In this document: positions 1 through 64,000 of the stretch, piece by piece
Layout of the letters: each line of letters opens with the position of its first letter
How positions within the stretch are numbered: the first letter of the stretch is position 1
From: Candidatus Omnitrophota bacterium
Lineage (GTDB): Bacteria > Omnitrophota > Gorgyraeia > 2-01-FULL-45-10
NCBI GenBank assembly: GCA_026387175.1
Contig: JAPLME010000007.1
Span: 64,487 to 128,486, forward strand
Reading direction: 5' to 3'
Length of the DNA: 64,000 bases
Translations under genes and position numbers: made by a program
The notes under the pieces: generated by a model
Database searches by the model: none
Told to the model about the DNA's origin: nothing
Seen by the model: the letters and a program-made list of their open reading frames with translations, nothing else

Positions 1-906
1 CGGCCTGTATTTTGAGGGGTCGATACCGAACAGCTTAGCAGCTCCTTCCATATTTTTTGTTAATCGATCAATATAAAATACCCCTCTCATGGTACCGCCA
101 TCCACATGCATCTCATCATAAACTTCGCCGGACTCGGAAGAAACTTTAAAATTTACGGGGGAAAATGTCATCGGTAAGGAGCTTGAGGCCAGAAGTATCT
201 TCCGGAACATCTTTAGCGAATCGGAGCCGCCCTTACACGCAAGCGCTCCCATGTCCCAAACGACGAATTCCTGCGCATCAAGATTTACGGTCCCCACGAA
301 TAGCCTGCGGCCGCGCTTATGTTCCTCGGCAACCTTCGCCATTAATTTTCCGTCTACAATGGATGAGATCTTTTTGACCATAGGAGCGGAGCTCATAAGC
401 GAGTCTCCGAATAAAATTTTGAATAAGTTATTTTTTCTCATTATATCTTTGGTTGATATAGTAGTAAAGAAATTCTCGAGCTGGTCATCGTAATCTTTTC
501 CTAGAAACGCGTAAAGAGCGATAAGCGACCCGCTGCTGACGCCTGTAATTATTTTAAAGATCGGCCGTGAACCTTCCTTAGACCACCCTTTTAAGAGCCC
601 TGCGCCATAAGCGCCGTTAGCCCCGCCGCCTGAGACAGCTAGCACGGGATAGATCTTTATGCCCAGGAAGTTAACCGGGCCTTCCTGCTTAAATGAATCT
701 ATCAGGCTCTTCTGCATGACGATCGGGTCGGGATTGTCGATATCAGAGCGGATATCCGGCATGCCGTTAACGGTAACTTTTCCGGCAAAATCCATCGGCA
801 CCGCATTCCGTGATCGTATGGTAGCGCAGCCCTGGATTGACAGCGCGCCTATCGAAAGAATAATTATAAGAAAACCTGACATCCATTTTGTTCTTATGAC
901 TCTCAT
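1..906 (-). CDS. Patatin-like phospholipase, probable lipoprotein (partial: C-terminus lies beyond window start)
   Basis: Minus-strand frame open from an ATG at 904-906 to the window edge. It is absent from the ORF track only because it runs off the edge. The translation MRVIRTKWMSGFLIIILSIGALSIQGC... has a signal peptide ending in Cys. It contains the patatin oxyanion motif SGGGANGAYGAG and a GxSxG nucleophile elbow (GVSSG). Confidence 0.75.
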   Translation of the reverse strand, partial: MRVIRTKWMSGFLIIILSIGALSIQGCATIRSRNAVPMDFAGKVTVNGMPDIRSDIDNPDPIVMQKSLIDSFKQEGPVNFLGIKIYPVLAVSGGGANGAYGAGLLKGWSKEGSRPIFKIITGVSSGSLIALYAFLGKDYDDQLENFFTTISTKDIMRKNNLFKILFGDSLMSSAPMVKKISSIVDGKLMAKVAEEHKRGRRLFVGTVNLDAQEFVVWDMGALACKGGSDSLKMFRKILLASSSLPMTFSPVNFKVSSESGEVYDEMHVDGGTMRGVFYIDRLTKNMEGAAKLFGIDPSKYRP

Positions 907-910
907 ATAT

Positions 911-1252
911 TCATCTCCCTATCGCTTTTATTATATCCTTCACCGAATGTACTCCCTTATGAAAACATCCGCATACTGAACGAGAAAACGCTTTAGCGTT
1001 CTCCGTATGTCCAGAGTGAATATAAATCCTGGCAAACTCCCACCTGTTTATAAGCGTTGCTATGAGCTCTATTCCGCTTATTTCAGGCAGATATAGATCC
1101 AGGATAATGACATCAGGAACATATCCCGACTTAACCAATCCCAACACCTCGTAGCCTGCAAACGCTGTCTCTACCGTATAACCCGAACTCACAAATTGAC
1201 ATTTCATCATCTTTACAAGGTCATGGTCGTCATCAATGATTAAGAGTTTCAT
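911..1252 (-). CDS. Single-domain response regulator (CheY-like receiver)
   Basis: Translation MKLLIIDDDHDLVKMMK...IILDLYLPEISGIEL is a receiver domain with the acid pocket and phospho-Asp context. The ORF-track start at 1300 is a TTG overlapping the upstream gene, so the in-frame ATG at 1252 is preferred. Confidence 0.7.
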   Translation of the reverse strand: MKLLIIDDDHDLVKMMKCQFVSSGYTVETAFAGYEVLGLVKSGYVPDVIILDLYLPEISGIELIATLINRWEFARIYIHSGHTENAKAFSRSVCGCFHKGVHSVKDIIKAIGR

Positions 1253-1268
1253 TTCCCGCTCTTCTGCG

Positions 1269-1679
1269 CTACTTTTCTTTAGCGCCTTCCGGAACCCCAA
1301 GGCTTACTGTTTTGTTTTTTAAGACGTCTTCGATTTCCCACAGAAGGTCATCCGGGTCAAATGGTTTGCTTATTAAGTATTCTGCTCCACTCGCTATTCC
1401 GTGCCGCTGCACAGATTCTCCGAGCAGTGCCGTTACCATAATAATAGGTATGTCTTTCGTTTTAGCATTTGCTTTGAGCATCTTACTCACTTCAAAGCCG
1501 CTTTGCCCCGACAACAGCACGTCTAGCAGTATGACGTTCGGCTTTTCCTCGACAGCTTTTTCGATACATTCATTCCCGTTAGACGCGGTGATAACCGTAT
1601 ACCCGTTTTTTTCTAAACGAATTCTAAGCATTTTCAGTATATCATGCTCATCATCTACTACCAAAATTTTTGTCCCCAT
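1269..1679 (-). CDS. Single-domain response regulator (CheY-like receiver)
   Basis: Translation KILVVDDEHDILKML...ILLDVLLSGQSGFEV...PIIMVTA shows the canonical receiver fold motifs. There is no output domain. Confidence 0.8.
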   Translation of the reverse strand: MGTKILVVDDEHDILKMLRIRLEKNGYTVITASNGNECIEKAVEEKPNVILLDVLLSGQSGFEVSKMLKANAKTKDIPIIMVTALLGESVQRHGIASGAEYLISKPFDPDDLLWEIEDVLKNKTVSLGVPEGAKEK

Positions 1680-1719
1680 ATTCCGCCTCCTTTGATTTAA
1701 TGTCGCTCGTTTGACCTTT

Positions 1720-2082
1720 TTATCCCAGTATCTTCTTTACTGCGTCTATTAATTCTTTAGGCTCGAATGGCTTGGCAATGCACCCGTTAGCGCCGCATTC
1801 CTTAGCTCTTTGGTCAATAGATGTGACGGTGGCAGAGATCAGGATTATAGGGATATGCTTCATATCCTTATCCCCTCTTAAAATTCCGGCAACAACATCA
1901 CCGTTCATGTCCGGTAGATGGAAATCGAGTATAATAAGGTCAGGGATAATTTGGCGCGCCAGATCCAGCGCCTCCCGGCCGTCTCTGGCGCCTGTCACCT
2001 CATAACCGGTCTTCTTTAATCTTAATAATATGATCTTTAACACATCCGGCTCATCATCGACGACCAGGATCTTCTGTGCCAT
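1720..2082 (-). CDS. Single-domain response regulator (CheY-like receiver)
   Basis: Translation KILVVDDEPDVLKII...LIILDFHLPDMNGDVV...PIILISA is a receiver domain only. Confidence 0.8.
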   Translation of the reverse strand: MAQKILVVDDEPDVLKIILLRLKKTGYEVTGARDGREALDLARQIIPDLIILDFHLPDMNGDVVAGILRGDKDMKHIPIILISATVTSIDQRAKECGANGCIAKPFEPKELIDAVKKILG

Positions 2083-2085
2083 GCT

Positions 2086-4554
2086 TTAGCCTCTACTTTC
2101 TTTTATGGGCAGGGTAAAGTGAAATATCGAACCTTTACCGGGTTGCGACTCCGCCCATATATTCCCGTTATGCGCCTGAATTATCTCTTTAGATATGGCC
2201 AGCCCGAGACCTGTGCCGCCCGTCTTTTTTCCAAGCCCCCCGCCCAATTGCTCGAATGTCTGAAAAAGCTTGGGCATATCTGTGGCCTGGATTCCAAGTC
2301 CGGTATCCTCCACCATCACATGCAGCACACTATCCCCACTCTTAGTAGTAATGGATATACTGCCTTTCTCTGTGAACTTTACGGCGTTACTCAATAAATT
2401 GGTGAGCACCTGAATGATCTTGTCTTTATCAAACTTTGCCCTGGGCAGGCTCTCATCTATGTTCACTATGAAGCTCATGCCCTTCTCCTCCGCCAGAAAA
2501 TTCATCCCCTTACTCGTTGCCAGTACTACCTCATTTATATTATATTCCTTGATATCGAACTCTGTCTTCCCCGCTTCCATCTTCTGAAAATCCAAAACGT
2601 TATTTATCAGGCGGCCCAATCTGTCGATATTGCTCTTTGCGGTATCTAAAATATCCTTCTGCTCAAGCGTTACGTCCCCTGCCAACCCCTCCATAACAAG
2701 ATTGATGCTTTCCTTGATAACTGTCAGCGGGCTTCTGAGTTCGTGAGATACCATAGAAGCAAACTTTGATTTTGCTTCTGCGACTTCTTTAGTGGCTTCT
2801 TCCGCTTTCTTACGCTCGGTGATGTCTTCAATAGCCAGCAGGATGATCCGCTCCTTACCCGTCCCTTGCTCAATTTGCCTGGCATTCAAAAGCATTGTGC
2901 GCATGCCGATGGTAGAAAAATCGTGTTCAACCTCGTAGTTATCAAAGGTTGTCTTTTGGGGAAGTATGGTTTCCAGCAGTTCCCGCAACCTGGGAATGTT
3001 CCACTGCTTATTGCCCAGATCATAGATAAGCTGTCCCACGGTCTCTTTGGTGCTTACCTTAAATACTTCACAGAAGGAGCGGCTGGCGGTGACTACCCTT
3101 AAATCTTGATCTAGAGCGATTAAGGGTTCACGGACGGTGTTGATGATGCTCTCGGCGTATTCGCGGGCCGCATCTTCTGATATTTTAGTTACTTCCAGTT
3201 CTTTGCGGATTTTTTCCAGCCCATTTTCTATCGCCTTACGCTCGGTGATGTCTTCAATAGCCAGCAGGATGATTCGCTCCTTACCCAGCACTCTTTGAAT
3301 CTGCCGTGCATTCAAAAGCATTGTGCGCATGCCGATGGTAGAAAAATCGTGTTCAACCTCGTAGTTATCAAGGGTTGCTTCTTGGGGAAGTATGTTTTCC
3401 AGCAGTTCCCGCAGTTTGGGAATGTTCCACTGCTTATTGCCCAGGTCATAGATAAGCTGTCCCACGGTCTCTTCGGTGTTTACCTTAAAGACTTCATAGA
3501 AGGAGCGGCTGGCGGTGACTACCCTTAAATCTTGATCTAGAACTATTAAGGGTTCACGCACGGTGTTGATGATGATCTCGGCGTATTCGCGGGCCGCATC
3601 TTCGGATATTTTAGTTACTTCCAGTTCTTTGCGGGTCTTTTCCAGGCCAGCTTCTATCTCCTTACGCTCGGTGATATCTTCAATAGCCAGCAGGATGACC
3701 CGCTCCTTACCCATCCCCCGTTCAATTTGCCTGGCATTTAAAAGCATTATACGCCTGCCGATAGCAGCAAAATTGTGTTCAACCTCGTAGTTATCAAAGG
3801 TTGTCTTTTGGGGAAGTATGGTTTCCAGCAGTTCCCGCAGCTTGGGGATATTCCACTGCTTATTGCCCAGGTCATAGATAAGCTGCCCGACGGTCTCTTC
3901 AGGTTTTACCTTAAAAAAGTCATAGAAGGAACGGCTTACCATGACCACCCTGAGATCTTTGTCCAAAGAAATTAATGGTTCACGCACAGTGTTGATAACG
4001 CTCTCAGCGAATTCACTGACTTCATCTGCGGACTTTTTAATAACCGCCAGTTCTTTTCGAGTCTTTTCCAGCCCGGCTTCTATTTCCTTGCGCTCGGTAA
4101 TATCCTCAATGGCCAGGAGGATTAGCTCTTCTTCCTCATCTTCTTCCCCTGCTTCTTCTCTTGTTTTTTCTCTTACCCCTGCCGCTATTATTGCCGCTAT
4201 TTTCTTGGGGATACGCAGCTGAGAGACATTCAGGTTAATACATCGCTGTCCAATTTGCTCGAATTCGTGTTCGATTTCATAGTTTTCTATAACTTTTTTT
4301 TCCGGAAGTATCTCCCTTAAGAGAACAAGCAGTCTTGGAATATCCCATTGCCTATTGCCTAAATCAGTAAGCGGCCGGCCTAATGTATCTTCTTTAGCGA
4401 CCTTAAAGGTATTATAGAAAGATTGGTTGGCGGAAATAACGCGCAAGTTTTTATCGAGCACCAGGAACGGTTCTCTTAGTGTAGCGATAATGCTATTGCC
4501 ATATTCTAAAGCTATCTCAATCTTTGATTTGTCCATTCCCTTTTTATCTTTCAT
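2086..4554 (-). CDS. Sensor histidine kinase with four tandem PAS domains (PAS x4, HisKA, HATPase_c; no transmembrane region or receiver)
   Basis: The C-terminus has an H-box (SHELRSPL) and an ATPase G-box (GTGLGLAISKEIIQAHNG). The N-terminal 570 aa consist of four ~142-aa PAS-like units, each beginning ...LLAIEDITERK.IE.GLEK.RKEL.... Confidence 0.8.
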   Translation of the reverse strand: MKDKKGMDKSKIEIALEYGNSIIATLREPFLVLDKNLRVISANQSFYNTFKVAKEDTLGRPLTDLGNRQWDIPRLLVLLREILPEKKVIENYEIEHEFEQIGQRCINLNVSQLRIPKKIAAIIAAGVREKTREEAGEEDEEEELILLAIEDITERKEIEAGLEKTRKELAVIKKSADEVSEFAESVINTVREPLISLDKDLRVVMVSRSFYDFFKVKPEETVGQLIYDLGNKQWNIPKLRELLETILPQKTTFDNYEVEHNFAAIGRRIMLLNARQIERGMGKERVILLAIEDITERKEIEAGLEKTRKELEVTKISEDAAREYAEIIINTVREPLIVLDQDLRVVTASRSFYEVFKVNTEETVGQLIYDLGNKQWNIPKLRELLENILPQEATLDNYEVEHDFSTIGMRTMLLNARQIQRVLGKERIILLAIEDITERKAIENGLEKIRKELEVTKISEDAAREYAESIINTVREPLIALDQDLRVVTASRSFCEVFKVSTKETVGQLIYDLGNKQWNIPRLRELLETILPQKTTFDNYEVEHDFSTIGMRTMLLNARQIEQGTGKERIILLAIEDITERKKAEEATKEVAEAKSKFASMVSHELRSPLTVIKESINLVMEGLAGDVTLEQKDILDTAKSNIDRLGRLINNVLDFQKMEAGKTEFDIKEYNINEVVLATSKGMNFLAEEKGMSFIVNIDESLPRAKFDKDKIIQVLTNLLSNAVKFTEKGSISITTKSGDSVLHVMVEDTGLGIQATDMPKLFQTFEQLGGGLGKKTGGTGLGLAISKEIIQAHNGNIWAESQPGKGSIFHFTLPIKESRG
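2809..4512 (-). repeat. Intragenic tandem DNA repeat of 4 units with an exact 426-bp period; units 1-3 are near-identical and unit 4 is diverged
   Basis: The anchor cttacgctcggtgat(g/a)tcttcaatagccagcaggatga recurs at 2809, 3235, 3661 and (diverged) 4087. Plus-strand antisense ORFs 2866-3102, 3295-3528 and 3775-3975 have near-identical translations, which reflects the same repeat. Confidence 0.85.
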
Positions 4555-4637
4555 GTCTCAGACCCTCGCGTCTCATTCATCTTTATACTTGTACTATATG
4601 GGAAATCCGGAAGTTGGTCAATTGTACATGGGTATAA

Positions 4638-7361
4638 TCACTTGAGTTTTATGACCTCTTCCCTTATGCCGAAGGCTATCGCCTCATAATCATCTTTGGC
4701 CCCTAATTTTAGCCCTTCTTTTTTAAGCCCTTCGGAATCAAAAGGCTTTCCAAATGTTATCGTAATCGGATGCGGTCTCGGAAGCCGCTTTGTCCTCGGC
4801 CAGGATTCGTATGAACCGTTTATGCGTACGGGTACCAGCGGGACATTCAGTTCTTTTGCCAATATCCCGACGCCTTTTTTGAATTCCTTAATTTCTCCAT
4901 CTATGGTTCTTTCTCCCTCCGGAAAGATACAGACCATCTTGTTATTCTTAAGGACATAAGAAGATGCCTGCATGGCTTCCACGAAATGTACGCCCGGATC
5001 GATGGGAATGACCTTGATATATTTTATGATATTCCTGATCAGGAAATGGTCGAAGAAGGCCTCAAAGCCTACGAGGTAAAGGTCCTTTCGTAAGCCTCTC
5101 GGCATAGAGGCCGCAACGATGAAACCATCCAGGTAGCTGCCGTGGTTAACGCACAGGATGCACTTTCCCTTTATCGGGATATTTTCTGTTCCAAGTATCC
5201 TGAGCCGCCAGATCGTTCTAAAAACAAGACGTAACGTTCCGGTGAATAGCAGTGTTCCTAAAATTGCCGCAAGGTTGGGCGCTATATACAACTTTTTAAT
5301 GATCTCCTTGACCGGCTCTTTGTTCAGGATCTCACTCCATGAAGTTTGGATCTTGGCCTGCCCGGCGGGCACCTCGCTTCGAGCCTCTGTGCCCGGGGCC
5401 AATTTTTCTATCTCGAGAATAAGTTCTTTAACAGTGGAGGCCTTAGCCAATACCTCCTCAGGGATATGCTTGTTAAACGCCTGTTCTAAGGCCATCGTCA
5501 GTTCCACGCGGCCTAGTGAATCGATGCCGAGATCTAACTCGAGATGGTCGGTCAGGGCGATCTGCCTTCCCAGCTTTGCGTGTTTAGCGAGGGCCTCGAT
5601 TATCTTTCTGCCAACGTCGGAAGAGAGCATCTTAAGGTCCTCATCCGTAGCGGGGGCCCCCTCTCCTTGCTCCGTTTTTGGCTTTATACCCTTAAGTTCA
5701 TCCAGATATTTTTTCTTAACCTCATACCTTATTATCTTGCCCAACCGCGTGCGCGGTATGTTTTCCTTTACAATAATAAAGCCCTTGATGCGTTGGTATG
5801 GAGCAAGGCTGTTAGATAGGTTTTCCAGCTCCCATTTAAGCTTACTATGAATATCTCCCTCCCCGGCCTTGCGGCAATAGTCAGCGTCAGGCACTACCAC
5901 GGCGGACAGGCTCTGGGCGCCCTCTTCGCCTATACCGATAACGCATACCTCTTTGATGTAGGGGCTCTTGGCATAGTGGGATTCGATCTCTTCGGGAAAG
6001 ATCTTTTTGCCGGAACTTAAAACGATCATCTCTTTTATCCTTCCGGTAATATAAAGATACCCGTCCCTATCTATATGGCCCAGGTCGCCGGAGTAAAACC
6101 AGCCGTCTTTTAAGACGCTCGCGGTATCGTCCGGCCGTTTATAGTAGCCTTTCATGACGTTTGGGCCCTTGATCATCACTTCGCCCATACCCGCTTGATC
6201 GGGATTGACAATTTTCACTTCTACATCCGGGATCACCTTGCCGACAGAACCGATCTTCTGCCTTCTCAATGGATTAAAGGCTACGCCCGGCGATGTTTCG
6301 GTAAGTCCGTATCCTTCAAGTATCGTGAAACCGATCTTCATGAGAAATCTCGCCGCTTCTTCATTTAACTTGGCTCCGCCGGAGATAAAAAATCTTAAAG
6401 TTTTGCCAAATGGCCGGTGTATCTTCGACAGGACCTGCTTGTTTAAATTTATTCCGCTAAGCCTTCTTATCTGCCACAATAGCCCTATCAGGCCTGAAAG
6501 AGGGACCTTGAACAAAAACGGCATCTTCTTCATCTTGGCCGTAGCTTGCGTATAAAACATATAAAAAAGTTGTGGCACTCCCGCCAGTACCGTTACCCCT
6601 GCCTCCTTCATCGATGCCAGTAATTCATCGGTTTTAAGGCTTGAAGCATACGTGACCCGTGCCCGGCAAAAAAGAGGCAGGATCAGCGTAACTATGAAAG
6701 GGAAACAATGGTGCAGTGGCAATATCGATATGAAGTTATCCTTATCCGAGAAGAGTTTCAGCTTGTAGATACTTTGAAAATTAGAGCAGAAATTTTTATG
6801 CGTGAGCATTACCCCTTTTGGCTCGCCGGTGGTGCCTGATGTATAGATAAGCGAAGCGATATCTTCGGGAAGGACCTCGGGCCACGCGACGCCTTCGCGC
6901 AAAGTAGACTTGACCTGCGCCAGGCCTATGAGGTTCTCTTTCTCGATATCCAGGTCCAGTATAACGATCTTGTTCAGTCCGGTTTTTATCTTATCGATTT
7001 TTTTTGCCTGAAAAACAGCATTGGAGACGAATATGACCTTTGCGGCGCAGTCATTGATGAGGTTTTCTATTTCCTGTCCGGTCAACTGCGTATCAAAAGG
7101 AACGCAAGTTAGGCCCGCGGCCATTATGCCTAAATAGATTATTCCCCACTCCGGCCTATTCTCCAGGCATATAGCCGCAAAGTCACCTTTTTTAAAGCCT
7201 GCCTTAATGAGAAATGCTCCTATTTTTAGAGAAAGATCTTCCATTTGCCCGTATGTCCATCTATCCCAGTCGGGGCCTTTCTTGATTTGAAGGCATACCC
7301 TGTCTGAATACTGAGAAGAGACTTGAGCAAACATCTTATGTATAACCAATTCTTCTTTCAT
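4638..7361 (-). CDS. Tri-domain fusion: fatty-acid AMP-ligase (acyl-CoA/acyl-ACP synthetase), acyl-carrier-protein domain, and 1-acyl-glycerol-3-phosphate-type (PlsC/LPLAT) acyltransferase
   Basis: AMP-binding P-loop YTSGTTGEPKGV. Phosphopantetheine attachment site LGIDSLGRVELTMAL. A hydrophobic segment, then the PlsC HxxxxD motif (NHGSYLDG) and FPEGERT. The preferred start is M11 (ATG 7359-7361), which forms an ATGA overlap with the upstream gene's stop. Confidence 0.8.
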   Translation of the reverse strand: MKEELVIHKMFAQVSSQYSDRVCLQIKKGPDWDRWTYGQMEDLSLKIGAFLIKAGFKKGDFAAICLENRPEWGIIYLGIMAAGLTCVPFDTQLTGQEIENLINDCAAKVIFVSNAVFQAKKIDKIKTGLNKIVILDLDIEKENLIGLAQVKSTLREGVAWPEVLPEDIASLIYTSGTTGEPKGVMLTHKNFCSNFQSIYKLKLFSDKDNFISILPLHHCFPFIVTLILPLFCRARVTYASSLKTDELLASMKEAGVTVLAGVPQLFYMFYTQATAKMKKMPFLFKVPLSGLIGLLWQIRRLSGINLNKQVLSKIHRPFGKTLRFFISGGAKLNEEAARFLMKIGFTILEGYGLTETSPGVAFNPLRRQKIGSVGKVIPDVEVKIVNPDQAGMGEVMIKGPNVMKGYYKRPDDTASVLKDGWFYSGDLGHIDRDGYLYITGRIKEMIVLSSGKKIFPEEIESHYAKSPYIKEVCVIGIGEEGAQSLSAVVVPDADYCRKAGEGDIHSKLKWELENLSNSLAPYQRIKGFIIVKENIPRTRLGKIIRYEVKKKYLDELKGIKPKTEQGEGAPATDEDLKMLSSDVGRKIIEALAKHAKLGRQIALTDHLELDLGIDSLGRVELTMALEQAFNKHIPEEVLAKASTVKELILEIEKLAPGTEARSEVPAGQAKIQTSWSEILNKEPVKEIIKKLYIAPNLAAILGTLLFTGTLRLVFRTIWRLRILGTENIPIKGKCILCVNHGSYLDGFIVAASMPRGLRKDLYLVGFEAFFDHFLIRNIIKYIKVIPIDPGVHFVEAMQASSYVLKNNKMVCIFPEGERTIDGEIKEFKKGVGILAKELNVPLVPVRINGSYESWPRTKRLPRPHPITITFGKPFDSEGLKKEGLKLGAKDDYEAIAFGIREEVIKLK

Positions 7362-9442
7362 TTTAGCGTCTCCTTGAATCTGTCCAAACATATCTTCATA
7401 AATTGATCCGGGAAGACGTCAAATATCCTTTCCGCATGTCCGCCGCCTTTAATGATTGTCAGGGACTTGGGATTCTTCGCCTTGTCGAATAATAGCTGGC
7501 TATTGCTCATCTTCACCAGCCAGTCTTTTTCACCATGGATGAAAAGGACCGACGTGGGCGATATCTTATTAACGATATCGCGGGGCCGGGTCTTTGTTAA
7601 AGACGGGCTTCCCATTCTAACGCCCTTCCCGCGTCCCTTGATTCCGAAATTGAGCTTCAGGTCTTCCCACATATCTTTTTCCCAAAAATGGTAATTGATG
7701 CTTCCTAGGCCTGACGGGGTGCTGACAGCTATAACGCTATCGATACTTTGATTACAGCTCGCTTCTATAAGCGCGATCGCGGCGCCCAGTGAAAAACCGA
7801 CTACGCCGATCTTCTCATAGTGAGCGCTTTTCGCGTATGCGATGACCGCGCGCAAGTCTTTCTGCTCATGTGCAGTCCATGTAAATACGTCGCTCGACTT
7901 GCCATGTCCCCTAAAATCGAATACGATGACATCGTATTCTTTACTGAATGCTTCGGCCATTTTTTTAAATAAATATGTATCCTTATTATTGTAAAAGCCT
8001 GGTGCCAGTATAACTACTTTGGAAAATCCTCCCCTGATATGATTAAAGGCAATGCGCTTACCATCTTCTGTCATCACATAACGGTCAGGCTCGCTCTCTC
8101 CCGCAGGAGAAGGTGTCGCGCCCTTAGGGAGATCGCCGTTTGTGTCAACGATCTGCCTGGGTTCTGTCTTATTAAAATCTCCTTCGAATACGGATGTGGC
8201 AATGGAACCAAAATAATTCCTGAAAATATCCCACTCGGATTTAGCGCGCCATAGGAGCATAAACTGTGAGCTATTCTTCTTGCCTACTGAAATAGACTTT
8301 CTCGATCTTGCGTCTTCATAGATCTCTAGCATGCGTGTAGCGGAAGCATTGATCGTGAATTTCTGCGCCGTAGTCCTTGCGGCCTGTTTCATGGTTTTTG
8401 ATTCTTCCGGAGAGCTGCTTAAAACCGAAAGCAGTGCATCGGTATAAGTCTGCTGATCCATCTCATTGAGTAGTCTCCCGTTCTTACGGTCCTCTACAAC
8501 GTCTCGCGCTCCAGGCGCATCCAACGCTACCACGGGAGCACCTGCTGCCATGGCTTCAATGAGGACAATGCCTTGAGTTTCGCTTAATGAGGCGAACGCG
8601 AAGAGATCCATGGCAAAATACGCGTCTACCAGCTCCTGATAATGCAGGACCCCGGCTAAGTGCAATCTATCTTCAAGGCCGGCCTCTTTAAATGTATCCT
8701 GGATCATCTTTTCGGCAGGGCCCTTGCCGACGATAAGGGCATGGGCCTTCGGATCCTTCTTTAATGCTTCAACCATACAATTTATCAGGAAGTCCAGGTT
8801 CTTCTCCGGAGCCAGCCGCCCCGCGTGGCCGATCACTTTAGCCTCAAGAGGAATATGGTTCTGCTGGCGAAAAGCATTTCCATTGCCCTTTGAAAAACGT
8901 TCTACGTCTACCCCCGTCGGAACGACCGCCATGGGAGTCTTGACGCCTCTTTTGAACAGGATCTCCTGCACGCTTTCAGTGGGAACGATCACCCGATCGA
9001 CCATATTGGCATATCCGGCAGCAAGCTTTACAATGAATCGTTTTACTCCCTCATTCTGAACAGGCCAATCATGCACATATTGTTCAAACATACAGTGATA
9101 AGTAAATATAAGCGGTATCGCGTGCTGTCGGCTAAGGCGTAACGCAAAATCTCCCATGAAGAACGGGCAATGGCTGTGCGCGATATCCGGCGAGAATTCT
9201 TTCATTAATTTCGTTAAGAGCCGTGAGGCCGGGAAGTTAACGGAGAAGATGGTTCCGCTGAATTTTTGGAAGGCAGGAATACGGATAACGCCCGGCTCCT
9301 CTGTCGGCATACCCTGAAAGGTCGGAGTAACGATTAAAACCTCGTGCCCCAGTCTTCTGAATTCTTCGCTGAAAGAATAGACCGATTGTTCCAGCCCCCC
9401 GACAATCGGAAAATATGTATTCGTCATCATCAGAATTCTCAT
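7358..9442 (-). CDS. Fusion of a GT4-family glycosyltransferase (N-terminal) and an alpha/beta-hydrolase (esterase/lipase-like, C-terminal)
   Basis: The N-terminal ~400 aa have a GT-B/GT4 layout (MRILMMTNTYFPIVGGLEQ..., GRLAPEKNLDFL). The C-terminal ~280 aa carry the nucleophile elbow GFSLGA, plus IHGEKDWLV and a GGGHAE His region. A TAATG overlap with the upstream gene indicates translational coupling. Confidence 0.7.
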   Translation of the reverse strand: MRILMMTNTYFPIVGGLEQSVYSFSEEFRRLGHEVLIVTPTFQGMPTEEPGVIRIPAFQKFSGTIFSVNFPASRLLTKLMKEFSPDIAHSHCPFFMGDFALRLSRQHAIPLIFTYHCMFEQYVHDWPVQNEGVKRFIVKLAAGYANMVDRVIVPTESVQEILFKRGVKTPMAVVPTGVDVERFSKGNGNAFRQQNHIPLEAKVIGHAGRLAPEKNLDFLINCMVEALKKDPKAHALIVGKGPAEKMIQDTFKEAGLEDRLHLAGVLHYQELVDAYFAMDLFAFASLSETQGIVLIEAMAAGAPVVALDAPGARDVVEDRKNGRLLNEMDQQTYTDALLSVLSSSPEESKTMKQAARTTAQKFTINASATRMLEIYEDARSRKSISVGKKNSSQFMLLWRAKSEWDIFRNYFGSIATSVFEGDFNKTEPRQIVDTNGDLPKGATPSPAGESEPDRYVMTEDGKRIAFNHIRGGFSKVVILAPGFYNNKDTYLFKKMAEAFSKEYDVIVFDFRGHGKSSDVFTWTAHEQKDLRAVIAYAKSAHYEKIGVVGFSLGAAIALIEASCNQSIDSVIAVSTPSGLGSINYHFWEKDMWEDLKLNFGIKGRGKGVRMGSPSLTKTRPRDIVNKISPTSVLFIHGEKDWLVKMSNSQLLFDKAKNPKSLTIIKGGGHAERIFDVFPDQFMKICLDRFKETLK

Positions 9443-10917
9443 TATTTATCCTTGTCTGCCGGTGGGCAGGTTTTTAGTTCCACGAGCGCTTTTCTGGCTG
9501 CCACACATATTGCGTCGTAACTATTTTTTGCGCCCATGATCATCCCTTCCTTTTCCATGTCTTCGGGAAGAAGCGGCTTTCCGAACCTTACTTTGATCAG
9601 ATGACGCTTAGGATATTTTGCGGTACTGGCCCAAGCCTCGTGAGCTCCATCTATGGCCACAGGAACAAGCCTTGCCCCCGTCTCTTTAGCCAGGACGCCA
9701 AACCCTTTCTTAAATTTTCCTATAACACCGTCGCTCGAGCGCAACCCTTCAGGGAAATAACACAAGCCCTTGCCGTGGTGTAGTACGAAATAACAGCTGC
9801 GCAGAGCCTCTAAAAAATGCGTGGAGAAATCAAAGGGGATTATCCTTCCCATCTTTATCATATTCCTTAGCACACGGTTCTTTAGAAACGGCCTGAAATA
9901 GTACGGACCGAATACGAAATAAAATAGCTGAAAGCCCGGCCTGCGCGGCAGAGAAGCGATAATGGCAGCCCCATCAAGAAAACTCGTGTGGTTGGGATAT
10001 ATAATATAAGCCCCTTCTTCTGGCACGTTTTCCGCTCCTTCCACCTTAATACCGAAGAATAATTTTATATACGTACAGATTATGGCCGTGCAGATAAACC
10101 TGAACAGCCATGCGAAGAAACCGGTGGTTAATTCGAGAACTTCCAGATTTTCTTTTTTTGGCAGCACATGTAAAGTCTCTTTCCAGAAGCCCGGCCCCAG
10201 AGATATCCCTAGATCCTCACGGGGGATATCTTTAGCTCCCCTCAATGCATCCGTTATCCTCAGAATAAGGCCCTTTACGCTAAATGCTCTCGAGATCGCC
10301 TGGTCCTTTATTTCAGCGTTAAAAGCCAACTCAAGCCGCGAAGCAAGCTCTATCCTGCCTAATGAATCTATGCCCAGGTCCAACTCTAAAGAGTCCTCGA
10401 GTATTATCGGCCTTCCAATACCGCTTTGCTCCTTTAAACAGTCCAGGATTTTTTTGCCGGTCGGGGACTCTGTCAACAGAAGGTCCTCTTCCGAAAGTTC
10501 TCCTGATACCGGAAGGGCGCCTTCTATTCCCGCGATCACTCTGGGTTCATATAACTCCTTAACCGCATACCTGACCACTTTACCGAACAGATTATGCGGC
10601 AGATCCTCCAACGTGATGGTAAAGCCTTTTATCCTTTTATAGGACGGTAGCAACTGCGAGGCATTATCGAATCTCTCCTCGATAACGGAGCGCAGATTAA
10701 CCTCCGAAAATTCCCTGAATTTATCAAGATCCGGCTGAATGACGGCCCAGAGAACCTTCGATCTCTTTTCGCCTTTCATCCCGGAGACCGTAAAGATGCA
10801 CATCTCTTTTATGGGAGCAACCTTTGTATAAGCCTCCTCGATCTCTTCCGGATAAATTATATTTCCAGAATTCATCATAATGAACTCCCTGAATTTATCC
10901 GCGAAAGTCTCCGTCAT
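9442..10917 (-). CDS. Paralogue of the 4638-7361 fusion lacking the adenylation core: AMP-binding C-terminal subdomain, ACP domain, PlsC/LPLAT acyltransferase
   Basis: The N-terminal ~120 aa (NIIYPEEIEEAYTKVAPIKEMCIF...YKRIKGFTI...GKVVRYAVKELYE) align to the C-terminal subdomain of the adenylation domain in the 4638-7361 protein. They are followed by the ACP site LGIDSLGRIELASRL, then HxxxxD (PNHTSFLDG) and FPEGLRS. There is an ATGA overlap with the upstream gene. Confidence 0.7.
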   Translation of the reverse strand: MTETFADKFREFIMMNSGNIIYPEEIEEAYTKVAPIKEMCIFTVSGMKGEKRSKVLWAVIQPDLDKFREFSEVNLRSVIEERFDNASQLLPSYKRIKGFTITLEDLPHNLFGKVVRYAVKELYEPRVIAGIEGALPVSGELSEEDLLLTESPTGKKILDCLKEQSGIGRPIILEDSLELDLGIDSLGRIELASRLELAFNAEIKDQAISRAFSVKGLILRITDALRGAKDIPREDLGISLGPGFWKETLHVLPKKENLEVLELTTGFFAWLFRFICTAIICTYIKLFFGIKVEGAENVPEEGAYIIYPNHTSFLDGAAIIASLPRRPGFQLFYFVFGPYYFRPFLKNRVLRNMIKMGRIIPFDFSTHFLEALRSCYFVLHHGKGLCYFPEGLRSSDGVIGKFKKGFGVLAKETGARLVPVAIDGAHEAWASTAKYPKRHLIKVRFGKPLLPEDMEKEGMIMGAKNSYDAICVAARKALVELKTCPPADKDK

Positions 10918-13589
10918 TTATCCGTCCCATATTTTAATTCGATAGAATTCGTGCCGGGCGAAATTCTCACGTTGGCAATACCTGGTAATCGAATATCGAT
11001 CGGCGGCTCTTTTGCGCGCCATTGCCCCTGCCATTCGATAAGGATATTTTGCCCTTGGGGTTTTATGTAAATTTGAATATCCCCGAAACTTGTCGGAGCG
11101 GGCCCAAACGCGAGCGGCTGGTCTTTCTCCAGCCAGATCCGCGGTATGCCGGAACATAATATTAATCTATCGTTTTCTTCGCGCACAAAACAATTTCTTA
11201 TCATCAAGACCCATTCCGCTGCGGCCCATACGTGCTGCCCATCTCCCATACATCCGCCGCCTGTGCGAGGATGTACCGACTCGGGCCATTGACCCGTAGG
11301 TGAAGCCAGGTTAGCCACCGCGGTCATTAGACCGAAATATCTGGGGTCCCCCGCGCGCAAAAGCGCTTGAGCTAAATGCAGCGTAAGATAAGGGTTGATC
11401 CCTGAATGGGTCATGTCATGAAAAAATCCGCCATGGACCAAACAATTTTTCATCAAATATTCGGCAGTGTCTAAGATCTTCGGATCGTTCTGTTCAAAAA
11501 TACGAAGCGGATAGCTGGCAGCCAAAGAACCGATCGCTCCCGCGTCCAGGCGGCGATAGGGAGAGGCCGGTATCGCGGGTCTTTTTAGACGTTCACACGC
11601 TTTCTTTAAACTTTGATTGATGCTCTTCAGAAATGCGTGCGATTCTTTTTCAAAGTAGCCGGCCTCGGCTTTATCCTTGTAAGCAGCACATAAAAAGGCC
11701 GCTGCTTTTAATCCGGCAACACCCCAAAAGTCATCCCAATAATAAAAATCATTCGGCCCCAAATGCTCTGCGCTAAATCCTGATGGTAATAGACCTGCGT
11801 GAGGAGACTGCGCATCATCAGACAAACGTTTCTTATAAATCCACTTACCCGCTTTATCGATCGAGTCTTTCCATTCTTTCGGCGGCACGTTTCCCGTCAT
11901 CTCGCAATATTGACGCATGATCCACAGGGCCTCACCGTTAGAATCCCATTCCCCTTCCTGGGAGAGGAAATAACCCTCGGCTGTCTGACGGGAGCGGAAA
12001 CAATCCAGCGCCCGGCGGACGCGTTCCTTTAACCCGACACTTAATAAACCGTATAAAATAAAAGCGGCGTCGCGAAACCAAAACCGCCGGTAAATATAAG
12101 GCCCGGGATAAACTTCCTTGGGAGAGTGTAGAATCATGGTATGGACAGCGGCATCGTAAAGGAACTGGAAATGTTCATCGGGAATTTGCATTGAACACGC
12201 GCCGTGAAGGCTCTTCTTCCACGCCAGCTTGGCATTTTCCTGATAGTCCCAATGGGACTCTTTTTCAATTTTATTTTTCGTTAAAGGCACCGAAACGGTA
12301 ATTTCCCGCGGTTGCCCCTCTTCTATTATATATAACGCCGCGGAGCTGGCCATGCCGACTTTACATGTAACTTCTTTTTCATCTTCTTTTGATGACAAGC
12401 GGCCATAAACATCGCCTCGATGATAATCCGAAAATACGCATTGGTCCGGAGGTTTATCAAAATAGACAAAATTTTCCCGATTCACCTGCCAACCCGACGA
12501 ATCTTCAAGGAGAGCGATACTATTTATTAAGCTTACGCCTTCGGGGTTATATGGCCTGAGAGAAACGACTAAGTGCGCCTTTACGGAAGCGGATCCTGTG
12601 ATCTTGACCTGGCAAATAGGCGCTTCGGCTGAACCGATAACCTGCGCTTTCAATCGAAGCTTTAATTGACCAAGGTTTGATTCTGTGATCACACAAAGAT
12701 TATCATCCATAACCATCTTTTGGGATATGCTTGGGATACGCGATGGGACCAGTGGCTCTCCCTCTTCTGGAATGATCCAGACATCAATAGACCAGCTATC
12801 GTAAAATGGAGTAAAAAGACCGCGAGGATCCACCAGAGGAAACTCGGTGCTGTCCGGAACGCCCAGAGCTGTCCAATTTCTATGTGTAAGATTAATCTGG
12901 GTTAACGAAAAAGACCGCGGAATAAACGCCTCGTTCTCGGGATCATATTGACATTCCACCCAATAAGGCCAGACCCAATCGAGGTTATGCTGAATAGCTA
13001 AACTATTTATCAGGCCGCGAGCGTGTAAGACAGCGCCTGAGCGCAACAGTTCCAATGGAGCTGCCACCTCTGAGGGTTGCGCAAATTTCTCTAATTGAGA
13101 AAGGACTTTGATGGGGTCTAAAAATCCCTGCCTTCGCGCGGCATCTGTCACTAAAAATTTCCATGGGAGCCACTTCCACCACATGAAATATACCTTTTCC
13201 TTCAAAATGATCCTGAAGACCCACCATTTAAAGCAGATAAAGGCAAATAGGCTCGTGAATATAGTGGCAATGATCAGTGCCGGATAAATGGCGCCGTGCC
13301 ACATATTAAGAATACTTTGATTTATTATCACATTGATCCCTAGTGCTAAGAAATTGATCAGCGCATACCGGCCAAATTCTAAATATGAAGGCTGGCTGTG
13401 TTTAAATGTCCAATACTTGTAAAGCAGGTATCCGAGGCTGCCGGCGCATGTAAAAGATATCGCCTTGGCTAGGCTGAAAGGCAGAAAATGGAACAGGATA
13501 TAATAAACACTGAAGTCTGTAGCATTGACTATAGTCCCTGCAATAAATGCCTTGATGACCTCTTTTCTGGAATCATTATCGATCTTCAA
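10914..13589 (-). CDS. Fusion of a GtrA-like 4-TM domain (N-terminal) and a large (alpha/alpha)6-barrel glycoside hydrolase-like domain (GH15/GH63/GDE-like)
   Basis: The N-terminal 120 aa match the GtrA family pattern (IAGTIVNATDFSVYYILF...YKYWTFK). The remainder carries FWFRDAAF, WDDFWG, QWPE and GDGQHVW, which resemble the glucoamylase/debranching-type six-hairpin hydrolase family. The start appears to be TTG. Confidence 0.55.
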   Translation of the reverse strand: MKIDNDSRKEVIKAFIAGTIVNATDFSVYYILFHFLPFSLAKAISFTCAGSLGYLLYKYWTFKHSQPSYLEFGRYALINFLALGINVIINQSILNMWHGAIYPALIIATIFTSLFAFICFKWWVFRIILKEKVYFMWWKWLPWKFLVTDAARRQGFLDPIKVLSQLEKFAQPSEVAAPLELLRSGAVLHARGLINSLAIQHNLDWVWPYWVECQYDPENEAFIPRSFSLTQINLTHRNWTALGVPDSTEFPLVDPRGLFTPFYDSWSIDVWIIPEEGEPLVPSRIPSISQKMVMDDNLCVITESNLGQLKLRLKAQVIGSAEAPICQVKITGSASVKAHLVVSLRPYNPEGVSLINSIALLEDSSGWQVNRENFVYFDKPPDQCVFSDYHRGDVYGRLSSKEDEKEVTCKVGMASSAALYIIEEGQPREITVSVPLTKNKIEKESHWDYQENAKLAWKKSLHGACSMQIPDEHFQFLYDAAVHTMILHSPKEVYPGPYIYRRFWFRDAAFILYGLLSVGLKERVRRALDCFRSRQTAEGYFLSQEGEWDSNGEALWIMRQYCEMTGNVPPKEWKDSIDKAGKWIYKKRLSDDAQSPHAGLLPSGFSAEHLGPNDFYYWDDFWGVAGLKAAAFLCAAYKDKAEAGYFEKESHAFLKSINQSLKKACERLKRPAIPASPYRRLDAGAIGSLAASYPLRIFEQNDPKILDTAEYLMKNCLVHGGFFHDMTHSGINPYLTLHLAQALLRAGDPRYFGLMTAVANLASPTGQWPESVHPRTGGGCMGDGQHVWAAAEWVLMIRNCFVREENDRLILCSGIPRIWLEKDQPLAFGPAPTSFGDIQIYIKPQGQNILIEWQGQWRAKEPPIDIRLPGIANVRISPGTNSIELKYGTDK

Positions 13590-13606
13590 TAGATTTTCCT
13601 TTGCCG

Positions 13607-14908
13607 CTAAATACGCAGCTTACCCGACCTGATGATCTCCTCGAATCTTCTTGCCGATTCCCGGATCTTTCTGCTTTGCGTCATATAGTCCACTTCTATT
13701 AACCCGAACCGCGGAGCAAAACCATCCGCCCACTCATAATTATCCAGGAGCGACCAATAGAGATAGCCGATCACGGGGGCCCCTTCCTTAATCGCCATAG
13801 CCGTGGCTTTAAGATGCTCTACGATGAACTCCGAACGCTCGGCATCATCATTTGTGCAAATACCGTTTTCTGAAATTAGAATAGGTAGTTTGTACTTTGA
13901 AAATATTTTTATGAGCATATGCAACCCTTTCGGATAAATTTCCCAACCGAGAAAATTTTTCCTATTGCCGGGGCTATCTAAAACACGCTCATCACCTGAG
14001 ATAGCAGATGATAGAAACCCGCGATTGCGTACATGTTCCCGCATGTAGTAATTTAAACCGATAAAATCCAGGGTTCTCGCCGTGGAGAGCCGTATACTGA
14101 GTATCCCGGAGACCTTTGCTTTTCCAAGGATTAAGGCCTTAATAAATAGATGATTAACCACGCGATTTCTCAAGCCGGCTGAAAGCCGATCCCACAAAGA
14201 ACGATCCGAGGAAGGCGCGAATATGAGCACTTGCTGAGCTATTCCGATCATAGGCCTCTTCCAACCTTTTTGAGCGTAAACTTCTTTGATCTTTCCATGA
14301 GCCAGGACATGGGCTTTGGCTAAATTTTGTACAACTTTAAATGCTTTTTTTATTGATTTCTCTCCCGGCGGCCACTGCCCGGTAACATAGCTCTTATACG
14401 CGTAAACCGTCGGTTCATTTAACGTAATCCAATACTGAACATCATTTCCCAGGTATTCCGTCGCTTTCTGGACATATTTGGCAAAAAGTTCCGGGCTTTT
14501 ATCCGAAAGCCATCCCTCCCGGCTCGCCATCCATAAAGGGATAGTAAAATGATTCAATGTTACAATGGGCTCTATTCCCTTGGATTTCAGCGAAAGGATC
14601 ATCTTGCGATAATGATCAAGGGCTGAGTTGTCAAATTGGCCGGGCGAAGGTTCGATACGGCTCCATTCAAGGGAAAAACGATAGGCCGTAAGCCCTAAAG
14701 TCTGAGCGAGCTTAAAATCCTCTTCAAAACGATTCCAGTGATCACAAGCCTGGCCGGAACGCATTTCCGGGGGGATATGTTGCTCCCACTGCCACCAATC
14801 GTTATTGGTATTGTTGCCTTCGACCTGATGAGAAGATGTGCCTGCTCCCCACAAAAAATATTTGGGAAATACAAATTCCTGCGGAGTTGTTTCCATATTT
14901 AAGCCCAT
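13607..14908 (-). CDS. Glycoside hydrolase family 1 beta-glucosidase/beta-galactosidase
   Basis: GH1 catalytic acid/base motif WITLNEP and nucleophile motif ISENG. The N-terminus F.WGAGTSSHQVEG is GH1-like. Confidence 0.85.
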   Translation of the reverse strand: MGLNMETTPQEFVFPKYFLWGAGTSSHQVEGNNTNNDWWQWEQHIPPEMRSGQACDHWNRFEEDFKLAQTLGLTAYRFSLEWSRIEPSPGQFDNSALDHYRKMILSLKSKGIEPIVTLNHFTIPLWMASREGWLSDKSPELFAKYVQKATEYLGNDVQYWITLNEPTVYAYKSYVTGQWPPGEKSIKKAFKVVQNLAKAHVLAHGKIKEVYAQKGWKRPMIGIAQQVLIFAPSSDRSLWDRLSAGLRNRVVNHLFIKALILGKAKVSGILSIRLSTARTLDFIGLNYYMREHVRNRGFLSSAISGDERVLDSPGNRKNFLGWEIYPKGLHMLIKIFSKYKLPILISENGICTNDDAERSEFIVEHLKATAMAIKEGAPVIGYLYWSLLDNYEWADGFAPRFGLIEVDYMTQSRKIRESARRFEEIIRSGKLRI

Positions 14909-14911
14909 ATT

Positions 14912-15184
14912 TTAATTTACCGCTGTTTCCCTTACAATGAAACGCGTCACACCCACTAGAACCACCGCACCGACAAGCGCCAGTAGTAATGTGGCGACCA
15001 AACTATTGGTAGATAGCCCGGTCCTCCCAACCAACCATCCACCAAGCATAGCTCCAACAATCCCGGTCAAGATGTCCCCAGTGATCCCGAATCCCCGGCC
15101 TCTATTGAGAATCCCTGCCAACCATCCGATCATCCCGCCGATAAAGAGAAGCCACACCAAATACCTGATAGCGTCATGTTCCAT
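14912..15184 (-). CDS. GlsB/YeaQ/YmgE (Transgly_assoc) family small membrane protein
   Basis: A 90-aa protein with three predicted TM helices and the GxxGxxxGW-rich pattern (LLFIGGMIGWLAGIL..ITGDILTGIVGAMLGGWL) typical of this family. Confidence 0.65.
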   Translation of the reverse strand: MEHDAIRYLVWLLFIGGMIGWLAGILNRGRGFGITGDILTGIVGAMLGGWLVGRTGLSTNSLVATLLLALVGAVVLVGVTRFIVRETAVN

Positions 15185-15202
15185 GTCTCTTCTCCTTTTT
15201 AT

Positions 15203-15580
15203 TTATGCTTTTTTGTTATTTTCAATCGCAATTTTAATAAGATCCACTAACGCCTGGTCGTTAAAAGGTTTTTGTAAAAAACCCGCCGCGCCCGCTTTTA
15301 AAACCTTCTCCTTCATGCCGCCATTTCTGTCCGCCGAAATAATAATGACCGGGCGATCGGATCCTGATGCAAGAAGATGCTTTAACGCCTCCCATCCGTC
15401 CATTCCCGGCATATGGATGTCCAGAATTAAACAACCGGTAACACTATTGGGCACAGTGCTAAAAAATTCTATTGCGGAAGTAAAAGCATCAACATTAAAC
15501 CCGTATGTGCCCAGCAGGATGCTCAGCGCGCGGCAGACTGATTCGTCGTCGTCCACAATGTAAATTTGTTTCTTGTTCAT
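15203..15580 (-). CDS. Single-domain response regulator (receiver)
   Basis: IYIVDDDESVCRAL...LILDIHMPGMDGWE...PVIIISA is a receiver domain only. Confidence 0.8.
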   Translation of the reverse strand: MNKKQIYIVDDDESVCRALSILLGTYGFNVDAFTSAIEFFSTVPNSVTGCLILDIHMPGMDGWEALKHLLASGSDRPVIIISADRNGGMKEKVLKAGAAGFLQKPFNDQALVDLIKIAIENNKKA

Positions 15581-15656
15581 GTTTGGATTGTAGAGGAAAA
15601 TCGAAAAGCGGTCAATTATACTTGGGTATAACAGCCTTTTAGGAATCGAAGATTGG

Positions 15657-16283
15657 TTACGTTTTAGAGGAGGTGACGCCTGCTTTTTGGGCTAAGCGGA
15701 TGAGCTCTGTTACGGTCTTAGCCTGCATCTTCTGCATGACACGGCCGCGGTGAACCTTGATCGTTTGAAGGGCGGTCCCCCGCTTGAAGGCAATCTGTTT
15801 ACTCAGCATCCCCCTGGCTACGAGCCGGAAGACTTCCAGTTCCCGCGGAGACAGGGTCCTGACGCGGCGTTTGATCTTTGCTATTTCGGCCTGTTCTTTA
15901 TTTTGAGCTGCGCTTTTTGAGATGGCAAGTGTGATGGCATCAAGCAACTTCTTCTTAGTAAAGGGTTTAGGAAGAAAATCAATAGCGCCTGCCTTCATAG
16001 TTTTTACGCTCATTGGAATATCGCCGTGTCCGGTGATAAAGATGATGGGAATGGCGATGCCCCGCTGTGTCATCATCTCCTGAAGGTTGAGCCCGTTGAT
16101 ACCCGGTAACTGGACATCTAGGACCAGGCATGACGGCAGCTTCGGATGCTTATACGCCAGGAAGGAGTCTGCGCGCGTGAACGCTTCAACTTTAAATCCG
16201 TGCGATCTTAGCAATAAGGAGAGAGCCCTGCACACAGAGAGATCGTCATCAACTATATAAATGATAGGCCCGCGGTTGTCCAT
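15657..16283 (-). CDS. FixJ/NarL-family response regulator (receiver + LuxR-type HTH)
   Basis: A receiver domain (IIYIVDDDLSVCRAL...LVLDVQLPGINGL) followed by a C-terminal HTH (LSPRELEVFRLVARGMLSKQIA). Confidence 0.8.
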   Translation of the reverse strand: MDNRGPIIYIVDDDLSVCRALSLLLRSHGFKVEAFTRADSFLAYKHPKLPSCLVLDVQLPGINGLNLQEMMTQRGIAIPIIFITGHGDIPMSVKTMKAGAIDFLPKPFTKKKLLDAITLAISKSAAQNKEQAEIAKIKRRVRTLSPRELEVFRLVARGMLSKQIAFKRGTALQTIKVHRGRVMQKMQAKTVTELIRLAQKAGVTSSKT

Positions 16284-17228
16284 TTAAGCGTCCTTTGCGC
16301 CGATAGGGATGGTGAAATAAAAGGTAGCGCCGCGATCAGGATTATTCTTTACGTCCAGCCGGCCGCCATGAGCCTCAATGATGGAGCGGCTGATAGACAG
16401 TCCCATACCCAAGCCATCCGGCTTGCTCGTAAAAAATCGGGTGAAGAGCTTAGATATATTTTGTGCGGGGATTCCGCATCCGGAATCCTTTACCTCCACG
16501 ATAATCATGCCGGGATCTTTACGCGACGCACGAATCGATATTTCACGCTTACCTCGGCTGCTTTCAATGGCATCGAAACTGTTGCTTATGAGATTCAGGA
16601 GGACCTGTTGCAGCTGTACCCGGTCGCCAAGAACAAGCGGAAGATCGCCCTCCAACTCAATTTTTAATAAAATGTTCCTTACGGTAGCATCGGTTGCAAG
16701 AAGCGCGACGGTCTCGTCAACGAGGAAATTAATATCCAGAGGTTTCATTTCGGGCGCGGTCTTCTCTAACAGCGCACGTAATCTATGGATAACAGCCGTC
16801 GCCCGCTGGCTATCATTAATGATGTACTGAAGAGTCTCCTGTATCTTAGGCTCCCTGCCGGAGAGTATACGTTGGGCAGCTTGAGCGTACGAAAGAATAG
16901 CCGTAAGAGGCTGACTGATCTCGTGGGCCAAGGACGAGACAAACTCCGCAAGCTTTCCCACTCTGGTAACATGCAAAAGCTCCTCGCGCTGTTTAATGAT
17001 CTCCAGATCCTTTTTCCGTATTAAGTTAGCGTCTGTGTGGATCCGCTTTTCCGACTTTATCCGTTCCTTTGTTCCATTCCTCAGCTGTCCATTTTTAATC
17101 TTGATCTTATCGGCTTGCCGTAGGACCAACCCCTTAAGACGCACACGCTCTCCGCTTCGGGTTCTATTTTCCGACAATGGTCTTTTCTGCGGTTTTCGCT
17201 CGAGCTCAGGTTGTTTTTTATTCATCAT
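16284..17228 (-). CDS. Sensor histidine kinase (HisKA + HATPase_c) with a basic coiled-coil N-terminus and no recognisable sensor domain
   Basis: H-box SLAHEISQPLTAI. N/G-box LISNSFDAI...GLGMGLSISRSIIEAHGG. Directly adjacent to the FixJ-like regulator (16283/16284). Confidence 0.8.
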   Translation of the reverse strand: MMNKKQPELERKPQKRPLSENRTRSGERVRLKGLVLRQADKIKIKNGQLRNGTKERIKSEKRIHTDANLIRKKDLEIIKQREELLHVTRVGKLAEFVSSLAHEISQPLTAILSYAQAAQRILSGREPKIQETLQYIINDSQRATAVIHRLRALLEKTAPEMKPLDINFLVDETVALLATDATVRNILLKIELEGDLPLVLGDRVQLQQVLLNLISNSFDAIESSRGKREISIRASRKDPGMIIVEVKDSGCGIPAQNISKLFTRFFTSKPDGLGMGLSISRSIIEAHGGRLDVKNNPDRGATFYFTIPIGAKDA

Positions 17229-18663
17229 TTTTATTTATGGTTGTTTGCTTATACAGGTATTTAATTATAGCCCGGGAAGCTTTTTTTGCCATGCCCATGG
17301 CCTCGATGACCGTGCCTTCGCCGCCGACGATATCGCCTCCGGCATATACTTTTTTTATTGAGGTCCCCATAGTTTCTTTATCCACTATCACATCCGAGTA
17401 TTTATCTATGGCGAGCGCGGGCGTTGCGCGCGTCAGCACCTGGTTCGCCATCAGGCCTATAGCGATGACGGCCATGTCGCAATTTATCTCATAATCGCTG
17501 CCGGGGATAGCGATGGGCCTTCTTCTGCCGGAGCTATCCGGCTCACCCAGTTTGCATTTCAGACAGCGCAGTTTTCTCACAAAGCTTTTATCGTCGCCGG
17601 TAAATTCTTCGGGCGAGGACAGGAACCCGAATTTTACGCCTTCCTCTTTAGCGTGTTCTATCTCGATCCTTCTTGCCGGCATCTCGGCTTCTGTGCGCCG
17701 GTATAGTATGGTGGTATCGCCCGTCATGCCCATTATCTTCTGCATCCTGAGAGCTGCCCTTGCAGCGTCCATAGCGGTATTTCCGCCGCCGATCACCACG
17801 ACAGATTTGCCTATATTTACCGGAGTGTGAAACTCGGGAAATTTAAATGCCGACATAAGATTGATTCTAGTCAGGAATTCATTGGCCGAATAGACGTTGC
17901 AGAGATTTTCTCCCTTTATTCCTAGGAAAGTCGGGACCCCGGCGCCGAGGCCGAGAAATACGGCATCGTAGCCTTCCGTCAAAAGCTCGTCCAACCCTTT
18001 GGCTTTGCCTATGATGTAATTCGGCACGATCTCGACCCCCAGCTTCTTAAGGGAGTCCAGCTCGAAATCGAGAATATCGCGCGGCAGCCTGAACGGCGGT
18101 ATGCCATAGCGCAAAACCCCGCCGGATACGTGGAGCGCCTCGAAGACAGTTACCTTTATACCCTCCCTCGCAAGCTCGCCTGCGCAAGCTACGCCCGCGG
18201 GGCCGGAACCGACGATCGCTACCTTATATCTTGATAATTCTCCACCCTTTTTAAGCCCAACCTCGAGGTCATTCTCCTTACCGTAATCACCGGCGAACCG
18301 CTCCAGCAGATGTATGTTGATCGCCTGTTCCGAAGCAAATGAAGATCCCTTTTTAGTGAAGACGCAAGTCTTCTCGCACTGATATTCCGCGGGACAAACC
18401 CTGCCGCAGATCGACGGGAAATCGTTCTTCTCCCGTATCGTGAAATAGGCGCCCGTATAGTCTTTTTGTGTTATCTGGTATATGAATTTCTTTATATCAA
18501 TATTGACCGGGCATCCCTCGATACAGGTGGGATTTTTACATTGGATGCACCTGGCGGCTTCTTCGAGAGCTTCTTTTTCGGTATAACCCAATACGACTTC
18601 GTCGAAAGAGACGGATCTCTCATTGGCTTTACGCTCGCGGACCTTTACGGGATCTTTCTTCAT
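17218..18663 (-). CDS. GltD-family FAD/NAD(P)-dependent iron-sulfur flavoprotein, NfnB/SudA-like large subunit
   Basis: N-terminal Fe-S Cys clusters (CIQCKNPTCIEGCP...CGRVCP). Dinucleotide-binding motifs VAIVGSGPAGVACAG and VVVIGGGNTAMDAA. The likely start is internal (MKKDP..., ~18663), because the ORF-track start overlaps the upstream gene by 137 nt. Confidence 0.65.
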   Translation of the reverse strand: MKKDPVKVRERKANERSVSFDEVVLGYTEKEALEEAARCIQCKNPTCIEGCPVNIDIKKFIYQITQKDYTGAYFTIREKNDFPSICGRVCPAEYQCEKTCVFTKKGSSFASEQAINIHLLERFAGDYGKENDLEVGLKKGGELSRYKVAIVGSGPAGVACAGELAREGIKVTVFEALHVSGGVLRYGIPPFRLPRDILDFELDSLKKLGVEIVPNYIIGKAKGLDELLTEGYDAVFLGLGAGVPTFLGIKGENLCNVYSANEFLTRINLMSAFKFPEFHTPVNIGKSVVVIGGGNTAMDAARAALRMQKIMGMTGDTTILYRRTEAEMPARRIEIEHAKEEGVKFGFLSSPEEFTGDDKSFVRKLRCLKCKLGEPDSSGRRRPIAIPGSDYEINCDMAVIAIGLMANQVLTRATPALAIDKYSDVIVDKETMGTSIKKVYAGGDIVGGEGTVIEAMGMAKKASRAIIKYLYKQTTINKNDE

Positions 18664-18667
18664 AGGA

Positions 18668-19495
18668 TCACAGTTTGCCCAGTTTGCAGATATGCTTCTC
18701 TTTATCTTCATATATTTTGCTGCGATTAATAAGCTCGTCCCAATCCACCTGATGGGCGTCGAATTCAGGGCCGTCCACACAGCTGAATAGTATCTTGCCT
18801 CCAATGGTCACTCTGCAGCATCCGCACATACCTGTCGCGTCCAGCATAACGGCATTAAGGGATACTATCGTTTTCACTTTATATTTAGCGGTAACGGAGG
18901 CCGAACGTTTCATCATCGGAATCGGACCTACCGAATAGACAAGATCATATTTCTGTTTCTGAAGAACCTCATCGAGGATGTCGGTAGTGAAGCCTTTGCG
19001 GCCATAGGAGCCGTCATCCGTTGCCACAAGTAAGTCGTCGGATACTGCCTTAAGCGCATTTTCCAGTATCAAAAGGTTCTTCGTCCTGGCGCCCAGTATG
19101 ACGGTTATGTGATTTCCGGCGGCTTTCAATGCCTTGGCGACCGGGTATATCTCCGCGATGCCGACTCCTCCTCCGACAAGTATCACTTTCCCGTAATTTT
19201 TTATTTCAGTGGCGTGTCCGAGAGGCCCTACCAGAGCATACAGCGAATCGCCGGCACTCATCTCTCCAAGCAGTTTCGTTGTAAATCCCAGCTGCTGGAA
19301 TATAAGCGTTATGCTTCCGATATCTTTATCCGTATCGACTATGGTCAGGGGCGTCCTCTCCCCTTTATCGCTGACCATAAGGGCGATAAATTGTCCGGGT
19401 TTCGTTTTTTTGGCGATATCGGGCGAAAGCACCTCGATCTTCGTGATCTTTACGCCGGCGGCCTCGGCGAGTGTGAGCTTTTTTAGTATCTTCAT
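18668..19495 (-). CDS. PyrK/NfnA/SudB-like FAD-binding ferredoxin-reductase-type small subunit with a C-terminal 2Fe-2S Cys cluster
   Basis: An FAD-binding FR-type fold (GQFIALMV...RTPLTI, GPLG, ILVGGGVGIAEIYP) and a C-terminal CGCCRV...C motif. The gene order, small subunit then GltD-like subunit, matches nfnAB/sudBA. Confidence 0.65.
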   Translation of the reverse strand: MKILKKLTLAEAAGVKITKIEVLSPDIAKKTKPGQFIALMVSDKGERTPLTIVDTDKDIGSITLIFQQLGFTTKLLGEMSAGDSLYALVGPLGHATEIKNYGKVILVGGGVGIAEIYPVAKALKAAGNHITVILGARTKNLLILENALKAVSDDLLVATDDGSYGRKGFTTDILDEVLQKQKYDLVYSVGPIPMMKRSASVTAKYKVKTIVSLNAVMLDATGMCGCCRVTIGGKILFSCVDGPEFDAHQVDWDELINRSKIYEDKEKHICKLGKL

Positions 19496-19516
19496 ATTTT
19501 TAGAATGACGATAAAT

Positions 19517-19735
19517 TTAAATAATGTCCACTATCTTATTTTTCGAATTAAGCCCGCGCGCAATCGATATTCTGTTCTTCTGGATATTGAAATACCCGCT
19601 CAGGGCCTTTATCAGAGCTTTGTTGGCTTTACCTTCTATTGCCGGGGATTTTACGCGCACCAGAAACTCATTATTAAGGAGCTTCTCAACGGCTTCCGTC
19701 TTAGCGCCCGGTTTGATCCTGACAGTTAGCCTCAT
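19517..19735 (-). CDS. YggU/DUF167 (UPF0235) family protein
   Basis: 72 aa. RIKPGAKTEAV...VKSPAIEGKANKALIKALSGYF matches the YggU pattern. Confidence 0.6.
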   Translation of the reverse strand: MRLTVRIKPGAKTEAVEKLLNNEFLVRVKSPAIEGKANKALIKALSGYFNIQKNRISIARGLNSKNKIVDII

Positions 19736-19757
19736 ATATCTCCCGCGCCGGCCTTCT

Positions 19758-20237
19758 CTATTCGTATCTGGTCTTCAGTCTGGCCAGGTATAAGAGATGC
19801 TTCTTCTCTTCGTTTACCAGTTCGGCTATCTTTTCCTGGTGCTGCGGTGTCATGTGACGCAGCAGTTCGCCGAAGAAGAGTATCGCGTCTCTTTCAAATC
19901 CCATCCCGTACCTGATAGCCGCAAGGGGGTTCCTGACATATTTTGCGAAGTTGGCGGAAGATACCTGTTTATATTGCATGTCATCTACGAGCGATTTTAT
20001 ATATGCTTCAAACTCTCCCTGATACGATTCGATGACTTCCGACTCCTCTACGGAATTGCGGATCTCGGTGAATTTCTGGATATGCTCTTCCTCCCAGCCT
20101 TTGAGTTTCGTAAAGAGCTCCTGCATCTCTTTATCTTTGAATTTCTTCGCGACGAGCGCATAGAAATCCCGCCGTTTCTTCTCTTTGGCGATACCCATAT
20201 CGATCACTTCGGCGGCATTGAATACATTATCTGACAT
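19758..20237 (-). CDS. Ferritin-like/rubrerythrin-family diiron protein (no rubredoxin domain)
   Basis: Two ExxH motifs (WEEEHIQKF, EEKKHLLYL) within a predicted four-helix bundle of 159 aa. Confidence 0.5.
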   Translation of the reverse strand: MSDNVFNAAEVIDMGIAKEKKRRDFYALVAKKFKDKEMQELFTKLKGWEEEHIQKFTEIRNSVEESEVIESYQGEFEAYIKSLVDDMQYKQVSSANFAKYVRNPLAAIRYGMGFERDAILFFGELLRHMTPQHQEKIAELVNEEKKHLLYLARLKTRYE

Positions 20238-20262
20238 GAACTGCTCCTTTCGTTTGCGGGGG

Positions 20263-21366
20263 TTAATTCCCGAAGCAGGTCCCTAATGATATGGATGTCT
20301 TTATCAGCGGATGATCGATCGGTACGCTCCTATGCCCTTTGGCCACATCTTTAAGGTTCACCATTATCAACTTGCTCTTCTGCATAGCCACCATATTACC
20401 GAAAGATTTAGCGGCTATCATGTCAACGGCTTTTGAGCCAAGTTGTGTGGCGAGGACCCTGTCGAACGCTGTCGGCGTGCCGCCTCTCTGGAGATGACCC
20501 ATCACCACGGAGCGCGTCTCGAAGCTTGTCAGCTTTTCTATCTGGTCTCCCAGGACAAAGCCTATGCCTCCCAGCCTTATAGGGTCCGAGCTCTCCTTAA
20601 CCATCCTCTGGATGACTACGTCGCCGCCCTTAGGCTTTGCGCCTTCGGCGACCACGATAATAGAGAAACGCTTTCCTTTTCCATGCCGCTCTTTTACCTT
20701 ATCGATTATAGATTTCATATCATACGGTATCTCGGGTATGAGTATTATATCGCCGCCGCCGGCTATGCCTGAATAGAGCGCCAGCCAACCCGCGTTATGT
20801 CCCATGACTTCGAGCACCATGACCCTGTGGTGCGATTGGGCCGTTGAGTGAAGACGGTCGATCCCTTCAGTAGCGATGGACACCGCGGTATCGAATCCGA
20901 ATGTCAGATCGGTGCCGAGAATATCATTATCTATGGTTTTTGGCACACCGACGATGGGAATACCGTCTTTAAACAGCTTGTACGCTATACCGAGCGTGCC
21001 GTCACCGCCTATTACGACGAGACAATCGATATCGAGGTTCTTGATATTGCGGATAGCGACCTTTGACATATCCTTGAATTCAAAATCACCATCCTTCTTG
21101 ATAGCGTATCTGTACGGATTTATCTTCTTGGTAGTTCCAAGGATCGTCCCGCCCATCGTCAATATACCGGATACATCGCGGTTTTCGAGTCTTCTGAAAT
21201 TATTGTTTACCGCTCCTTCGTAGCCGTCTTCTATGCCGACGATCTCCATGTTGTAGTCATGGATGGCTTTCTTGGCAACGGCCCTTATAACGGCGTTGAT
21301 GCCCGCGCAGTCGCCGCCGCCGGTCAATATCCCTATCCTCTTCTTGCTCTTTATCCGTTTTATCAT
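20263..21366 (-). CDS. pfk: 6-phosphofructokinase
   Basis: RIGILTGGGDCAGINAVIRAV, VIGGDGTLG and PKTIDNDI are PFK family motifs. Confidence 0.85.
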   Translation of the reverse strand: MIKRIKSKKRIGILTGGGDCAGINAVIRAVAKKAIHDYNMEIVGIEDGYEGAVNNNFRRLENRDVSGILTMGGTILGTTKKINPYRYAIKKDGDFEFKDMSKVAIRNIKNLDIDCLVVIGGDGTLGIAYKLFKDGIPIVGVPKTIDNDILGTDLTFGFDTAVSIATEGIDRLHSTAQSHHRVMVLEVMGHNAGWLALYSGIAGGGDIILIPEIPYDMKSIIDKVKERHGKGKRFSIIVVAEGAKPKGGDVVIQRMVKESSDPIRLGGIGFVLGDQIEKLTSFETRSVVMGHLQRGGTPTAFDRVLATQLGSKAVDMIAAKSFGNMVAMQKSKLIMVNLKDVAKGHRSVPIDHPLIKTSISLGTCFGN

Positions 21367-21376
21367 ATGCCTTCCC

Positions 21377-21934
21377 CTATAGTTTGTGGACTATTAATTC
21401 CGTTAAGACTACAATATCCTCCGTGCATAATATCCCGGAAATATTCTTATCGAACAATATACTGGCGTCGGAAGGAAACTCTTCGTCCGCTTTTGACATT
21501 TTTATGAGTATCGCGGCCTCGTCGAACGGATAGATTATTACGCTTACGTCTCCGAGCTCAACTCTTTTCGCGTTCATTCGTCCGGCAGCGGCCAATAGCG
21601 CCTCGGGATCCGCTCCGTATTTCTTTATTATGGGGTCGATAGTGCGTTTTTTAAATGCCGGATAGTAACCCTCACCGCCTTCGAGCTCATTGAAGTCGAC
21701 CCACTCGCCCGATAGTTCAGGGAGCTTGCCAAAGGCCAGTTTTCTGGCAAGGTAATGAAGCAGTATTATGGTAACGTAATCTTTAGCGACTACGTTACCG
21801 GGCGTGAAGGTGACGCGTTTTTCGGTTATATGGATCTCATAAACATCCGAAAGAAATTTGATGGAAAAACGCTCTTTGCTCGTCAGGGCGCGAACGCCTT
21901 CCCATGCTTTTTCCATCGCCTGCTGATAGCTCAT
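21377..21934 (-). CDS. Hypothetical protein (possibly a DUF3786-type domain)
   Basis: A 185-aa ORF with good coding appearance between pfk and the REC-EAL gene. No catalytic motif recognised. Confidence 0.4.
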   Translation of the reverse strand: MSYQQAMEKAWEGVRALTSKERFSIKFLSDVYEIHITEKRVTFTPGNVVAKDYVTIILLHYLARKLAFGKLPELSGEWVDFNELEGGEGYYPAFKKRTIDPIIKKYGADPEALLAAAGRMNAKRVELGDVSVIIYPFDEAAILIKMSKADEEFPSDASILFDKNISGILCTEDIVVLTELIVHKL

Positions 21935-21973
21935 GAATAGAATTTTACCATAAAGGCCCGATATCTGACAATT

Positions 21974-23092
21974 TCAAACGCAGAAAGGCTTGCTGAAATG
22001 GTACCCCTGCCCATATTCGACGCCCAGCGACAGGAGCGTGTCGCATTCCTTCTTTGTTTCTATTCCTTCGCCTATGAGGCGGCTATTAGTATTTCTGGCC
22101 AGATCCGCCACCAGGCGGACAAGGTTCTGTTTTACGCTGTCCGTTTCCATGTTCCGGATTATATTTATATCTATCTTGATAAATTCCGGCCTTAATTCCG
22201 CGATGGCGTTCAGGCTGGAGTATCCTTCGCCGATATCATCTATGGCAACCCTCACGCCTTCGGATCTCACCTCTTTTAAGTTCATCGAAAGCATCGGGAA
22301 GTTTTTTACAAAGGTCCTTTCGGTGATTTCAAGGCATATCTGGCTCGGGGCTATTTTAGAATTGTTCAGAAACTTCAGTTTTTTGAAGTGCGGAGTGCCT
22401 GTTATGGCGGGATCGATATTTAAAAACAGGATCTCTCCGCTTTTAAGGAATACCGCCCTCTCTATAGATATATCTCTGCAAATGGAATCCAGCTCGTTGA
22501 ACATGTTGACGTCTGTGGCGAAAGTAAACAGATCTGCCGGATTTTCAAATAGCGTTCCTTTTGGTCCGCGCGCCAGGGCTTCGTAACCGATCGGGACCCC
22601 GGTCTTAAGAAGAACTATCGGCTGAAATAGTATCTGCAGATTCTTTCTTTGAACGATATCCCGTAAATCTGATATCTTCCTGTTCTTTTCTTCGACGGAT
22701 TCCCTGGCTTTCTCCGGCGACTTCGTTTTGAGCACTGCCTGTATCCTGACCAGCATCTCCTCGAACGGAAACTGCTTGCCCATGTAATCGGCTACGCCGA
22801 AATCAAAAGCCGTCACCTTCTCCAGTGTGGTGGTGTTTAGTGTAAGCATGATTATCGGGATATCCTCGGTGGCCTTATTCTCCTTCAGGCGCTTGCACAC
22901 CGTAAGCCCGTCCATCTCCGGCATATTGATATCGAGAAGAATAAGGTCTGGTTTGAGGAGGGCTTTGCGCAGCCCTTCATGGGGGGTTGAGGCGGTGATG
23001 ACCTTAAAATTGGAGCTCTCAAGCAAAAATTGAGTGGTCGACAGGAAATCTACCTCGTCGTCTATCATTAAAATAGTCTTCGCCTCTTTCAT
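21974..23092 (-). CDS. Response regulator with EAL domain (c-di-GMP phosphodiesterase)
   Basis: N-terminal receiver (ILMIDDEVDFL...LILLDINMPEMDGL). C-terminal EAL motifs (LFQPIV, GYEALARG, DDIGEGYSSL). Confidence 0.8.
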   Translation of the reverse strand: MKEAKTILMIDDEVDFLSTTQFLLESSNFKVITASTPHEGLRKALLKPDLILLDINMPEMDGLTVCKRLKENKATEDIPIIMLTLNTTTLEKVTAFDFGVADYMGKQFPFEEMLVRIQAVLKTKSPEKARESVEEKNRKISDLRDIVQRKNLQILFQPIVLLKTGVPIGYEALARGPKGTLFENPADLFTFATDVNMFNELDSICRDISIERAVFLKSGEILFLNIDPAITGTPHFKKLKFLNNSKIAPSQICLEITERTFVKNFPMLSMNLKEVRSEGVRVAIDDIGEGYSSLNAIAELRPEFIKIDINIIRNMETDSVKQNLVRLVADLARNTNSRLIGEGIETKKECDTLLSLGVEYGQGYHFSKPFCV

Positions 23093-23104
23093 CTTAAACC
23101 CTTT

Positions 23105-24520
23105 TTATACCGGGATCTTAAAAATAAACGTGGAACCTTTATTGAGCTCGCTCTTGGCCCAGATGGTTCCTCCGTGAAGGTTTATCATCTCCTTGGAAAT
23201 GTATAGCCCTAGCCCTGTGCCGCTGACATGATGCAGTGATCCCCCGCTTCCGAGTTGCTGAAATTTATTGAATAGTTTCGGGATATCCTCTTTCGCTATC
23301 CCCGCGCCGGTATCGGCCACGCTTACGATCAGCATATCCTTCCCCTCGGCCTGAGTTATGTTTACGCTGATCGTTATGGTGCCCTTGTTTGGAGTAAATT
23401 TAATGGCGTTGCCGATAAGGTTGGTAAGCACCTGCGTAATCCGTTTCCGGTCTATGGACACCTTACGAATATTGCGCTGCACATTTCTTGATATAGCTAT
23501 CTCTTTTGTGCCGGCCCATGCCTCAAGAGAGTCGCAGGTTTCATCGATCACCTGTTCTATGTCCGATGGTTCCGGGTGCAATTCCGCTTTTTTCGCTTCC
23601 ACTTTCGAGAGATCGAGCAGGTCGTCTATCAGGAGGCCCAGCCTCTTTAAGTTATTTTCGGCGATCGACAAAAACTTATTCTGTTCCTCTGTAAGCGGCC
23701 CGGATTTTTTGGCGAGCATTATCTCCACCGAATTCCGGATGGCGATGAGCGGGGTCCTAAGCTCATGCGATATGTTCGAGACAAATTGCGACTTCATAGC
23801 GTCCAGCTCTTTCTGCTTGGTGACATCCGTAAAGACCGAGACCATGCCGATGGTCTGCCCGTTTTCATTTTCGATTACGGCGTTTGAGGCCCTGAGGACC
23901 TTCTTCGTGTCCTCGCTGGTGGCTTCCATCTCTATCTCCGTCTCTTCGCTCCCTGCCTCGCGGGTCGCCAACGACATAAGCTGGGACTTCTTTATCATCC
24001 CCCGCACCGGTTTTCCCATCTGGTCCGCCTTGTCGACATCGAGCAATTTCTCAGCCGCCGGATTCATCATGATGACCTCGCCGCGGTCGTTGAGGACCAC
24101 CAGGCCTTCGGCGACGCTCCTTACAATTGAGTCTATCTGTTTCTTCTCGACAAGCGTCTGTTTGTATTTTTGATCGACCTCTCCGTATTGGATATTTTTT
24201 TCTTTTATTATATCGTTGAACTTCTTACTCACCTCTTCCAGTATAGTATCGGTCTCTTTGGCGAAGCCGCTGTGCCTCAGCTTGGTCAGCGTTAAGGCAG
24301 CGCGTTCGCTTAGGTCGTGAGGATCGAATGGCCCGTCAATTTTACCGTGTATTTTAGGACTTATGACGGGACTGGTCCATTCGTTGGGCGTGGGCTCCGG
24401 ATTTTTATCGATCGTCTTTAGAGACCTAAAATATTTCGACCATAGGAAGGCTAATATGGCCGCCAGTATGCCAAGGTAAACGAAATGCATTCCGGTAAGT
24501 CCTTCAGTTTCAGCTGCCAT
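23105..24520 (-). CDS. Membrane-anchored PAS sensor histidine kinase
   Basis: N-terminal TM helix, PAS-like region, H-box SHELRTPL and G-box GTGLGLYISKEMINLHGG. Confidence 0.8.
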   Translation of the reverse strand: MAAETEGLTGMHFVYLGILAAILAFLWSKYFRSLKTIDKNPEPTPNEWTSPVISPKIHGKIDGPFDPHDLSERAALTLTKLRHSGFAKETDTILEEVSKKFNDIIKEKNIQYGEVDQKYKQTLVEKKQIDSIVRSVAEGLVVLNDRGEVIMMNPAAEKLLDVDKADQMGKPVRGMIKKSQLMSLATREAGSEETEIEMEATSEDTKKVLRASNAVIENENGQTIGMVSVFTDVTKQKELDAMKSQFVSNISHELRTPLIAIRNSVEIMLAKKSGPLTEEQNKFLSIAENNLKRLGLLIDDLLDLSKVEAKKAELHPEPSDIEQVIDETCDSLEAWAGTKEIAISRNVQRNIRKVSIDRKRITQVLTNLIGNAIKFTPNKGTITISVNITQAEGKDMLIVSVADTGAGIAKEDIPKLFNKFQQLGSGGSLHHVSGTGLGLYISKEMINLHGGTIWAKSELNKGSTFIFKIPV

Positions 24521-24599
24521 GGATACATTATACTATATCATTGAAAGCGGAACCATTAATTTTATTGGATAAATCATTGCGTTAGATTATAATGATTCA

Positions 24600-26477
24600 A
24601 TGATATACGATAGATTTCAGGAAGAGGCGATCCGCTGGATCAACGAAGGCCATTCGGTAATAGTCTCCGCTCCGACAGGCGCGGGAAAGACGGCGATCGC
24701 CGAACATGTTATAGAAACCTGTATTCTAGAGCGCCGGGGCGTAATATATACGGCCCCGATAAAGGCTCTATCCAACCAGAAGTACCGCGATTTTCAGAAG
24801 AAATATCAGGATACGATAGGAATATTGACCGGAGATGTCTCCATTAACGCGGATGCTCCGGTCCTTATAATGACGACCGAGATATTCCGTAATAAGGTCC
24901 TCGACAAGCCGGAGGATCTTAAAAAGTATTCCTGGATAATCTTTGACGAAGTGCACTATATAGACAATCCCGAGCGCGGCACGGTCTGGGAAGAGTCCCT
25001 GATATTTTTACCGGCGCATATGAATATCCTGGCCCTTTCGGCGACGATACCTAATATCGGGCAGTTCGCGCAGTGGATCGAATCTATACATAAAAAGACG
25101 GTGAAGGTTGTGATCGAAAACAAGCGCCCGGTCCCCCTCCATTTTTTCTATCAGTGCCATAACCAGGTTTTCGATAACCTGAATAATATACGCCGCGCCA
25201 GGAGCTACAAAGTCAATACGACGAACGCGCTGATAAAACATGTCCGCGAACAGGATGAGCTGCCCTGCATATATTTCGTATTCGGAAGAAAGCGCGCCGA
25301 GTATCTGGCAGACGAGCTTTATAATTTCAACTTTCTTACGGAGCACGAACAGGCCGAGATTACGAATATGTATGATAGCCTCCTGGAGAGGTTTGACCTC
25401 AAGAATGAGAAGAGCGCTGTCAGGATGCAGCCGCTCATCGAGCGCGGCATCGCGTTCCATCATGCGGGAATGCTTCCCACGCTGAAGGAGGTCATCGAAC
25501 GGCTCTTTACGAGCCGCCTCCTGAAAGTGATATTCACTACCGAGACCTTCGCCCTCGGCATAAATATGCCCAGCCGTTCGGTGATATTCGATGAGGTAAG
25601 AAAGTTCTACGGCACTTACATCAGAAACCTCAAGACGCGCGATTTCTATCAGATGGCCGGCCGCGCAGGCAGGCGCGGCATCGACTCCGAAGGGTTCGTT
25701 TACACCCGCATAAATCTCGGGCGCACGAGGATTGACGAGGTACGCAGCATAATTTACGGTAAGCCGGAGGATGTGAAGAGCCAGTTCAACGCTTCTTACG
25801 CCACTATACTGAACCTTTACGATAAATACCAGGAAGACCTTTTTAAGATATACCCCCTATCGCTGCATTTTTTCCAGACGAAACCGCATCAGCAGGCCGA
25901 GGCGACCAGGCTTATGGGTGCGAAGCTTAAGCTATTGAAGGAGTTCGGATGCATCAGTGAGGGTGCTCTTACGATGAAGGGGCAATTCGCTAAAGCGGTT
26001 TACGGATATGAGCTGCTATTGGCGGAGCTTTACGGCCAGGGCGTGTTCGAAGAGCTGGACGAGATATCCCTGGGCGTCATCGCGGTTTCGGCCGTCTTCG
26101 AGCCCAGGAAGAACCAGCAGTTCCCTACGGGTTTATCTAAAAGCACGATAGAAGTAAAGAAGATAAGCGAGCAGATCTACTTTGAGACGAGGCGCAAGGA
26201 GACGCGCGCGAAGATCTATCCTTTCAGCAAGATGCCGTATTTCCATCTCGCCAAGGCCATGGAGTGTTGGCTGAATGGCATGGCTTTCCAGAAGATCCTG
26301 CAGTTCACGGATACCGACGAGGGCGAGCTCATCCGCTATTTCAGGATGGCGGTGCAGGTATTGAGGGAGATCAAAGACGCTCCCATATCGCCCGATTTGA
26401 AATCAAGGATCACCAAGGCCCTCCACTACATAAGCCGCGATGTCATCGACGCGGAGAAGCAGCTCCGCGAAGGGTAG
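24600..26477 (+). CDS. Ski2-like DExH-box superfamily-2 RNA/DNA helicase
   Basis: Q-motif FQEEAI, Walker A SAPTGAGKT, DEVH box IIFDEVHYI, SAT, and motif VI QMAGRAGRRG (Ski2/Mtr4-type). It is the only substantial plus-strand gene in the window. Confidence 0.75.
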   Translation: MIYDRFQEEAIRWINEGHSVIVSAPTGAGKTAIAEHVIETCILERRGVIYTAPIKALSNQKYRDFQKKYQDTIGILTGDVSINADAPVLIMTTEIFRNKVLDKPEDLKKYSWIIFDEVHYIDNPERGTVWEESLIFLPAHMNILALSATIPNIGQFAQWIESIHKKTVKVVIENKRPVPLHFFYQCHNQVFDNLNNIRRARSYKVNTTNALIKHVREQDELPCIYFVFGRKRAEYLADELYNFNFLTEHEQAEITNMYDSLLERFDLKNEKSAVRMQPLIERGIAFHHAGMLPTLKEVIERLFTSRLLKVIFTTETFALGINMPSRSVIFDEVRKFYGTYIRNLKTRDFYQMAGRAGRRGIDSEGFVYTRINLGRTRIDEVRSIIYGKPEDVKSQFNASYATILNLYDKYQEDLFKIYPLSLHFFQTKPHQQAEATRLMGAKLKLLKEFGCISEGALTMKGQFAKAVYGYELLLAELYGQGVFEELDEISLGVIAVSAVFEPRKNQQFPTGLSKSTIEVKKISEQIYFETRRKETRAKIYPFSKMPYFHLAKAMECWLNGMAFQKILQFTDTDEGELIRYFRMAVQVLREIKDAPISPDLKSRITKALHYISRDVIDAEKQLREG

Positions 26478-27002
26478 ATTTTTCGGCCTCTCAGTCCGGC
26501 GTTTACTTTCGGGCAATGCTTCCGCTTGCCGCTCGCTCGGAATAGGCTTCCTCGCTCGCTGTTGATAAAATTTCGATGATGAAGCCTGTACCGCCTATAG
26601 GTATCGAAATTTTATAAAGTCGCTTCAGCATCGCCCGAAAGTTCCGCCATCTGACTATTAGCCGAAAAATTTACTGGAAGGATGAGTAGAGAGTGAGATT
26701 GGGACAGTGAGCGGAGACGAAAATATCGCAGCAGGCAGAGGTTCTTACCGGCTGACGCACCTCATGGCTTTATGAAGCGGCGAATTGAATTTTTTCGCCA
26801 GAGTATGACATGACAGTGGGTGCGCAAGGCCGCCTAGCAAGAGAATAACTTTACGTTGAGCGAATATGAAGGTGCGTGAACCACTACACATATTCGCGAT
26901 ACGTAAACCGCAGCGCACGGCGAAAATAATTCATCGCCGCGAATAAAGACATGAGGTACGGCAGGCCCCGTAAAAACATACTGCGTAACGAGGATATTTT
27001 CG

Positions 27003-28244
27003 CTATAGCGAGGGGTTGAAGTAGCCCATTCTGAGGTGGGGAAATTCTTTGCGTAGTGAGTCGATTACAGTTTTTATACCCAGTAGTTCTGAGCTCTTCG
27101 GCCATGCTTCAAGCTCTTCGAAATACCGCATCGGGTCATAATTGAGGTTGCGCCACTGGACCATATCTATCTTGTATCTGGAAGCCAGGTTTCCGAAGGC
27201 CATAAATTCATCTTTTGTATCGGTGAAACCCGGCATCGTTAAATAGTTAATAGAGACGAATGCTTTCTTCTCTTTCACTATTTTTATAGACTCCATTACG
27301 TCCTTAAGCTCGTACCCCCTCGGCCTGTAATATTTTGCGTAATAGGCTTCTCTCGCGCTATTTAAGCTGATCCGGACGCTATCGAGGCCTGCGTCCAATA
27401 ATCTGGCGAGCGCTTCGGGTCTCGAGCCATTGGAGTTCATATGTATGGTGCCGCCTTCAGTGTTTTTCCGGATGAGCATTATCGATTTCTCTATGAGCTT
27501 ATCCTGAAGAAGCGGCTCTCCCTCGCACCCTTGCCCGAAACTCACTATGGGCCGCTTTACGTTTTCGATATGAAACAATGCTATCTGGCTGACTTCTTCA
27601 GCTGTCGGAACAAATTTTATTCTCGGCTGCGATGCAGGACATTTTTTGTCCGGCTGGAATGATATACACCCTGTGCACGAGGCGTTACAGGATGGAGATG
27701 TTGGCAGTGGCGCTTCATATCTGCCTAAGAAAAAATTCTGCGCATTAGGGCACCCGTAAATGAGAGCGCAGGCCTTAAGATGCTCTATGAGCCTGTTTTT
27801 AGGGAAGAGCTTCGCTAATTTTACAATCCCCTTTCGTACAAGCGCCATATCTATATAGCGGCAATCATGCCGCCTGTCTTTGTCTATATGGATAGCAGCG
27901 GCATATAGTTCGTTTTTATACATACAAGCCGCGGCATATGCAAATAATGGGAGCTGTTTAGGATTGCCAATCGGGGTATAGGCGGCCGAGTAGGTTGCGG
28001 TATATCCGCTCGCCAGGAAAACCGCAACCGCAAACGCTCCTTCTATAACTATAAACCTGCCTGTTGCGGCATCGTAACCTATAGCGGACCTTGATGGCAG
28101 AATGAAGAGCCTGGACGCCGGGGGCAGTTTTATGAGATCGAGGCATTCTAACCTGAATATGAGTCCGCCTTTCATACCTGCCGCTTTCAGGTGTGTGTCA
28201 AAAGAGATATTCCCTTTTATGTCCGATACGAGCAGTCTAGGCAT
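27003..28244 (-). CDS. Radical SAM domain protein with an uncharacterised ~190-aa N-terminal domain
   Basis: CxxxCxxC motif CNASCTGC, followed by a glycine-rich SAM-binding region (SFGQGCEGEPLL). The N-terminal domain is not recognised. Confidence 0.55.
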   Translation of the reverse strand: MPRLLVSDIKGNISFDTHLKAAGMKGGLIFRLECLDLIKLPPASRLFILPSRSAIGYDAATGRFIVIEGAFAVAVFLASGYTATYSAAYTPIGNPKQLPLFAYAAACMYKNELYAAAIHIDKDRRHDCRYIDMALVRKGIVKLAKLFPKNRLIEHLKACALIYGCPNAQNFFLGRYEAPLPTSPSCNASCTGCISFQPDKKCPASQPRIKFVPTAEEVSQIALFHIENVKRPIVSFGQGCEGEPLLQDKLIEKSIMLIRKNTEGGTIHMNSNGSRPEALARLLDAGLDSVRISLNSAREAYYAKYYRPRGYELKDVMESIKIVKEKKAFVSINYLTMPGFTDTKDEFMAFGNLASRYKIDMVQWRNLNYDPMRYFEELEAWPKSSELLGIKTVIDSLRKEFPHLRMGYFNPSL

Positions 28245-28245
28245 A

Positions 28246-30018
28246 TCAGCTATAGAATTCCTTAATAATGTTCATCTTGCCGAGTGACTTGAGTGCCTCG
28301 ATAACATATCTTTTATTGCCGGGATTCTTGAATTGTATGAGCGCGCGCTGGAGCTTCTTCTCGCGAAGGTTTTTCGCCACATATACGTCCTGCCGGGTAA
28401 ATGGGTCTTTTCCGGTGTAGAACATTGCTCCTGATGCGGTCATCGGAAGCGGAATAAAATCCTGGATCTGTTCCGGATAGACATGCATCTTTTTTAATTC
28501 AAGCGAAAGATTCAGGGAATCTTCCAGTCTGGCTCCGGGATGCCCTACTATGATATAATTCACGAGAAATTGTTTCTTATTAAGTTTTTTGTTAACAGCA
28601 TCGAAGCGCTGGACGAAATGTTCATATACGCTAAAGCGCGGCTTTCGCATAAGGTCGAGCACATGCGCCTGGCCGTGCTCGGGCGCGACTTTCAACTGCC
28701 CGCTGACATGGTGAGCGCACAGCTCTCTCAGGTATTCGTCGGATTCGTTATCGTTCAGCAGATCATATCGGACGCCGCTCCCGACAAATATATGTTTGAC
28801 GCGCTCGATCGAGCCTGCGTGTTTCCAGAGTTCTATCATCTTAGAATAGCCGAGTTTAAGGTTCTTGCATTTTGCCGGGAAAAGGCATCTGCGGTCCTTG
28901 CAGGCGCCTTTATTTTTCCATAGATCGCAATGCGCCTCATAAAGATTTGCGGTCGCTCCTCCTATGTCGGTGATAGTGCCGTTAAAATCGGGCTGAGATG
29001 CCAGGGTTTTTATTTCTTTTAGTATGGATTCAGCGCTTCGGCTCTGGATGATCCTGCCCTGATGGGCGTAGAGAGAACAGAAGCTGCACTCTCCGGGGCA
29101 CCCCCTGTGCGATATGATCGAATATTTTACCGTTTCGAAACCCGGCACTCCGCCAGCCTTCTTATAACTGGGATGCGGCGATCTTGCGAACGGCAGTTTG
29201 TATATTCTGTCCATCTCTTTTGTGGATAACGGTTTCGCGCATGGGAGCTGGATCACGAAGCGAGCGGCATGGCGCTGTATTATCGTGCGGCCCCGCAGAG
29301 GATCCTGCTCCATATATGCGAGCCGGAAGGCTTCATTGAATTTATCTTTACTGTAGCTTGCCTCTTCAAATGAAGGTATCGATACGGCATCGTTAAAATT
29401 ATCTATCGAATTCCTGACGATGACCGTTCCGCGTATGTCGTTCAGATCTTTTATCCTTTCACCATCCCGCAGGCGTCTCGCTATTTCGGCTATCTGTACT
29501 TCGCCCATCCCGTATACAAGGATATCTGCCTTGGAATCAAGCAGTATCGACCTGCGGAGGGTATCCGACCAGTAGTCATAGTGAGCGAGCCTGCGCATGC
29601 TTGCCTCGATACCGCCGATGACGATCGGTATATTACCAAAAGCCTGGCGTATCTTGTTCGTGTATATAAGCGTTGCGCGGTCAGGACGCAGATCTGTCTT
29701 ACCTCCGGGCGAATACTCATCCTCGCTTCTAAATTTCTTGTTAGCGGTATAATTGGCGATCATCGAGTCCAGGTTGCCCGCAGTGACGCCAAAAAATAAT
29801 CGCGGCCGGCCCATCCTCTTTAGGGAGTCTGGGTTCTTCAGGTCGGGCTGGGCTATTATACCGACCTTATATCCTTCAGATTCAAGGACCCTTCCGATGA
29901 CGGCCCCTCCATAAGACGGGTGATCGACGTAGGCATCACCGGTCACTATTATTATGTCGAGATAGCTCCACCCTAGCGCGGACATCTCCTCTTTCGTCAT
30001 CGGTAAAAAATCACTCAT
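28246..30018 (-). CDS. YgiQ-family (UPF0313) radical SAM protein
   Basis: A YgiQ-type N-terminal domain (IIIVTGDAYVDHPSYGGAVIGRVLE..GYKVGIIAQPD) and a radical SAM Cys motif (HRGCPGECSFCS). Confidence 0.7.
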   Translation of the reverse strand: MSDFLPMTKEEMSALGWSYLDIIIVTGDAYVDHPSYGGAVIGRVLESEGYKVGIIAQPDLKNPDSLKRMGRPRLFFGVTAGNLDSMIANYTANKKFRSEDEYSPGGKTDLRPDRATLIYTNKIRQAFGNIPIVIGGIEASMRRLAHYDYWSDTLRRSILLDSKADILVYGMGEVQIAEIARRLRDGERIKDLNDIRGTVIVRNSIDNFNDAVSIPSFEEASYSKDKFNEAFRLAYMEQDPLRGRTIIQRHAARFVIQLPCAKPLSTKEMDRIYKLPFARSPHPSYKKAGGVPGFETVKYSIISHRGCPGECSFCSLYAHQGRIIQSRSAESILKEIKTLASQPDFNGTITDIGGATANLYEAHCDLWKNKGACKDRRCLFPAKCKNLKLGYSKMIELWKHAGSIERVKHIFVGSGVRYDLLNDNESDEYLRELCAHHVSGQLKVAPEHGQAHVLDLMRKPRFSVYEHFVQRFDAVNKKLNKKQFLVNYIIVGHPGARLEDSLNLSLELKKMHVYPEQIQDFIPLPMTASGAMFYTGKDPFTRQDVYVAKNLREKKLQRALIQFKNPGNKRYVIEALKSLGKMNIIKEFYS

Positions 30019-30661
30019 ATGTAATAGCCATTATTTTTTTATAGACTTCATTAAAGTCTTTGGTCTTACAGGTATAATCAGCTATTCTTTTCAGCTTAGC
30101 GCTTGAGCAGTTGAAGGCGATAAAGAAACCGGAATTTCTGGCAAGCGGTATATCGCCTTCGGTATCACCCACGCTTATTACCTCGTGCGGTTTCACCTTG
30201 AACTTTTTGTAAATTTCCGCCAGCGCCGTATGTTTCGCGCCGTGTTCGAGGTTTATCTTCACGCCGCCGGTCAGTAAACCGTTCCGTGAGGAGAGTAGGT
30301 TTGATATGGCATAATCGAATTTCAGCTCAGATCTTACCCGTTCCGTCATGAATTGCAGGCCGGTGGATACAGCGGCTAACTTGAATCCCTGTCTTTTTAA
30401 TTTAGTTATCGAGCGCGCAGCGTTCTTCGAGTAACGCACGCTTCTGAATATCGAGCGTATCTTTCTGATACGCATTCCCTTCCAATGGGCGGCGTCAAGT
30501 TCGCAGAATTTTCTGTAGGATATCTTACCGGCGAAGAAGTCTTCCTGATAACGGAACGCGCGATTTGACCAGAGGCGGAGTTTCTCATGGATATAGCGCC
30601 ACGAGCTGATGTGACGGGTTATGGTGCCGTCGATATCGAATATTATCAGCTTATACTTCAT
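30011..30661 (-). CDS. HAD-superfamily hydrolase, subfamily IB (phosphoserine-phosphatase-like)
   Basis: Motif I LIIFDIDGTIT and motif IV VISVGDTEGDIP. Confidence 0.7.
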   Translation of the reverse strand: MKYKLIIFDIDGTITRHISSWRYIHEKLRLWSNRAFRYQEDFFAGKISYRKFCELDAAHWKGMRIRKIRSIFRSVRYSKNAARSITKLKRQGFKLAAVSTGLQFMTERVRSELKFDYAISNLLSSRNGLLTGGVKINLEHGAKHTALAEIYKKFKVKPHEVISVGDTEGDIPLARNSGFFIAFNCSSAKLKRIADYTCKTKDFNEVYKKIMAITYE

Positions 30662-31099
30662 CTATAATATTTTTAGCAGGGAGAGCCCGGTCCCGGGGTC
30701 GATCTCTTTAGTCGCCCTTACCCCTTTTAGTTCAAATACCACCGCCTCTATAACCAGGAATACTTTGGATTTTTTGCGGACACATCCGGTGAGGGTCTTG
30801 AGCTTTTTGCCCATCGAGGCATGCAGATGTATTTGCGGGCCCTTTGAGTTAGTATATATGGTGCCGATACCCATAACCTCCCAGGCATCTTTAAATCCGA
30901 CCCAGTTAGGCTCAGGTGGTATAACGGGTTTTTTGGGCCCGGTCACGAGATCGCCTTTTTTCAGGGCGCCTATAAATACGAGCGTAGCGGCCCTTATCTT
31001 CTCTTTTCTGGCGAGCTTATCAAGCTCGTCTAACAGCACATCGTCGTCGTTGAATTTTATCAAAAATATTCTGCCTATGGAGCCTTTAGTATATTTCAT
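30662..31099 (-). CDS. PPC/DUF296 domain protein (predicted PD1-like DNA-binding fold)
   Basis: A 145-aa protein with the DUF296-like pattern (GRIFLIKFNDDDVLLDELDKLARKEKIRAATLVFIGAL). It overlaps the atpC stop by 4 nt. Confidence 0.5.
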   Translation of the reverse strand: MKYTKGSIGRIFLIKFNDDDVLLDELDKLARKEKIRAATLVFIGALKKGDLVTGPKKPVIPPEPNWVGFKDAWEVMGIGTIYTNSKGPQIHLHASMGKKLKTLTGCVRKKSKVFLVIEAVVFELKGVRATKEIDPGTGLSLLKIL

Positions 31100-31362
31100 G
31101 TCCTGTGCTCCTGGTCTAACAATATAGTAGCTCTATTCTTTATGATCTCGAGAAATCCGTTGGTCTTCGAGTCTAAAGCCGTTGTCTTTCCGGAGGCGTC
31201 TTTCAGAGTTATCTTTCCGGGGAGGAGAGTTGTCATCAGGGGGGCATGGTCGGCCAGTATTCCCAGATAGCCGATCTCTCCCGGAGCGACCAGCGACTGC
31301 AGGTCGCCCTCGAATATCTTTTTATCGCTCGATAGGATAGTCAGGTGAAATAACTTTGGCAC
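31096..31362 (-). CDS. atpC: F1 ATP synthase epsilon subunit, short form with the beta-sandwich domain only
   Basis: LTILSSDKKIFEGDLQSLVAPGEIGYLGILADHAPLMTTLLPGKITL is the epsilon N-terminal domain. At only 88 aa it lacks the C-terminal helical hairpin. Confidence 0.75.
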   Translation of the reverse strand: MPKLFHLTILSSDKKIFEGDLQSLVAPGEIGYLGILADHAPLMTTLLPGKITLKDASGKTTALDSKTNGFLEIIKNRATILLDQEHRT

Positions 31363-31367
31363 GATGA

Positions 31368-33633
<2,266 letters not shown>

Positions 33634-33637
<4 letters not shown>

Positions 33638-35151
33638 TTAATGGTATTCCTGAATCCGGTTTTGAATGATTCTATGGCTTTATTAAGTTTTTCCTTCAGC
33701 GGATCATCAAGAACCCTCTTCGCTTCGATCTCGCGCTCTATATCCGGATGAGTCGAATCGATATATTTATAGAATTCAATCTCAAATTTTCGGATCACAG
33801 ATATCTTCAAATCGTCCAGAAATCCATTTGTCGCGGCATAAATAATCATTACCTGTTTCCCCAGCCCGAGCGTATCGTATTGCCCCTGTTTCAATATCTC
33901 GACCATTCGCTCTCCGCGATGCAGCTGTGCCTGCGTGGTCTTATCGAGCTCCGACCCAAACTGGGAGAAAGCGATAAGCTCCCTGTACTGCGCCAGGTCC
34001 AGCCTCAACCTTCCGGCTACCTGCTTCATGGCCTTCTCCTGGGCGTTACCGCCTACCCGCGAGACCGATAAGCCCACATTGATCGCAGGGCGTACGCCTG
34101 CATAGAACAGGTCGGTTTCGAGATATATCTGGCCGTCGGTGATAGATATGACGTTCGTCGGTATGTAACTCGTTATGTCTCCCGCTTGCGTCTCTATTAT
34201 CGGAAGCGCGGTGATGGACCCTCCCCCGAGCTTGTCGCTCAGCTTTGCCGCGCGCTCCAGTAGCCTCGAATGCAGATAGAAGATATCTCCCGGGTATGCT
34301 TCCCTGCCCGGAGGCCTTCTCAATAGGAGCGAAAGCTGTCTGTAGGCCTGCGCGTGTTTTGAGAGATCGTCATATATGACCAGTACGTCTTTCCCTAAAT
34401 GCATGAACTCTTCCGCCATGGCGCAGGCTGAATAAGGGGCCAGATACTGCAGTGAGGCCGATGCGCGCGATGAAGCGCTTACGATAATCGTATGCTCCAT
34501 TGCGCCATACTGCTTAAGCGTCTCCGAGACGGATACTATGCTCGACATCTTCTGCCCGATAGCTACATAGATGCAGTAAACGCCTTTACCCTTCTGGTTG
34601 ATTATCGTATCGATCGCGATAGCTGTCTTGCCTGTCTGGCGGTCCGCGATTATGAGTTCACGTTGTCCGCGGCCTATGGGGATCATTGAATCGATAGCTT
34701 TTATGCCTGTATAGAGCGGCTGGGTGACAGGCTGCCGGTCTATGACGCCCGGCGACCTTGCCTCGACGGGCCGGTGTCTATTCGTGGCGATGGGTCCTTT
34801 GCCGTCTCTCGGATGTCCGAGTGCGCTAACGACCCTTCCTAAAAGGGCTTCTCCTACCGGCACCTGAGCGATCTTCCCCGTCCGCTTTACGATCTCGCCT
34901 TCCCGTATCTCTTTTTCATCTCCCAGTATGACTATGCCTACGCTATCCTCCTCCAGATTGAAGACTATCCCTTCGGTGCCGTCTTTAAACGTGACAAGCT
35001 CGCCCACCATGACATCATCTAACCCGTACACGAGGGCTATCCCGTCACCGACCTGCAGGACCGTTCCGACCGATTCGACCCTGAGCCTGGTTCGGTATTT
35101 CTCTAATTCTTTCTTAATTATGGCTGTTACTTCATGCGGCTGCAGATGCAT
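33634..35151 (-). CDS. atpA: F1 ATP synthase alpha subunit
   Basis: Walker [10 protein letters not shown] and the typical alpha C-terminus. Confidence 0.95.
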
Positions 35152-35152
35152 A

Positions 35153-35701
35153 TCATACCACCTTCAGTACGTCGAGCTTTTTTTTCATATCTTCCAGGCG
35201 TTTTTTGACGGACCCGTCTATTATTAAATTTCCTATTTGCGCATACGCGCCGCCGACCAGGTCTGCGTCAAGCTGAATATATAGATGGATCTTCCTGCTT
35301 ATGCGCTGCTCAAGAGCGTTTTTTATCCTATGGAGCGTATTCGTCTCAAGCGGATAGCTTGTCTTAAGGAGCGTGTCGGCTTCAGCGCCGTGAGCGTAAT
35401 GTATGCGCGTATATTCCGCTATGTCGACGAATAGATCGATGCGTTTGGCTTCGATAAGCAGTTTGAGAAAGTGTATCAGCTCATCATTAAATTCATTTTT
35501 AAATACAGCGTTGACGACTTCATCCTTTTCGGAGTTTGTTATCGCGGGACTCTCGAGAAACTCTTTAAGGTTCGGGTTGTCGCGCATAATGCGCTTTGCC
35601 CTATGCAGCTCATCCAGGCCCTGCACGAAACCGATCGTCTCTTTAGCGTATGCTAAAAATGCGTTTGCGTACCTCTTTGACACTATCTCTTCCCTGATCA
35701 C
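35153..35701 (-). CDS. atpH: F1 ATP synthase delta (OSCP) subunit
   Basis: A 182-aa protein in the canonical position between b and alpha. It has OSCP-like N-terminal helices. Confidence 0.75.
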
Positions 35702-36192
35702 TTTTTCTCGATCCCCTTAAGAAAATCTTCGACCAGCCGCCTGTCGCTTTCCTCGGAAAGCTTCTCCTGAATGACCTTCTCGGCCACCCGTATGGTCAGG
35801 TCCACGATGTCATCCTTAAGCTCTTCTCTGGCTTTCGCGACTTCGTCCTTGATATTAGATTTTGCCTTATCAATGATCTTTTCCGAGTCCAGCTCAGCCT
35901 TGGCTTTCAATTCTTCGGCAAGTACGCGGCCCTGGTCCACCGCCTCCCGTATCTTCGCCTTAGCTTCATCGTCTATATCGGCAAGCTTCTTTTCGTACTC
36001 TCCTTTAATCCGCGAAAGAGTCTCTTTGGCCTCTTCGATCCTCTTAAACTCGGACGAGACAGTCTCCCGCCTCTTGTCGATAATGCCGAGGAACTTCTTC
36101 CACAGAAAGCTCCGCATTATTACAAGCAGTATCAGAAAGCATATTATCTGGGCGACCAGCTCATTTGTGTTGAGAAGTTTCAGCAGGCCCAT
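35698..36192 (-). CDS. atpF: Fo ATP synthase b subunit
   Basis: A single N-terminal TM helix followed by a long charged coiled coil (KAKIREAVDQGRVLAEELKAKAE...). Confidence 0.8.
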   Translation of the reverse strand: MGLLKLLNTNELVAQIICFLILLVIMRSFLWKKFLGIIDKRRETVSSEFKRIEEAKETLSRIKGEYEKKLADIDDEAKAKIREAVDQGRVLAEELKAKAELDSEKIIDKAKSNIKDEVAKAREELKDDIVDLTIRVAEKVIQEKLSEESDRRLVEDFLKGIEKK

Positions 36193-36203
36193 TCAGTATT
36201 TCC

Positions 36204-36434
36204 TTAAATTTTCCCTGCCAGGCTAAAAGCGAAGACAAGCGCATAGATCGTTATGGCCTCAATGAACGCGCAGCCGGTAGCCATATTTATCAATATCTTC
36301 ATCGACGCTTCCGGTTGCCTGCCCGTCGCCTCCATCGCTGCCGCTACCGCCCTGCCCAGCGCTATAGCCGAGCCGAAAGCGGCTATCCCCAGACCTATGG
36401 GAAGGCCGAACGATAACATCGTCTTATAATCCAT
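36204..36434 (-). CDS. atpE: Fo ATP synthase c subunit (proteolipid)
   Basis: A 76-aa helical hairpin with the RQP loop motif and a conserved carboxylate in helix 2 (AFIEAITIY). GGAGG RBS 6-10 nt upstream. Confidence 0.9.
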   Translation of the reverse strand: MDYKTMLSFGLPIGLGIAAFGSAIALGRAVAAAMEATGRQPEASMKILINMATGCAFIEAITIYALVFAFSLAGKI

Positions 36435-36447
36435 CTCCTACCTCCTT

Positions 36448-36549
36448 GTTTATTCAGCCGTACTGTATGCCAAGTGCCGATATCCCTGATATCGGCCTAG
36501 TTTATTCAGCCTTATTGTAGGCTAAGTGCCGATATCTCTGATATCGGCC
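36448..36549. repeat. Tandem pair of a ~50-bp double-hairpin repeat unit (GATATC-palindrome element) between atpB and atpE
   Basis: Unit A spans 36448-36497 and unit B spans 36498-36549. Each unit contains a 5-bp-stem hairpin AGCCt-N6-AGGCT and a perfect palindrome GCCGATATC-N3-GATATCGGC. The same family recurs at 56023-56126. Confidence 0.85.
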
Positions 36550-37295
36550 TTTTCTTCGCGGGTTAATGCTAACGCAAAATATATTGTCGTCAAAAGACAG
36601 AATACCGAGGCCTGCACGACCGCGGCAAGGGCGGCAATGAACATATTGAATAATAAGAGCGGTACCCCTTTAAGGCCGAAGCCCGCGAGCACCGCGAGCA
36701 GCATGTCATCGCCCCATATATTGGACCGGAGCCTGAGCGATAGGCTTATGGGCCTTACAAGTTCTGAGATGATATGCAGAAATAGCATCAGTAATGGTAT
36801 GACCACCGATGCCGCCAGTATTCCCCTGGGTTTCCCCATAAGATGGTCGACGAATCCCAATAACCCGAGCTCCTTCAATGTGGTGTACTGCAGATAGACG
36901 AATACGCATAACGCGAGCGCAAGAGTTACGGACCAGTTCGATGTGGGCGCTTTCATGAAAGGCACGAGGCTTATGAGGTTCATGGATAGTATGTATATGA
37001 AGAGAGTCCCTATGAAAGGCGTAAAACGCCTTCCCTTGGGCCCGAGTATGCCGCATATGAATGAGTCAAATCCTCCTACGAACATTTCGAACGCCGACTG
37101 CAGCCTTCCGGGGATCATCCTGAGGCGCCGGGACGCGACTATAGTAATCAGCGAAATGGCGGCTATAACTATCAAAGAGAAGATGACATTCTCGTAATGG
37201 GACAGGTTTCTCAGTACCGGGATATCTTTAAAATGCTCCGAGATAATAGTTACGATATTCGGAAGCTCGTGGCTTGCTACGCTCGCTTCGGCCAT
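36522..37295 (-). CDS. atpB: Fo ATP synthase a subunit
   Basis: Multi-TM protein with the conserved Arg in LSLRLRSNIWGDD (the a-subunit R210 region). The last 8 codons and the stop (ADIRDIGT*) are encoded by repeat unit B. Confidence 0.85.
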   Translation of the reverse strand: MAEASVASHELPNIVTIISEHFKDIPVLRNLSHYENVIFSLIVIAAISLITIVASRRLRMIPGRLQSAFEMFVGGFDSFICGILGPKGRRFTPFIGTLFIYILSMNLISLVPFMKAPTSNWSVTLALALCVFVYLQYTTLKELGLLGFVDHLMGKPRGILAASVVIPLLMLFLHIISELVRPISLSLRLRSNIWGDDMLLAVLAGFGLKGVPLLLFNMFIAALAAVVQASVFCLLTTIYFALALTREEKADIRDIGT

Positions 37296-37624
37296 ATATT
37301 CATAATTCCTATAATTAATAGCGTAAGCCCTATCCCGGTTAAAAGGCTCATTACCGGAAAGAGTTTATATTTTAAGATGAAGAATCCCCCAATATACAAT
37401 ACCGGGAACTTTATTATAAGCGCCCTGGTTATTCTTTTTGGTTCTTTCTGCAGAAGCGCCATCTCAAAGAGGCTCACTGTTAGCGAGTAGTTTATAACGC
37501 ACCATAGTATGCCCGCCATTAAGCCTGCCGCCCAATCGATTTCGTTCCGGAAAAGCAGCATGGCCCCTGCGGCGGCGCCCGTCAGGTATGCGGTCTTCCT
37601 GACGCTTCTTACGATATCATTCAT
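37277..37624 (-). CDS. atpI: ATP synthase protein I (AtpI)-like small membrane protein
   Basis: Hydrophobic ~115-aa protein immediately upstream of atpB. The start is taken at the internal Met (MNDIVRSV...), because the longer ORF overlaps atpZ. Confidence 0.55.
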   Translation of the reverse strand: MNDIVRSVRKTAYLTGAAAGAMLLFRNEIDWAAGLMAGILWCVINYSLTVSLFEMALLQKEPKRITRALIIKFPVLYIGGFFILKYKLFPVMSLLTGIGLTLLIIGIMNIWPKRA

Positions 37625-37854
37625 TACCGCTCCTTGGTCCTGAGGGCGATCTTTATTATTCTGATGGTCTCCTGGACGCTTGCTATGAAACCCAGTATAA
37701 CACAAATAACTGCTGTGTAGCCAGGCAAAGTAAATTTTTTTATCAATAGATCAGCTATAAGATATCCGCCAAGCGGCCCGCCTGCCAGAATTATGGGAAT
37801 GACCGCCAAGAGCCCTGCTGTCCTCACCCATCTATACAGCTCTTCGCTCTTCAT
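37624..37854 (-). CDS. atpZ: AtpZ/ATPase_gene1-family small 2-TM protein
   Basis: A ~76-aa protein (MKSEELYRWVRTAGLLAVIPIILAGGPLGGYLIADLL...) in the atpZ position upstream of atpI. The start is taken at the internal Met of the longer ORF. Confidence 0.5.
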   Translation of the reverse strand: MKSEELYRWVRTAGLLAVIPIILAGGPLGGYLIADLLIKKFTLPGYTAVICVILGFIASVQETIRIIKIALRTKER

Positions 37855-38351
37855 TAGGCAATAGTCTCTGCCAATATGACGGCAACTTTCTCCGCCGCCG
37901 TCTCTACGCTTTTGGATACGGCCTTGCCGAAATCGATCCTTTTTGGCTGAATGCCTATTACGGTAGCCTGACATCCGCATGAATTCACAAGGTAATCTAT
38001 CAGTATCTTCGCGGGCATCTTGTGGGTCGAAAAAGATGCGCCGCCTCCTACGTCTTCGGGTTTGAAGAGATAGATCGATCCGGCTCTCTTTCCGGCATCT
38101 ATAGTATCGATCATTATAAGGTGCGAGGGCTTAAATTTTTTGATCTCACCGGTGAGGTTTTCAGGCGCTGTTTCTCCGAAGAATATTTTTACGGGGACGC
38201 GGGCTTTTCGTTTGGATAATTTATCTTTCAGGCTGCGGGCGGCGAGCATACCGGAAACGTCGTCGGCCCTGAGATCAGAACCTATGCCGAGGACGGCAAT
38301 TTTTTCGGCGTTATGAAATCTATTTTTTAACGTCTTCCTTAATGTCCGCAC
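37854..38351 (-). CDS. [NiFe]-hydrogenase maturation endopeptidase (HycI/HybD family)
   Basis: IAVLGIGSDLRADDVSGM (the GxGN..DDG-type metal site), with downstream Asp (IMIDTIDAG) and His (STHKMP) ligands. Confidence 0.7.
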   Translation of the reverse strand: MRTLRKTLKNRFHNAEKIAVLGIGSDLRADDVSGMLAARSLKDKLSKRKARVPVKIFFGETAPENLTGEIKKFKPSHLIMIDTIDAGKRAGSIYLFKPEDVGGGASFSTHKMPAKILIDYLVNSCGCQATVIGIQPKRIDFGKAVSKSVETAAEKVAVILAETIA

Positions 38352-38697
38352 CGAATATCACTTTCAGTTTTTTCTTATCGAGAACGGCGAGCTCGAACTC
38401 TTTAGTGGATTCCAGCGCTTTTTTCATGCAGGAGTCTACGCACTGAGCGCAATATATGCATTTTGCGAGATTGAACTCCGCTTCAAATTTCTTATCCCCG
38501 ACTTTATTGATGGTTATGGCATTTGACGGGCAATCCCTGACGCACATCTTGCAGCCTATGCATAATTCCGGGTGGAAGATTATCTTTCCCCTGTAGCGAT
38601 CCGGCATTGCGCTCTTCTTGAAAGGGTATTGCGACGTCGCCGGTTTCTTGAAAAGGGACTCAAGCACCTGTTTTACCATCTTTCCGGGCCTGATCAT
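38320..38697 (-). CDS. 2x[4Fe-4S] ferredoxin subunit of the group-4 hydrogenase (NuoI/MbhN/EchF-like)
   Basis: Two CxxCxxCxxxCP motifs (CIGCKMCVRDCP and CIYCAQCVDSC). The start is taken at the Met that gives an ATGA overlap with the upstream gene. Confidence 0.8.
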   Translation of the reverse strand: MIRPGKMVKQVLESLFKKPATSQYPFKKSAMPDRYRGKIIFHPELCIGCKMCVRDCPSNAITINKVGDKKFEAEFNLAKCIYCAQCVDSCMKKALESTKEFELAVLDKKKLKVIFGADIKEDVKK

Positions 38698-39635
38698 TTC
38701 GTGAGCACCCCTTTCATGATGAGGCATATGAGCATCTGGAGGAATGCGAACGGCGATACGTATTTCCAGCAGAATTCCACCATCTGGTCCATTCTGAAGC
38801 GCGCGAAGACTGTGCGCGCGAGCGACATGATCGCTATTATAAATAATAGTTTGGCTATATATACGGGAAACCCGAGTACTGCCGGAAGCCCGAATCCGAA
38901 CGGCAGATAGACGGCCGCGACAAGCGACGCGCCTACGATCGTCTCCACATTGATGGAAAGCCTGAAGAGCGCCAATAGCCTGCCGCTGTATTCGGTGAAG
39001 GTACCTCCGACGATCTCCGTCTCGGCTTCGGGCGTGTCGAACGGCACCTTTTCCAGTTTTCCCAATAACGCGATTATCGATATGACAAACCCTATCAGGT
39101 TAAAGAGCCAGTACCAGTGGTGACTGCTGTAGAAGAGCGCCATTTCGCTGAGTGACCAGGTATTGGCAAGCATGGCCGGCGCCAGTATGCACATTAATAA
39201 CGGTACTTCATACGCGAAAAGCTGCGTGAGCGACCTGATGGCGCCGATCTTAGAATATAATGAGGTTGAATACCATCCGCCCAGAAAGTATGTAAGGGTC
39301 GGTATCGTCAGCAGATATATTGTCACTATCAGGTCCCCGTTAAACGAGTAAAGCGCCTGCGTATGCCAGAGAGGTATATAGAACGAAGCTGTGATAGTGG
39401 CTGTTAACGCGAATATAGGCATCGCTTTAAACATCCTGGGGTTAGCTTCCGCCGGTATTATAGATTCTTTCGAGACGAGCTTTATAAAGTCGGCCCATGG
39501 CTGGAACCATGGCGGCCCGACTCTGTTTTGCAGTCTGGCATATAATTTGCGGTCGATAAATTCCGCGGCCAGCCCGGCTGTGCCGAGAAACAAAAAGCCG
39601 GGAAATATGACAATATTGAACAGGTCTAATAACAT
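38694..39635 (-). CDS. NuoH/MbhM/EchB-like integral membrane subunit
   Basis: A 313-aa polytopic protein with the complex I subunit-1 family pattern (RKLYARLQNRVGPPWFQPWADFIKLVSKE). Confidence 0.8.
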   Translation of the reverse strand: MLLDLFNIVIFPGFLFLGTAGLAAEFIDRKLYARLQNRVGPPWFQPWADFIKLVSKESIIPAEANPRMFKAMPIFALTATITASFYIPLWHTQALYSFNGDLIVTIYLLTIPTLTYFLGGWYSTSLYSKIGAIRSLTQLFAYEVPLLMCILAPAMLANTWSLSEMALFYSSHHWYWLFNLIGFVISIIALLGKLEKVPFDTPEAETEIVGGTFTEYSGRLLALFRLSINVETIVGASLVAAVYLPFGFGLPAVLGFPVYIAKLLFIIAIMSLARTVFARFRMDQMVEFCWKYVSPFAFLQMLICLIMKGVLTK

Positions 39636-40858
39636 CTTATAGCCTCTTGAGCGAATTTCTTGTTAAGTTTCGAGAAGTCGATACCGTTCGAACGGTGCCA
39701 TTCTATGCCGTGTAAACGCAGCTCTTCCCACTTTACGATGTGGGGTGACCTCTTATTAAGATCTTTGACAGTGATAAGCCTGTCAGTGCATGAAAAGCAC
39801 GGGTCTATCGCCGCGATCACTATAGGAAGATCCGCAAGCTGCCTGTCCTCAAGCATCTTCGCTACCGTCTGAATGTTCGCCAGGGTCGGAGCCCTCACTT
39901 TTACTCTTTCGGGCTTATCGGTGCCATTGGCCTTCACATAGTGGACGTCCTCGCCTCTGGGGGCCTCGTAACGGCTGAAGGCTTCTCCGGCGGGTATCTT
40001 GCGCGGAGACTTTATCGCTATAGGGCCGTCCGGTATATTTTTTAAGGCCGTGCGGATCAGGCGATATGACTCCATCAGCTCACCCATCCTAACGAGCGTC
40101 CGGCCGTATACGTCATTATGGTCATCCGTAACGATCTTGAAATCCAGTTCTGCGTAAGCCGCATAAGGGTCGTCGCGTCTCGTGTCTCTGGCTACATTTG
40201 AAGCTCGCGCGGTAGGCCCGACAGCTCCGAGAGATAACGCGTCCTCGCGCGAGAGCATTCCTACTCCCGACAGCCTCTGAATTAAAGTGGTCTCTTCTTT
40301 TGCTACCTGGATGTAATACTTTGTTCTCTCTTCCAGAATATCCATGGCCTTTAAGATGTGTTCTATGTGCTCGGGGCTAAGATCGCGCTTTACGCCCCCT
40401 ATCACATTCATGCCGTAATTGACGCGATTACCGGTCAGTTCCGCAAGGATGTCCATTACCACTTCGCGGTCGCGCCATGTATACATCAGGAGAGTATCAA
40501 ATCCTACCTCATGGCCGGCGACGCCGAGCCACAAGAGATGGCTGTGTATTCTCTCCAATTCGCCTATTATCGAGCGGATGTAAAGGGCCCTGCGCGGAGT
40601 CTCCAGTCCGGCTATCTCTTCGACGGCCTGGGCGAAGCATGTAGCGTGTGTGTGCGAGCATATACCGCATATACGTTCGATAAGATAGATATCCTGTAGG
40701 TACGTTCTGGCTTCACACGCTTTCTCTATGCCGCGATGATTATATCCGAGCCGGGCGCTGAACGCCATTATCCTCTCGCCCGCCAAAGTGACGCTGAAGC
40801 TCTCGGGCTCTTTCAGCGCCGGATGCTGGGGGCCTATCGGTATTACGACTTTACGCAT
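39626..40858 (-). CDS. Group 4 [NiFe] hydrogenase large (catalytic) subunit (NuoD-like)
   Basis: N-terminal Ni-Fe ligand motif RICGICSHTH and C-terminal DPCFSCTDR, so all four Cys are present. A ~50-aa extension after the C-terminal motif is consistent with protease processing. Confidence 0.85.
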   Translation of the reverse strand: MRKVVIPIGPQHPALKEPESFSVTLAGERIMAFSARLGYNHRGIEKACEARTYLQDIYLIERICGICSHTHATCFAQAVEEIAGLETPRRALYIRSIIGELERIHSHLLWLGVAGHEVGFDTLLMYTWRDREVVMDILAELTGNRVNYGMNVIGGVKRDLSPEHIEHILKAMDILEERTKYYIQVAKEETTLIQRLSGVGMLSREDALSLGAVGPTARASNVARDTRRDDPYAAYAELDFKIVTDDHNDVYGRTLVRMGELMESYRLIRTALKNIPDGPIAIKSPRKIPAGEAFSRYEAPRGEDVHYVKANGTDKPERVKVRAPTLANIQTVAKMLEDRQLADLPIVIAAIDPCFSCTDRLITVKDLNKRSPHIVKWEELRLHGIEWHRSNGIDFSKLNKKFAQEAIRCY

Positions 40859-41349
40859 TATATTTTTTCCTCCTCATCTGGTAACGCACCGGATGCGGCG
40901 GTGCCTTTTGGCTTCCAGTCTTTCCTCAGCGGGTGCTCATCTTTAGGCCAATCATCCGGAAGCGGATAGCGATTGCCTTTTGTGAGCCCTTCTACCTCGG
41001 CTCCTAAAAGGTCCATGACCTCTCTTTCGTAAATATCGGAATTCGGAAAATATTTAAAGACGGACTTGATCACGGGTTTATCTTTCGGCACAGAGAATTT
41101 CAGGCTGAAAGTTATCCCGTCAGTGCGGGCCATATGATATATGAAGCCAAGCGCCTGGCCTTCATCGAGGCCGGTTATCGTGCACAGGATAGAGAATTTG
41201 AGATCCTCTTTGGCATACACAAAGACTTCCTCGAAACCCTCCGCAGGGGTCTCGGCGACGACCCTCCTCACCCGCTGCACCTTAGCCTTATCCTTGAGAA
41301 ACGGAAATTTCTTTAGGAGCTCCTGAACTATATTTTCTTCTTTAGTCAT
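40858..41349 (-). CDS. NuoC-like (30-kDa) subunit of the group-4 hydrogenase
   Basis: A 163-aa protein in the position between the small and large subunits, with the NuoC/MbhK-like pattern. Confidence 0.7.
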   Translation of the reverse strand: MTKEENIVQELLKKFPFLKDKAKVQRVRRVVAETPAEGFEEVFVYAKEDLKFSILCTITGLDEGQALGFIYHMARTDGITFSLKFSVPKDKPVIKSVFKYFPNSDIYEREVMDLLGAEVEGLTKGNRYPLPDDWPKDEHPLRKDWKPKGTAASGALPDEEEKI

Positions 41350-41354
41350 AAATT

Positions 41355-41792
41355 TTACTTTTTCTCTTCCAGGCTGGCCAATAACTTTACAACGCCGTCT
41401 ATTATCGCCTTAGGGCTGGCCGGGCATCCGGGTATGTATGCGGATACCGGAATGACCTGGTCTATTCCCGATTCTACGCAATAGCATCCGTCGAAGACTC
41501 CGCCTGAGCAGGAACAGCTTCCCACTGCCACTACAAATTTCGGCTCAGCCATCTGGTCATATATCCTTTTAAGTCTGTCTTTTGTCTGTTTCGTTACGGG
41601 GCCGGAGCAGACCAGCACATCGGCGTGTTTCGGAGCGCCTTTCAACTGCACCCCGAAACGTTCTACATCGTAACGCGGCGTAAGGGCGGCGACTATCTCG
41701 ATATCACAGGCGTTACAGGCCCCCGTATTAAAATGGATTATCCACGGCGACTTAATCCTCGACCAGGTTACTATTTTCTTGATCAGCTCCAT
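41355..41792 (-). CDS. Group 4 [NiFe] hydrogenase small subunit (NuoB-like, proximal 4Fe-4S)
   Basis: Cys ligands in GACNAC, GSCSCSGG and GCP. Confidence 0.8.
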   Translation of the reverse strand: MELIKKIVTWSRIKSPWIIHFNTGACNACDIEIVAALTPRYDVERFGVQLKGAPKHADVLVCSGPVTKQTKDRLKRIYDQMAEPKFVVAVGSCSCSGGVFDGCYCVESGIDQVIPVSAYIPGCPASPKAIIDGVVKLLASLEEKK

Positions 41793-41793
41793 A

Positions 41794-42129
41794 TTATCTC
41801 CTGAGCAGTATCGTAAGTCCCGCCGTCGCCCCCGCCAGATATATTACCGCGATGGCAAAGGAGTTCGTCGTCTCGATAGGTATAGTCGCTATGGTCAACG
41901 CCACCACGTGCAGTACCGTGAAAAGAAACGCAAACGGAAAAAATTGGCTATAATCGGGCTGCATCAAATGGGTCTTAACGTCTTCTCCGCAGGCATACGA
42001 TGTCCCTATATCTTCCGGAGGGTTTTTCGATTTTAGCGAAAGCCTGGATAGGACTCCGGAGAAGATAGTGGTCATTAAAAGCACCGTAACGAAACATATC
42101 GGAGGAGTCAATAATAGCTTATTCATCAT
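41794..42129 (-). CDS. NuoA-like small membrane subunit
   Basis: A 111-aa 3-TM protein with a YACGED motif resembling the NuoA PYECG loop. Confidence 0.55.
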   Translation of the reverse strand: MMNKLLLTPPICFVTVLLMTTIFSGVLSRLSLKSKNPPEDIGTSYACGEDVKTHLMQPDYSQFFPFAFLFTVLHVVALTIATIPIETTNSFAIAVIYLAGATAGLTILLRR

Positions 42130-42450
42130 TTATCCCTTCAGCCTCTTTAATTCCCTTACGTCGAGCGAGTCATTGGATCTGAATACCCGCAGAGCTATGC
42201 CGCTGGCTATCGCGGCGACCACAACCTCTATCACTATTATAGTTATCACCATGGCCTGAGTTACAGCCGTGCGCCCTGTTATGTAGCCGGCCACTATCAC
42301 CAGCAGTGTCACCGCTTTTATCAATAGCTCGAGCCCTATTATGGTCCGTATCAGGTTGCGCGTCACGAGTATGCAATAGAGCCCGCAGACGAAAGTCAGT
42401 ACGATGAAAAAGCCGAACATTAAGAAAACATGCCAGGACTCACCACTCAT
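42130..42450 (-). CDS. NuoK/MrpC-like small membrane subunit
   Basis: A ~107-aa 3-TM protein with conserved charged residues within the helices (IIGLELLIKAV...VIEVVVAAIASGIAL). Confidence 0.65.
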   Translation of the reverse strand: MSGESWHVFLMFGFFIVLTFVCGLYCILVTRNLIRTIIGLELLIKAVTLLVIVAGYITGRTAVTQAMVITIIVIEVVVAAIASGIALRVFRSNDSLDVRELKRLKG

Positions 42451-42955
42451 CTCTTCTTCTCTCCTCAAATAGTATTACCACCCCGAGCGCGCCTATGATG
42501 ACCACGATTATCTGCCCGATCATATCCAACTGTCGCATATTCCACATTACGTATCTCACGTCTTTCAGCGCGCCTTCCGTCACGGGCGGCACGGTGATAT
42601 TGCTCTTTATCTTTATCAGAGTGAGAACTATACTCGTTATGATCATCAATATGGGAAGGTATCCGAACCTCTTATTCCTCTCCTTGGAAGATTCCACTAT
42701 CTCCTTATTCGTTAGCGGTTTCGTCAGGCTTATTGTGCTGACGAATACGACCGTTATCAGGCCCGTGCAGACGGAGAGCTCAAACACAGCGGCCAGCGGC
42801 GAATTCAGCCTGAACATGAGTATAGTTATAACAGCACTCGTAACTGCAAGCCCTATAGCGGCCTTCAATAAGCTTCTGCCCATCACCGTCCATAGTGCGG
42901 CCACGATCATTATCACAAGAAGGCCTGAGTCTATAGATATATAAGAAGTCATCAT
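42440..42955 (-). CDS. MrpB-like membrane subunit
   Basis: 171-aa polytopic membrane protein in an Mrp-like gene context. Confidence 0.5.
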   Translation of the reverse strand: MMTSYISIDSGLLVIMIVAALWTVMGRSLLKAAIGLAVTSAVITILMFRLNSPLAAVFELSVCTGLITVVFVSTISLTKPLTNKEIVESSKERNKRFGYLPILMIITSIVLTLIKIKSNITVPPVTEGALKDVRYVMWNMRQLDMIGQIIVVIIGALGVVILFEERRRDEW

Positions 42956-44382
42956 TTCGTTATCAACTCCTGTAGGGGTGCGATGAAGGTATTAAAGACA
43001 AACGGAAAAAAGATGCCTGAGGCGACTAGTATCGCCGCGAGTATAATCGACGCCGTTGCTATGCCGGGCCTGGCCTCTTTCAGATGCTCGTTTTCCTTCG
43101 CCAATTTACCGAAAAAGGCCCTCCTCTGCATAACCAATAGGTATGCCAGTGTAATAACGCCCGCCATTATCGCTATCACTGAATAGGCATGGCTGCCGGA
43201 CTGCCAGAGAGCTATGATTATCATCAGCTTTGACCAGAATCCGGATAGAGGCGGTATGCCTGCCGCCGATAATAGCCCTATGACCGAAGTCGCGCCGGTT
43301 ATAGGCATCTTTGAAGATAACCCTCCCATCTTATCCATGTCTGTCGTTCCGAGCCTTGTCTCAACGGCAGCGGAATTCACGAAAAGAAGAGATTTGAATA
43401 TCGAGTGATTAAACAGGTGAAATATCGCTCCCGCTATTCCCAGGAACGTCCCCGTGCCGAAACCTACCACTATATAACCCACCTGGCTTATGCTGGAATA
43501 AGCCAGCATTCTCTTCATATCGTTTTGCCCCATAGCGGCAAAAGCTCCGACAAGTATGGATAAAGTGCCTATTAGTAGTAGCGTAGATTTCAGGGCAGGG
43601 CTAAAGCCTAATATGGCCGTCAGGACCCTTATCAATGTGTATATGCCTGCCACCTTGGTCACGATACCCCCAAGAAGCACCGAGACTGCCGCGGGCGCGG
43701 AACTGTAAGAATCCGGAACCCACGCATGGAACGGCACGAGCCCTCCTTTTATCAGAAGGCCGCATATCAGCAATCCGATCGTAACGAGCACGATATTATT
43801 GTTCGGCAGGAGCAGAGCTTCCCGGATCGCCGCAAACGATGTGCTGCCGGAGATCATAAAAAGAAGAGCTATCGAAGTAAGTATCATTATCGTAGCGACT
43901 GCGGAGAGGATCAGGTATTTGAAAGCGCCTTCAAGAGCATATATATCTTTTTCGAACGCTATAAGCACGAAGGTAGATATCGCGGTCACCTCAAGAAATA
44001 CATATAACGAGAAAATATCCCTGACTATCACTATCCCGCTCATTCCGATAGACGCTATTATGAGCAGATTTATGAATTTAAAACGCTCTTTCTCGTCATG
44101 TATGGTGTTGCGCGCGACCAGGAGCGTGGATATCGAAACTATTCCTATACATAAGAGCATTATGAAACTTAATTGATCCAAAGAGTAATCCGCTTTGAAG
44201 AATGAGTCGATATGGCTAAACTCATTGCGCCAGAATATGGGATGGTGGCTTATCGCAAGAAGTATCTGCGAGACGAACAGGATAAGCGCGAACCAGAACG
44301 CAAATTTCCTCATTATGTCTTTAAGAGGAAGATTGAGAATCACTATCCCTATAAGCGGCATCAGAATAAGTAGTGACGGCAT
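42952..44382 (-). CDS. Antiporter-like subunit (MrpD/NuoN family)
   Basis: 476-aa 14-TM-type protein with NuoL/M/N family conserved segments (GGLVPFHAWVPDSYSSAP, FLEVTAISTF). Confidence 0.75.
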   Translation of the reverse strand: MPSLLILMPLIGIVILNLPLKDIMRKFAFWFALILFVSQILLAISHHPIFWRNEFSHIDSFFKADYSLDQLSFIMLLCIGIVSISTLLVARNTIHDEKERFKFINLLIIASIGMSGIVIVRDIFSLYVFLEVTAISTFVLIAFEKDIYALEGAFKYLILSAVATIMILTSIALLFMISGSTSFAAIREALLLPNNNIVLVTIGLLICGLLIKGGLVPFHAWVPDSYSSAPAAVSVLLGGIVTKVAGIYTLIRVLTAILGFSPALKSTLLLIGTLSILVGAFAAMGQNDMKRMLAYSSISQVGYIVVGFGTGTFLGIAGAIFHLFNHSIFKSLLFVNSAAVETRLGTTDMDKMGGLSSKMPITGATSVIGLLSAAGIPPLSGFWSKLMIIIALWQSGSHAYSVIAIMAGVITLAYLLVMQRRAFFGKLAKENEHLKEARPGIATASIILAAILVASGIFFPFVFNTFIAPLQELITK

Positions 44383-44398
44383 TATTATTTCTCGCTCT

Positions 44399-46222
44399 TT
44401 ACTTTAATAAAAATAAGACTATGATCGCGGTGGTCGCGATCGACCATATTATATACGTCTTGTAGCTTCCGTCGTGCAGATTTCGTATCGCGCCCGTTAT
44501 CGCCCCGGTCGCCGCAGGAGTGAAGACGTTATAGACCCAGTCCACCGCCCTGTCGCAGGTCCTGCAGCAGGCGGCGAAGATACCGGCCGATCCCATCCCT
44601 ATATTATAGGGATCGAGCCTGCCTTTTTCGGCGTACTCATAAATAGTCCGAAGCCCCGGAGCGTAATGGATATGGTCCGCGGCTTTCAGGGAGCTTCCCG
44701 TGCGCTTTACGCCGTATAGATGATTCAATAAAGCGGCTATCAGGGTTATCACCGTAATCATCACCAGTGTGGAGTTTGCCGGCCACCCCGCAAAATTGTG
44801 GCCCTCAAGCCTTGCGCCCAATATGGGCTGAATCAATTTATTAATAGGCAGAGCATTCCATACGCCGAATAGAACGCATGAAGCCGCTATCACTACCATG
44901 GGGATGAGCATTGGAAGAGGCGCTTCTTTTACGTCATTCCTGTTCGATTTGCCCATGAATGCTGCATGCCCGAGCTTCAAAAAAGACGCCGCGGTAAGGA
45001 ACGATCCAAGCGCTGCGGCAACGTAGAATATCATCCCTCTTTCAAGGGCGCCGTCATAGATCAGTTCTTTAGAGAAGAACCCGTTGAACGGCGGCACTCC
45101 GGATATCGAAGCCGCTGTTATCAGGAAGCAGATGAACGTCACCGGCATCATCTTCCCCAACCCGCCCAGCTGTTCTAGATCGGTTGTACCGGCCTGCCTC
45201 TCGACTGAACCTCCGGTAAGAAACAGACAGCTCTTATACAACGCGTTATTTATCATGTGAAATAGCCCGCCCACTATACCTATGGGCACAAGAGTGCCTA
45301 TGCCGAGTATCATATAACCGACCTGGCTTACGGCGTGGTAAGCTAATAATCTCTTATAATCTTTCTGCACCAGCGCCATCATTACAGCTCCCAATATGGT
45401 GATCGCGCCCACGGTCATCATCGCAAAGCTGGCCCACGAATCAGGCGTAAGCCTGAAGATGTCCAGGGATATCCTTGTCAAAAAGTATATGCCCAATAAT
45501 TTCTCGAGCGCTCCGGGGAATATCGCCATGAATGGCAGCGGCGCATCGATCGCGGCATCCGGTATCCATGTATGAAACGGCATCGATCCTGCCTTAGCTA
45601 TCGCTCCCGTCACCATCAGTATGAATGCCAGCCCCCCGAACCCGCTTGCAGCAATGCTTATCTTCGAGATAGTGAGCGTGCCCGCGATGTGGCCGCATAT
45701 CGCTATCCCAGCCATCATGCAAAGGTCGCTTATTCCTATGATAATAAACATTTTAGTCGCAGTCCTGAAAGCGTCTTTATTGCCGATGGCTATCATTCCC
45801 CACAGAGTGATGAGAAGCCCCTCCCAGAAGAATAGCAGCATGATGAGATTATCTGAGAGCGCCGCTCCGTTAACGAGAGCCAATGACATCAATAGAAGTC
45901 CGAAAAAGAGGCTCGAATTGATCCTTTCGCGCATGAAGACAATGGAATACAGGATTACAAGAAATCCAAATCCCGCCGATGCCAGTATGGTAAATGCGCT
46001 GAAGTGGTAGAGCCTAAACGAGAATTCAAAGCCGAAACCCGCCCAGGGCATCGAAAATGCAGCATTGCTTTTAAAGAGTGAGAACGCTATAAAAAGATTG
46101 GCTGCGGCCCCCGCAAGCGTTAACAGGTCCCTGGTCAATCTCATTTTACGCTGGAAAAGGATTATCGCCAGCCCGGCCAGCGCCGGCATTATTATTAAGG
46201 ATAGGGATAGTTTTTCTATCAT
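44399..46222 (-). CDS. Antiporter-like subunit (MrpA/NuoL family, long form)
   Basis: 607 aa, with the conserved GSMPFHTWIPDA segment and a C-terminal extension typical of NuoL/MrpA. Confidence 0.75.
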   Translation of the reverse strand: MIEKLSLSLIIMPALAGLAIILFQRKMRLTRDLLTLAGAAANLFIAFSLFKSNAAFSMPWAGFGFEFSFRLYHFSAFTILASAGFGFLVILYSIVFMRERINSSLFFGLLLMSLALVNGAALSDNLIMLLFFWEGLLITLWGMIAIGNKDAFRTATKMFIIIGISDLCMMAGIAICGHIAGTLTISKISIAASGFGGLAFILMVTGAIAKAGSMPFHTWIPDAAIDAPLPFMAIFPGALEKLLGIYFLTRISLDIFRLTPDSWASFAMMTVGAITILGAVMMALVQKDYKRLLAYHAVSQVGYMILGIGTLVPIGIVGGLFHMINNALYKSCLFLTGGSVERQAGTTDLEQLGGLGKMMPVTFICFLITAASISGVPPFNGFFSKELIYDGALERGMIFYVAAALGSFLTAASFLKLGHAAFMGKSNRNDVKEAPLPMLIPMVVIAASCVLFGVWNALPINKLIQPILGARLEGHNFAGWPANSTLVMITVITLIAALLNHLYGVKRTGSSLKAADHIHYAPGLRTIYEYAEKGRLDPYNIGMGSAGIFAACCRTCDRAVDWVYNVFTPAATGAITGAIRNLHDGSYKTYIIWSIATTAIIVLFLLK

Positions 46223-46223
46223 A

Positions 46224-47660
46224 TTATATGCCTAACATCTGTTTGATCGTTGTTTGTACGAATGAGGCCGGATATTGAATATATATACCGCCCAGCAGTG
46301 AGAGTATTCCAAGGACTGCGACGCTGGCCACCATTATATAGGAACCTTCCCTCGCGGCCGGGGTATTCTCATCACCCATGAATACCATATTGAATAGCCT
46401 GAACAGATAGAGTATTGTCATAAAGGCCCCAACCAGAAACGTAAGAGCTATCCATACATTATCGTTGAATGCGCCCGACATGACCATATACTTCGAGAAG
46501 AACCCGCCGAATGGCGGCGTGCCCATTACTGAAAAAGCGCAGAACAGAAATGAGATCGCGGTTAAAGGCATCGCGCTGAAAAGCCCGCCCATCTTTGTTA
46601 TGTCCTTAGTGTGTGTGCCGTGTTCGATTATACCCGCGGAGAGGAAGAGCCCCGCCTTCGCTATGCCGTGCATTAATATATATAAGAGAGCGCCGGCTAA
46701 CCCTATTCCGCCCCCTAATGTGAGGCCGAGGAATATAAATGCTATCTGGCTCACGGTCGAATACGCTATTATTCGCTTCATGTCCGTTTCGACCAGCGCG
46801 GCGCCCGCGGAAACAAGGGCGCTCATTGCCGCTATGACCGGTACTATGGTGTGCCATATAGTCGAGATCGTGAATGTCGCGATGAATAACCTGGCAAACA
46901 CATAGACGCCGATCTTTACGAGGACCGCCGCATGTAGAAGCGCCGTTACTGGCGATGGCGCGACGCCGGCGTCAGGCAGCCATGTGTGGAACGGCAGAGT
47001 TGCCGATTTTGCCAGGATTCCGAATAATATCAGGAGCACTACTATGTCGGGAACGGCCTTCGGGCCCAGCGAGCTCTTTATAACGGCAAGATCGAATGAG
47101 CCTGTTTCGGCGTACAATAAGATGAAGCCCATAAGCATCAGCAGGGCTCCGAATACCGTTACGAGGAATGCCTTATCCGCCTTTATCACGTATGATCTTT
47201 CCCTGAAAAAGCCTATCAAGCGCCAGCTGGTCAGCGCGGTTATCTCCCAGAAGATATATAGTAATATCAGATTTGCGGAAAATACGAGGCCCATCATCGA
47301 ACCTATGAAAAGCACGACCATAGTATAGTATTCGGTGCGATTCGGGTAATGGCTTATATAGCCGAATGAATAGATGACTATGATGAAGCTTATAAGCGAT
47401 GAAACTATCGCCATGAATACTGCTAGAGCGTCCGCTGTGAGGACGAAGTTGAAACCGAGCGGAAACGCGCAAGAGACGGTGACTGTAGTCCCGGACAATA
47501 CGGTCGGCACCAAGAGCGCCGAAGCCACCAGCGATGCCAGGACAAAGATCGCCGCCGCCCCATTCCTGGCGTGCTCGGAAACCTTTCCGATGATCGGTAG
47601 CAGGCATGCCCCTATTACCGGCACGAAGACCGCAGTTAATAACAGGCTGTTATTTGTCAT
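46224..47660 (-). CDS. Antiporter-like subunit (MrpD/NuoM family); first gene of the array
   Basis: 478 aa, with LPFHTWLPDAGVAPSPVTALLHAAVLVKIGVY characteristic of the family. Confidence 0.75.
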   Translation of the reverse strand: MTNNSLLLTAVFVPVIGACLLPIIGKVSEHARNGAAAIFVLASLVASALLVPTVLSGTTVTVSCAFPLGFNFVLTADALAVFMAIVSSLISFIIVIYSFGYISHYPNRTEYYTMVVLFIGSMMGLVFSANLILLYIFWEITALTSWRLIGFFRERSYVIKADKAFLVTVFGALLMLMGFILLYAETGSFDLAVIKSSLGPKAVPDIVVLLILFGILAKSATLPFHTWLPDAGVAPSPVTALLHAAVLVKIGVYVFARLFIATFTISTIWHTIVPVIAAMSALVSAGAALVETDMKRIIAYSTVSQIAFIFLGLTLGGGIGLAGALLYILMHGIAKAGLFLSAGIIEHGTHTKDITKMGGLFSAMPLTAISFLFCAFSVMGTPPFGGFFSKYMVMSGAFNDNVWIALTFLVGAFMTILYLFRLFNMVFMGDENTPAAREGSYIMVASVAVLGILSLLGGIYIQYPASFVQTTIKQMLGI

Positions 47661-47685
47661 AGAATCCGTTATTTTTAATTATGGT

Positions 47686-47727
47686 ACAAAAAAATTAAGC
47701 CCTGCTACTGCTTGCGAGGCGGGCTTT
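47686..47727 (-). terminator. Rho-independent terminator downstream of gltD
   Basis: On the minus strand, a hairpin (AAGCCC / GGGCTT arms with a GC-rich interior) is followed by AATTTTTTTG. Confidence 0.6.
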
Positions 47728-47775
47728 AGTTGTAGTAAGATAGCATAAAGTAAATAACATTTCAAGAAAAATCAG

Positions 47776-49221
47776 TTATATTACCGGCAGATTGGTCGAG
47801 CCCATGAGATATTTATCGATGCAGTGGGCGGCTCTGCGGCCTTCGGAGATGGCCCAGACTACGAGCGACTGTCCCCGCCTGGTGTCCCCGGCCGCGAATA
47901 CGTTCTTTAGCGATGTCATGTAATCCGGGCCGGTCTTGATATTTCCGCGGCCGTCTAACTCTACGCCAAGCTCCTTAAGAAGCCCCCGATGCTCCGGATG
48001 AACGAAGCCGATCGCAAGTATTACGAGATCCGCGTCTATTTCAAACCCGCTCCCGGGGGTCTCCTTCATCAGCGGACAGCCTTTAGTGTCTTTTTCAGAA
48101 AAGTCTAATTTTGCGCAAGCAACTTTCTTTACCTGCCCGGAATCGCCAATAAACTTTTTGGTCGACACTGCCCAGCTGCGAAGACCGCCTTCTTCATGGC
48201 TGGTCGAGGTCTTTAATATCGCAGGATATTTTGGCCACGGAAAGTCCGGCGTCCGGCAATCGGCGGGTTTGGGCAGGACCTCTATCTGCATCACGCATGA
48301 AGCACCCTGCCTGTGAGCTGTGCCGACGCAGTCCGCGCCGGTATCGCCGCCTCCGACCACAAGGACTTTCTTACCTTCCGCATTCAGTGAATTATCAGAT
48401 GGCTTCTCTTTAGAGGAGGTTCTTTTATTGGACCGTATCAGGTAATCCATCGCGAAGTGTATTCCCGCGAGTCCCCTCCCCTCTATCTTAAGATCCCGAG
48501 GAACCCGGCTTCCGAGAGAGAGGCATATCGCGTCGAAATCCTTAATAAGTTTTGAGGTCGGAAACGTTACGCCGACATCGGTATCCATTAGGAATTTTAT
48601 CCCCTCTTTCTTTAATATGCCGATGCGCCGATCGAGCAGGGATTTAGCTAATTTAAAATCCGGTATACCATAACGCAGGATACCCCCCGCCTTATCGTAC
48701 TTTTCAAATATCGTGACAGTATGGCCGGCCTTGTTTAACTGATCGGCGGCGGCAAGCCCTGCCGGGCCTGAGCCTACGACGGCCACTGCTTTTCGAGTGC
48801 GTTTTTTGGGAGGGTTCGCTTTTATCAGGCCCGCCTTGAAAGCATTTTCGATAATGGAAAGCTCGTTCTCCCGTATCGTTACGGGTTCATCATTTATGCC
48901 GAGCACGCAGGCATATTCGCACATCGCCGGACATATACGCCCGGTGAACTCGGGAAAGTTATTGGTCGCGTGCAGGAGTTCGATGGCTTTTTTCCATTTT
49001 CCGCGGAACATCAAGTCGTTCCATTCCGGGATATAATTTCCAACGGGACAGCCCCAATGGCAGAATGGCGTGCCGCAGTCCATGCATCGGGATGCCTGCT
49101 CTTTTGATAATCCTTCAGGCCTTGGGATGGAGACCTCTTTATAGTCCGCTATGCGCTCGCATACGGGCCGGTATATGCCGGCTTGGCGCCGGACCTTAAG
49201 GAAGCCCTTTGGATCACCCAT
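47776..49221 (-). CDS. gltD: Glutamate synthase (NADPH) small subunit
   Basis: RCMDCGTPFCHWGCP Fe-S motif, plus the dinucleotide folds VAVVGSGPAGLAAA and VLVVGGGDTGADC. Confidence 0.85.
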   Translation of the reverse strand: MGDPKGFLKVRRQAGIYRPVCERIADYKEVSIPRPEGLSKEQASRCMDCGTPFCHWGCPVGNYIPEWNDLMFRGKWKKAIELLHATNNFPEFTGRICPAMCEYACVLGINDEPVTIRENELSIIENAFKAGLIKANPPKKRTRKAVAVVGSGPAGLAAADQLNKAGHTVTIFEKYDKAGGILRYGIPDFKLAKSLLDRRIGILKKEGIKFLMDTDVGVTFPTSKLIKDFDAICLSLGSRVPRDLKIEGRGLAGIHFAMDYLIRSNKRTSSKEKPSDNSLNAEGKKVLVVGGGDTGADCVGTAHRQGASCVMQIEVLPKPADCRTPDFPWPKYPAILKTSTSHEEGGLRSWAVSTKKFIGDSGQVKKVACAKLDFSEKDTKGCPLMKETPGSGFEIDADLVILAIGFVHPEHRGLLKELGVELDGRGNIKTGPDYMTSLKNVFAAGDTRRGQSLVVWAISEGRRAAHCIDKYLMGSTNLPVI

Positions 49222-52200
49222 CGGATGCCTCCGAGAGATCAGTCTTCGCCTCTACCCTGGAAGCGTTCAGGATGCGTTTGTATTCCATCGGCATTACTTT
49301 CACGAAATGGCGGCTGGCTGATTTGAAGTTTTCAAGTATCCCCTTCGCCAGCGTGCTCTTTGAGTATCTATAATGATTGGCCAGGAGTCCCTTTAAGGCT
49401 ATCTCATCCTCCTTATTGATCTTTTCCAGGACGACCATTTCCATGTTGCATTTATTTTTAAAATCCCCATCGATATCATATACGTAGGCCATGCCTCCCG
49501 ACATGCCCGCGCCGAAATTGCGGCCGGTCCTGCCGAGCACGACCACCTTACCGCCCGTCATATATTCGCAGCCGTGATCGCCCAGGCCTTCTACTACCGT
49601 CAATAGGCCCGAGTTTCGTATACAGAACCTCTCGCCCGCGACTCCCCTGATATAGGCCTCGCCGGTTATCGCTCCATAGAAAGCGGTATTCCCTATTATG
49701 ATATTTTCTTCCGGTACGTAATCGGTGTTCCTGTCCGGATAAATAATTATTTTGCCGCCCGAGATCCCCTTACCCACATAGTCGTTTGCCATGCCTTCAA
49801 GCTCGAAGGTGATGCCTGAGGCCAGCCATGCTCCAAAGCTTTGGCCCGCCGTGCCTTTAAATTTACAGCGAAGGGTATCTTCCGGCAGGCCCTGCTCACC
49901 GTGGATTCCGCAGAGCCTGCCGCTCAAGGCCGCCCCTGTGGTCCTGTTTATATTTTTAATATTCATTTCTATCCTGGCCTTCGTGCCTTTTTTAATAGCG
50001 TCTTCCAGCATATCGTTCAGCTCTAGATCGAGAATTTTATCGATTCCATGGTCCTGCTTTATTGTGCAATGGGTCGATACTCTTTCCGGTGAGTCAGGCT
50101 TGAATAATATTTTGGAAAAGTCTATGTTTTTTGCCTTAGGCGGCAGGATATCATTATTGACTTCCAGGAGATCTGTCCGGCCTATCATTTCATCGATTGT
50201 CCTGATGCCGAGGGACGCCATTATTTCGCGTAATTCGCCCGCGACGAAATGGAAGAAATTGATCACATATTCAGGGCGGCCCTGAAACTTTCTTTCCAGT
50301 ATCTCGTCCTGCGTCGCCACTCCGACCGAACAGTTATTCAGGTGGCAGTGTCTCAGCATTACACATCCGGATATTATCAATGCGGCGGTGCAGAATCCGT
50401 ATTCCTCCGCGCCTAAGAGCGCCGCGATAGCTACGTCCCTCCCTGTTCTCATCTGTCCATCCGTCTGCAGTCTCACGCGGCTCCGGAGGTCGTTGAGCAC
50501 AAGCGTCTGGTGTGTTTCTGACAGGCCGAGCTCCCATGGCGCGCCTGCATGTTTTATGGAGCCTAAAGGCGACGCGCCTGTTCCGCCGTCGCCTCCGGAG
50601 ATGAGTATCATATCGGCATGGCCTTTTGCGACGCCGGCAGCTACGGTACCTACACCCACTTCTGAAACCAGTTTAACGCTTATGCGGGCGCGCGGATTCA
50701 CGTTCTTTAAGTCGAAGATCAATTGCGCCAGGTCTTCAATGGAATAGATGTCGTGGTGCGGCGGCGGCGATATCAACGTCACGCCCGGCGTCGTGTACCG
50801 TGTACGGGCGATAATCGCGCTCACCTTATGTCCTGGCAATTGCCCGCCTTCGCCGGGCTTGGCGCCCTGTGCTATCTTTATCTGAAGCTCGTCCGCGTTG
50901 ACCAGGTAATTAGTAGTGACCCCGAACCTGCCGGAAGCGACCTGCTTTATTGCGCTTCTGGTAGAGTCGCCGTTTGGCAGTGGAATAAACCGTGCCGGAT
51001 CCTCTCCGCCTTCACCGGTATTCGACTTTCCGCCTATCCTGTTCATCGCGATGGCGAGGGTCTCGTGCGCCGCTTTTGAGATCGATCCGAAACTCATTGC
51101 GCCGGTCGCGAATCGCTTGAATATAACCTCAGCGGGCTCGACCTCTTCGATTGGAATAGGTTTGCCGGAATATTTAAATTTAAGAAGGCTTCTCAATGTC
51201 GTCGGATTGCCCGATTGGTTATTTACCAGAGCGGCGAATTCGCTGTATTTTTTATAATCGTTTTTTCTAGTCGCGTCCTGCAAGGCCGCGATCGTATCCG
51301 GGTTCCACAGATGGAATTCACCGTCCCTCTTCCACTGGTATGCGCCTCCGGGGCTAAGATATGGAGCATTAACAATGAACGCAGGATACGCCTCTCCGTG
51401 CTTCAGAAGCGTCTCTCTGGCGATTTCACCGAAACCGGCGCCGCCTATACGCGAAACAGTTCCTGAGAAGCATTTATCGATTATTTCATTATTTAACCCA
51501 ATCGCTTCGAATATCTGGGAGCCTCTATAGCTCTGCAGTGTCGAGATGCCCATCTTCGAAAGCACCTTGAGTATGCCGTGATACAGCGCCTTACGGTAAT
51601 TTTTCAAGGCTTTCTTGGCGTTTATAGTTATCTCTGAGTTCTGCGCCATGTTCCTTATGGCCTCATATGACAGGTATGGGTTTACGCAGTCCGCTCCGTA
51701 GCCGAATAGAAGCGCGAAATGGTGCACCTCTCTTGGTTCACCGCTTTCTATGATAATGCCTATTTGAGTCCTGAGGAATTTTCTCACTAAATGGTGATGC
51801 ACCGCCCCGGCGGCCAATAATGAAGGCAGCGCCGCATTATCTTTATCGACCCCTCTGTCGCTCAGGATAATAAAGCTGTATCCGTTCTTTATGGCGCTTT
51901 CAGCTTCTTTGCATACCTTATCGATAGTTTTGACAAAATTCTTTTCGTTCGAAGGGTTAAATAGAAGCGGTATCGTCTTCGTGCGGAAACCGTTCTGCCT
52001 GATATTGCGGATCTTCTCAAGGCCCTCATCCGTCAATATCGGTTCTTTGATATGAAGCTTATGGCAATGTTCCGGCGTTTCGCTCAGGATATTTCTCTGA
52101 GGGCCGATAAAGCTTTCCAGACTCATCACGCATTCTTCTCTTATCGGATCTATCGCGGGGTTCGTTACCTGCGCGAAGAGTTGTTTAAAATAAGTGAAGA

Positions 52201-53746
52201 GAAGCTGGGGTTTATTGGAAAGAATAGCGTGAGGTGTGTCATTCCCCATTGAGCCGACGGGCTCCTTTCCTTCCTCAGACATCGGTTTTAAAATAAATTT
52301 CATATCATCTCGCGTATAGCCGAAGGCCTTTAGCGTTTTAAGAAGGGGTTCTTTATATCTCTTCGGTTTTTTAATGTTTGTAACGTCGGCAAGTTCCACG
52401 AGATTTGATTTAAGCCATTTCCCGTAAGGTTTCCTCCCGGCCATCTCTTCCTTAATTTCCCCGTCATTGACGATCCTCCCTTTTTCGGTATCAATGAAGA
52501 GTATCTTGCCGGGTTCCAACCTGCCGGAGATAAGAATGTCCGCAGGAGCTATATCTAGGACACCGACCTCCGATGCCATCACGACGATCTCTTTCTTGGT
52601 GACTATATACCGCGCAGGCCTCAGCCCGTTCCTGTCTAGGAGCGCGCCGATGCTCGTTCCATCGGTGAAGGCCATTGCGGCCGGGCCATCCCACGGCTCC
52701 ATCAGGCAGGAATGATATTTATAGAAATCGACATGGCTCCTGCTCATAAGGGCATTCCCTTCCCATGCGCTCGGGATCAGCATCATCATCGCGTGAGGAA
52801 GAGATCTCCCGGAGAGTACCAGCAGCTCAAAGACATTATCGATTGTAGCTGAGTCGCTGCCACCGGGGACTATTACGGGATATAGCTTCTTTATGTCTTT
52901 ACCGAATAGCTCGCTTTCCAGCAGTTTCTCTCTCGCCTTCATCCAGTTTATATTGCCGCGCAGCGTATTGATCTCTCCGTTGTGGGCGAGGAACCTGAAT
53001 GGCTGCGACAGGTCCCATGTCGGGAAAGTGTTGGTGCTGTATCGGGAATGGACGAGGCAGATGGCGCTCTTAACGAGCGGGCTTTTCAAGTCCGGAAAAA
53101 AATTTTCAACCTGGTTGGGCATTAACAGCCCTTTATAAGAAAATGTTCTGGACGATAGATTTGTGATATAGAAAAAAGATCTCTGCGCGATGGCCGAAGA
53201 ACGCACAGAATTCTCGACCCTTTTTCTTATAATATAAAGCTTGCGTTCAAACTCGAGGATGTCTTTGATCTTTTCATTTTTCGCAATAAATACCTGCTCG
53301 ATCCCGGGTTCCGTCTCTTTTGCCGTATGCCCGATATCGGAATTATCTACGGGCACCTTTCTCCAGCCAAGCAGTGTCTGGCCCTCTTCCTTGATAACTT
53401 TTCTGAAAAGCTCTTTACAGAATGTGCCTGCGGCCTTATCCGTAGGAAGGAATACGAGCCCTGTGCCGTAACTGCCTCTTGACGGCAGTTCTATATTGCA
53501 AGCTAGGCAGGACTTCTTGAAGAATTCATGAGGGATCTGGATCAATATCCCGGCGCCGTCGCCTGTCTTGGGGTCCGCCCCCGTTGCGCCTCGATGAGCG
53601 AGGCGGTTTAAGACCTCGAGTCCTTGCTTCACTATCGTATTTGACGACTTGCCTTTAATATTACAGACAAATCCCACCCCGCACGCATCATGCTCGAAAC
53701 GCGGATCGTACAATCCTTGCGCGGGTGGTAAATGTTTATACTGCAT
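49214..53746 (-). CDS. gltB: Glutamate synthase large subunit
   Basis: 1510 aa. An N-terminal class-II amidotransferase (MQYK...HDACGVGFV, Cys1-type), a central FMN domain with a 3Fe-4S cluster, and a C-terminal GXGXG beta-helix. Confidence 0.9.
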   Translation of the reverse strand: MQYKHLPPAQGLYDPRFEHDACGVGFVCNIKGKSSNTIVKQGLEVLNRLAHRGATGADPKTGDGAGILIQIPHEFFKKSCLACNIELPSRGSYGTGLVFLPTDKAAGTFCKELFRKVIKEEGQTLLGWRKVPVDNSDIGHTAKETEPGIEQVFIAKNEKIKDILEFERKLYIIRKRVENSVRSSAIAQRSFFYITNLSSRTFSYKGLLMPNQVENFFPDLKSPLVKSAICLVHSRYSTNTFPTWDLSQPFRFLAHNGEINTLRGNINWMKAREKLLESELFGKDIKKLYPVIVPGGSDSATIDNVFELLVLSGRSLPHAMMMLIPSAWEGNALMSRSHVDFYKYHSCLMEPWDGPAAMAFTDGTSIGALLDRNGLRPARYIVTKKEIVVMASEVGVLDIAPADILISGRLEPGKILFIDTEKGRIVNDGEIKEEMAGRKPYGKWLKSNLVELADVTNIKKPKRYKEPLLKTLKAFGYTRDDMKFILKPMSEEGKEPVGSMGNDTPHAILSNKPQLLFTYFKQLFAQVTNPAIDPIREECVMSLESFIGPQRNILSETPEHCHKLHIKEPILTDEGLEKIRNIRQNGFRTKTIPLLFNPSNEKNFVKTIDKVCKEAESAIKNGYSFIILSDRGVDKDNAALPSLLAAGAVHHHLVRKFLRTQIGIIIESGEPREVHHFALLFGYGADCVNPYLSYEAIRNMAQNSEITINAKKALKNYRKALYHGILKVLSKMGISTLQSYRGSQIFEAIGLNNEIIDKCFSGTVSRIGGAGFGEIARETLLKHGEAYPAFIVNAPYLSPGGAYQWKRDGEFHLWNPDTIAALQDATRKNDYKKYSEFAALVNNQSGNPTTLRSLLKFKYSGKPIPIEEVEPAEVIFKRFATGAMSFGSISKAAHETLAIAMNRIGGKSNTGEGGEDPARFIPLPNGDSTRSAIKQVASGRFGVTTNYLVNADELQIKIAQGAKPGEGGQLPGHKVSAIIARTRYTTPGVTLISPPPHHDIYSIEDLAQLIFDLKNVNPRARISVKLVSEVGVGTVAAGVAKGHADMILISGGDGGTGASPLGSIKHAGAPWELGLSETHQTLVLNDLRSRVRLQTDGQMRTGRDVAIAALLGAEEYGFCTAALIISGCVMLRHCHLNNCSVGVATQDEILERKFQGRPEYVINFFHFVAGELREIMASLGIRTIDEMIGRTDLLEVNNDILPPKAKNIDFSKILFKPDSPERVSTHCTIKQDHGIDKILDLELNDMLEDAIKKGTKARIEMNIKNINRTTGAALSGRLCGIHGEQGLPEDTLRCKFKGTAGQSFGAWLASGITFELEGMANDYVGKGISGGKIIIYPDRNTDYVPEENIIIGNTAFYGAITGEAYIRGVAGERFCIRNSGLLTVVEGLGDHGCEYMTGGKVVVLGRTGRNFGAGMSGGMAYVYDIDGDFKNKCNMEMVVLEKINKEDEIALKGLLANHYRYSKSTLAKGILENFKSASRHFVKVMPMEYKRILNASRVEAKTDLSEASDG

Positions 53747-53771
53747 AAACTGATCCTAATTTAATTATGAT

Positions 53772-53804
53772 AAAAACGCCTTCCTGAAGAAGAAAGGCGT
53801 TTTT
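53772..53804. terminator. Symmetric (bidirectional) hairpin terminator between glnN and gltB
   Basis: AAAAACGCCTT-N10-AAGGCGTTTTT is an 11-bp stem whose A/T runs form the U-tract in either orientation. Confidence 0.55.
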
Positions 53805-53820
53805 ATCTGTTATCTTAGCC

Positions 53821-56013
53821 CTACTTAATAAAAAGCATCTCTCTGTATTTCGGCAGATCCCAGTGCTCGTCCGGCACTACCCTCTCCAGATCGTCGACAT
53901 GCTTTCGTATGTGCTCCATCAAAGGCTTCAGCTCATTGAAATAAAGCTTGGCCTTTTTCTCATGGCCTATCGTGTTTGCCTTTTCGAGCAGTTTTACCAG
54001 CGCGGCGGTATTGCGCCGTACATAGTATATCTTAGCTACGACCTCCGCCAGATGCTCTTTCTGGTCTTTAAGTGCCGCTTCGTCTACCTTTAGAGCGGCA
54101 TCTTTCTTCAATCGAACTACCTTTAATAGATTGTCCGCCAGCATCTCTTCGTATTCCATACTGGCAGGAACAACGGTTGAATTCACCATCTCATTCAGGG
54201 TGTTTGCCTCGATCTCGATCATCGTATCATAGGTATGCACCCATATATGGTAGCGCGCGATTATCTCTTCGGCCGAGAAGACTTTGTATTTCTCGAATAA
54301 GGCGATATTCTTTTTATCCGCGAGCGCCTTCAGGGCTTCGCATGTCGAAGCGACATTGGGGAGGCCTCTTTTCTTGGCCTCCTTCAGCCATTCCTCGGCA
54401 TAATTGTTTCCCTCGAAACGGATATCTTTGGTCTCTTTAGCTATTTTGGCGATCACGCGCAAGGCCGCTGTATTGAAATCTTTGCCGCTCGAAGCTTTTC
54501 TTATCTCCTCAGCTACGTAATCAAGCGAATCGGCAATAATAGTATTCACCATCGTAGCCGGCGTAGATATGTTCTGGGACGACCCGACAGCCCTAAACTC
54601 GAATTTTGCCCCGGTAAACGCGAAGGGCGAAGTGCGGTTTCTGTCGGTCGTATCCTTATTGAATCTGGGCAGCCTTGCCACGCCCAGATCTATGATGTCC
54701 CTTTTTGAGACCTTATTCTTCGAGCCCTTCTCTATCATATTGAGAATGGCGTTCAGCTGGTCACCGAGATATACGCTTATGATCGCCGGGGGCGCTTCGT
54801 TCGCGCCTAACCTGTGCTCGTTACCCGCAAGGGCGACGCTTGCCCTTAAGAGATCCGCGTGTAGATATACCGCCCGCAATACCGCCACCAGCACCGCCAG
54901 AAACTGCAGATTGTCTTCCGGCGTGTCACCTGGGTTGAGAAGGTTATTACCCTTATCATCGGCAAGCGACCAATTCAAGTGTTTGCCGCTGCCATTGATC
55001 CCCGCGAACGGTTTTTCATGCAAGAGACATACCAGATTATGCCGTAATGCCACTTTCTTCATGATCTCCATCAAGAGCAGGTTGTGGTCCGTTGCTATAT
55101 TCGATTCCTCGAATACAGGCGCGAACTCATATTGATGCGGCGCTACCTCATTGTGCCTGGTCATCACAGGTATGCCGAGCTTGTAGGCCTCTTCAGCCAC
55201 TTCAAACATGTAGTTCACCACGCGTTCTTTGATAGCGCCGAAATACTGGTCTTCCAGCTGCTGCCCTTTCGGAGACGACGCTCCAACGAGCGTGCGTCCG
55301 GTCATTATAAGGTCCGGCCTCAGGTTATAGTAATTCTTATCGATCAGAAAATATTCCTGCTCCGGCCCGCAGGTAGATACCACCTTTTTCACGTCCTTGT
55401 GCCCGAAAAGCTTCAATAAATTTACGGCGGCTTTACTGAGCGCTTCATCCGAACGCAGAAGCGGCAATTTTTTGTCAAGGGCTTCGCCATTATAGGAGAT
55501 GAAGATGGTCGGTATGCAGAGAGTCTTGCCGAGAGCTGCTTCTATGATGAATGCCGGGCTCGAAGGGTCCCATGCCGTATATCCGCGGGCCTCAAATGTG
55601 GCGCGGATACCGCCTGATGGGAAGGAACTTGCGTCCGGCTCGCCCTGGATAAGTTTATTACCGGAGAACTTCTCTATCACCACCCCCGGTGAGGTTATCG
55701 ATATGAAGCTGTCGTGCTTTTCCGCCGTGAGCCCGGTCATCGGCTGGAACCAATGCGTGTAGTAGGTTGCGCCTTTAGAGATCGCCCAGTCTTTCATCTT
55801 ATCGGCGATCTCGTTCGCCTGCTCGATCGTTATCGTTACGCCTTCCGTCATCCAGCGTTTAAACGCCTTGAACGTGCTTTCGGAGATATATTTCTTCATG
55901 GACTCCACATTGAAAGTGTTCTCTCCGAAATACGAGGATACCTTCTTAGGAATCGCTACCTTTTCGAGCTCAGGACCTTTTACTCTGAATAATGCTTTCT
56001 GTCTGATTGCCAT
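53821..56013 (-). CDS. glnN: Glutamine synthetase type III
   Basis: A ~730-aa GS with the GSIII-type N-terminus (MAIRQKALFRVKGPELEKV...). The start is set at the internal ATG 56011-56013, which has GGAGG 6 nt upstream. The longer ORF-track start simply translates the upstream repeat. Confidence 0.8.
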   Translation of the reverse strand: MAIRQKALFRVKGPELEKVAIPKKVSSYFGENTFNVESMKKYISESTFKAFKRWMTEGVTITIEQANEIADKMKDWAISKGATYYTHWFQPMTGLTAEKHDSFISITSPGVVIEKFSGNKLIQGEPDASSFPSGGIRATFEARGYTAWDPSSPAFIIEAALGKTLCIPTIFISYNGEALDKKLPLLRSDEALSKAAVNLLKLFGHKDVKKVVSTCGPEQEYFLIDKNYYNLRPDLIMTGRTLVGASSPKGQQLEDQYFGAIKERVVNYMFEVAEEAYKLGIPVMTRHNEVAPHQYEFAPVFEESNIATDHNLLLMEIMKKVALRHNLVCLLHEKPFAGINGSGKHLNWSLADDKGNNLLNPGDTPEDNLQFLAVLVAVLRAVYLHADLLRASVALAGNEHRLGANEAPPAIISVYLGDQLNAILNMIEKGSKNKVSKRDIIDLGVARLPRFNKDTTDRNRTSPFAFTGAKFEFRAVGSSQNISTPATMVNTIIADSLDYVAEEIRKASSGKDFNTAALRVIAKIAKETKDIRFEGNNYAEEWLKEAKKRGLPNVASTCEALKALADKKNIALFEKYKVFSAEEIIARYHIWVHTYDTMIEIEANTLNEMVNSTVVPASMEYEEMLADNLLKVVRLKKDAALKVDEAALKDQKEHLAEVVAKIYYVRRNTAALVKLLEKANTIGHEKKAKLYFNELKPLMEHIRKHVDDLERVVPDEHWDLPKYREMLFIK

Positions 56014-56022
56014 AATTCCTCC

Positions 56023-56126
56023 AAGTTTATTCATCCATATTACAGGCTGAGTGCCGATATCCTTGATATCGGCCAAGTTTATTAAGCCGTATTGTAGACT
56101 AAGTGCCGATGTCTCTGACATCGGCC
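56023..56126. repeat. Second tandem pair of the GATATC-palindrome double-hairpin repeat, directly upstream of glnN
   Basis: Unit C spans 56023-56074 and unit D spans 56075-56126. They have the same architecture and ~80-90% identity to 36448-36549 (AGTTTATT.AGCC.TA.TGTAG.CTAAGTGCCGAT.TC...GA.ATCGGCC). Confidence 0.85.
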
Positions 56127-56299
56127 TTTAAAGTGTAAATAAAAAACGTTCGTTTCTCCCCTTTATCTCTTAAAGAAAATATCGGGTCGCCTCGAACGTC
56201 GATGTTCTTATCATTTTATTTTATCTGCTGTTATTGGCACTTCTCTGTGCCCGAAAATCGTACCACACTCTCCGTGATTGTGCAAGCACATTAATAGCG

Positions 56300-56677
56300 T
56301 TATGCTATTTTCCATTTGCCTGCATTGATGCCCAGCCTTTTTATCTTCACCCGCATCGTATTTCGGTTTATGCCCAATATTCGCGCGGCCTTCAGTTGGT
56401 TGCCGTCGGTTCTCTTCAGGGCGCGTTCGATAAGCGGTCTCTCGATCTTTTCCAGTATCGCTTTATAGATCGCGCCGCGCTTTTCTTCATACAGCAGGCC
56501 CTCCATTTCGATGATTTTTTCTTCCAGGGAATCGATTGAAACTGCGTCATCATCTTTATGAGCGTGAATTACGCCGTTACCAACGCTTCCTGATATCAGA
56601 TACCCTTTTTCTTTCAGCAATTGCGCTAAAAGTCCGCTTACTTTCTTTTCACAACTTGACGCCGTGATAGTTATCAT
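56300..56677 (-). CDS. Small Fis-family HTH DNA-binding protein (NtrC C-terminal-like) with a ~55-aa N-terminal domain
   Basis: C-terminal HTH_8 pattern GNQLKAARILGINRNTMRVKIKRLGI. Confidence 0.6.
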   Translation of the reverse strand: MITITASSCEKKVSGLLAQLLKEKGYLISGSVGNGVIHAHKDDDAVSIDSLEEKIIEMEGLLYEEKRGAIYKAILEKIERPLIERALKRTDGNQLKAARILGINRNTMRVKIKRLGINAGKWKIA

Positions 56678-57369
56678 ATCCCCCTTTCGTCGGCGATCCT
56701 AATAAAATTGCCGTACAGCAGCGCCGCGTGTTTTTTATAGGCCTTTTCTATCCGTCTATATCGTTCGAGAAACCCGTTCTTATCGACTTTAAACGGAGAT
56801 GCTTCGCACCATTCTTCGATCATCCGCATTGTCATCTCGGGATGGAATTGAATTGCCCACGCGCATTCACCTATGCGGGCTGCCTGGTTCGGGCATATCT
56901 CGGAATAGGCGAGCGAAGTTCCATTCCGCGGAATATCGAACATATCTTCATGCCAGTGAAATGTTTCGACCAGATGCGGCAGGCCGCTAAAAAAGGGATC
57001 TGAATCTGCCTCTTTAGCGAGGCGCACCGGATGCCAGCCAATCTCTATTTCATCGGCCTTGAGCACTTTGGCGCCCATGCATTTGACCAACAACTGCGCG
57101 CCAAGGCATATCCCAAGGGTCGGTATTTCATGCTCGATCGCGCCTCTTAAAAATTCATCCTCGAGGGCCAAAAACGGATAGCGTTCTTCTTCATAGACGT
57201 TCATCGGCCCGCCGAGAGATACGATCGCCTTACAATCGTCGAGAGCGGGAAGTTTGCCCGTCTCCCCCGGTTCGACGACCCTGAAAGGACGGCCTGTTGC
57301 GATCAAGTGTTCTTCGAGCGTACCTGCGCCTTCTATCTTCTCATGCTTGACGACCAGTATTGTGCGCAT
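56674..57369 (-). CDS. Class I glutamine amidotransferase (GATase1) domain protein
   Basis: Catalytic Cys in GICLGAQLL and His in IQFHPE. There is a 4-nt overlap with the downstream HTH gene. Confidence 0.7.
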   Translation of the reverse strand: MRTILVVKHEKIEGAGTLEEHLIATGRPFRVVEPGETGKLPALDDCKAIVSLGGPMNVYEEERYPFLALEDEFLRGAIEHEIPTLGICLGAQLLVKCMGAKVLKADEIEIGWHPVRLAKEADSDPFFSGLPHLVETFHWHEDMFDIPRNGTSLAYSEICPNQAARIGECAWAIQFHPEMTMRMIEEWCEASPFKVDKNGFLERYRRIEKAYKKHAALLYGNFIRIADERGI

Positions 57370-57524
57370 ATGACAACAATTTCCGTTAGATCTACTGTAC
57401 GCAAAAGGTGTTCAAGCCGGTCAACCGCATTAACCAGACTCGAACGCCTATGTTCGCTTTAATCATGCTTAACTAAGCACTGCGACGTGCCTAAAAACTA
57501 TACAATGTTACAAGTACTAACAGT

Positions 57525-58055
57525 TCAATTTTGGTAACCGATATTGTTCCTTAAGAGCCTTATTTTACTCTTAAGCCGGGAACGGATCTTGACCACCATC
57601 ACGTGAGAGATGTTGAGCCGTTTGCCGATCTCTCTTACCGTAAGCCCGTCATACGAGAGCTCTAGCACTTCCCTTTCCCGCGCATCCATATTCTCTCCTG
57701 CGGATTCTCTCAACAGCCTCTCGTCGACATCTTTTGCTATATTTTGCGAATTATCCGGTATCAGATTTTCGAGAGAAGTGTCATCATTTTCCGAAAATTC
57801 GTTAAAACTTGTAAAGGCCGCCTTATCGACCGCTGTGCGAATATAGTTCTTAAGGTAAAAGTAGCATCCTTGGAGTATGTAGCTATCCGTCTTGCCGGAA
57901 AGGCTGCCATTGGCAAACGTTACCCATAAATGAGCGAGCGCCTCTTGGAATAGGTCATCGTCATTGAAGAACGTGAAGCGCCCGTTAAGCCTGTGCGCTA
58001 TCCCGCGTAAGCGCGGCGACAGCCTCTTTAACATATCTTCAAAATTTTTATACAT
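57525..58055 (-). CDS. ECF-type sigma-70 family RNA polymerase sigma factor
   Basis: Region 2 (LFQEALAHLWVTF) and region 4 HTH (LTVREIGKRLNISHVMVVKIRSRLKSK). The start is taken at the ATG that has GAGGTG 7 nt upstream, because the ORF-track start is TTG. Confidence 0.7.
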   Translation of the reverse strand: MYKNFEDMLKRLSPRLRGIAHRLNGRFTFFNDDDLFQEALAHLWVTFANGSLSGKTDSYILQGCYFYLKNYIRTAVDKAAFTSFNEFSENDDTSLENLIPDNSQNIAKDVDERLLRESAGENMDAREREVLELSYDGLTVREIGKRLNISHVMVVKIRSRLKSKIRLLRNNIGYQN

Positions 58056-58079
58056 ATAGATCACCTCGATCAAATAAAA

Positions 58080-58116
58080 AAGCCCTTTTGCGCGCTCTAA
58101 TGCGCTAAAAGGGCTT
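58080..58116 (-). terminator. Rho-independent terminator downstream of nadE
   Basis: A 10-bp stem AAGCCCTTTT / AAAAGGGCTT, followed on the minus strand by TTTTTATTTG. Confidence 0.6.
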
Positions 58117-58166
58117 CCTCGCTCTTTACGGCTATTTCTCAGCTATGAGATATGGCTGCAAGCTTC

Positions 58167-59840
58167 CTATTTATACTTATTCGTGATCGGCATTCTCCTG
58201 TCTTTACCAAGAGCTTTCGGCGTTATCTTTATTCCGGGAGGAGATTGCCTCCTCTTATACTCGCTCTTATCCACCATATTTATTACCTTTGCGACCACCT
58301 CTTCATCGAAACCGAGCTCCGCGATCTCGCCCAGGCTCTTGTCTTCTTCCACATATGCTTTAATTATAGGGTCCAGTATATCGTATGGCGGCAGCGTATC
58401 TCTATCTTTCTGATCATGCCTGAGTTCGGCGGTAGGTTCCTTGGTCATGACCGAGGCCGGAATCACCCTCGAAATACTGTTTCTGTATTTAGCCAATATA
58501 TAAACCAGTGTTTTCGGCACATCCTTTATGATTGCCAGTCCGCCCGCCATATCGCCATAGAGCGTCGCATAACCGGTGCTCATCTCGGATTTATTGCCTG
58601 TTGTAAGCACCAGCCATCCGAATTTGTTCGAAAGCGCCATCAAAATGTTGCCCCTGATGCGCGCCTGCACATTTTCTTCGGTTACGTCCCGCGCGGCGCC
58701 GGCGAAGAGCGGCTCGAACGCGATCAGATATAGTTTATATATGTGGTCTATCGAGATAGCGGTGTAATTTATACCGAGATTAGAGGCCACCTTCCTCGCG
58801 TCGTGTTCTGATTGCTGGGAAGAGTACCTTGTGGACATGAATACGCCCGTCACATTCTCTTTCCCCAGAGCGTCCGACGCTAATACCACCACGAGCGAAG
58901 AATCTATCCCGCCGCTTAATCCTATGATAACTTTAGTGAAGCCGTTCTTTGCCGTATAGTCCTTAAGCCCCAGGAGGAGAGCCTGGTAAATCTCTGCGGT
59001 CTCACCCAGAGGGCTTATCTCTTTCCGCGTTAGCGCCGGTTTTGATTTTTCGCTTAATTTATTCGATACGATTACCGCGTTTTCGGCTATTTCGGCGCCC
59101 TTTGTCTCTATCTCTATATCCGTAACAAGCAGGTCCTCTTTAAAGGCCTCGGCCCTCGCTATGACTTTCCCTTGCGGGTCGATGACCATGCTCTGCCCGT
59201 CGAATACGATCTCATCCTGTCCACCGACAAGGTTCGCGTAAACTATGTACACATTATTGGCCTTAGCGCCGCGTTTCGCTATCTCCTCTCTCTCCAATAT
59301 CTTACCGGCGTGATAGGGCGATGAGTTAATATTTATTATCAGCTTTGCCCCTAAAGAGGCCTCTTGCAATAGCGGTCCTTCTTTATGCCAGATATCCTCG
59401 CATATATTAACGCCGAACCCGATATCGTCGATCCTGAAAATTTGCGGCACACTGCCGGTATTGAAATAGCGCTTCTCGTCAAATACACCGTAGTTAGGCA
59501 GTATCATCTTGTGATATAGTCCCTTAACGATGCCTTTATGCATGACGGCCGCGGAATTGTAAATGTCCTTACCTTCCCGGCCGACGAAACCGACCACAAC
59601 TACGATATCATTTACTGACTTCGCCACCTTCTTCATCATGTCGATATTGTCGGAGATGAATTTTGGCTTAAGCAGTAGATCCTCGGGCGGATAGCCGGTT
59701 ATGGCAAGCTCGGGGAAGGCGACTATATCCGCCCCTGCGGCCTTAGCCTTTCGGATATAATCGATGATCTTTAAGGCGTTGTTTTCCAGGTCACCCACCG
59801 TACAATTGATCTGCGCTATAGCTACCCTAATATTTTTCAT
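58167..59840 (-). CDS. nadE: Glutamine-dependent NAD+ synthetase (N-terminal CN-hydrolase domain + C-terminal NadE)
   Basis: N-terminal nitrilase-type domain (IRVAIAQINCTVGDLENN). C-terminal PP-loop GLSGGIDSS. Confidence 0.9.
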   Translation of the reverse strand: MKNIRVAIAQINCTVGDLENNALKIIDYIRKAKAAGADIVAFPELAITGYPPEDLLLKPKFISDNIDMMKKVAKSVNDIVVVVGFVGREGKDIYNSAAVMHKGIVKGLYHKMILPNYGVFDEKRYFNTGSVPQIFRIDDIGFGVNICEDIWHKEGPLLQEASLGAKLIININSSPYHAGKILEREEIAKRGAKANNVYIVYANLVGGQDEIVFDGQSMVIDPQGKVIARAEAFKEDLLVTDIEIETKGAEIAENAVIVSNKLSEKSKPALTRKEISPLGETAEIYQALLLGLKDYTAKNGFTKVIIGLSGGIDSSLVVVLASDALGKENVTGVFMSTRYSSQQSEHDARKVASNLGINYTAISIDHIYKLYLIAFEPLFAGAARDVTEENVQARIRGNILMALSNKFGWLVLTTGNKSEMSTGYATLYGDMAGGLAIIKDVPKTLVYILAKYRNSISRVIPASVMTKEPTAELRHDQKDRDTLPPYDILDPIIKAYVEEDKSLGEIAELGFDEEVVAKVINMVDKSEYKRRQSPPGIKITPKALGKDRRMPITNKYK

Positions 59841-60037
59841 TATCAGGCCGCCTTATGGTAATAAATAAAAAACGCCCATTTCCCTTCGTAGGATTTGGAC
59901 GTCTTAGTCTTGATAAATAAAAAATCTTCCTGCAATTCGTGCGGGAAGACATCCTTGTCTTTTGATCTTCATACCCAGTATACCATGGATTGTGTTTATG
60001 TCAATATAAATCACTAAATATTAGAATTCCTAACCTG

Positions 60038-60754
60038 TCACTTTTGCATATTATCGATGAGGATGATAGCTTCCGCTATCTCCCGCATAGATTTTCTAAT
60101 GTCCATGCTCTGCCGCTGTATTTTACGGAATGCTTCCTCCTCGGATAATCCCTGCTGCCGCATCAAGATGCCCTTTGCCCTCTCTATAGCTTTGCGTGAT
60201 TCAAGTTCTTCCTGTATGACCCTCGTCTTTACCATGAGCTCCGAGTTCTCTATTACGATCGATGCCTGGCTCGCGACGGTGGTCAGTATGTTGATTTCAT
60301 CTTTTGTGAATTTATGCGGGTAGGATGTGTAACTGTTAAGCACGCCTATAACTTTGCCTTTTACGGCAAGCGGCACAGAGAGAAGCGATTTCAGGCTCTC
60401 TTTTTCAGCTATAGCCTTCGATCTGTACTCCGGCTCCCTTGACAGATCGTAGACCGATATTGGCTTATTCTCGAGAGCGACTTTGCCTGCGATACCCTCG
60501 CCTATTTTAAGATGCGGTTTTTTATTGTAGATTTCGCTCATTGACTGGGTGGCCTTCAGTACCAGGTTGCCGGTCTTTTCGTCTATTAACATAAGTGAAC
60601 ATATCTTTGAGTCCATTATCTCCGCCGTCACCGTGACTATCAGTTTCAATATATCTTCTAGGTACAGGTTGGAGGTTATGGTCTTACTGACCTTAGAGAT
60701 TGCCTCTAATTGTTTCGCGTGAGATATAGTCCTTTTATTGGATTTTTTTATCAT
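60038..60754 (-). CDS. GAF + ANTAR domain regulator (RNA-binding antiterminator-type)
   Basis: A GAF-like central region and a C-terminal ANTAR (EELESRKAIERAKGILMRQQGLSEEEAFRKIQRQSMD). The start is set at the internal Met, which gives an ATGA overlap with the upstream radical SAM gene. Confidence 0.7.
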   Translation of the reverse strand: MIKKSNKRTISHAKQLEAISKVSKTITSNLYLEDILKLIVTVTAEIMDSKICSLMLIDEKTGNLVLKATQSMSEIYNKKPHLKIGEGIAGKVALENKPISVYDLSREPEYRSKAIAEKESLKSLLSVPLAVKGKVIGVLNSYTSYPHKFTKDEINILTTVASQASIVIENSELMVKTRVIQEELESRKAIERAKGILMRQQGLSEEEAFRKIQRQSMDIRKSMREIAEAIILIDNMQK

Positions 60755-61713
60755 GCTATTCCGTTTTTTCTTTCTTGTTTGATGTTTGTTCCCATGAACC
60801 TGGGATCGGCATTTGCAGGGGCCTCCTGCAGCCATCCATTATTTAACTCTAAAAGATGTGCCTCGTCAACTACATTCTTATACTCCTCAGGTGTTATTCC
60901 TCGCGATATATCGCTAAAGCCGCAGGCTTTGAAGGTCGGATAGTATTGGCTCATTATGCTCAAGTAAACGTTACGGCCCAGCTCTTTCTTTGCGAATCTC
61001 AATGTATCTTCAATCCCGGATACATCATTTGGCAGCGCCAGGAGGCGTATGATGAGCCCTCTTCTTGCTATGCCGTTTTTATCAATCTCAAGATCTCCAA
61101 CCTGACGGCGCATCTCTTTCACGGCCGTTCTGTTAAACTCTACATACCTATCGGCATCCGAATATTTCTTTGCCATTTCGTTGTCGGAATATCTCATATC
61201 CGGCAGATATATGTCGATTATTCCATCCAGAAGCTTTATAGTTTCCGCGAGTTCGTAACCGCTTGTATTATAGACGATCGGTATCTCCAAGCCTCTTTCC
61301 AGCGCTATCTCCAGAGACATGAGTATCTGCGGGATGTAATGAGTCGGTGTCACCAAATTAATATTATGGCAACCCTTGGCTTGTAGAGCCAGCATTATAT
61401 CGGCCAGCTTTTCCATAGTGACCTCCTCCCCTTTATCCAGCTGGCTGAAGTAATAATTCTGGCAATAGACGCACTTCATATTACAGTGGGAAAAGAATAT
61501 GGTGCCGGACCCTTTGGTCCCTGAGATCGGCGGCTCTTCGCCGTGGTGGGATAAATGGCTATATACGATCGGGTTATACAGCGCCCTGCAGTATCCCGAT
61601 TTACCGGCGGTCCTGTCGACTCCGCACTTGCGCGGGCAGACAGCGCAGTTTTTAAGAGAATCTTTTAATGCTATATTGGCTTTTTTTACTAAGGTTATTT
61701 TTTGCGGGCTCAT
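60751..61713 (-). CDS. Radical SAM enzyme, PflA-like, resembling the AmmeMemoRadiSam-system radical SAM subfamily
   Basis: An N-terminal Cys-rich segment (CAVCPRKCGVDRTAGKSGYC), then GTIFFSHCNMKCVYCQN (CxxxCxxC). Confidence 0.55.
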   Translation of the reverse strand: MSPQKITLVKKANIALKDSLKNCAVCPRKCGVDRTAGKSGYCRALYNPIVYSHLSHHGEEPPISGTKGSGTIFFSHCNMKCVYCQNYYFSQLDKGEEVTMEKLADIMLALQAKGCHNINLVTPTHYIPQILMSLEIALERGLEIPIVYNTSGYELAETIKLLDGIIDIYLPDMRYSDNEMAKKYSDADRYVEFNRTAVKEMRRQVGDLEIDKNGIARRGLIIRLLALPNDVSGIEDTLRFAKKELGRNVYLSIMSQYYPTFKACGFSDISRGITPEEYKNVVDEAHLLELNNGWLQEAPANADPRFMGTNIKQERKNGIA

Positions 61714-61716
61714 CTG

Positions 61717-62235
61717 CTATCGTATAGCTTCGGCAGGGTCCACAGGGTCGCCATCCGCCCTTATCTCGAAGTGCAGGTGCGGCTGTATGTTTTTATTAGC
61801 GGCGTTGCCTGTTTTGCCTACAAAGCCTATCAATTCTCCCTTATGCACCTTCTTGCCGGTATTGACGGCCCAGTTCGAGAGGTGGCCGTACATTGTTTGA
61901 GTTCCGTCCGGGTGATAGAGGAGCACATACTTGCCGTATCCGGTAGGAATGTTCCCGCGGAAGACTATTCCGCTCTTCGATGCATATACAGGAGTGCCCA
62001 CCTCCGCGGATATATCTACGCCCGAATGGGACCGCCCGCCGTTTCGCTTGGCGCCGAAATCGCCGCTTCCGAATACGTCATGTCTTATCGCCAGATGACC
62101 GGACGGGCTCTTTATAGGGCTCCCGAAAGATGGTTCGGTGATTTTGAAGATCAGCACAGAGGCCGGCTCATATAGAAAAATCGTGGCAACGGCCGTTATG
62201 ATAACGGTAATAAGGATCGAAAAAAATAATTTCAT
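61717..62235 (-). CDS. M23-family (LytM) metallopeptidase with an N-terminal TM anchor
   Basis: HSGVDISAEVGTPVYA ... HLHFEI, the HxxxD and HxH zinc-site motifs. Confidence 0.8.
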   Translation of the reverse strand: MKLFFSILITVIITAVATIFLYEPASVLIFKITEPSFGSPIKSPSGHLAIRHDVFGSGDFGAKRNGGRSHSGVDISAEVGTPVYASKSGIVFRGNIPTGYGKYVLLYHPDGTQTMYGHLSNWAVNTGKKVHKGELIGFVGKTGNAANKNIQPHLHFEIRADGDPVDPAEAIR

Positions 62236-62268
62236 ACCGGGCCTATTCTTTGATGAATACTTTTATGT

Positions 62269-62312
62269 GAGAAAAAGCCATATCGATTATTTCGACGATA
62301 TGGCTTTTTCTC
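62269..62312 (-). terminator. Long perfect hairpin terminator downstream of the secreted-protein gene
   Basis: A 17-bp perfect stem GAGAAAAAGCCATATCG / CGATATGGCTTTTTCTC with the U-run within and after the stem. Confidence 0.5.
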
Positions 62313-62344
62313 ATTGTTCATTTATACCGGTGAGGCTTATATTC

Positions 62345-62725
62345 TTATTTAGTAGCTTCAGCTTTATTGGCTTCAGTAGGGATCTTGGCGGTCTCTTCCA
62401 CTGCTTTTGCCACAGTATCAGCGGTGCCTTTTACCGGTTCGGTAACGAGGGCTCCACCCTTTTCTGTGTCGCCCGAAGTGACCTGTCCCACGGTCTTTAC
62501 TTCGTCAGTTACCACGGCCGTTCCCCTCTTAGCGGTCTCCGCGACAACGTTCACGGATTCCTTTGTCACGTTTGCCGGATAATTGAAGAGTTTCTGCCAG
62601 AAGTTCTTGGCTTGATTTCCCTTATTCTCATCCGCAGCGTTAGAAACAGCTGTCAGCGCAATACAAATCACGAATGCCATGCAAAGACATACAACGACTT
62701 TTTTATTCATTTTTCCTCCTTTCAT
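62345..62725 (-). CDS. Secreted low-complexity protein (signal peptide + Thr/Ala/Glu/Lys/Val-rich repeats)
   Basis: Signal peptide MKGGKMNKKVVVCLCMAFVICIALTAVSNA, then repetitive VTDEVKTVGQVTSGDTEKGGALVTEPVKGTADTVAKAVEETAK. Confidence 0.5.
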   Translation of the reverse strand: MKGGKMNKKVVVCLCMAFVICIALTAVSNAADENKGNQAKNFWQKLFNYPANVTKESVNVVAETAKRGTAVVTDEVKTVGQVTSGDTEKGGALVTEPVKGTADTVAKAVEETAKIPTEANKAEATK

Positions 62726-62776
62726 ATCGCACTAATATACTACAGTATAAATTAATTATCAAGAGAATAATACTTA

Positions 62777-63223
62777 TTATTGCAGAGATTCCATTACCAG
62801 CTGGCTGATCAGCTTGCCGTCACAGGCGCCCTTCGTCTTTTCCATAACGAGCTTCATTACTTTGCCCATCTCAGATTTGGTCTTCGCCCCGCTCTCCGCG
62901 ATCGCCGCTTTGATTATAGACTTCAGCTCCTCTTCGCTCATCTGTTCGGGCATATAGGTTTCCAGTATCTTGAGCTCAGAGAGCTCTTTATCCGCAAGAT
63001 CTTGTCTATTGCCGTTCTTAAATTGCTCTATAGATTCTTTATGTTGTTTAATATGCCGCTGAAGGACCTGCAGCATATCGGACTCTGTGACGGACTTACT
63101 GTTCTTGTTAATCTGTATCTGCCGCGCCGCGGCGACCAGCATCCTTAATACGGAGAGCTTGAGGGCATTACTCTCCTTTAAGGCCGCTTTCATATCAGAT
63201 TCTATCTTTTCGTATAGGCTCAT
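62777..63223 (-). CDS. GatB/YqeY domain protein
   Basis: MSLYEKIESDMKAALKESNALKLSVLRML matches the YqeY family. Confidence 0.75.
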   Translation of the reverse strand: MSLYEKIESDMKAALKESNALKLSVLRMLVAAARQIQINKNSKSVTESDMLQVLQRHIKQHKESIEQFKNGNRQDLADKELSELKILETYMPEQMSEEELKSIIKAAIAESGAKTKSEMGKVMKLVMEKTKGACDGKLISQLVMESLQ

Positions 63224-63714
63224 AGTTCAACTCCGTTTTTTCGCGATAGTTTCTTCCTGGCCAGCAGCTTCTTCACCGGGCTCAAATAATCGATTATGAG
63301 CTTGCCTAATAGGTGGTCTAGTTCATGCTGCACCGCTCTTGCCAATAATCCCTCAGCCTTTAGCTCTATAAAGTCGCCGTTCTCATTCAGGAAGTTAACA
63401 ACCACTTTTTTAGCGCGCTTTATCTTTACGGTAAGGCCGGGGCAACTAAGGCATCCTTCTTCTTGCGCCTCGATGCCGTCCTTTTTTACGATTACAGGAT
63501 TGACCAGCTTTATTAAACCTTCTCCGATATCTATTACCGCAAGCTGCTTATCTATGCCCACCTGCACCGCGGCGAGCCCCACCCCCTGGCTCAGGTACAT
63601 TACATCTGCCATTTCGGATAGTATCGATCTCTCGTCTTCCGTCACCTTTCCTACTTTGGCGGCCTTTTTCCTGAGTATGCTTTCTGGAAATTTCCGTATC
63701 TTCAGGTCTTGCAT
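63220..63714 (-). CDS. def: Peptide deformylase
   Basis: Motifs GVGLAAVQVG, EGCLSCPG and QHELDHL. Confidence 0.9.
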   Translation of the reverse strand: MQDLKIRKFPESILRKKAAKVGKVTEDERSILSEMADVMYLSQGVGLAAVQVGIDKQLAVIDIGEGLIKLVNPVIVKKDGIEAQEEGCLSCPGLTVKIKRAKKVVVNFLNENGDFIELKAEGLLARAVQHELDHLLGKLIIDYLSPVKKLLARKKLSRKNGVEL

Positions 63715-64000
63715 GGCTGTTTGACGATCTTATTATTGGAGTCTACATAGACGGGTTTTAGCTTCAGGTGGCAGGCCTTCTTATCCTCTACGAATCCATA
63801 AGAGAGTATGATTACCAGGTCTCCGGCATTTCCGAGATGCGCCGCCGCTCCATATAATCCGATGGTTCCCGATCCGGCCTTCTCCTCGATAGCGTAAGTT
63901 TCAAATCTGGCGGCATTATTGATATTGACCACTTGCACTATCTCTCCGGGATAGATATCCGCGGCCTTGAGGATCAGAGAGTCTATGCCTATGCTGCCTT
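63702..64000 (-). CDS. panD: Aspartate 1-decarboxylase (partial; N-terminus beyond window end)
   Basis: The frame is open to the window edge. ...GSIGIDSLILKAADIYPGEIVQVVNINNAARFETYAIEEKAGSGTIGLYGAAAHLGNAGDLVIILSY aligns with PanD, including the self-cleavage region. Confidence 0.75.
   Translation of the reverse strand, partial: GSIGIDSLILKAADIYPGEIVQVVNINNAARFETYAIEEKAGSGTIGLYGAAAHLGNAGDLVIILSYGFVEDKKACHLKLKPVYVDSNNKIVKQPCKT

What the first reader, a model, noticed from the sequence alone, without database searches (positions are those of the whole stretch)
4638..13589. Four-gene overlapping operon composed entirely of unusual fusion proteins predicted to build or remodel an acylated (glyco)lipid
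The four genes run from 13589 to 4638 with ATGA/TAATG overlaps at every junction, indicating translational coupling:
- a GtrA (4-TM, lipid-linked-sugar handling) domain fused to a GH15/GDE-like glycoside hydrolase;
- an adenylation-C-subdomain + ACP + PlsC acyltransferase protein;
- a GT4 glycosyltransferase fused to an alpha/beta-hydrolase (lipase/esterase elbow GFSLGA);
- a fatty-acid AMP-ligase + ACP + PlsC acyltransferase protein. This is an Aas-like activity, but with the domain order reversed relative to E. coli Aas and with its own built-in carrier protein.

Together these encode everything needed to activate a free fatty acid, carry it, acylate a lyso-lipid acceptor, glycosylate it, and hydrolyse ester or glycosidic bonds. 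In effect it is a self-contained Lands-cycle-like glycolipid remodelling system.

A lipoprotein patatin phospholipase A (1-906) and a GH1 glycosidase (13607-14908) flank it on the same strand. Two-component regulators bracket the region. I am not aware of this set of fusions being a described pathway.
Basis: partly seen in the sequence, partly recalled or inferred. Interest (0 to 1): 0.75.

Follow-up and report, generated by a model that had tools for sequence, protein, structure and literature searches.

The report
Omnitrophota membrane glycolipid acyl-remodelling gene block
A conserved set of overlapping genes in an uncultured Omnitrophota bacterium encodes fused enzymes that together look able to activate free fatty acids on built-in carrier domains, attach them to membrane lipids, and add or remove sugars. 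The parts are known, but I found no description of this combination, and its product is unknown.

Summary
Four minus-strand genes (10914-13589, 9442-10917, 7358-9442, 4638-7361) overlap by ATGA/TAATG.

- g2: a paralogue of the C-terminal half of g4 (adenylation C-subdomain, ACP, PlsC).
- g3: a GT4 glycosyltransferase fused to a Ser-Asp-His alpha/beta-hydrolase.
- g4: an adenylating domain, ACP and an Aas-type acyltransferase.

The fusions are not assembly artefacts. The same genes recur in dozens of independent Omnitrophota assemblies.

The block has two modules. GtrA::GH15-like, ACP-PlsC and GT4 are adjacent in 9 of 9 loci. The second module is the hydrolase plus adenylase-ACP-PlsC. The hydrolase domain is fused to the GT4, fused to the adenylase, or free.

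GH1, a PAS kinase, three receivers and a lipoprotein patatin are syntenic neighbours.

The best reading is ATP-driven, Aas-like (re)acylation coupled to glycosylation and deglycosylation of a membrane glycolipid. This is inferred, not shown. The adenylase-ACP-acyltransferase architecture is already known as "ElbD-like without reductase". I rate it a new variant of a known kind, interest about 0.55.

The parts
13607..14908 (-). GH1 beta-glycosidase. It has no signal peptide or TM segment, and the catalytic TLNEP and ISENG motifs are present. Its stop lies 17 nt upstream of the g1 start, so it is probably the first gene of the transcription unit.
   Evidence: Pfam PF00232 289.7 bits. TIGR03356 312 bits, below the 478.5 equivalog cut-off. 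Motifs read. Directly upstream of g1 in L092, L093, L095 and L096 as well. Fused to a PlsC domain in L004.
10914..13589 (-). g1: a fusion of a GtrA-like 4-TM domain and a GH15/GDE-fold domain (891 aa, TTG start).
   Evidence: It is 70-82% identical in more than 100 Omnitrophota protein clusters, all with the same fusion.
13215..13544 (-). GtrA/DPMS-type transmembrane domain of g1 (aa 16-125). The positive-inside rule puts both ends in the cytoplasm.
   Evidence: PF04138 48.4 bits against a cut-off of 26.1. Charge distribution of the loops.
10914..13187 (-). Soluble domain of g1 (aa 135-891): beta-sandwich, (alpha/alpha)6 barrel and a C-terminal beta domain. It has the GH15/GDE fold, belongs to an uncharacterised family with no Pfam model, and is predicted to be cytoplasmic.
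9442..10917 (-). g2: adenylation C-terminal subdomain (aa 6-124; nt 10546-10902), ACP (aa 156-208; nt 10294-10452) and an Aas-type PlsC acyltransferase (aa 290-422; nt 9652-10050). It is a paralogue of g4 residues 451-917 and begins at the hinge of the adenylation domain.
   Evidence: The DSL serine, A10 lysine (GK), HX4D and FPEG are conserved in six orthologues. The AT domain scores 82.7 bits to NF006386 against 48 to TIGR00530. It lies between g1 and the GT4 in 9 of 9 loci.
7358..9442 (-). g3: a GT4 glycosyltransferase (aa 1-381; nt 8300-9442) fused to an alpha/beta-hydrolase (aa 475-690; nt 7373-8020) with GFSLGA Ser, Asp and His.
   Evidence: The best NCBIfam match is alpha-monoglucosyl-DAG synthase, 139.6 bits against a cut-off of 400. 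About 60 fused clusters and many GT4-only clusters of about 440 aa. The triad is conserved in fused and free forms.
4638..7361 (-). g4 (907 aa from ATG 7361). In order: a long-chain fatty-acid adenylating (ANL) domain (nt 6141-7325), its C-subdomain (5691-6032), ACP (5418-5606) and an Aas-type PlsC acyltransferase (4821-5204).
   Evidence: The AT domain scores 110.3 bits to NF006386 against 64 to TIGR00530. The identical protein P0001 is annotated in a Candidatus Omnitrophica MAG.
2086..4554 (-). PAS-domain histidine kinase downstream of g4. It is syntenic in L093 and L096.
911..2082 (-). Three single-domain CheY-type response regulators (1720-2082, 1269-1679, 911-1300). They are syntenic in L093.
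1..906 (-). Patatin-like phospholipase with a lipoprotein signal peptide. Its C-terminus runs off the window. It recurs as a neighbour of the block.
   Evidence: PF01734 76.8 bits. Lipobox LSIQGC. Patatin lies near the block in L001, L004, L088, L093 and L096.

Best explanation
This is a chromosomal, phylum-conserved Omnitrophota gene block for making and re-acylating a membrane glycolipid at the cytoplasmic face of the inner membrane, using free fatty acids rather than the FAS-derived acyl-ACP pool.

Proposed steps. All are inferred from domain content and from analogy to E. coli Aas, Myxococcus ElbD and Mgs-type GT4 enzymes. Only the sequence features are shown.
1. A serine alpha/beta-hydrolase, fused here to the GT4, and the exported lipoprotein patatin release fatty acids and lyso-lipids.
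2. The ANL domain of g4 adenylates the fatty acid and thioesterifies it onto its own phosphopantetheinylated ACP.
3. The Aas-type PlsC domain of g4 transfers the acyl group to a lyso-lipid acceptor.
4. g2 starts at the adenylation-domain hinge. It keeps the A10 lysine, the ACP serine and the acyltransferase motifs. It would be loaded in trans by the g4 adenylation core and acylate a second position: the other glycerol hydroxyl or a sugar hydroxyl.
5. The GT4 adds an alpha-hexose, probably glucose, to diacylglycerol or a related lipid.
6. The GH15-fold domain of g1 is held at the membrane by the GtrA-like helices, which in DPMS-type enzymes bind the lipid substrate. It and the GH1 enzyme trim, remove or transfer head-group sugars.
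7. The adjacent PAS kinase and receivers regulate the block.
For: Domains and motifs are intact.
- HX4D and FPEG are present in both PlsC domains, and the DSL serine in both ACPs. The A10 lysine is present in g4 and in all six g2 orthologues.
- The Ser-Asp-His triad is conserved in all hydrolase forms.
- GH1 has both catalytic glutamate motifs.

Both acyltransferase domains match the acyltransferase segment of Aas-type acyl-[ACP]-phospholipid O-acyltransferase models better than LPAAT (110.3 against 64 bits; 82.7 against 48 bits).

Gene fusions tie the parts together.
- The hydrolase is fused to the GT4 (window, L004, L089, L092-L096), fused to the adenylase N-terminus (P0045, P0064, P0068, P0072; L001), or free and overlapping the adenylase (L005).
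- PlsC is fused to GH1 in L004.

Synteny.
- g1-g2-GT4 is found in 9 of 9 loci.
- g4 directly follows g3 in 4 loci.
- GH1 lies directly upstream of g1 in 5 loci.
- Kinase, receivers and patatin are conserved downstream in L093 and L096.
- At least 21 contig-length matches between the g4 and g1 hit lists, and at least 30 between g1 and g3.

Other points.
- The GT4's best family match is alpha-monoglucosyl-DAG synthase, and JGI names several homologues 1,2-diacylglycerol 3-alpha-glucosyltransferase.
- g1 has the GH15/GDE fold and a predicted cytoplasmic orientation.
- ACS and ACP activities were shown in vitro for the homologous architecture in ElbD, according to PMC9131029.
Against: No lipid, substrate or activity is known for any Omnitrophota.
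- The GT4 is far below the Mgs equivalog cut-off (139.6 against 400 bits).
- Free-standing relatives of the g1 soluble domain pair with orthologous GT4 genes, or with a GH57 branching enzyme, in genomes without the acyl genes. The GH15-like/GT4 pair may therefore act on a soluble alpha-glucoside or glucan.
- The two modules are unlinked in several genomes.
- Trans-loading of g2 is speculative.
- A phosphopantetheinyl transferase and a PA phosphatase were not looked for beyond this window.
- Catalytic residues of the GH15-like domain were not mapped.
- The MFS transporter next to the adenylase in L006/L007 is not recognisably LplT.
Confidence: 0.5

Rival explanations
1. Two independent systems that merely sit side by side. 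The first is a GH15-like plus GT4 pair that makes and degrades a soluble alpha-glucoside or alpha-glucan, here membrane-tethered. The second is an Aas-like lysophospholipid repair unit (hydrolase plus adenylase-ACP-acyltransferase) acting on ordinary phospholipids. There would be no common glycolipid product.
For: - The modules are separate in L001/L088 (same genome), L089, L005 and L003.
- Free-standing GH15-like/GT4 pairs occur without acyl genes (L091; GT4 41% and GH15-like 44% identical).
- A GH15-like gene lies next to a GH57 branching enzyme in L090.
- The adenylase-ACP-acyltransferase occurs alone in Planctomycetales, Dadabacteria, Spirochaetota and Fusobacterium.
Against: - The ACP-PlsC paralogue g2 is always wedged between g1 and the GT4, with overlapping stop and start codons (9 of 9 loci).
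- The hydrolase domain is fused alternately to the GT4 and to the adenylase.
- PlsC is fused to GH1 in L004.
- g1 carries a lipid-handling GtrA domain.
Confidence: 0.2
2. Sugar acylation rather than glycerol re-acylation. One or both PlsC domains would acylate a hydroxyl of the sugar head group, as PatA does on phosphatidylinositol mannosides, or of an oligoglucan, as in mycobacterial MGLP. The product would be an acyl-glycosyl lipid or an acylated oligosaccharide. The GH15-like enzyme would set glycan length.
For: - GT4 and PlsC-family genes are in one overlapping unit, as in the pimA-patA arrangement (established knowledge).
- PimA and MshA are the closest solved GT4 relatives (E 8e-16 and 2.8e-24).
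- The presence of two acyltransferases suggests two different acceptor positions.
Against: - Both AT domains score best against Aas-type lysophospholipid acyltransferase models.
- No methyltransferases or inositol-lipid genes are nearby.
- PatA uses acyl-CoA, not a fused ACP.
Confidence: 0.15
3. ElbD-type ether-lipid biosynthesis. On this reading g4 is the Omnitrophota ElbD and the block makes alkyl-glycerol (glyco)lipids.
For: - The ACS-ACP-AGPAT order is the same as in the C-terminal three domains of ElbD.
- BLAST screens have already counted 'ElbD homologues' in 93 of 267 Omnitrophota MAGs (PMC11868695).
Against: - No reductase (FAR/NAD_binding_4) domain is present in g4, g2 or any neighbour.
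- There are no AGPS or elbB/C/E-like genes in the block.
- The literature itself notes that reductase-less homologues are of unknown function, and that Pontiella has such a homologue but no ether lipids.
Confidence: 0.05

Closest known systems
E. coli Aas (2-acylglycerophosphoethanolamine acyltransferase / acyl-ACP synthetase), with LplT
   Same: It combines an ANL fatty-acid adenylating domain and a PlsC-type acyltransferase in one membrane-associated protein. The acyltransferase domains of g4 and g2 score best against Aas-type models. The likely logic is the same: ATP-dependent re-acylation of lyso-lipids from free fatty acid.
   Different: The domain order is reversed. An ACP domain is built in, whereas Aas uses free AcpP. 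Scores are far below the equivalog cut-offs (176 against 886 bits). No recognisable LplT partner was found. There is a second, adenylase-less ACP-acyltransferase paralogue. The genes are embedded with glycosyltransferase and glycosidase genes.
Myxococcus xanthus ElbD and the 'ElbD-like proteins lacking the FAR domain'
   Same: The order is identical: acyl-CoA-synthetase-like domain, ACP, AGPAT-like acyltransferase. Reductase-less versions in other phyla are mentioned in PMC9131029. Omnitrophota hits are reported in PMC11868695.
   Different: There is no reductase domain and no elb neighbours. The function of the reductase-less form has never been determined. The genetic context here is glycolipid-type, not ether-lipid-type.
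GH15 glucoamylase / glucodextranase / dextran dextrinase, and archaeal-type glycogen debranching enzyme
   Different: Identity is only 11-17%. There is no Pfam or CAZy-type sequence membership. The domain is fused to a GtrA membrane domain, is predicted to be cytoplasmic, and is paired with a GT4.
GtrA flippase-like proteins and the GtrA-type TM domain of archaeal dolichol-phosphate mannose synthase
   Same: The Pfam PF04138 match is above the cut-off. There are four helices. As in DPMS, the TM domain is fused to a catalytic carbohydrate-active domain.
   Different: The fused partner is a glycoside-hydrolase fold rather than a GT2. No polyprenyl-phosphate glycosyltransferase is nearby.
Alpha-monoglucosyldiacylglycerol synthase (Mgs), and PimA with PatA of mycobacteria
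   Same: All are GT4 retaining glycosyltransferases acting on membrane lipids. In mycobacteria the GT4 is adjacent to a PlsC-family acyltransferase.
   Different: The score is below the Mgs family cut-off (139.6 against 400 bits). A C-terminal serine hydrolase fusion is present. The acyl donor is presumably a fused ACP rather than acyl-CoA.

Membership tests
Aas (bifunctional acyl-ACP synthetase / 2-acyl-GPE acyltransferase) | A PlsC-type acyltransferase domain with HX4D, plus an ANL adenylating domain, in one polypeptide. | tested here: met
   PF01553 75.5 bits and PF00501 290 bits in g4. NHGSYLD and FPEG were read.
Aas (bifunctional acyl-ACP synthetase / 2-acyl-GPE acyltransferase) | Acyltransferase at the N-terminus and synthetase at the C-terminus, with no carrier domain (free AcpP is used). 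| tested here: not met
   The order here is adenylase, ACP, acyltransferase, with PP-binding at 39.1 bits between them.
Aas (bifunctional acyl-ACP synthetase / 2-acyl-GPE acyltransferase) | Score above the NCBIfam equivalog cut-off (NF005959, 886 bits). | tested here: not met
   176.3 bits.
Aas (bifunctional acyl-ACP synthetase / 2-acyl-GPE acyltransferase) | Genetic partnership with the lysophospholipid flippase LplT. | tested here: inconclusive
   There is no MFS gene in the window block. In L006/L007 an MFS gene overlaps the adenylase gene but matches only generic MFS models.
ElbD (ether lipid biosynthesis multidomain enzyme) | ACS, ACP and AGPAT domains in this order. | tested here: met
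   architecture as described in PMC9131029.
ElbD (ether lipid biosynthesis multidomain enzyme) | A fatty acyl reductase (FAR1-like) domain. | tested here: not met
   No reductase or NAD-binding family matched in g4, g2 or the neighbours.
ElbD (ether lipid biosynthesis multidomain enzyme) | elbB/C/E-type neighbours and production of alkyl ether lipids. | not testable with these tools
   Neighbours here are GT4, GH15-like, GH1 and two-component genes. No lipid data exist for the organism.
Glycoside hydrolase family 15 | A beta-sandwich plus (alpha/alpha)6 catalytic fold. | tested here: met
Glycoside hydrolase family 15 | Sequence membership (Pfam PF00723 or TIGR01577 above the cut-off). | tested here: not met
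   No Pfam hit. TIGR01577 scored 17.3 bits against 820.7. Three of 32 family members hit PF00723, and only at E about 0.0025.
Glycoside hydrolase family 15 | The general-acid and general-base glutamate pair at the GH15 positions. | not tested
   No residue-level superposition was available. The family has invariant or near-invariant E413, D415, E474, D480, D485, E636 and D649 in domain numbering.
GtrA family | PF04138 above the gathering score, with four TM helices. | tested here: met
   48.4 bits against 26.1. The AF2 model shows helices 5-32, 38-61, 69-96 and 101-124.
GtrA family | A small free-standing protein of about 120 aa, partnered with GtrB/GtrV-type enzymes. | tested here: not met
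   It is fused to a 757-aa domain, and no GT2 (GtrB) gene is nearby.
Alpha-monoglucosyldiacylglycerol synthase (Mgs, GT4) | A GT4 two-domain fold. | tested here: met
   PF13439 119.4 bits and PF00534 117.9 bits.
Alpha-monoglucosyldiacylglycerol synthase (Mgs, GT4) | Score above the NF049988 equivalog cut-off, and diacylglycerol as acceptor. | tested here: not met
   139.6 bits against 400. The acceptor cannot be tested here.
Alpha/beta-hydrolase serine esterases | G-x-S-x-G nucleophile elbow with conserved Asp and His. | tested here: met
   GFSLGA, the D of GEKDW and the H of GGGHAE are conserved in seven fused and free homologues.

The most novel reading that the evidence does not exclude
The block could be a self-contained, ATP-driven assembly and remodelling line that builds the cell's main membrane glycolipid from scavenged fatty acids. 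It would use a split adenylation enzyme: the catalytic core in g4 would service its own C-subdomain-ACP and, in trans, the core-less C-subdomain-ACP-acyltransferase g2. A membrane-tethered cytoplasmic GH15-fold enzyme would edit lipid-linked sugars. This would be a lipid pathway specific to ultra-small, possibly host-dependent Omnitrophota, and it would explain how they use prey or host lipids.
Probability: 0.2. Interest if true: 0.8.

Novelty: new variant of a known kind. Interest (0 to 1): 0.55.

Why it matters
Omnitrophota are a widespread, uncultured phylum of mostly ultra-small cells, and nothing is known of their membrane lipids. This block is among their most conserved accessory-looking loci: g1 is 70-82% identical across more than 100 protein clusters.

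- **Function for an orphan architecture.** It offers a concrete, testable function for the reductase-less 'ElbD-like' proteins. Environmental surveys currently score these as ether-lipid markers, and if they are Aas-like re-acylases those inferences need revising.
- **An uncharacterised enzyme family.** It defines a large family (about 2400 representatives) with the GH15 fold that pairs with a GT4.
- **A split adenylation enzyme.** g2 is a natural example of an adenylation enzyme split at its hinge.

Tried and rejected
- **First AF2 run on full-length g1.** It used 32 close homologues and gave pLDDT 54.8, so I discarded it. It was replaced by a 110-sequence alignment of the soluble domain.
- **afdb50 fold library.** Not available.
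- **Sequence search of g1 against PDB.** It found nothing. The profile search gave only weak six-hairpin hits.
- **Promoter and terminator scan.** Promoter-like sites were at the chance level and no convincing internal terminator was found. It gives no information on transcription units.
- **LplT hypothesis for the MFS gene next to the adenylase in L006/L007.** Only generic MFS matches.
- **Genome-contig scan with g4.** It returned mostly adenylation-domain-only relatives. Only L008-L015 were full length.
- **Metagenome scan with g2.** It gave only three loci.
- **Literature searches for Omnitrophota lipids.** Nothing on fatty-acid or lipid metabolism in PMC10066038 or the 2026 complete-genome preprint.
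- **Literature searches for the fusion sets.** Nothing found.
- **Mobile or defence island reading.** Rejected. GC content is even. The neighbours are housekeeping genes: ATP synthase, Mrp/complex-I-like, GOGAT, GSIII and NadE. The patatin match to the CBASS lipase model is far below its cut-off (35 against 200 bits).
- **Pseudogene or truncation reading of g2.** Rejected. It starts exactly at the domain hinge, is 69-88% conserved in eight other loci, and has all motifs intact.


Full report
**1. Observation**

The window carries four consecutive minus-strand ORFs: 10914-13589 (g1, 891 aa), 9442-10917 (g2, 491 aa), 7358-9442 (g3, 694 aa) and 4638-7391 (g4). The junction sequences are ATGA (g1/g2), TAATG (g2/g3) and ATGA (g3/g4). 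The last holds if g4 starts at ATG 7361, which is the start of the 100% identical 907-aa NCBI protein P0001 from a Candidatus Omnitrophica MAG. GC content is even across the region. The rest of the window encodes housekeeping functions: F-type ATP synthase, Mrp/complex-I-like subunits, GOGAT, GS type III, NAD synthase and PFK. This is ordinary chromosome, not an island.

**2. Domains**

- g1 has a GtrA/DPMS_TM domain (48.4 bits against a cut-off of 26.1) and then about 760 residues with no family.
- g2 has PP-binding and PlsC-type Acyltransferase domains. BLASTP shows g2 is a paralogue of g4 residues 451-917 (38% identity, E 5e-103). It therefore carries the C-terminal subdomain of an adenylation enzyme, an ACP and an acyltransferase, but no adenylation core.
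- g3 is a GT4 glycosyltransferase fused to an alpha/beta-hydrolase.
- g4 is AMP-binding, AMP-binding_C, PP-binding and Acyltransferase.
- The adenylating domain resembles long-chain acyl-CoA/acyl-ACP synthetases, and carboxylic acid reductases through the carrier domain. I therefore call it a fatty-acid adenylating (ANL) domain rather than specifically a FAAL.
- Scanned alone, both acyltransferase domains match the acyltransferase segment of Aas-type 'acyl-[ACP]-phospholipid O-acyltransferase' models better than the LPAAT model: 110.3 against 64 bits for g4, and 82.7 against 48 bits for g2.

**3. The unassigned part of g1**

A sequence search against PDB found nothing. A whole-library HMMER search found 2432 relatives, mostly free-standing proteins of about 770 aa. 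A profile built from them gave only weak hits to GDE, GH15 and GH78. A first AF2 model from close homologues was poor (pLDDT 54.8).

A second model, from a 110-sequence alignment, was excellent (pLDDT 95.6, pTM 0.95).
- Foldseek placed it with GH15 glucodextranase, bacterial glucoamylase and dextran dextrinase, followed by GH94 and GH65 phosphorylases.

Identity is only 11-17% and there is no sequence-family membership. The positive-inside rule puts both ends of the GtrA domain, and hence the GH15-like domain, in the cytoplasm. GH1 also lacks any signal peptide or TM segment.

**4. Are the fusions real, and do the genes co-occur?**

Yes to both.
- g4-type proteins occur in more than 100 listed clusters at 50-88% identity, nearly all Omnitrophota or PVC.
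- The GtrA::GH15-like fusion occurs in more than 100 clusters at 70-82% identity.
- The GT4::hydrolase fusion occurs in about 60 clusters. GT4-only forms of about 440 aa make up most of the other listed clusters.
- Exact contig-length matches link the g4 and g1 lists at least 21 times, and the g1 and g3 lists at least 30 times.

Fetched loci show the following.
- g1, g2 and the GT4 are adjacent, with overlapping genes, in all nine loci that contain a g2 orthologue.
- g4 follows g3 directly in the window, L092, L093 and L096. It lies five genes further on in L004 and elsewhere in L088, L089 and L094.
- GH1 lies directly upstream of g1 in the window, L092, L093, L095 and L096.
- L093 and L096 also keep the downstream PAS kinase, the receivers and the patatin.

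**5. Rosetta-stone links**

The hydrolase domain (Ser-Asp-His triad conserved) takes three forms. It is fused to the C-terminus of the GT4 (window and others). It is fused to the N-terminus of the adenylase (P0045, P0064, P0068 and P0072, about 1160 aa; L001). Or it is a separate gene overlapping the adenylase gene (L005).

In the genome where the hydrolase is on the adenylase (P0068), the GT4 next to g1-g2 lacks it (L088; P0187, P0499 and P0068 all have a longest contig of exactly 179,177 bp, taken to be the same contig). In L004, GH1 is fused to a further PlsC domain.

These alternative fusions argue that hydrolase, adenylase, GT4, acyltransferases and GH1 work on related substrates.

**6. 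g2 is not a remnant**

Six orthologues start at the hinge between the adenylation core and the C-subdomain. They keep the A10 lysine (GK), the ACP DSL serine, HX4D and FPEG. The simplest reading is that g2's carrier domain is loaded by the adenylation core of g4. This is inference.

**7. Mechanism proposed**

- Free fatty acids are released by the serine hydrolase and perhaps by the exported lipoprotein patatin.
- They are adenylated by g4, held on built-in ACPs, and transferred by Aas-type acyltransferase domains to lyso-lipid acceptors.
- The GT4 glycosylates a diacylglycerol-type lipid. Its best family match is alpha-monoglucosyl-DAG synthase (139.6 bits, below the cut-off of 400), and JGI annotation names homologues 1,2-diacylglycerol 3-alpha-glucosyltransferase.
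- The membrane-tethered GH15-fold domain and GH1 (NEP and ENG motifs present) remove or rearrange head-group sugars.
- The kinase and receivers presumably regulate the block.

Only the sequence features and the synteny are shown. All chemistry is inferred.

**8. Rivals**

(a) *Two independent modules that happen to be neighbours.* This is supported by their separation in several genomes. It is also supported by free-standing GH15-like/GT4 pairs (L091: 44% and 41% identity) and by a GH15-like gene next to a GH57 branching enzyme (L090). The invariant position of g2 and the alternating fusions argue against it.

(b) *Sugar acylation, PatA- or MGLP-like.* This is compatible with two acyltransferases and with GT4 relatives such as PimA. 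The Aas-type affinity of the acyltransferase domains makes it less likely.

(c) *ElbD-type ether-lipid synthesis.* The architecture matches ElbD minus its reductase (PMC9131029). Omnitrophota 'ElbD homologues' have been counted by BLAST (PMC11868695). However, no reductase or AGPS is present.

**9. Comparison and novelty**

Each part belongs to a known kind: ANL adenylase, ACP, PlsC/LPLAT, GT4, alpha/beta-hydrolase, GH1, the GH15 fold and GtrA. The adenylase-ACP-acyltransferase architecture has been noted before as a reductase-less ElbD homologue of unknown function.

I found no description of the following:
- the GtrA::GH15-fold fusion;
- the hinge-split ACP-acyltransferase paralogue;
- the GT4::hydrolase fusion;
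- their conserved assembly with GH1, patatin and two-component genes.

I rate it a new variant of a known kind.

**10. Limits**

- No lipid data exist for Omnitrophota.
- Catalytic residues of the GH15-like domain were not mapped.
- I could not examine the rest of the genome for FASII, PlsX/Y, PPTase or PA phosphatase.
- Co-transcription is inferred only from overlaps and short gaps. The promoter and terminator scan was uninformative.

Noticed in passing
L004:12748-14670 (JGI 3300027819, Ga0209514_10000025): In a relative whose g4 is 87% identical, the GH1 beta-glycosidase is fused to an N-terminal PlsC acyltransferase domain (640 aa; PlsC at residues 5-177, GH1 at 217-624). It lies directly downstream of the adenylase-ACP-PlsC gene. 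Five two-component genes, including a receiver-GGDEF, are inserted between g3 and g4.
   Followed up: partly
L091:1050-4591; the no-DNA locus of P0332 (GCA_041443045.1); L090:6001-8340: Free-standing homologues of the g1 soluble domain, without GtrA, lie next to an orthologous GT4 in L091 (overlapping genes; 44% and 41% identity). In the P0332 locus the homologue lies next to a GT4, with OlsB-like (Acetyltransf_5) and PlsC genes beyond it. In L090 it lies next to a GH57 branching enzyme and DUF4912. The GH15-like/GT4 pair is therefore an older, wider module of unknown function.
   Followed up: partly
P0466 (NCBI Omnitrophota MAG, contig of 40151 bp): A variant of the GT4 (574 aa, 73% identical) carries a PilZ domain in place of the hydrolase. 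This suggests c-di-GMP control of the glycosyltransferase in some lineages. The window itself has a receiver-EAL gene at 21974-23092.
   Followed up: no
L006:7974-12745 and L007:7866-12637: In more distant relatives (g4 56% identical) the order is alpha/beta-hydrolase, MFS transporter (overlapping the next gene), then adenylase-ACP-PlsC. This recalls the lplT-aas arrangement. The MFS matches only generic transporter models, not LplT.
   Followed up: partly
window 14912-15184 (-); also L001:21171-21434, and PLDc_N mini-ORFs in L001, L004 and L093: Small membrane proteins recur around the block in several genomes: Transgly_assoc/GlsB-like (90 aa) and PLDc_N (about 55-93 aa). MlaEFD-type lipid transport genes also recur in L001 and L088.
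   Followed up: no
window 911-4554 (-): A PAS histidine kinase followed by three consecutive single-domain CheY-type receivers with no output domain. The arrangement is conserved in L093. It is an unusual regulatory layout (a phosphate sink or relay?) directly downstream of g4.
   Followed up: no
window 27003-30018 (-): Two adjacent radical-SAM genes: a 413-aa one, and a 590-aa one of the YgiQ type with Radical_SAM_N and DUF3362. A HAD hydrolase gene follows them downstream at 30011-30661. Their function was not examined.
   Followed up: no

Follow-up and report, generated by a model that had tools for sequence, protein, structure and literature searches.

Where the genes for a hydrogenase lie directly ahead of those for an ATP synthase, do the two form a single ion-gradient-driven unit, or do they merely share a neighbourhood? 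We addressed this question for a locus in a 64,000-nt stretch of an Omnitrophota contig (hereafter the window), in which the minus strand of positions 27003-47660 carries a 12-gene group-4 [NiFe] hydrogenase cassette, followed by a complete F1Fo atp operon and four further genes.

Array extent and setting

Gene families across the array were assigned with Pfam and NCBIfam profiles, and every gene of the original prediction was recovered where it had been placed, on the minus strand, as are all features given below. The widest intergenic gap, between atpB and atpE, is 87 nt, and 15 of the 20 co-directional gaps within the array are no longer than 10 nt, compared with 13 of 27 elsewhere in the window. 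The tight co-directional layout first singled out at this locus is therefore observed but is nothing special, since ∼52 of the 57 genes in the window lie on the minus strand and close spacing is the norm of this genome. Coding density in the window is 94%, and the minus-strand run continues upstream of the array through gltD, gltB and glutamine synthetase III (GS-III).

Hydrogenase cassette

The cassette opens with three antiporter-like subunits. hL1 (46224-47660, 478 aa) is of the NuoL/MrpA N-terminal type, matching Proton_antipo_M (7e-70) and Proton_antipo_N, with NuoL as its top NCBIfam match (324 bits). hL2 (44399-46222, 607 aa; Pfam Proton_antipo_M) is NuoL-like over its full length, C-terminal extension included: the NCBIfam NuoL model covered 6-609 of 615, and residues 54-606 align with 68-624 of the NuoL chain 8e9g_L, although the top PDB match is MbhH (166 bits). 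The third, hN (42952-44382, 476 aa), matches Pfam Proton_antipo_M and NCBIfam profiles as a NuoN/MrpD type. Three smaller membrane subunits follow. hJ (42440-42955, 171 aa) is a NuoJ or MbhD(+E)-like protein, scoring 27.9 bits against Pfam MbhD (cut-off 27.2) and 29.9 bits, under the cut-off, against Oxidored_q3. hK (42130-42468), a NuoK/MrpC-like subunit (Oxidored_q2, 2e-19), has 112 aa from a TTG start, or 96 aa from the ATG at 42420 that the gene caller favours on an independent contig (L164). hA (41794-42129, 111 aa) is probably NuoA-like, as judged from PF00507, which it matches below threshold (E=0.0014), and its position is kept in all 80 loci compared.

The catalytic part comprises the NuoB-type small subunit hB (41355-41792; Oxidored_q6, 8e-31), the NuoC-like hC (40858-41349; Complex1_30kDa, 9e-23) and the [NiFe] large subunit hD (39626-40858, 410 aa), identified by Pfam and its ligand motifs and ending in a 50-aa C-terminal extension. 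With RICGICSHTH (L1) and DPCFSCTDR (L2), hD has all four Ni-Fe cysteines, as had been claimed; these are invariant among 22 homologues, and the protein is 100% identical to an NCBI entry from an Omnitrophica MAG. Next come the NuoH-like membrane subunit hH (38694-39635; NADHdh, 3e-73) and the 2x[4Fe-4S] NuoI-like hI (38320-38727; Pfam and NCBIfam; 125 aa from an alternative start at 38697), the probable entry point for ferredoxin. The last gene encodes a HycI-type maturation endopeptidase (37854-38351, 165 aa, GTG start; Pfam HycI, 5e-16) that scores 101 bits against TIGR00142 and 87 bits, above the cut-off, against TIGR00072.

These sequence features mark the enzyme as a true [NiFe] hydrogenase. 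Assignment to the Mbx/Mbs/Ehr-type non-hydrogenases was rejected because hD carries both cysteine motifs (L1 and L2) and a C-terminal extension and because the cassette encodes HycI. The hydrogenase probably belongs to subgroup 4g, the literature name of a heterogeneous group. The description of the cassette as Mrp-linked holds only in part: antiporter-like subunits are present, but Pfam and NCBIfam profiles detected no MrpE, MrpF or MrpG (MbhA-C) homologues in the cassette, and the layout is that of an 11-subunit complex-I/Hfo-like enzyme. Nor does the cassette contain an alternative input module, be it NuoEFG, formate dehydrogenase or CO dehydrogenase. The order of its genes does not vary among 80 species of more than 10 phyla, across which large-subunit identity is 63-86%.

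ATP synthase operon

The predicted complete F1Fo operon was borne out by clear family matches for atpB (36522-37295; a subunit, with the conserved Arg in LSLRLRSN), atpE (36204-36434; c subunit, 76 aa, E59), atpF (35698-36192; b), atpH (35153-35701; delta), atpA (33634-35151; alpha), atpG (32777-33637; gamma), atpD (31368-32774; beta) and atpC (31096-31362; epsilon, 88 aa). The two genes ahead of these matched below threshold: an atpZ-like small membrane protein (37624-37854, 76 aa; PF09527, E=0.06), which is conserved as the opening gene of relatives' atp operons, and an atpI-like protein (37277-37624, 115 aa; PF03899, E=5.5e-4, 20.8 bits against a cut-off of 25.1). Residue comparison with the I. 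tartaricus c subunit shows that atpE lacks the Na+ ligand set, and the ATP synthase is probably H+-coupled. Together with the absence of MrpEFG homologues from the cassette, this makes H+ coupling plausible for the hydrogenase as well.

The epsilon subunit consists of the N-terminal beta-sandwich only, with the C-terminal helical domain absent (TIGR01216 covered 2-80 of 130). In well-studied F-ATPases, the epsilon C-terminal domain inhibits ATP hydrolysis, and the truncation would fit an enzyme able to work unhindered as an ATPase too. Short epsilon subunits are, however, also known from ordinary ATP-synthesising bacteria.

Junction and flanking sequence elements

At the boundary between the two modules, the HycI stop codon TAA (37856-37854) and the atpZ ATG (37854-37852) have one A in common, giving the TAATG at 37854 that had been noted. 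Consensus scans of the coding strand found neither terminator-like nor promoter-like sites in 37854-38351, the interval in which such a pair would have separated the modules. Because the source is a metagenome-assembled genome, it also had to be checked whether fragments of different organisms had been joined here by assembly or binning. No support was found for this, and we treat the contig as non-chimeric: a separately built Logan contig (L164; run SRR25046533, 14,232 bp) matches window positions 36522-50753 at 99.98% and crosses the junction, numerous further assemblies, made from different samples, show this junction too, and base composition is even across it.

The overlap had also been taken to show transcriptional fusion. 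The overlap is real but is weak evidence for fusion, as atpZ in relatives lies equally tight against other upstream genes (H+-PPase, a permease, pyruvate kinase, an aminotransferase-like gene and GS-III). This is the main reservation: tight junctions are normal in these compact genomes, and in relatives atp comes equally close to unrelated genes. Co-transcription of hydrogenase and atp is therefore no more than likely.

The 115-nt gap between gltD and hL1 holds a promoter-like site (47737-47765), TTGAAA-17 nt-TATCTT with a TG before the -10 box, which is a consensus match only. Closer to the array, 27 nt 5′ of hL1, a hairpin AAGCCCGC...GCAGGGCTT followed by a seven-U run (47688-47726) marks the 5′ boundary of the array and could serve as terminator of gltBD or as an attenuator in the leader. 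It has no Rfam match; of the relatives, L007 has a similar hairpin and T-run immediately 5′ of hL1, while L002 has there a T-run that shares the 3′ motif GTAGGCTTC. Within the array, a tandem 52-nt repeat (36435-36550) ends at the Shine-Dalgarno sequence of atpE. Each unit joins a perfect inverted repeat of 9 bp, GCCGATATC-N3-GATATCGGC, to a TACAAT/TACAGT box on its 3′ side, and the window has four copies of the element where none is expected, the tandem being found also 5′ of GS-III. It is absent in the relatives examined, and contig L164 terminates inside its first copy, at 36522. This tandem may act upstream of atpE as an internal promoter/operator, an RNA element or a processing site.

Genes downstream of atp

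The four distal genes had been listed as accessory genes of unknown function. Profiles instead assign them to families: a PCC-domain protein (30662-31099), a HAD-IB phosphoserine-phosphatase-like hydrolase (30011-30661), a YgiQ radical SAM protein (28246-30018, 835 bits) and a second radical SAM protein (27003-28244). They stay in place downstream both in relatives that lack atp (L002, L007) and in relatives that lack the hydrogenase (L087, L112), and are therefore accessories of neither module.

Layout in relatives

Thirteen diverged Omnitrophota contigs (L001, L003, L004, L081, L082, L084, L093, L103, L115, L118, L122, L140 and L155) retain the junction, with a spacing of -38 to +43 nt; nine of the 13 have the two genes overlapping or at most 3 nt apart (-11 to +3). 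In a tree of AtpA and AtpD, the loci that bear it form one clade with the same downstream genes, and it persists although AtpB identity within the clade drops to ∼60%. Conservation of the fusion is limited to this extent: close relatives carry a single module between the same flanks (hydrogenase only in L002 and L007, atp only in L087 and L112), so that the pairing is dispensable and the reading of the array as one fixed unit falls, and the cassette is never followed by atp in ∼41 informative loci from other phyla. The ATP synthase thus adjoins the cassette mostly in Omnitrophota, where 5 of 14 informative species have atp directly 3′ of the cassette; among 37 informative metagenome loci of the window's atp lineage, 10 have the hydrogenase ahead of atpB. 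By a rough estimate, two given loci would adjoin in a 1-3 Mb genome with a chance of well under 1%, and the adjacency is commoner than chance gives.

Other linkages are apparently separate in origin from the main clade. A divergent atp operon has its atpB overlapping hycI (L029), a HypC-radical-SAM gene sits between hydrogenase and atp (L051, L158), ExbBD, H+-PPase and a permease lie between them (L088, L098), or the atp operon is on the upstream side of the cassette (L113, L006). H+-PPase adjoins one or the other module in many loci.

What the adjacency may mean

We favour, with a probability of roughly 0.55, the explanation that two known membrane machines, an H2-evolving, H+-pumping hydrogenase and an F1Fo ATP synthase, lie back to back as a variant of an ion-gradient island. 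Electrons of reduced ferredoxin from fermentation would enter at the 2x[4Fe-4S] subunit and travel by way of the small subunit to the NiFe site, converting protons there to H2; the three antiporter-like subunits would export protons, and the ATP synthase, likely made from the same read-through transcript, would draw on the proton gradient. Such islands would recur in Omnitrophota as clusters of hydrogenase, H+-pyrophosphatase, ExbBD, permease and atp in changing order, with the hydrogenase-atp pair as a compact variant. The junction itself would have been born in the ancestor of one family-level clade, with later loss of either module possible. Counting against this explanation are the one-module relatives, the cassettes of other phyla that no atp follows, the ordinary tightness of junctions in the genome, the possible internal promoter ahead of atpE and the shortened epsilon subunit.

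The same genes could be run in reverse, with F1Fo hydrolysing substrate-level ATP to build a gradient on which the hydrogenase drives uphill reduction of ferredoxin with H2, possibly feeding a (partial) Wood-Ljungdahl pathway. Such reverse coupling, too, would benefit from co-expression. We think this unlikely, though it deserves real weight. The epsilon subunit without its C-terminal domain would suit it, but short forms occur in ordinary ATP-synthesising bacteria as well, and gene order would be alike for either direction. Among solved structures, hD is nearest to the H2-evolving MbhL and HycE, and Wood-Ljungdahl genes are absent within the window, both of which speak for the forward direction. 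On the other side, just such a reverse mode has been put forward for Hfo, an archaeal 4g hydrogenase of 11 subunits (PMC7886697), and reduction of ferredoxin with H2 has been suggested for 4g enzymes (supplement of PMC10066038). Moreover, family CAIMPC01, which takes its name from the genome of the closest relative, L001, is listed among the putative acetogens with a partial Wood-Ljungdahl pathway (PMC10066038).

The adjacency could also be functionally meaningless, a mobile 12-gene cassette having landed in a permissive spot beside atp and genome streamlining having tightened the junction. The gene order, invariant at 63-86% large-subunit identity, hints that the cassette is transferred whole, hydrogenase-only and atp-only versions show the locus to be modular, atp sits tight against any upstream gene, and the window is densely coding and almost entirely on one strand. 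Even so, we consider this quite improbable: linkage is far above chance in both sets of informative loci, it occurs in at least four different arrangements, including the divergent and upstream ones, the other recurrent neighbours, H+-PPase and ExbBD, are ion-gradient machines too, and the junction has been retained through the divergence of AtpB.

Comparison with known systems

The literature open to search yielded no description of this arrangement, in line with the original prediction that it is not a described operon type. We see it as a new arrangement of known parts and not a new system, compatible with a very simple energy metabolism in an uncultured Omnitrophota bacterium. The large subunit scores highest against P. 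furiosus MbhL (6CFW_L, 335 bits), ahead of HycE (278) and Nqo4 (224). Compared with the P. furiosus-type Mbh-Mrp, however, the cassette has three antiporter-like subunits and lacks the MrpEFG-type sodium module. Its 11 subunit types are those of a minimal complex I, to which it adds its own HycI protease, and it shares with archaeal Hfo the 11-subunit layout of three antiporter-like subunits and a NuoJ/K/A/H-like membrane arm.

Gene content of the array

A six-frame listing of open reading frames combined with profile searches recovered every gene named in the original prediction, at the predicted positions and all on the minus strand. The 12-gene group-4 [NiFe] hydrogenase cassette opens with three antiporter-like proteins that match the Proton_antipo_M profile, hL1 (46224–47660), hL2 (44399–46222) and hN (42952–44382), and continues with a weakly assigned NuoJ/MbhD-like membrane subunit, hJ (42440–42955), and the NuoK-like membrane subunit hK (42130–42468), which has a profile match. 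It then encodes a small membrane protein, hA (41794–42129), whose match to NuoA fell below threshold, followed by profile-matched NuoB-type small (hB, 41355–41792), NuoC-like (hC, 40858–41349), large (hD, 39626–40858, also identified by its NiFe motifs), NuoH-like (hH, 38694–39635) and 2x[4Fe-4S] (hI, 38320–38727) subunits and the maturation endopeptidase HycI (37854–38351). The ATP synthase operon begins with atpZ (37624–37854) and atpI (37277–37624), which were assigned by position together with weak profile matches (E = 0.06 and 5.5e-4), and runs through atpB, E, F, H, A, G, D and C, all with profile matches, to 31096. The widest gap in the array, between atpB and atpE, is 87 nt.

Beyond atpC lie four distal genes, ending at 27003, which had been described as of unknown function; their families can be named as a PCC-domain protein, a HAD-IB hydrolase, a YgiQ radical SAM protein (835 bits) and a second radical SAM protein. 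They are part of neither the hydrogenase nor the atp module. The distal radical SAM gene (27003–28244) was considered as kin of a HypC–radical SAM fusion present at two related loci, but the two were unrelated in comparison, and a role of the distal genes in hydrogenase maturation was rejected for that reason. A 525-nt stretch free of open reading frames (26478–27002) separates the convergent ends of the array and of a plus-strand DEAD/DSHCT helicase gene (24600–26477); an Rfam search of this stretch gave no match, and a clear terminator was not seen in it.

Identity of the hydrogenase

The large subunit carries both NiFe ligand motifs: RICGICSHTH near the N-terminus (L1, pattern C[GS][ILV]C[AGNS]xxH) and DPCFSCTDR near the C-terminus (L2, pattern [DE][PL]Cx[AGST]Cx[DE][RL]). 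Their cysteines, C64 and C67 in L1 and C354 and C357 in L2, are unchanged across 22 homologues. Fifty residues follow DPCFSCTDR, a HycI-type endopeptidase gene lies in the same cassette, and C-terminal cleavage is predicted. Pfam searches found the group-4 gene set complete in the cluster, with NuoB-type, NuoC-, NuoH- and NuoI-like subunits alongside the antiporter-like ones. Judged by these sequence features, the window enzyme is a genuine [NiFe] hydrogenase. The objection that the original prediction had raised against itself, a large subunit falling in a non-hydrogenase Mbx/Mbs-like clade, does not hold at the level of motifs, given the ligand motifs, the invariant cysteines and HycI.

An NCBI 'Candidatus Omnitrophica' MAG encodes a protein 100% identical to the large subunit, and more than 100 cluster representatives are 74–95% identical to this subunit, the source-named ones all labelled Omnitrophota. 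The best NCBIfam matches of the large subunit, NuoD and FpoD, were both below cut-off. It also scores 239 bits on PF00346 (Complex1_49kDa), and many of its homologues have been named 'NADH-quinone oxidoreductase subunit D' by JGI. Counts of 'respiratory complex I' based on PF00346, as in PMC10066038, may include the window-type hydrogenase in some Omnitrophota. In PMC8542988 and PMC10066038, the HydDB class of membrane-bound NiFe enzymes of Omnitrophota is 4g.

The label 'Mrp-linked' proved imprecise, since profile searches of all 12 cassette genes found no MrpE/F/G (MbhA-C, F)-type module. The cassette instead encodes three antiporter-like subunits of the L/M/N type (Proton_antipo_M) and one homologue each of NuoA, B, C, D, H, I, J and K, with the NuoA and NuoJ assignments weak, so that each of its subunits has a single counterpart among the 11 of minimal complex I. 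Because hL2 aligns over the full length of NuoL (6–609 of the 615 positions of the NCBIfam model, and 68–624 with mycobacterial NuoL), it includes the C-terminal extension.

The ATP synthase

The canonical F1Fo set (a, c, b, delta, alpha, gamma, beta and epsilon) is complete in one cluster. In the a subunit, LSLRLRSN with its essential Arg is invariant, and the carboxylate of the c subunit is E59. In a hand alignment to the I. tartaricus sequence, Leu26, Glu59, Ala60 and Ile61 of the window c subunit fall at the sites of Gln32, Glu65, Ser66 and Thr67, the Na+ ligand set of that species; with moderate confidence, this set is not reproduced in the window protein. The epsilon subunit (31096–31362) has 88 aa, comprising the N-terminal beta-sandwich without the C-terminal helical domain, and it is short in relatives too, where about 80–84 residues align.

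The junction between the two modules

The predicted overlap of hycI and atpZ is real: the stop codon TAA (37856–37854) gives its last base to the ATG of atpZ, an overlap of 1 nt. A contig assembled separately from run SRR25046533 (L164; 14,232 bp) matches the window from 36522 to 50753 at 99.98% and covers gltB, gltD, the whole cassette with hycI, atpZ, atpI and atpB. Because this contig spans the junction and the junction is kept in relatives, a chimeric origin, which the original prediction had named as a way in which it could fail, is excluded.

Between 37854 and 38351 we found no consensus promoter or terminator site on the coding strand, though the consensus may not be that of this phylum and a promoter inside hycI is possible. 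The promoter and terminator scans covered 26000–57500 and were compared with shuffled controls; site counts were not above the controls in the part that holds the junction (26000–45900) and were modestly above them in 45900–57500.

The original prediction read the overlap as an apparent transcriptional fusion of the two modules. The overlap stands, but tight junctions are general in this genome and atpZ is tight to whatever gene precedes it. About 94% of the window is coding, about 52 of its 57 genes are on the minus strand, and of the co-directional gaps, 15 of 20 within the array and 13 of 27 beyond it measure at most 10 nt. Relatives that lack the hydrogenase show equally close spacing between atpZ and its upstream neighbour, be it an H+-PPase (4 nt), a permease (overlap), a pyruvate kinase (23 nt) or glutamine synthetase III (GS-III; overlap). 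For these reasons, read-through co-transcription of the hydrogenase and atp genes is likely, yet it is not specific to the hycI–atpZ pair.

Distribution of the cassette and its linkage to atp genes

A survey with one genome per species yielded 80 hydrogenase loci with a large-subunit identity of 63–86%. They span Omnitrophota, Planctomycetota, Elusimicrobiota, Margulisiibacteriota, Verrucomicrobiota, Spirochaetota, Bacillota, Myxococcota, Fibrobacterota and others, and wherever the contig is long enough the 12-gene order from hL1 to hycI is identical. The window-type hydrogenase is thus very widespread, with a frozen gene order, and the combination of identical order and this range of identity in more than 10 phyla suggests that the cassette has been transferred horizontally as one piece; it is a frozen, probably horizontally mobile module. 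Some loci carry unexpected phylum labels (Patescibacteria, L039; Actinomycetota, L028 and L033), and a number of these are possibly mis-binned contigs. At L033, a second partial peripheral-arm set, hB-hC-hD-hH-hI, directly follows hycI, which suggests a tandem second group-4 enzyme or a related complex.

Linkage to the atp operon is narrower in range. The operon lies 3′ of hycI in 5 of the 14 informative Omnitrophota species (L001, L003, L004, L029 and L051) and in none of the ∼41 informative loci from other phyla; at L006 atpG-D-C lie 5′ of hL1, and at L046 the atp genes are convergent and ∼6 kb away. A second, atp-centred survey gathered 80 metagenome loci through AtpB alignment, and among the 37 that were informative, in which the contig reaches 1.5 kb or more 5′ of atpB, 10 had the hydrogenase upstream of atpB. 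In 13 loci (L001, L003, L004, L081, L082, L084, L093, L103, L115, L118, L122, L140 and L155) the hycI stop and the following atp gene are −38 to +43 nt apart; in nine of them the value lies between −11 and +3, and −4 is the most common. In a neighbour-joining tree of AtpA+AtpD these loci form one clade, and they have the same PCC-HAD-YgiQ genes downstream. Since a single clade shares its downstream genes, a single origin of the fusion, in the common ancestor of these loci, is most likely on the evidence of this tree. Conservation among relatives, which the original prediction had left to comparative genomics, is partial: the fusion is kept in one Omnitrophota clade, while other relatives have the hydrogenase only or the atp operon only.

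Three states of the locus occur between like flanks. The window and others have gltBD-hyd-atp-PCC; L002 and L007 have gltBD-hyd-PCC, where the hycI stop abuts the PCC start; and L087 has gltBD-...-atp-PCC, with L112 likewise lacking the hydrogenase. From these states it follows that either module can be cleanly lost from the locus.

Other arrangements of ion-gradient genes

The two modules also meet in other ways. At L029, hycI is joined directly to atpB of a divergent atp operon that lacks atpZ and atpI and whose AtpB is 27% identical. In two Omnitrophota relatives, L051 (9717–11018) and L158 (8326–9621), a single protein of 431–433 aa sits between hycI and atpZ and consists of a HypC/HupF domain fused to a HydE-like radical SAM domain with a BATS domain (NCBIfam HydE, 251.7 bits against a cut-off of 254.6). 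HypC/HupF is a [NiFe] maturation chaperone and HydE an [FeFe]-type radical SAM maturase, and their fusion beside a NiFe hydrogenase is unusual. We found no description of such a fusion in the open-access literature, and it could bear on anaerobic diatomic-ligand synthesis.

Membrane H+-pyrophosphatases (H+-PPases) recur beside hydrogenase cassettes and atp operons, in many cases accompanied by ExbB/ExbD and an amino-acid permease. The order hycI-ExbB-ExbD-H+-PPase-permease-atpZ is found at L088 (3976–9316) and L098 (3912–9217), and atp-ExbB-ExbD-H+-PPase-hL1 at L113 (16373–19692). An H+-PPase lies directly 5′ of hL1 in the two closest genome relatives, L001 (870–3077) and L003 (890–3094), and directly 5′ of the atp operon, alone or with the permease, at L087, L112, L121, L127, L129 and L138; it also occurs at L012, L021 and others, and within 10 kb of the cassette in loci of Planctomycetota, Spirochaetota, Endomicrobia and Bacillota. 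A homologue search of the whole window found no H+-PPase, ExbBD or HypC. This recurrence near hydrogenase or atp genes suggests an 'ion-gradient island', and with makers and users of ion gradients clustering repeatedly, the window arrangement would be its most compact variant.

Possible leader and repeat elements

The 115-nt gap between gltD and hL1 contains a promoter-like site followed by a hairpin and a run of seven U (47688–47726), so that the 5′ boundary of the array is better marked than the hydrogenase–atp junction. A hairpin and U-run lie 0–27 nt 5′ of the first hydrogenase gene across the window, L007 and L002. In L007 the hairpin and T-run before hL1 (∼3120–3155) are comparable to those of the window, while in L002 a T-run and a GTAGGCTTC motif (∼3180–3205) are common with the window and a clear 5′ arm was not found. 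The gltD–hL1 spacers are long in these relatives (235 nt in L002, 605 nt in L007), and Rfam gave no match in the whole window or in the 605-nt leader of L007. The hairpin and U-run could be a leader or attenuator for the hydrogenase genes.

Tandem units of ∼52 nt stand directly 5′ of the ribosome-binding sites of atpE (36435–36550) and GS-III (56030–56130), both on the minus strand; the true start of GS-III is likely ∼56012. Every unit consists of a perfect 9-bp inverted repeat, GCCGATATC-N3-GATATCGGC, followed by a TACAAT-like box, ACTTAGCCTACAATA.GGCTGAATAAAC. Four such palindromes occur in the window against none expected, with a symmetric (compensatory) change in one copy. The separately assembled contig ends at 36522, inside the first repeat copy, as expected of a multi-copy repeat. 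The tandem could be a regulated internal promoter/operator or an RNA element or leader. The element is absent from the relatives compared and specific to the window's genome, and for that reason it says nothing general about atp regulation. The window also holds an ANTAR-GAF regulator gene at 60038–60835.

A proposed two-enzyme chemiosmotic circuit and its alternatives

We infer reduced ferredoxin to be the likely electron donor because the cassette lacks an NADH, formate or CO module, and electrons would enter through the 2x[4Fe-4S] subunit, as in MBH. The missing Mrp sodium module and the c-subunit residues together suggest that both machines use H+ as their coupling ion. In the best-supported reading of these sequences, H2-evolving, proton-pumping respiration would feed the ATP synthase. 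The main rival runs the same circuit backwards, with ATP hydrolysis driving H2-dependent ferredoxin reduction; such a mode has been proposed for the archaeal hydrogenase Hfo (PMC7886697), and it also fits an epsilon subunit without the C-terminal inhibitory domain and the predicted acetogenic lifestyle of the closest family, CAIMPC01. Gene order alone cannot separate the forward and reverse modes. That the adjacency is purely neutral is less likely, as linkage is frequent and comes in several separate arrangements.

In a bolder reading, the hydrogenase and atp genes would be a selected, co-transcribed two-enzyme respiratory operon, possibly with a local proton circuit or supercomplex, and the most compact form of an unrecognised Omnitrophota ion-gradient island that has been kept together through repeated rearrangement. 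We offer it tentatively, with a probability of roughly 0.3.

For 'simple respiration' from ferredoxin to protons there is biochemical proof in Thermococcales archaea; in many uncultured anaerobic bacteria its presence is no more than inferred. Omnitrophota are a widespread phylum of very small cells, and conserved coupling of the hydrogenase and atp genes gives independent genomic support for a two-enzyme chemiosmotic circuit, or its reverse, operating as a unit in this phylum. The hydrogenase and atp genes together also form a compact 22-gene candidate for heterologous reconstitution.

Both enzymes are of known kinds, and the finding is a gene-arrangement variant of known machines with no new mechanism; in the open-access literature, neither the operon arrangement nor the wider ion-gradient island seems to have been described. 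The accessible parts of PMC8542988, PMC10066038, bioRxiv 10.1101/765248 and PMC6349859 treat the Omnitrophota 4g hydrogenase and ATPase as separate inventory items and do not mention their adjacency or overlap. No description of the arrangement was found in the open-access literature, which is not proof of novelty, and the term 'ATP synthase' is absent from the main text of a 2025 NiFe hydrogenase neighbourhood analysis.

Comparison with known systems

The 'Mbh-Mrp type' or 4g hydrogenases listed for Omnitrophota, Elusimicrobia, Saganbacteria and Cloacimonadota MAGs in those four sources are very probably the same enzyme family as the window's. The window large subunit is 74–100% identical to proteins from Omnitrophota MAGs and has homologues at 63–76% identity in Elusimicrobiota and Margulisiibacteriota MAGs.

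Of the solved structures, MbhL of P. furiosus MBH (group 4d, PDB 6CFW; 335 bits) matches the large subunit best, followed by HycE (278) and Thermus Nqo4 (224). The presumed chemistry is alike, reduced ferredoxin to H2 with ion export and ATP synthesis. MBH contains a single antiporter-like subunit (MbhH) and an MrpEFG-like sodium module, whereas the window cassette has three and no sodium module, which rules out a P. furiosus-type Mbh-Mrp (4d) identity. MBH genes are not known to be neighbours of archaeal A1Ao ATP synthase genes. The bacterial cassette encodes an 11-subunit complex-I-type enzyme and not a copy of Mbh-Mrp, and as such it bears on the evolution of complex I.

With E. coli formate hydrogenlyase-2 (Hyf) and complex I, the window enzyme shares multiple antiporter-like subunits, a long NuoL-type subunit and homologous peripheral-arm subunits. 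Unlike them, its cassette has no formate dehydrogenase or NADH module, and it retains the NiFe ligands that complex I has lost. Neither Hyf nor complex I genes are fused to atp genes.

The closest described architecture, as judged from subunit composition, is Hfo of Bathyarchaeia, which has been called the first 11-subunit Fpo-like [NiFe] hydrogenase and placed in subgroup 4g-6 of a heterogeneous 4g (PMC7886697, Loh et al. 2021). The two enzymes have the same 11 complex-I subunit types (A, B, C, D, H, I, J, K, L, M and N), keep the L1 and L2 NiFe motifs, and lack both the MbhABCF sodium module and the NuoEFG/FpoF input module; ferredoxin is the presumed partner of each. Hfo is archaeal and the window enzyme bacterial. 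The Hfo genes follow the nuo/fpo order (A-B-C-D-H-I-J-K-L-M-N), whereas those of the window run L-L'-N-J-K-A-B-C-D-H-I-hycI, and, unlike Hfo, the window-type cassette in Omnitrophota adjoins an F-type atp operon.

What the first reader, a model, noticed from the sequence alone, without database searches (positions are those of the whole stretch)
27003..31099. Four uncharacterised genes translationally coupled to the 3' end of the ATP synthase operon
Immediately after atpC (epsilon) come four genes:
- a PPC/DUF296 protein at 30662-31099, which overlaps the atpC stop by 4 nt;
- a HAD-IB phosphatase at 30011-30661;
- a YgiQ-family radical SAM protein at 28246-30018;
- a second radical SAM protein at 27003-28244, with an unknown ~190-aa N-terminal domain and CNASCTGC.

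They follow one another with gaps or overlaps of at most 8 nt. YgiQ has no established function, and housing a two-radical-SAM + phosphatase + PPC module inside an ATP synthase/hydrogenase transcription unit is unusual. It could be a cofactor-maturation or modification pathway tied to the bioenergetic complex. For example, it could modify a hydrogenase or ATP synthase subunit or a lipid.
Basis: partly seen in the sequence, partly recalled or inferred. Interest (0 to 1): 0.6.

Follow-up and report, generated by a model that had tools for sequence, protein, structure and literature searches.

The report
Four passenger genes behind ATP synthase
Four real, well-conserved genes of unknown function sit directly after the ATP synthase genes in one group of Omnitrophota bacteria, but comparison with relatives suggests this is inherited gene order in a tightly packed genome, not a system that serves the ATP synthase.

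Summary
atpC is followed on the minus strand by PPC/DUF296, a HAD-IB phosphatase, a YgiQ-family radical SAM and a second radical SAM, with junctions of -4, 0, -8 and +1 nt.

The proposed link to the ATP synthase/hydrogenase is not supported:
- Tight spacing is genome-wide (median same-strand gap 2 nt).
- The atp linkage occurs only in one Omnitrophota clade, which is collinear with the window well beyond the four genes.
- One close relative keeps HAD-YgiQ-rSAM2 with no atp or hydrogenase genes nearby.
- Only 1 of 80 diverse YgiQ loci has atp genes nearby. E. coli ygiQ lies beside ftsP/plsC.

The block looks composite:
- PPC→YgiQ recurs as a two-gene unit in a second, distant lineage with unrelated flanks. 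HAD phosphatases are also enriched next to YgiQ. This suggests a YgiQ-centred sub-module.
- The second radical SAM is a stand-alone gene with unrelated neighbours in four other phyla. Its confidently modelled N-terminal domain has no Pfam, NCBIfam or PDB fold match.

Weak evidence points to translation-related housekeeping for YgiQ. Biochemical functions remain unknown. Interest is modest.

The parts
31096..31362 (-). atpC, F1 epsilon subunit. It is 88 aa and has the N-terminal beta-sandwich only. It is the last ATP synthase gene, and its stop codon overlaps the PPC start codon (ATGA).
   Evidence: PF02823 68.9 bits. TIGR01216 matches positions 2-80 of 130. Sequence and junction. Relatives are also 88-89 aa.
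30662..31099 (-). PPC/DUF296 (PF03479) protein, 145 aa. It is the most conserved of the four genes and belongs to a YgiQ-linked PPC subfamily.
   Evidence: PF03479 67.5 bits. The top 120 homologues are all Omnitrophota at 76-94% identity. It is 35-42% identical, without gaps, to the PPC proteins that precede YgiQ in a distant clade. It scores only 25 bits against the solved PH0802 structure 2dt4.
30011..30661 (-). HAD-IB phosphatase, 216 aa, with a phosphoserine-phosphatase-like fold. It is probably not a phosphoserine phosphatase.
   Evidence: TIGR01488 is above its cutoff; TIGR01491 and TIGR00338 are below theirs. The DIDGT and GDTEGD motifs are present. It aligns end to end with M. jannaschii PSP 1f5s at E = 1e-19, but PSP Glu20 and Arg56 align to Ile18 and Asp56 (the role of those two residues is from my own knowledge).
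28246..30018 (-). YgiQ/UPF0313-family radical SAM protein, 590 aa. It has a CX3CX2C motif at C307/C311/C314 and four more invariant Cys residues (C364, C373, C378, C384).
   Evidence: TIGR03904 834.9 bits; PF08497, PF04055 and PF11842. The invariant Cys residues come from an alignment that includes E. coli YgiQ at 45% identity.
27003..28244 (-). Second radical SAM protein (rSAM2), 413 aa. It has a family-specific N-terminal domain (residues 1-175: a beta-rich part followed by three helices) and a compact radical SAM core with C186/C190/C193.
   Evidence: PF04055 at residues 181-348 only. AF2 pLDDT 94.9 for the full protein and 94.2 for the N-domain alone. The core matches NifB, PFL-AE, LipA and MoaA. 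The best PDB match to the N-domain has E = 0.5 and TM <= 0.21. The N-domain is found in 323 clusters at 50% identity and sits at the N-terminus in almost every full-length hit.
26478..27002 (.). 525-nt non-coding spacer between the end of rSAM2 and the convergent Ski2-like helicase gene. It marks the 3' end of the co-directional gene run.
   Evidence: Sequence. No Rfam or tRNA hit. Poorly conserved against L006 and L007. In L008, L016, L020 and L031 the equivalent gap is about 0-5 nt.
31368..37295 (-). [quoted passage not shown]
   Evidence: Pfam hits. The c subunit lies at 36204-36434.

Best explanation
The four genes are functional housekeeping-type genes that form the 3' tail of a very long co-directional gene run (nadE, glnA3, gltBD, mbh/mrp, hycI, atp, then these four) in a compact Omnitrophota genome. 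They are probably co-transcribed with atp and translationally coupled to it. That position is inherited gene order in one clade, not a functional tie to the ATP synthase or hydrogenase.

The block is composite.

1. PPC, HAD and YgiQ form a YgiQ-centred sub-module. YgiQ is a radical SAM enzyme with the canonical cluster and four further invariant cysteines, which I infer bind an auxiliary Fe-S cluster. I infer that the PPC protein is its partner or specificity subunit, and that the HAD-IB phosphatase acts on a phosphorylated substrate or product. The target is most likely a constitutively needed cellular component, possibly part of the translation apparatus. That last step is a weak inference.

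2. rSAM2 is an independent single-gene radical SAM enzyme. It has a PFL-activase/MoaA-like compact core and its own N-terminal domain, which I infer recognises the substrate. It became adjacent to YgiQ once, within this Omnitrophota group.

Shown: gene identities, spacing, the distribution of the linkages, and purifying selection. Inferred: co-transcription, the PPC-YgiQ partnership, and all the chemistry.
For: **Spacing.** Tight spacing is genome-wide: median gap 2 nt, and 27 of 45 junctions are <=10 nt.

**The atp linkage is confined to one collinear clade.**
- The order hycI-atp-(PPC)-(HAD)-YgiQ-rSAM2-|helicase is kept in L006, L008, L015, L016, L018-L021, L028, L031 and L040.
- The downstream genes (DUF3786, PFK, rubrerythrin, HK) are collinear in the same loci.
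- PPC is missing in L019, L020 and L028, and HAD is missing in L021.
- L007 has nadE-glnA3-g37277-HAD-YgiQ-rSAM2 and lacks the roughly 26 kb of gltBD-mbh-hycI and atp-PPC present in the window.
- An NJ tree is consistent with one origin of the YgiQ-rSAM2 linkage.

**rSAM2 behaves as an independent gene.**
- It stands alone, with different neighbours, in KSB1, Kiritimatiellia, Verrucomicrobiota and Myxococcota.
- It is also unlinked to the other three genes in 10 of the 23 genome loci, nearly all Omnitrophota-type.

**YgiQ is rarely near atp.** Only 1 of 80 metagenomic loci has atp, HAD-IB and rSAM2 nearby. E. coli ygiQ lies beside ftsP, plsC and parC.

**PPC pairs with YgiQ.**
- PPC lies directly upstream of YgiQ in a second clade (L075, L097, L084, L095). 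YgiQ there is about 49% identical to the window's, the gaps run from -4 to 69 nt, and the flanks are unrelated.
- All 5 PPC genes among 795 neighbouring genes lie within two genes of YgiQ (Fisher p = 0.003).
- HAD genes: 7 adjacent, 1 near, 3 far (p = 6e-4).
- The PPC proteins of the two clades are 35-42% identical without gaps.

**The genes are under selection.** PPC and HAD are 70-86% identical across relatives, similar to atpA and atpD.

**Hints of a translation link.**
- E. coli ygiQ sits in a co-expression module made up of translation genes (PMC6412132).
- In gut-type loci, YgiQ neighbours include RsuA/RluB-type and RluD-type pseudouridine synthases, RsmF, and a RelA/SpoT-domain protein.
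Against: - The atp linkage spans considerable divergence (rSAM2 down to 57% identity), and PPC is as conserved as atpD. A clade-specific functional recruitment therefore cannot be excluded.
- In L007, PPC disappears together with atp instead of staying with YgiQ.
- The PPC-YgiQ pairing rests on only two deep lineages out of about 35, and the loci are not phylogenetically independent, so the Fisher p-values are optimistic.
- In the gut lineage, the HAD-IA neighbours may belong with the pseudouridine synthases and not with YgiQ.
- The translation link is indirect: one co-expression module and synteny in one lineage.
- No transcript data were available, so co-transcription is inferred only from spacing and the absence of predicted terminators.
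- L030 has a fragment 65% identical to the YgiQ C-terminus right after rSAM2. This hints at a second YgiQ-rSAM2 juxtaposition and slightly weakens the claim that rSAM2 is independent.
Confidence: 0.6

Rival explanations
1. One reading: the four genes form a cofactor-maturation or post-translational/lipid-modification pathway that serves the adjacent ATP synthase or membrane-bound hydrogenase, and that is why they are co-expressed with it.
For: - There is an ATGA overlap with atpC.
- The linkage to hycI-atp is conserved in at least 9 species-level Omnitrophota genomes.
- Epsilon is truncated to 88 aa throughout the clade, which could call for a compensating factor.
- PPC is as conserved as atpD.
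Against: - Collinearity extends well past the module, so the adjacency carries no specific signal.
- L007 keeps HAD-YgiQ-rSAM2 without atp or mbh nearby.
- PPC or HAD is individually missing in atp-linked loci.
- There is no atp or hydrogenase linkage in 79 of 80 YgiQ loci, in E. coli, or in any rSAM2 locus from other phyla.
- A dedicated hydrogenase maturation protease, HycI, is already present.
- None of the four genes matches a known Hyp, Hyd or Atp assembly family.
Confidence: 0.1
2. All four genes form one self-contained biosynthetic pathway (two radical SAM steps, a dephosphorylation and a PPC scaffold) for a small molecule, cofactor or lipid. The pathway is unrelated to ATP synthase and merely sits next to it.
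For: - HAD-YgiQ-rSAM2 stay together in L007 after the atp linkage is lost.
- The order PPC-HAD-YgiQ-rSAM2 is invariant wherever the genes are present.
- A YgiQ C-terminal remnant lies next to rSAM2, with a HAD gene upstream, in L030.
Against: - rSAM2 occurs alone in at least four other phyla and in many Omnitrophota.
- 79 of 80 YgiQ loci lack rSAM2, and the PPC-YgiQ pairs in the second clade end after YgiQ.
- The HAD in L030 belongs to a different subfamily, HAD-IA.
- The tree suggests a single juxtaposition event.
Confidence: 0.15
3. Only the PPC protein is an accessory or regulatory subunit of this clade's F-ATPase, for example compensating for the missing epsilon C-terminal domain. HAD, YgiQ and rSAM2 are unrelated passengers.
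For: - PPC overlaps the atpC stop codon.
- PPC is lost together with the atp block in L007.
- PPC is very highly conserved.
- Epsilon lacks its C-terminal helices.
Against: - PPC is absent from the atp-linked loci L019, L020 and L028 even though epsilon is equally short there.
- Orthologous PPC proteins pair with YgiQ, not atp, in a distant clade.
- All PPC hits in the survey lie beside YgiQ.
Confidence: 0.07

Closest known systems
YgiQ / UPF0313 radical SAM family (TIGR03904; E. coli b4469)
   Same: Full-length match at 834.9 bits, with the same PF08497 + PF04055 + DUF3362 architecture. It is 45% identical to E. coli YgiQ and shares the CX3CX2C motif and four additional invariant Cys residues.
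   Different: It is shorter than the E. coli protein (590 against 739 aa) and matches only the first half of DUF3362. Here it is preceded by PPC and HAD-IB and sits behind atp, whereas in E. coli it sits beside ftsP/plsC. The family has no established function. The 'YgiQ' cited as a cobalamin-dependent methylase in PMC8950095 is a Shewanella P-methylase; I judge from my own knowledge that it is a different protein sharing only the COG1032 name, because the original paper could not be read.
PPC/DUF296 domain proteins (PF03479; Pyrococcus PH0802, PDB 2dt4; plant AHL PPC domains)
   Same: Single-domain protein of about 145 aa that matches the full Pfam model.
   Different: It is only distantly related to the solved archaeal protein (25 bits). 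It belongs to a subfamily that recurs directly upstream of YgiQ. It is a stand-alone single-domain protein, whereas plant AHL proteins add an AT-hook. The library holds no functional study of a bacterial member.
HAD-IB phosphoserine phosphatase (M. jannaschii PSP, PDB 1f5s; TIGR00338 / TIGR01491)
   Same: Same size and fold class, an end-to-end alignment at E = 1e-19, and intact catalytic motifs DxDGT and GDxxxD.
   Different: It scores below both PSP-type cutoffs. The residues aligned to PSP Glu20 and Arg56, which bind the serine moiety according to my own knowledge of the PSP structures, are Ile and Asp. A different substrate is therefore likely.
Compact-core radical SAM enzymes (PFL-activating enzyme 3c8f, NifB 6y1x, MoaA 1tv7, LipA, viperin)
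   Same: The rSAM2 core (residues about 180-413) superposes on these with Foldseek probability 1.0 and E of about 1e-8 to 1e-7. It carries the CX3CX2C motif and a GxGCEGEP-type SAM motif.
   Different: All the NCBIfam equivalog scores are far below their cutoffs; for example MoaA scores 37.8 against 284. The N-terminal 175-residue domain has no counterpart in any of these enzymes, and no Pfam, NCBIfam or PDB-fold match.

Membership tests
YgiQ / UPF0313 (TIGR03904) | Whole-protein score above the curated equivalog cutoff | tested here: met
   834.9 bits against a cutoff of 462.35, covering model positions 1-558 of 558.
YgiQ / UPF0313 (TIGR03904) | Architecture of Radical_SAM_N (PF08497), a radical SAM core with CX3CX2C, and DUF3362 | tested here: met
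   PF08497 445 bits, PF04055 36.8 bits, and PF11842 60.9 bits over model positions 1-75 of 151. C307/C311/C314 are invariant, including in E. coli.
PPC / DUF296 (PF03479) | Full-length match above the Pfam gathering score | tested here: met
   67.5 bits against a cutoff of 25, covering model positions 1-116 of 117.
HAD-IB phosphatase subfamily (TIGR01488) | Score above the subfamily cutoff, and HAD motifs I-IV | tested here: met
   85.2 bits against a cutoff of 45. DIDGT, an S/T motif (AVSTG) and GDTEGD are present in the sequence.
Phosphoserine phosphatase SerB / archaeal PSP-like (TIGR00338, TIGR01491) | Score above the equivalog cutoff, and conservation of the serine-binding Glu20 and Arg56 of M. 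jannaschii PSP | tested here: not met
   89.1 against 144.15 and 132.2 against 151.9. The aligned residues are Ile18 and Asp56. The role of Glu20 and Arg56 is from my own knowledge of the PSP structures.
Radical SAM superfamily (PF04055), for the protein at 27003-28244 | Radical SAM core domain with a CX3CX2C cluster motif | tested here: met
   PF04055 73.1 bits. C186-x3-C190-x2-C193 is invariant in 60 homologues. The core fold matches NifB, PFL-AE and MoaA.
Named radical SAM subfamilies (MoaA, NrdG/PflA activases, TYW1, W-cofactor maturase, TIGR04100), for 27003-28244 | Score above any curated equivalog cutoff | tested here: not met
   The best hit is MoaA at 37.8 bits against 284. All ten hits are far below their cutoffs.
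   The linkage occurs only in one collinear Omnitrophota clade. It is absent in L007, in 79 of 80 YgiQ loci, in E. coli, and in rSAM2 loci from four other phyla.
ATP synthase / hydrogenase accessory or maturation factor | Homology to known assembly or maturation families (AtpI, Hyp, HycI, HydEFG and similar) | tested here: not met
   No such family appears among the Pfam or NCBIfam hits of the four proteins. HydE and HydG appear only as generic radical SAM fold neighbours.
ATP synthase / hydrogenase accessory or maturation factor | Physical association with the complex, or modification of it | not testable with these tools
   This needs proteomics or biochemistry.
Single operon with atp (co-transcription) | A continuous transcript across atpC-PPC and on to 27003 | not testable with these tools
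   Only indirect evidence is available: overlapping or abutting genes, and no terminator-like site on the minus strand. No transcriptome was available.

The most novel reading that the evidence does not exclude
In this Omnitrophota clade, an ancient PPC-YgiQ radical SAM system, together with a HAD-IB phosphatase and a second radical SAM that has an uncatalogued N-terminal domain, has been recruited into the mbh-atp transcription unit. Its role would be to install a clade-specific modification on a subunit or lipid of the ATP synthase or membrane-bound hydrogenase, for example to compensate for the truncated epsilon subunit. My evidence makes this unlikely but cannot exclude a clade-restricted function.
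Probability: 0.07. Interest if true: 0.7.

Novelty: new member of a known kind. Interest (0 to 1): 0.3.

Why it matters
**For the original claim.** This is a cautionary result. In compact, largely co-directional genomes, overlapping start and stop codons and synteny among relatives do not by themselves indicate shared function.

**Two modest leads survive.**
- YgiQ/UPF0313 is a large radical SAM family that is present in E. coli and still has no known function. A recurrent, apparently orthologous PPC/DUF296 partner gene, together with the enrichment of HAD phosphatases next to YgiQ, gives enzymologists concrete co-expression partners to try.
- The second radical SAM defines a widespread single-gene family found in Omnitrophota, KSB1, Verrucomicrobiota, Kiritimatiellia and Myxococcota. 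Its confidently predicted N-terminal domain is absent from Pfam and NCBIfam and has no Foldseek match in the PDB. It is a candidate new domain family.

Tried and rejected
**Family and structure searches**
- Pfam and NCBIfam searches on the rSAM2 N-terminal domain found nothing.
- PDB sequence searches for rSAM2 and YgiQ returned only marginal or core-motif hits.
- Foldseek with full-length rSAM2 matched only generic radical SAM cores. With the N-domain alone there was no significant hit.

**Apparent gene fusions and linkages**
- The stand-alone 75-aa DUF3362 ORF after rSAM2 in L030 first looked like a domain-level link between rSAM2 and YgiQ. It is 65% identical to the last 57 residues of YgiQ, so it is more likely a gene remnant.
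- Representatives with the N-domain at an internal position looked like possible fusions. P0326 is a frameshift-ridden gene call that joins TIGR04282/TIGR04283 transferases to an rSAM2 homologue, so it shows adjacency and not a fusion. The others had no extra domains.

**Literature**
- Searches for YgiQ, UPF0313 and DUF296 found no functional study of either family. The top 'DUF296' hits appear to be DUF2961 papers picked up by the word-start match, which I did not verify by opening them; the rest are plant AHL papers.
- The 'YgiQ' methylase in PMC8950095 traces to a Shewanella P-methylase paper that I could not read.

**Other checks**
- The 525-nt spacer has no Rfam or tRNA hit and no convincing conservation.
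- The promoter and terminator scan gave counts at shuffle level, so it says nothing either way.
- My crude gene caller preferred a 168-aa plus-strand ORF (30621-31127) over PPC. I rejected it as an antisense shadow ORF, because the minus-strand frame carries the PF03479 match and conserved homologues.
- Searching with the PPC protein to reach other phyla returned only Omnitrophota proteins in the top 120.

Full report
**1. Observation**

The minus strand carries atpC (31096-31362), followed by ORFs at 30662-31099, 30011-30661, 28246-30018 and 27003-28244.

| Coordinates | Call | Key scores |
|---|---|---|
| 30662-31099 | PPC/DUF296 | PF03479, 67.5 bits |
| 30011-30661 | HAD-IB phosphatase | TIGR01488 above cutoff; TIGR01491 and TIGR00338 below cutoff |
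| 28246-30018 | YgiQ | TIGR03904 834.9 bits; PF08497 + PF04055 + DUF3362 |
| 27003-28244 | Second radical SAM (rSAM2) | PF04055 at residues 181-348 only; C186-NAS-C190-TG-C193 |

The first ~180 residues of rSAM2 match nothing.

The junctions are a 4-nt ATGA overlap with atpC, then 0, -8 and +1 nt. The window is identical to a Candidatus Omnitrophica MAG.

Upstream of the four genes, in transcription order, lie nadE, glnA type III, gltBD, a group-4 Mbh/Mrp-type [NiFe] hydrogenase, HycI, a small membrane ORF and atpBEFHAGDC. Downstream there is a 525-nt spacer and then a convergent Ski2-like helicase gene.

**2. Is the spacing special?**

It is not. A crude gene call of the whole window gives 45 same-strand junctions with a median gap of 2 nt. 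Of these, 27 are <=10 nt and 18 overlap or abut. Almost the entire 64 kb is co-directional. Promoter-like and terminator-like motifs across 26-38 kb occur at shuffle frequency, and none lies on the minus strand inside the four-gene block. Co-transcription with atp is therefore plausible, but the tight spacing carries no specific information.

**3. Is the atp linkage conserved, and does that mean anything?**

I scanned species-representative genomes with rSAM2 and obtained 23 loci, then mapped the window's proteins onto them.

- **atp-linked loci.** The order hycI-atpB..C-PPC-HAD-YgiQ-rSAM2-|helicase is kept in L006, L008, L015, L016 and L018. PPC is missing in L019, L020 and L028. HAD is missing in L021. 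The same arrangement appears in L031 and L032 and in the metagenomic locus L040.
- **Collinearity control.** The same loci are collinear with the window beyond the block as well: the helicase is followed by DUF3786, PFK, rubrerythrin and a histidine kinase, in the same order. The adjacency is what shared ancestry predicts.
- **L007.** rSAM2 here is 73% identical to the window's and is its sister in the tree. The locus reads nadE-glnA3-(homologue of the ORF that precedes atpB)-HAD-YgiQ-rSAM2-helicase. The gltBD-mbh-hycI block and the atpB..C-PPC block are both absent from that position.
- **L009.** It keeps only a GltD-like gene, rSAM2 and the convergent helicase.
- **L043.** It has YgiQ, then a HAD-IA gene, then the convergent helicase, with no rSAM2 or atp.
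- **Overall count.** Twelve of the 23 loci have YgiQ next to rSAM2, ten do not, and one cannot be scored.
- **Tree.** A rough NJ tree places the linked copies as a grade within one Omnitrophota group and the unlinked Omnitrophota copies as one derived clade. All copies from other phyla are unlinked. This is consistent with a single juxtaposition that was then inherited.

**4. Beyond Omnitrophota**

*rSAM2.* Homologues at 55-60% identity to one another, and 44% to the window, occur in KSB1, Kiritimatiellia, Verrucomicrobiota and Myxococcota. In each phylum the gene stands alone with different neighbours, and there is no YgiQ, HAD-IB, PPC or atp nearby.

*YgiQ.* A profile scan of metagenomes returned 80 loci at 46-63% identity, which fall into about 35 lineages at 70% identity. 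Only L040, the Omnitrophota type, has atp, HAD-IB and rSAM2. E. coli ygiQ lies beside ftsP, plsC and parC.

**5. What does recur**

*PPC.* It lies directly upstream of YgiQ in L075, L097, L084 and L095. These four loci form a second clade: their YgiQ proteins are 63-75% identical to one another and about 49% identical to the window's. The PPC-YgiQ gaps run from -4 to 69 nt, and the co-directional run ends after YgiQ in L075 and L097. Their flanks differ: LemA/DUF2207 and ManC/AsnB in one locus, CorA and LEA_2 in another. Only the pair is conserved.

The PPC proteins of the two clades align without gaps at 35-42% identity. The solved archaeal PPC scores only 25 bits. All five PPC genes among 795 non-YgiQ genes in the survey lie within two genes of YgiQ (Fisher p = 0.003).

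*HAD.* HAD phosphatases are also enriched next to YgiQ: 7 adjacent, 1 near and 3 far (p = 6e-4). They belong to two different subfamilies and occur partly within one gut-type lineage. The loci are not independent, so this is suggestive only.

*Selection.* Within Omnitrophota, PPC (72-86%) and HAD (69-84%) are about as conserved as atpA and atpD, and more conserved than YgiQ (62-76%) and rSAM2 (57-73%). All four genes are therefore under purifying selection.

**6. The individual proteins**

*YgiQ.* An alignment that includes E. coli YgiQ has the invariant C307/C311/C314 motif plus C364, C373, C378 and C384. I infer that the second set binds an auxiliary Fe-S cluster. No function is reported in the library:
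- The family is listed as uncharacterised (PMC9477430).
- E. coli ΔygiQ retains m6A2030 (PMC3936739).
- ygiQ sits in a co-expression module otherwise made up of translation genes (PMC6412132).

In the largest gut-type lineage, the genes near YgiQ include two pseudouridine synthases, RsmF and a RelA/SpoT-domain protein. Together these are weak hints of a role related to translation.

*HAD.* It aligns end to end with M. jannaschii phosphoserine phosphatase and has intact catalytic motifs. The residues aligned to Glu20 and Arg56 of that enzyme are Ile and Asp, and the PSP cutoffs are not reached. A different substrate is likely. The role of Glu20 and Arg56 is from my own knowledge of the PSP structures.

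*rSAM2.*
- The AlphaFold model is confident, with pLDDT 94.9.
- The core resembles NifB, PFL-activase, LipA and MoaA.
- The N-terminal 175 residues (about 120 beta-rich residues followed by three helices) model at pLDDT 94.2 on their own.
- That domain has no significant Foldseek match in the PDB: best E = 0.5, TM <= 0.21.
- An exhaustive search with the domain finds 323 clusters at 50% identity. In almost every full-length hit (about 405-450 aa) the domain sits at the N-terminus.
- Invariant residues include C159 and C165 in the motif 'CALxYGCPNAQNxF', and C240.

**7. Conclusion**

The best-supported reading has three parts.

- The atp linkage is inherited gene order in a compact genome.
- PPC, HAD and YgiQ form a genuine sub-module of unknown chemistry that is not specific to ATP synthase.
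- rSAM2 is an independent radical SAM family with an uncatalogued N-terminal domain.

I give it about 0.1.

Limits of this work:
- No transcript data were available.
- No whole-genome presence/absence profiles could be made.
- The lineage counts for the PPC and HAD associations are small.

Noticed in passing
window 31096-31362 (-): The F1 epsilon subunit is only 88 aa: it has the N-terminal beta-sandwich and lacks the C-terminal helical (regulatory) domain. Relatives have 88-89 aa versions too, so this is a trait of the clade.
   Followed up: partly
window 27003-59840 (-); L007 3111-11239: There is a long co-directional run: nadE, glnA3, gltB, gltD, Mrp/Mbh group-4 hydrogenase, hycI, a small membrane ORF, atp, then the four genes. 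In the close relative L007, glnA3 is followed directly by the small ORF and then HAD. About 26 kb (gltBD-mbh-hycI and atpB..C-PPC) is missing from that position. Whether those genes sit elsewhere in that genome is unknown.
   Followed up: partly
window 26478-27002: A 525-nt non-coding spacer separates rSAM2 from the convergent helicase gene. That is unusually long for this genome; the equivalent gap is about 0-5 nt in L008, L016, L020 and L031. It has no Rfam or tRNA hit and is poorly conserved against the ~410-435-nt spacers of L006 and L007.
   Followed up: partly
L030 8192-8419 (+): A 75-aa ORF immediately after an rSAM2 homologue is 65% identical to the last 57 residues of YgiQ (DUF3362). 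It is probably a remnant of a YgiQ gene in a different arrangement. An unrelated HAD-IA gene lies upstream.
   Followed up: partly
P0326 (a representative protein; no locus held): This is a frameshift-ridden gene call. It joins TIGR04282 and TIGR04283 ('arsenosugar biosynthesis' glycosyltransferase families, originally defined by association with a radical SAM enzyme) to a homologue of rSAM2. It implies that these genes are adjacent in one organism. It is a single instance and a possible functional lead for rSAM2.
   Followed up: partly
L011 4401-5639 (+); L035 7914-9155 (-): An HI0933-like flavoprotein lies next to or near the rSAM2 homologue in two otherwise unrelated loci, one Planctomycetota-labelled MAG and one Verrucomicrobiota. 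This could be coincidence.
   Followed up: no
L051, L057-L060, L066, L082, L087, L106 (gut and bioreactor YgiQ loci): In the largest YgiQ lineage of the survey, YgiQ sits in a conserved neighbourhood containing an S4-domain pseudouridine synthase, an RluD-type pseudouridine synthase, RsmF, a HAD-IA phosphatase, an SDR and a RelA/SpoT-domain protein. This fits the co-expression of E. coli ygiQ with translation genes.
   Followed up: partly
window 17218-19495 (-) and 47776-49221 (-): There are two GltD-like (Fer4_20 + Pyr_redox_2) paralogues. One is paired with a DHODB-type Fe-S/NAD-binding subunit, resembling NfnAB or SudAB. The other follows gltB.
   Followed up: no
window 36204-36434 (-): In the ATP synthase c subunit, the carboxylate Glu is followed by Ala (…FIEAITIY…) and helix 1 has no Gln at the expected position. 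By eye, and from my own knowledge of Na+-binding c subunits, this looks H+-type, even though the neighbouring hydrogenase is an Mrp-linked group-4 type. I did not test this further.
   Followed up: no
window 30621-31127 (+): A 168-aa ORF lies antisense to the PPC gene and is longer than PPC itself. I treat it as a shadow ORF, because the minus-strand frame carries the PF03479 match and the conserved homologues.
   Followed up: yes
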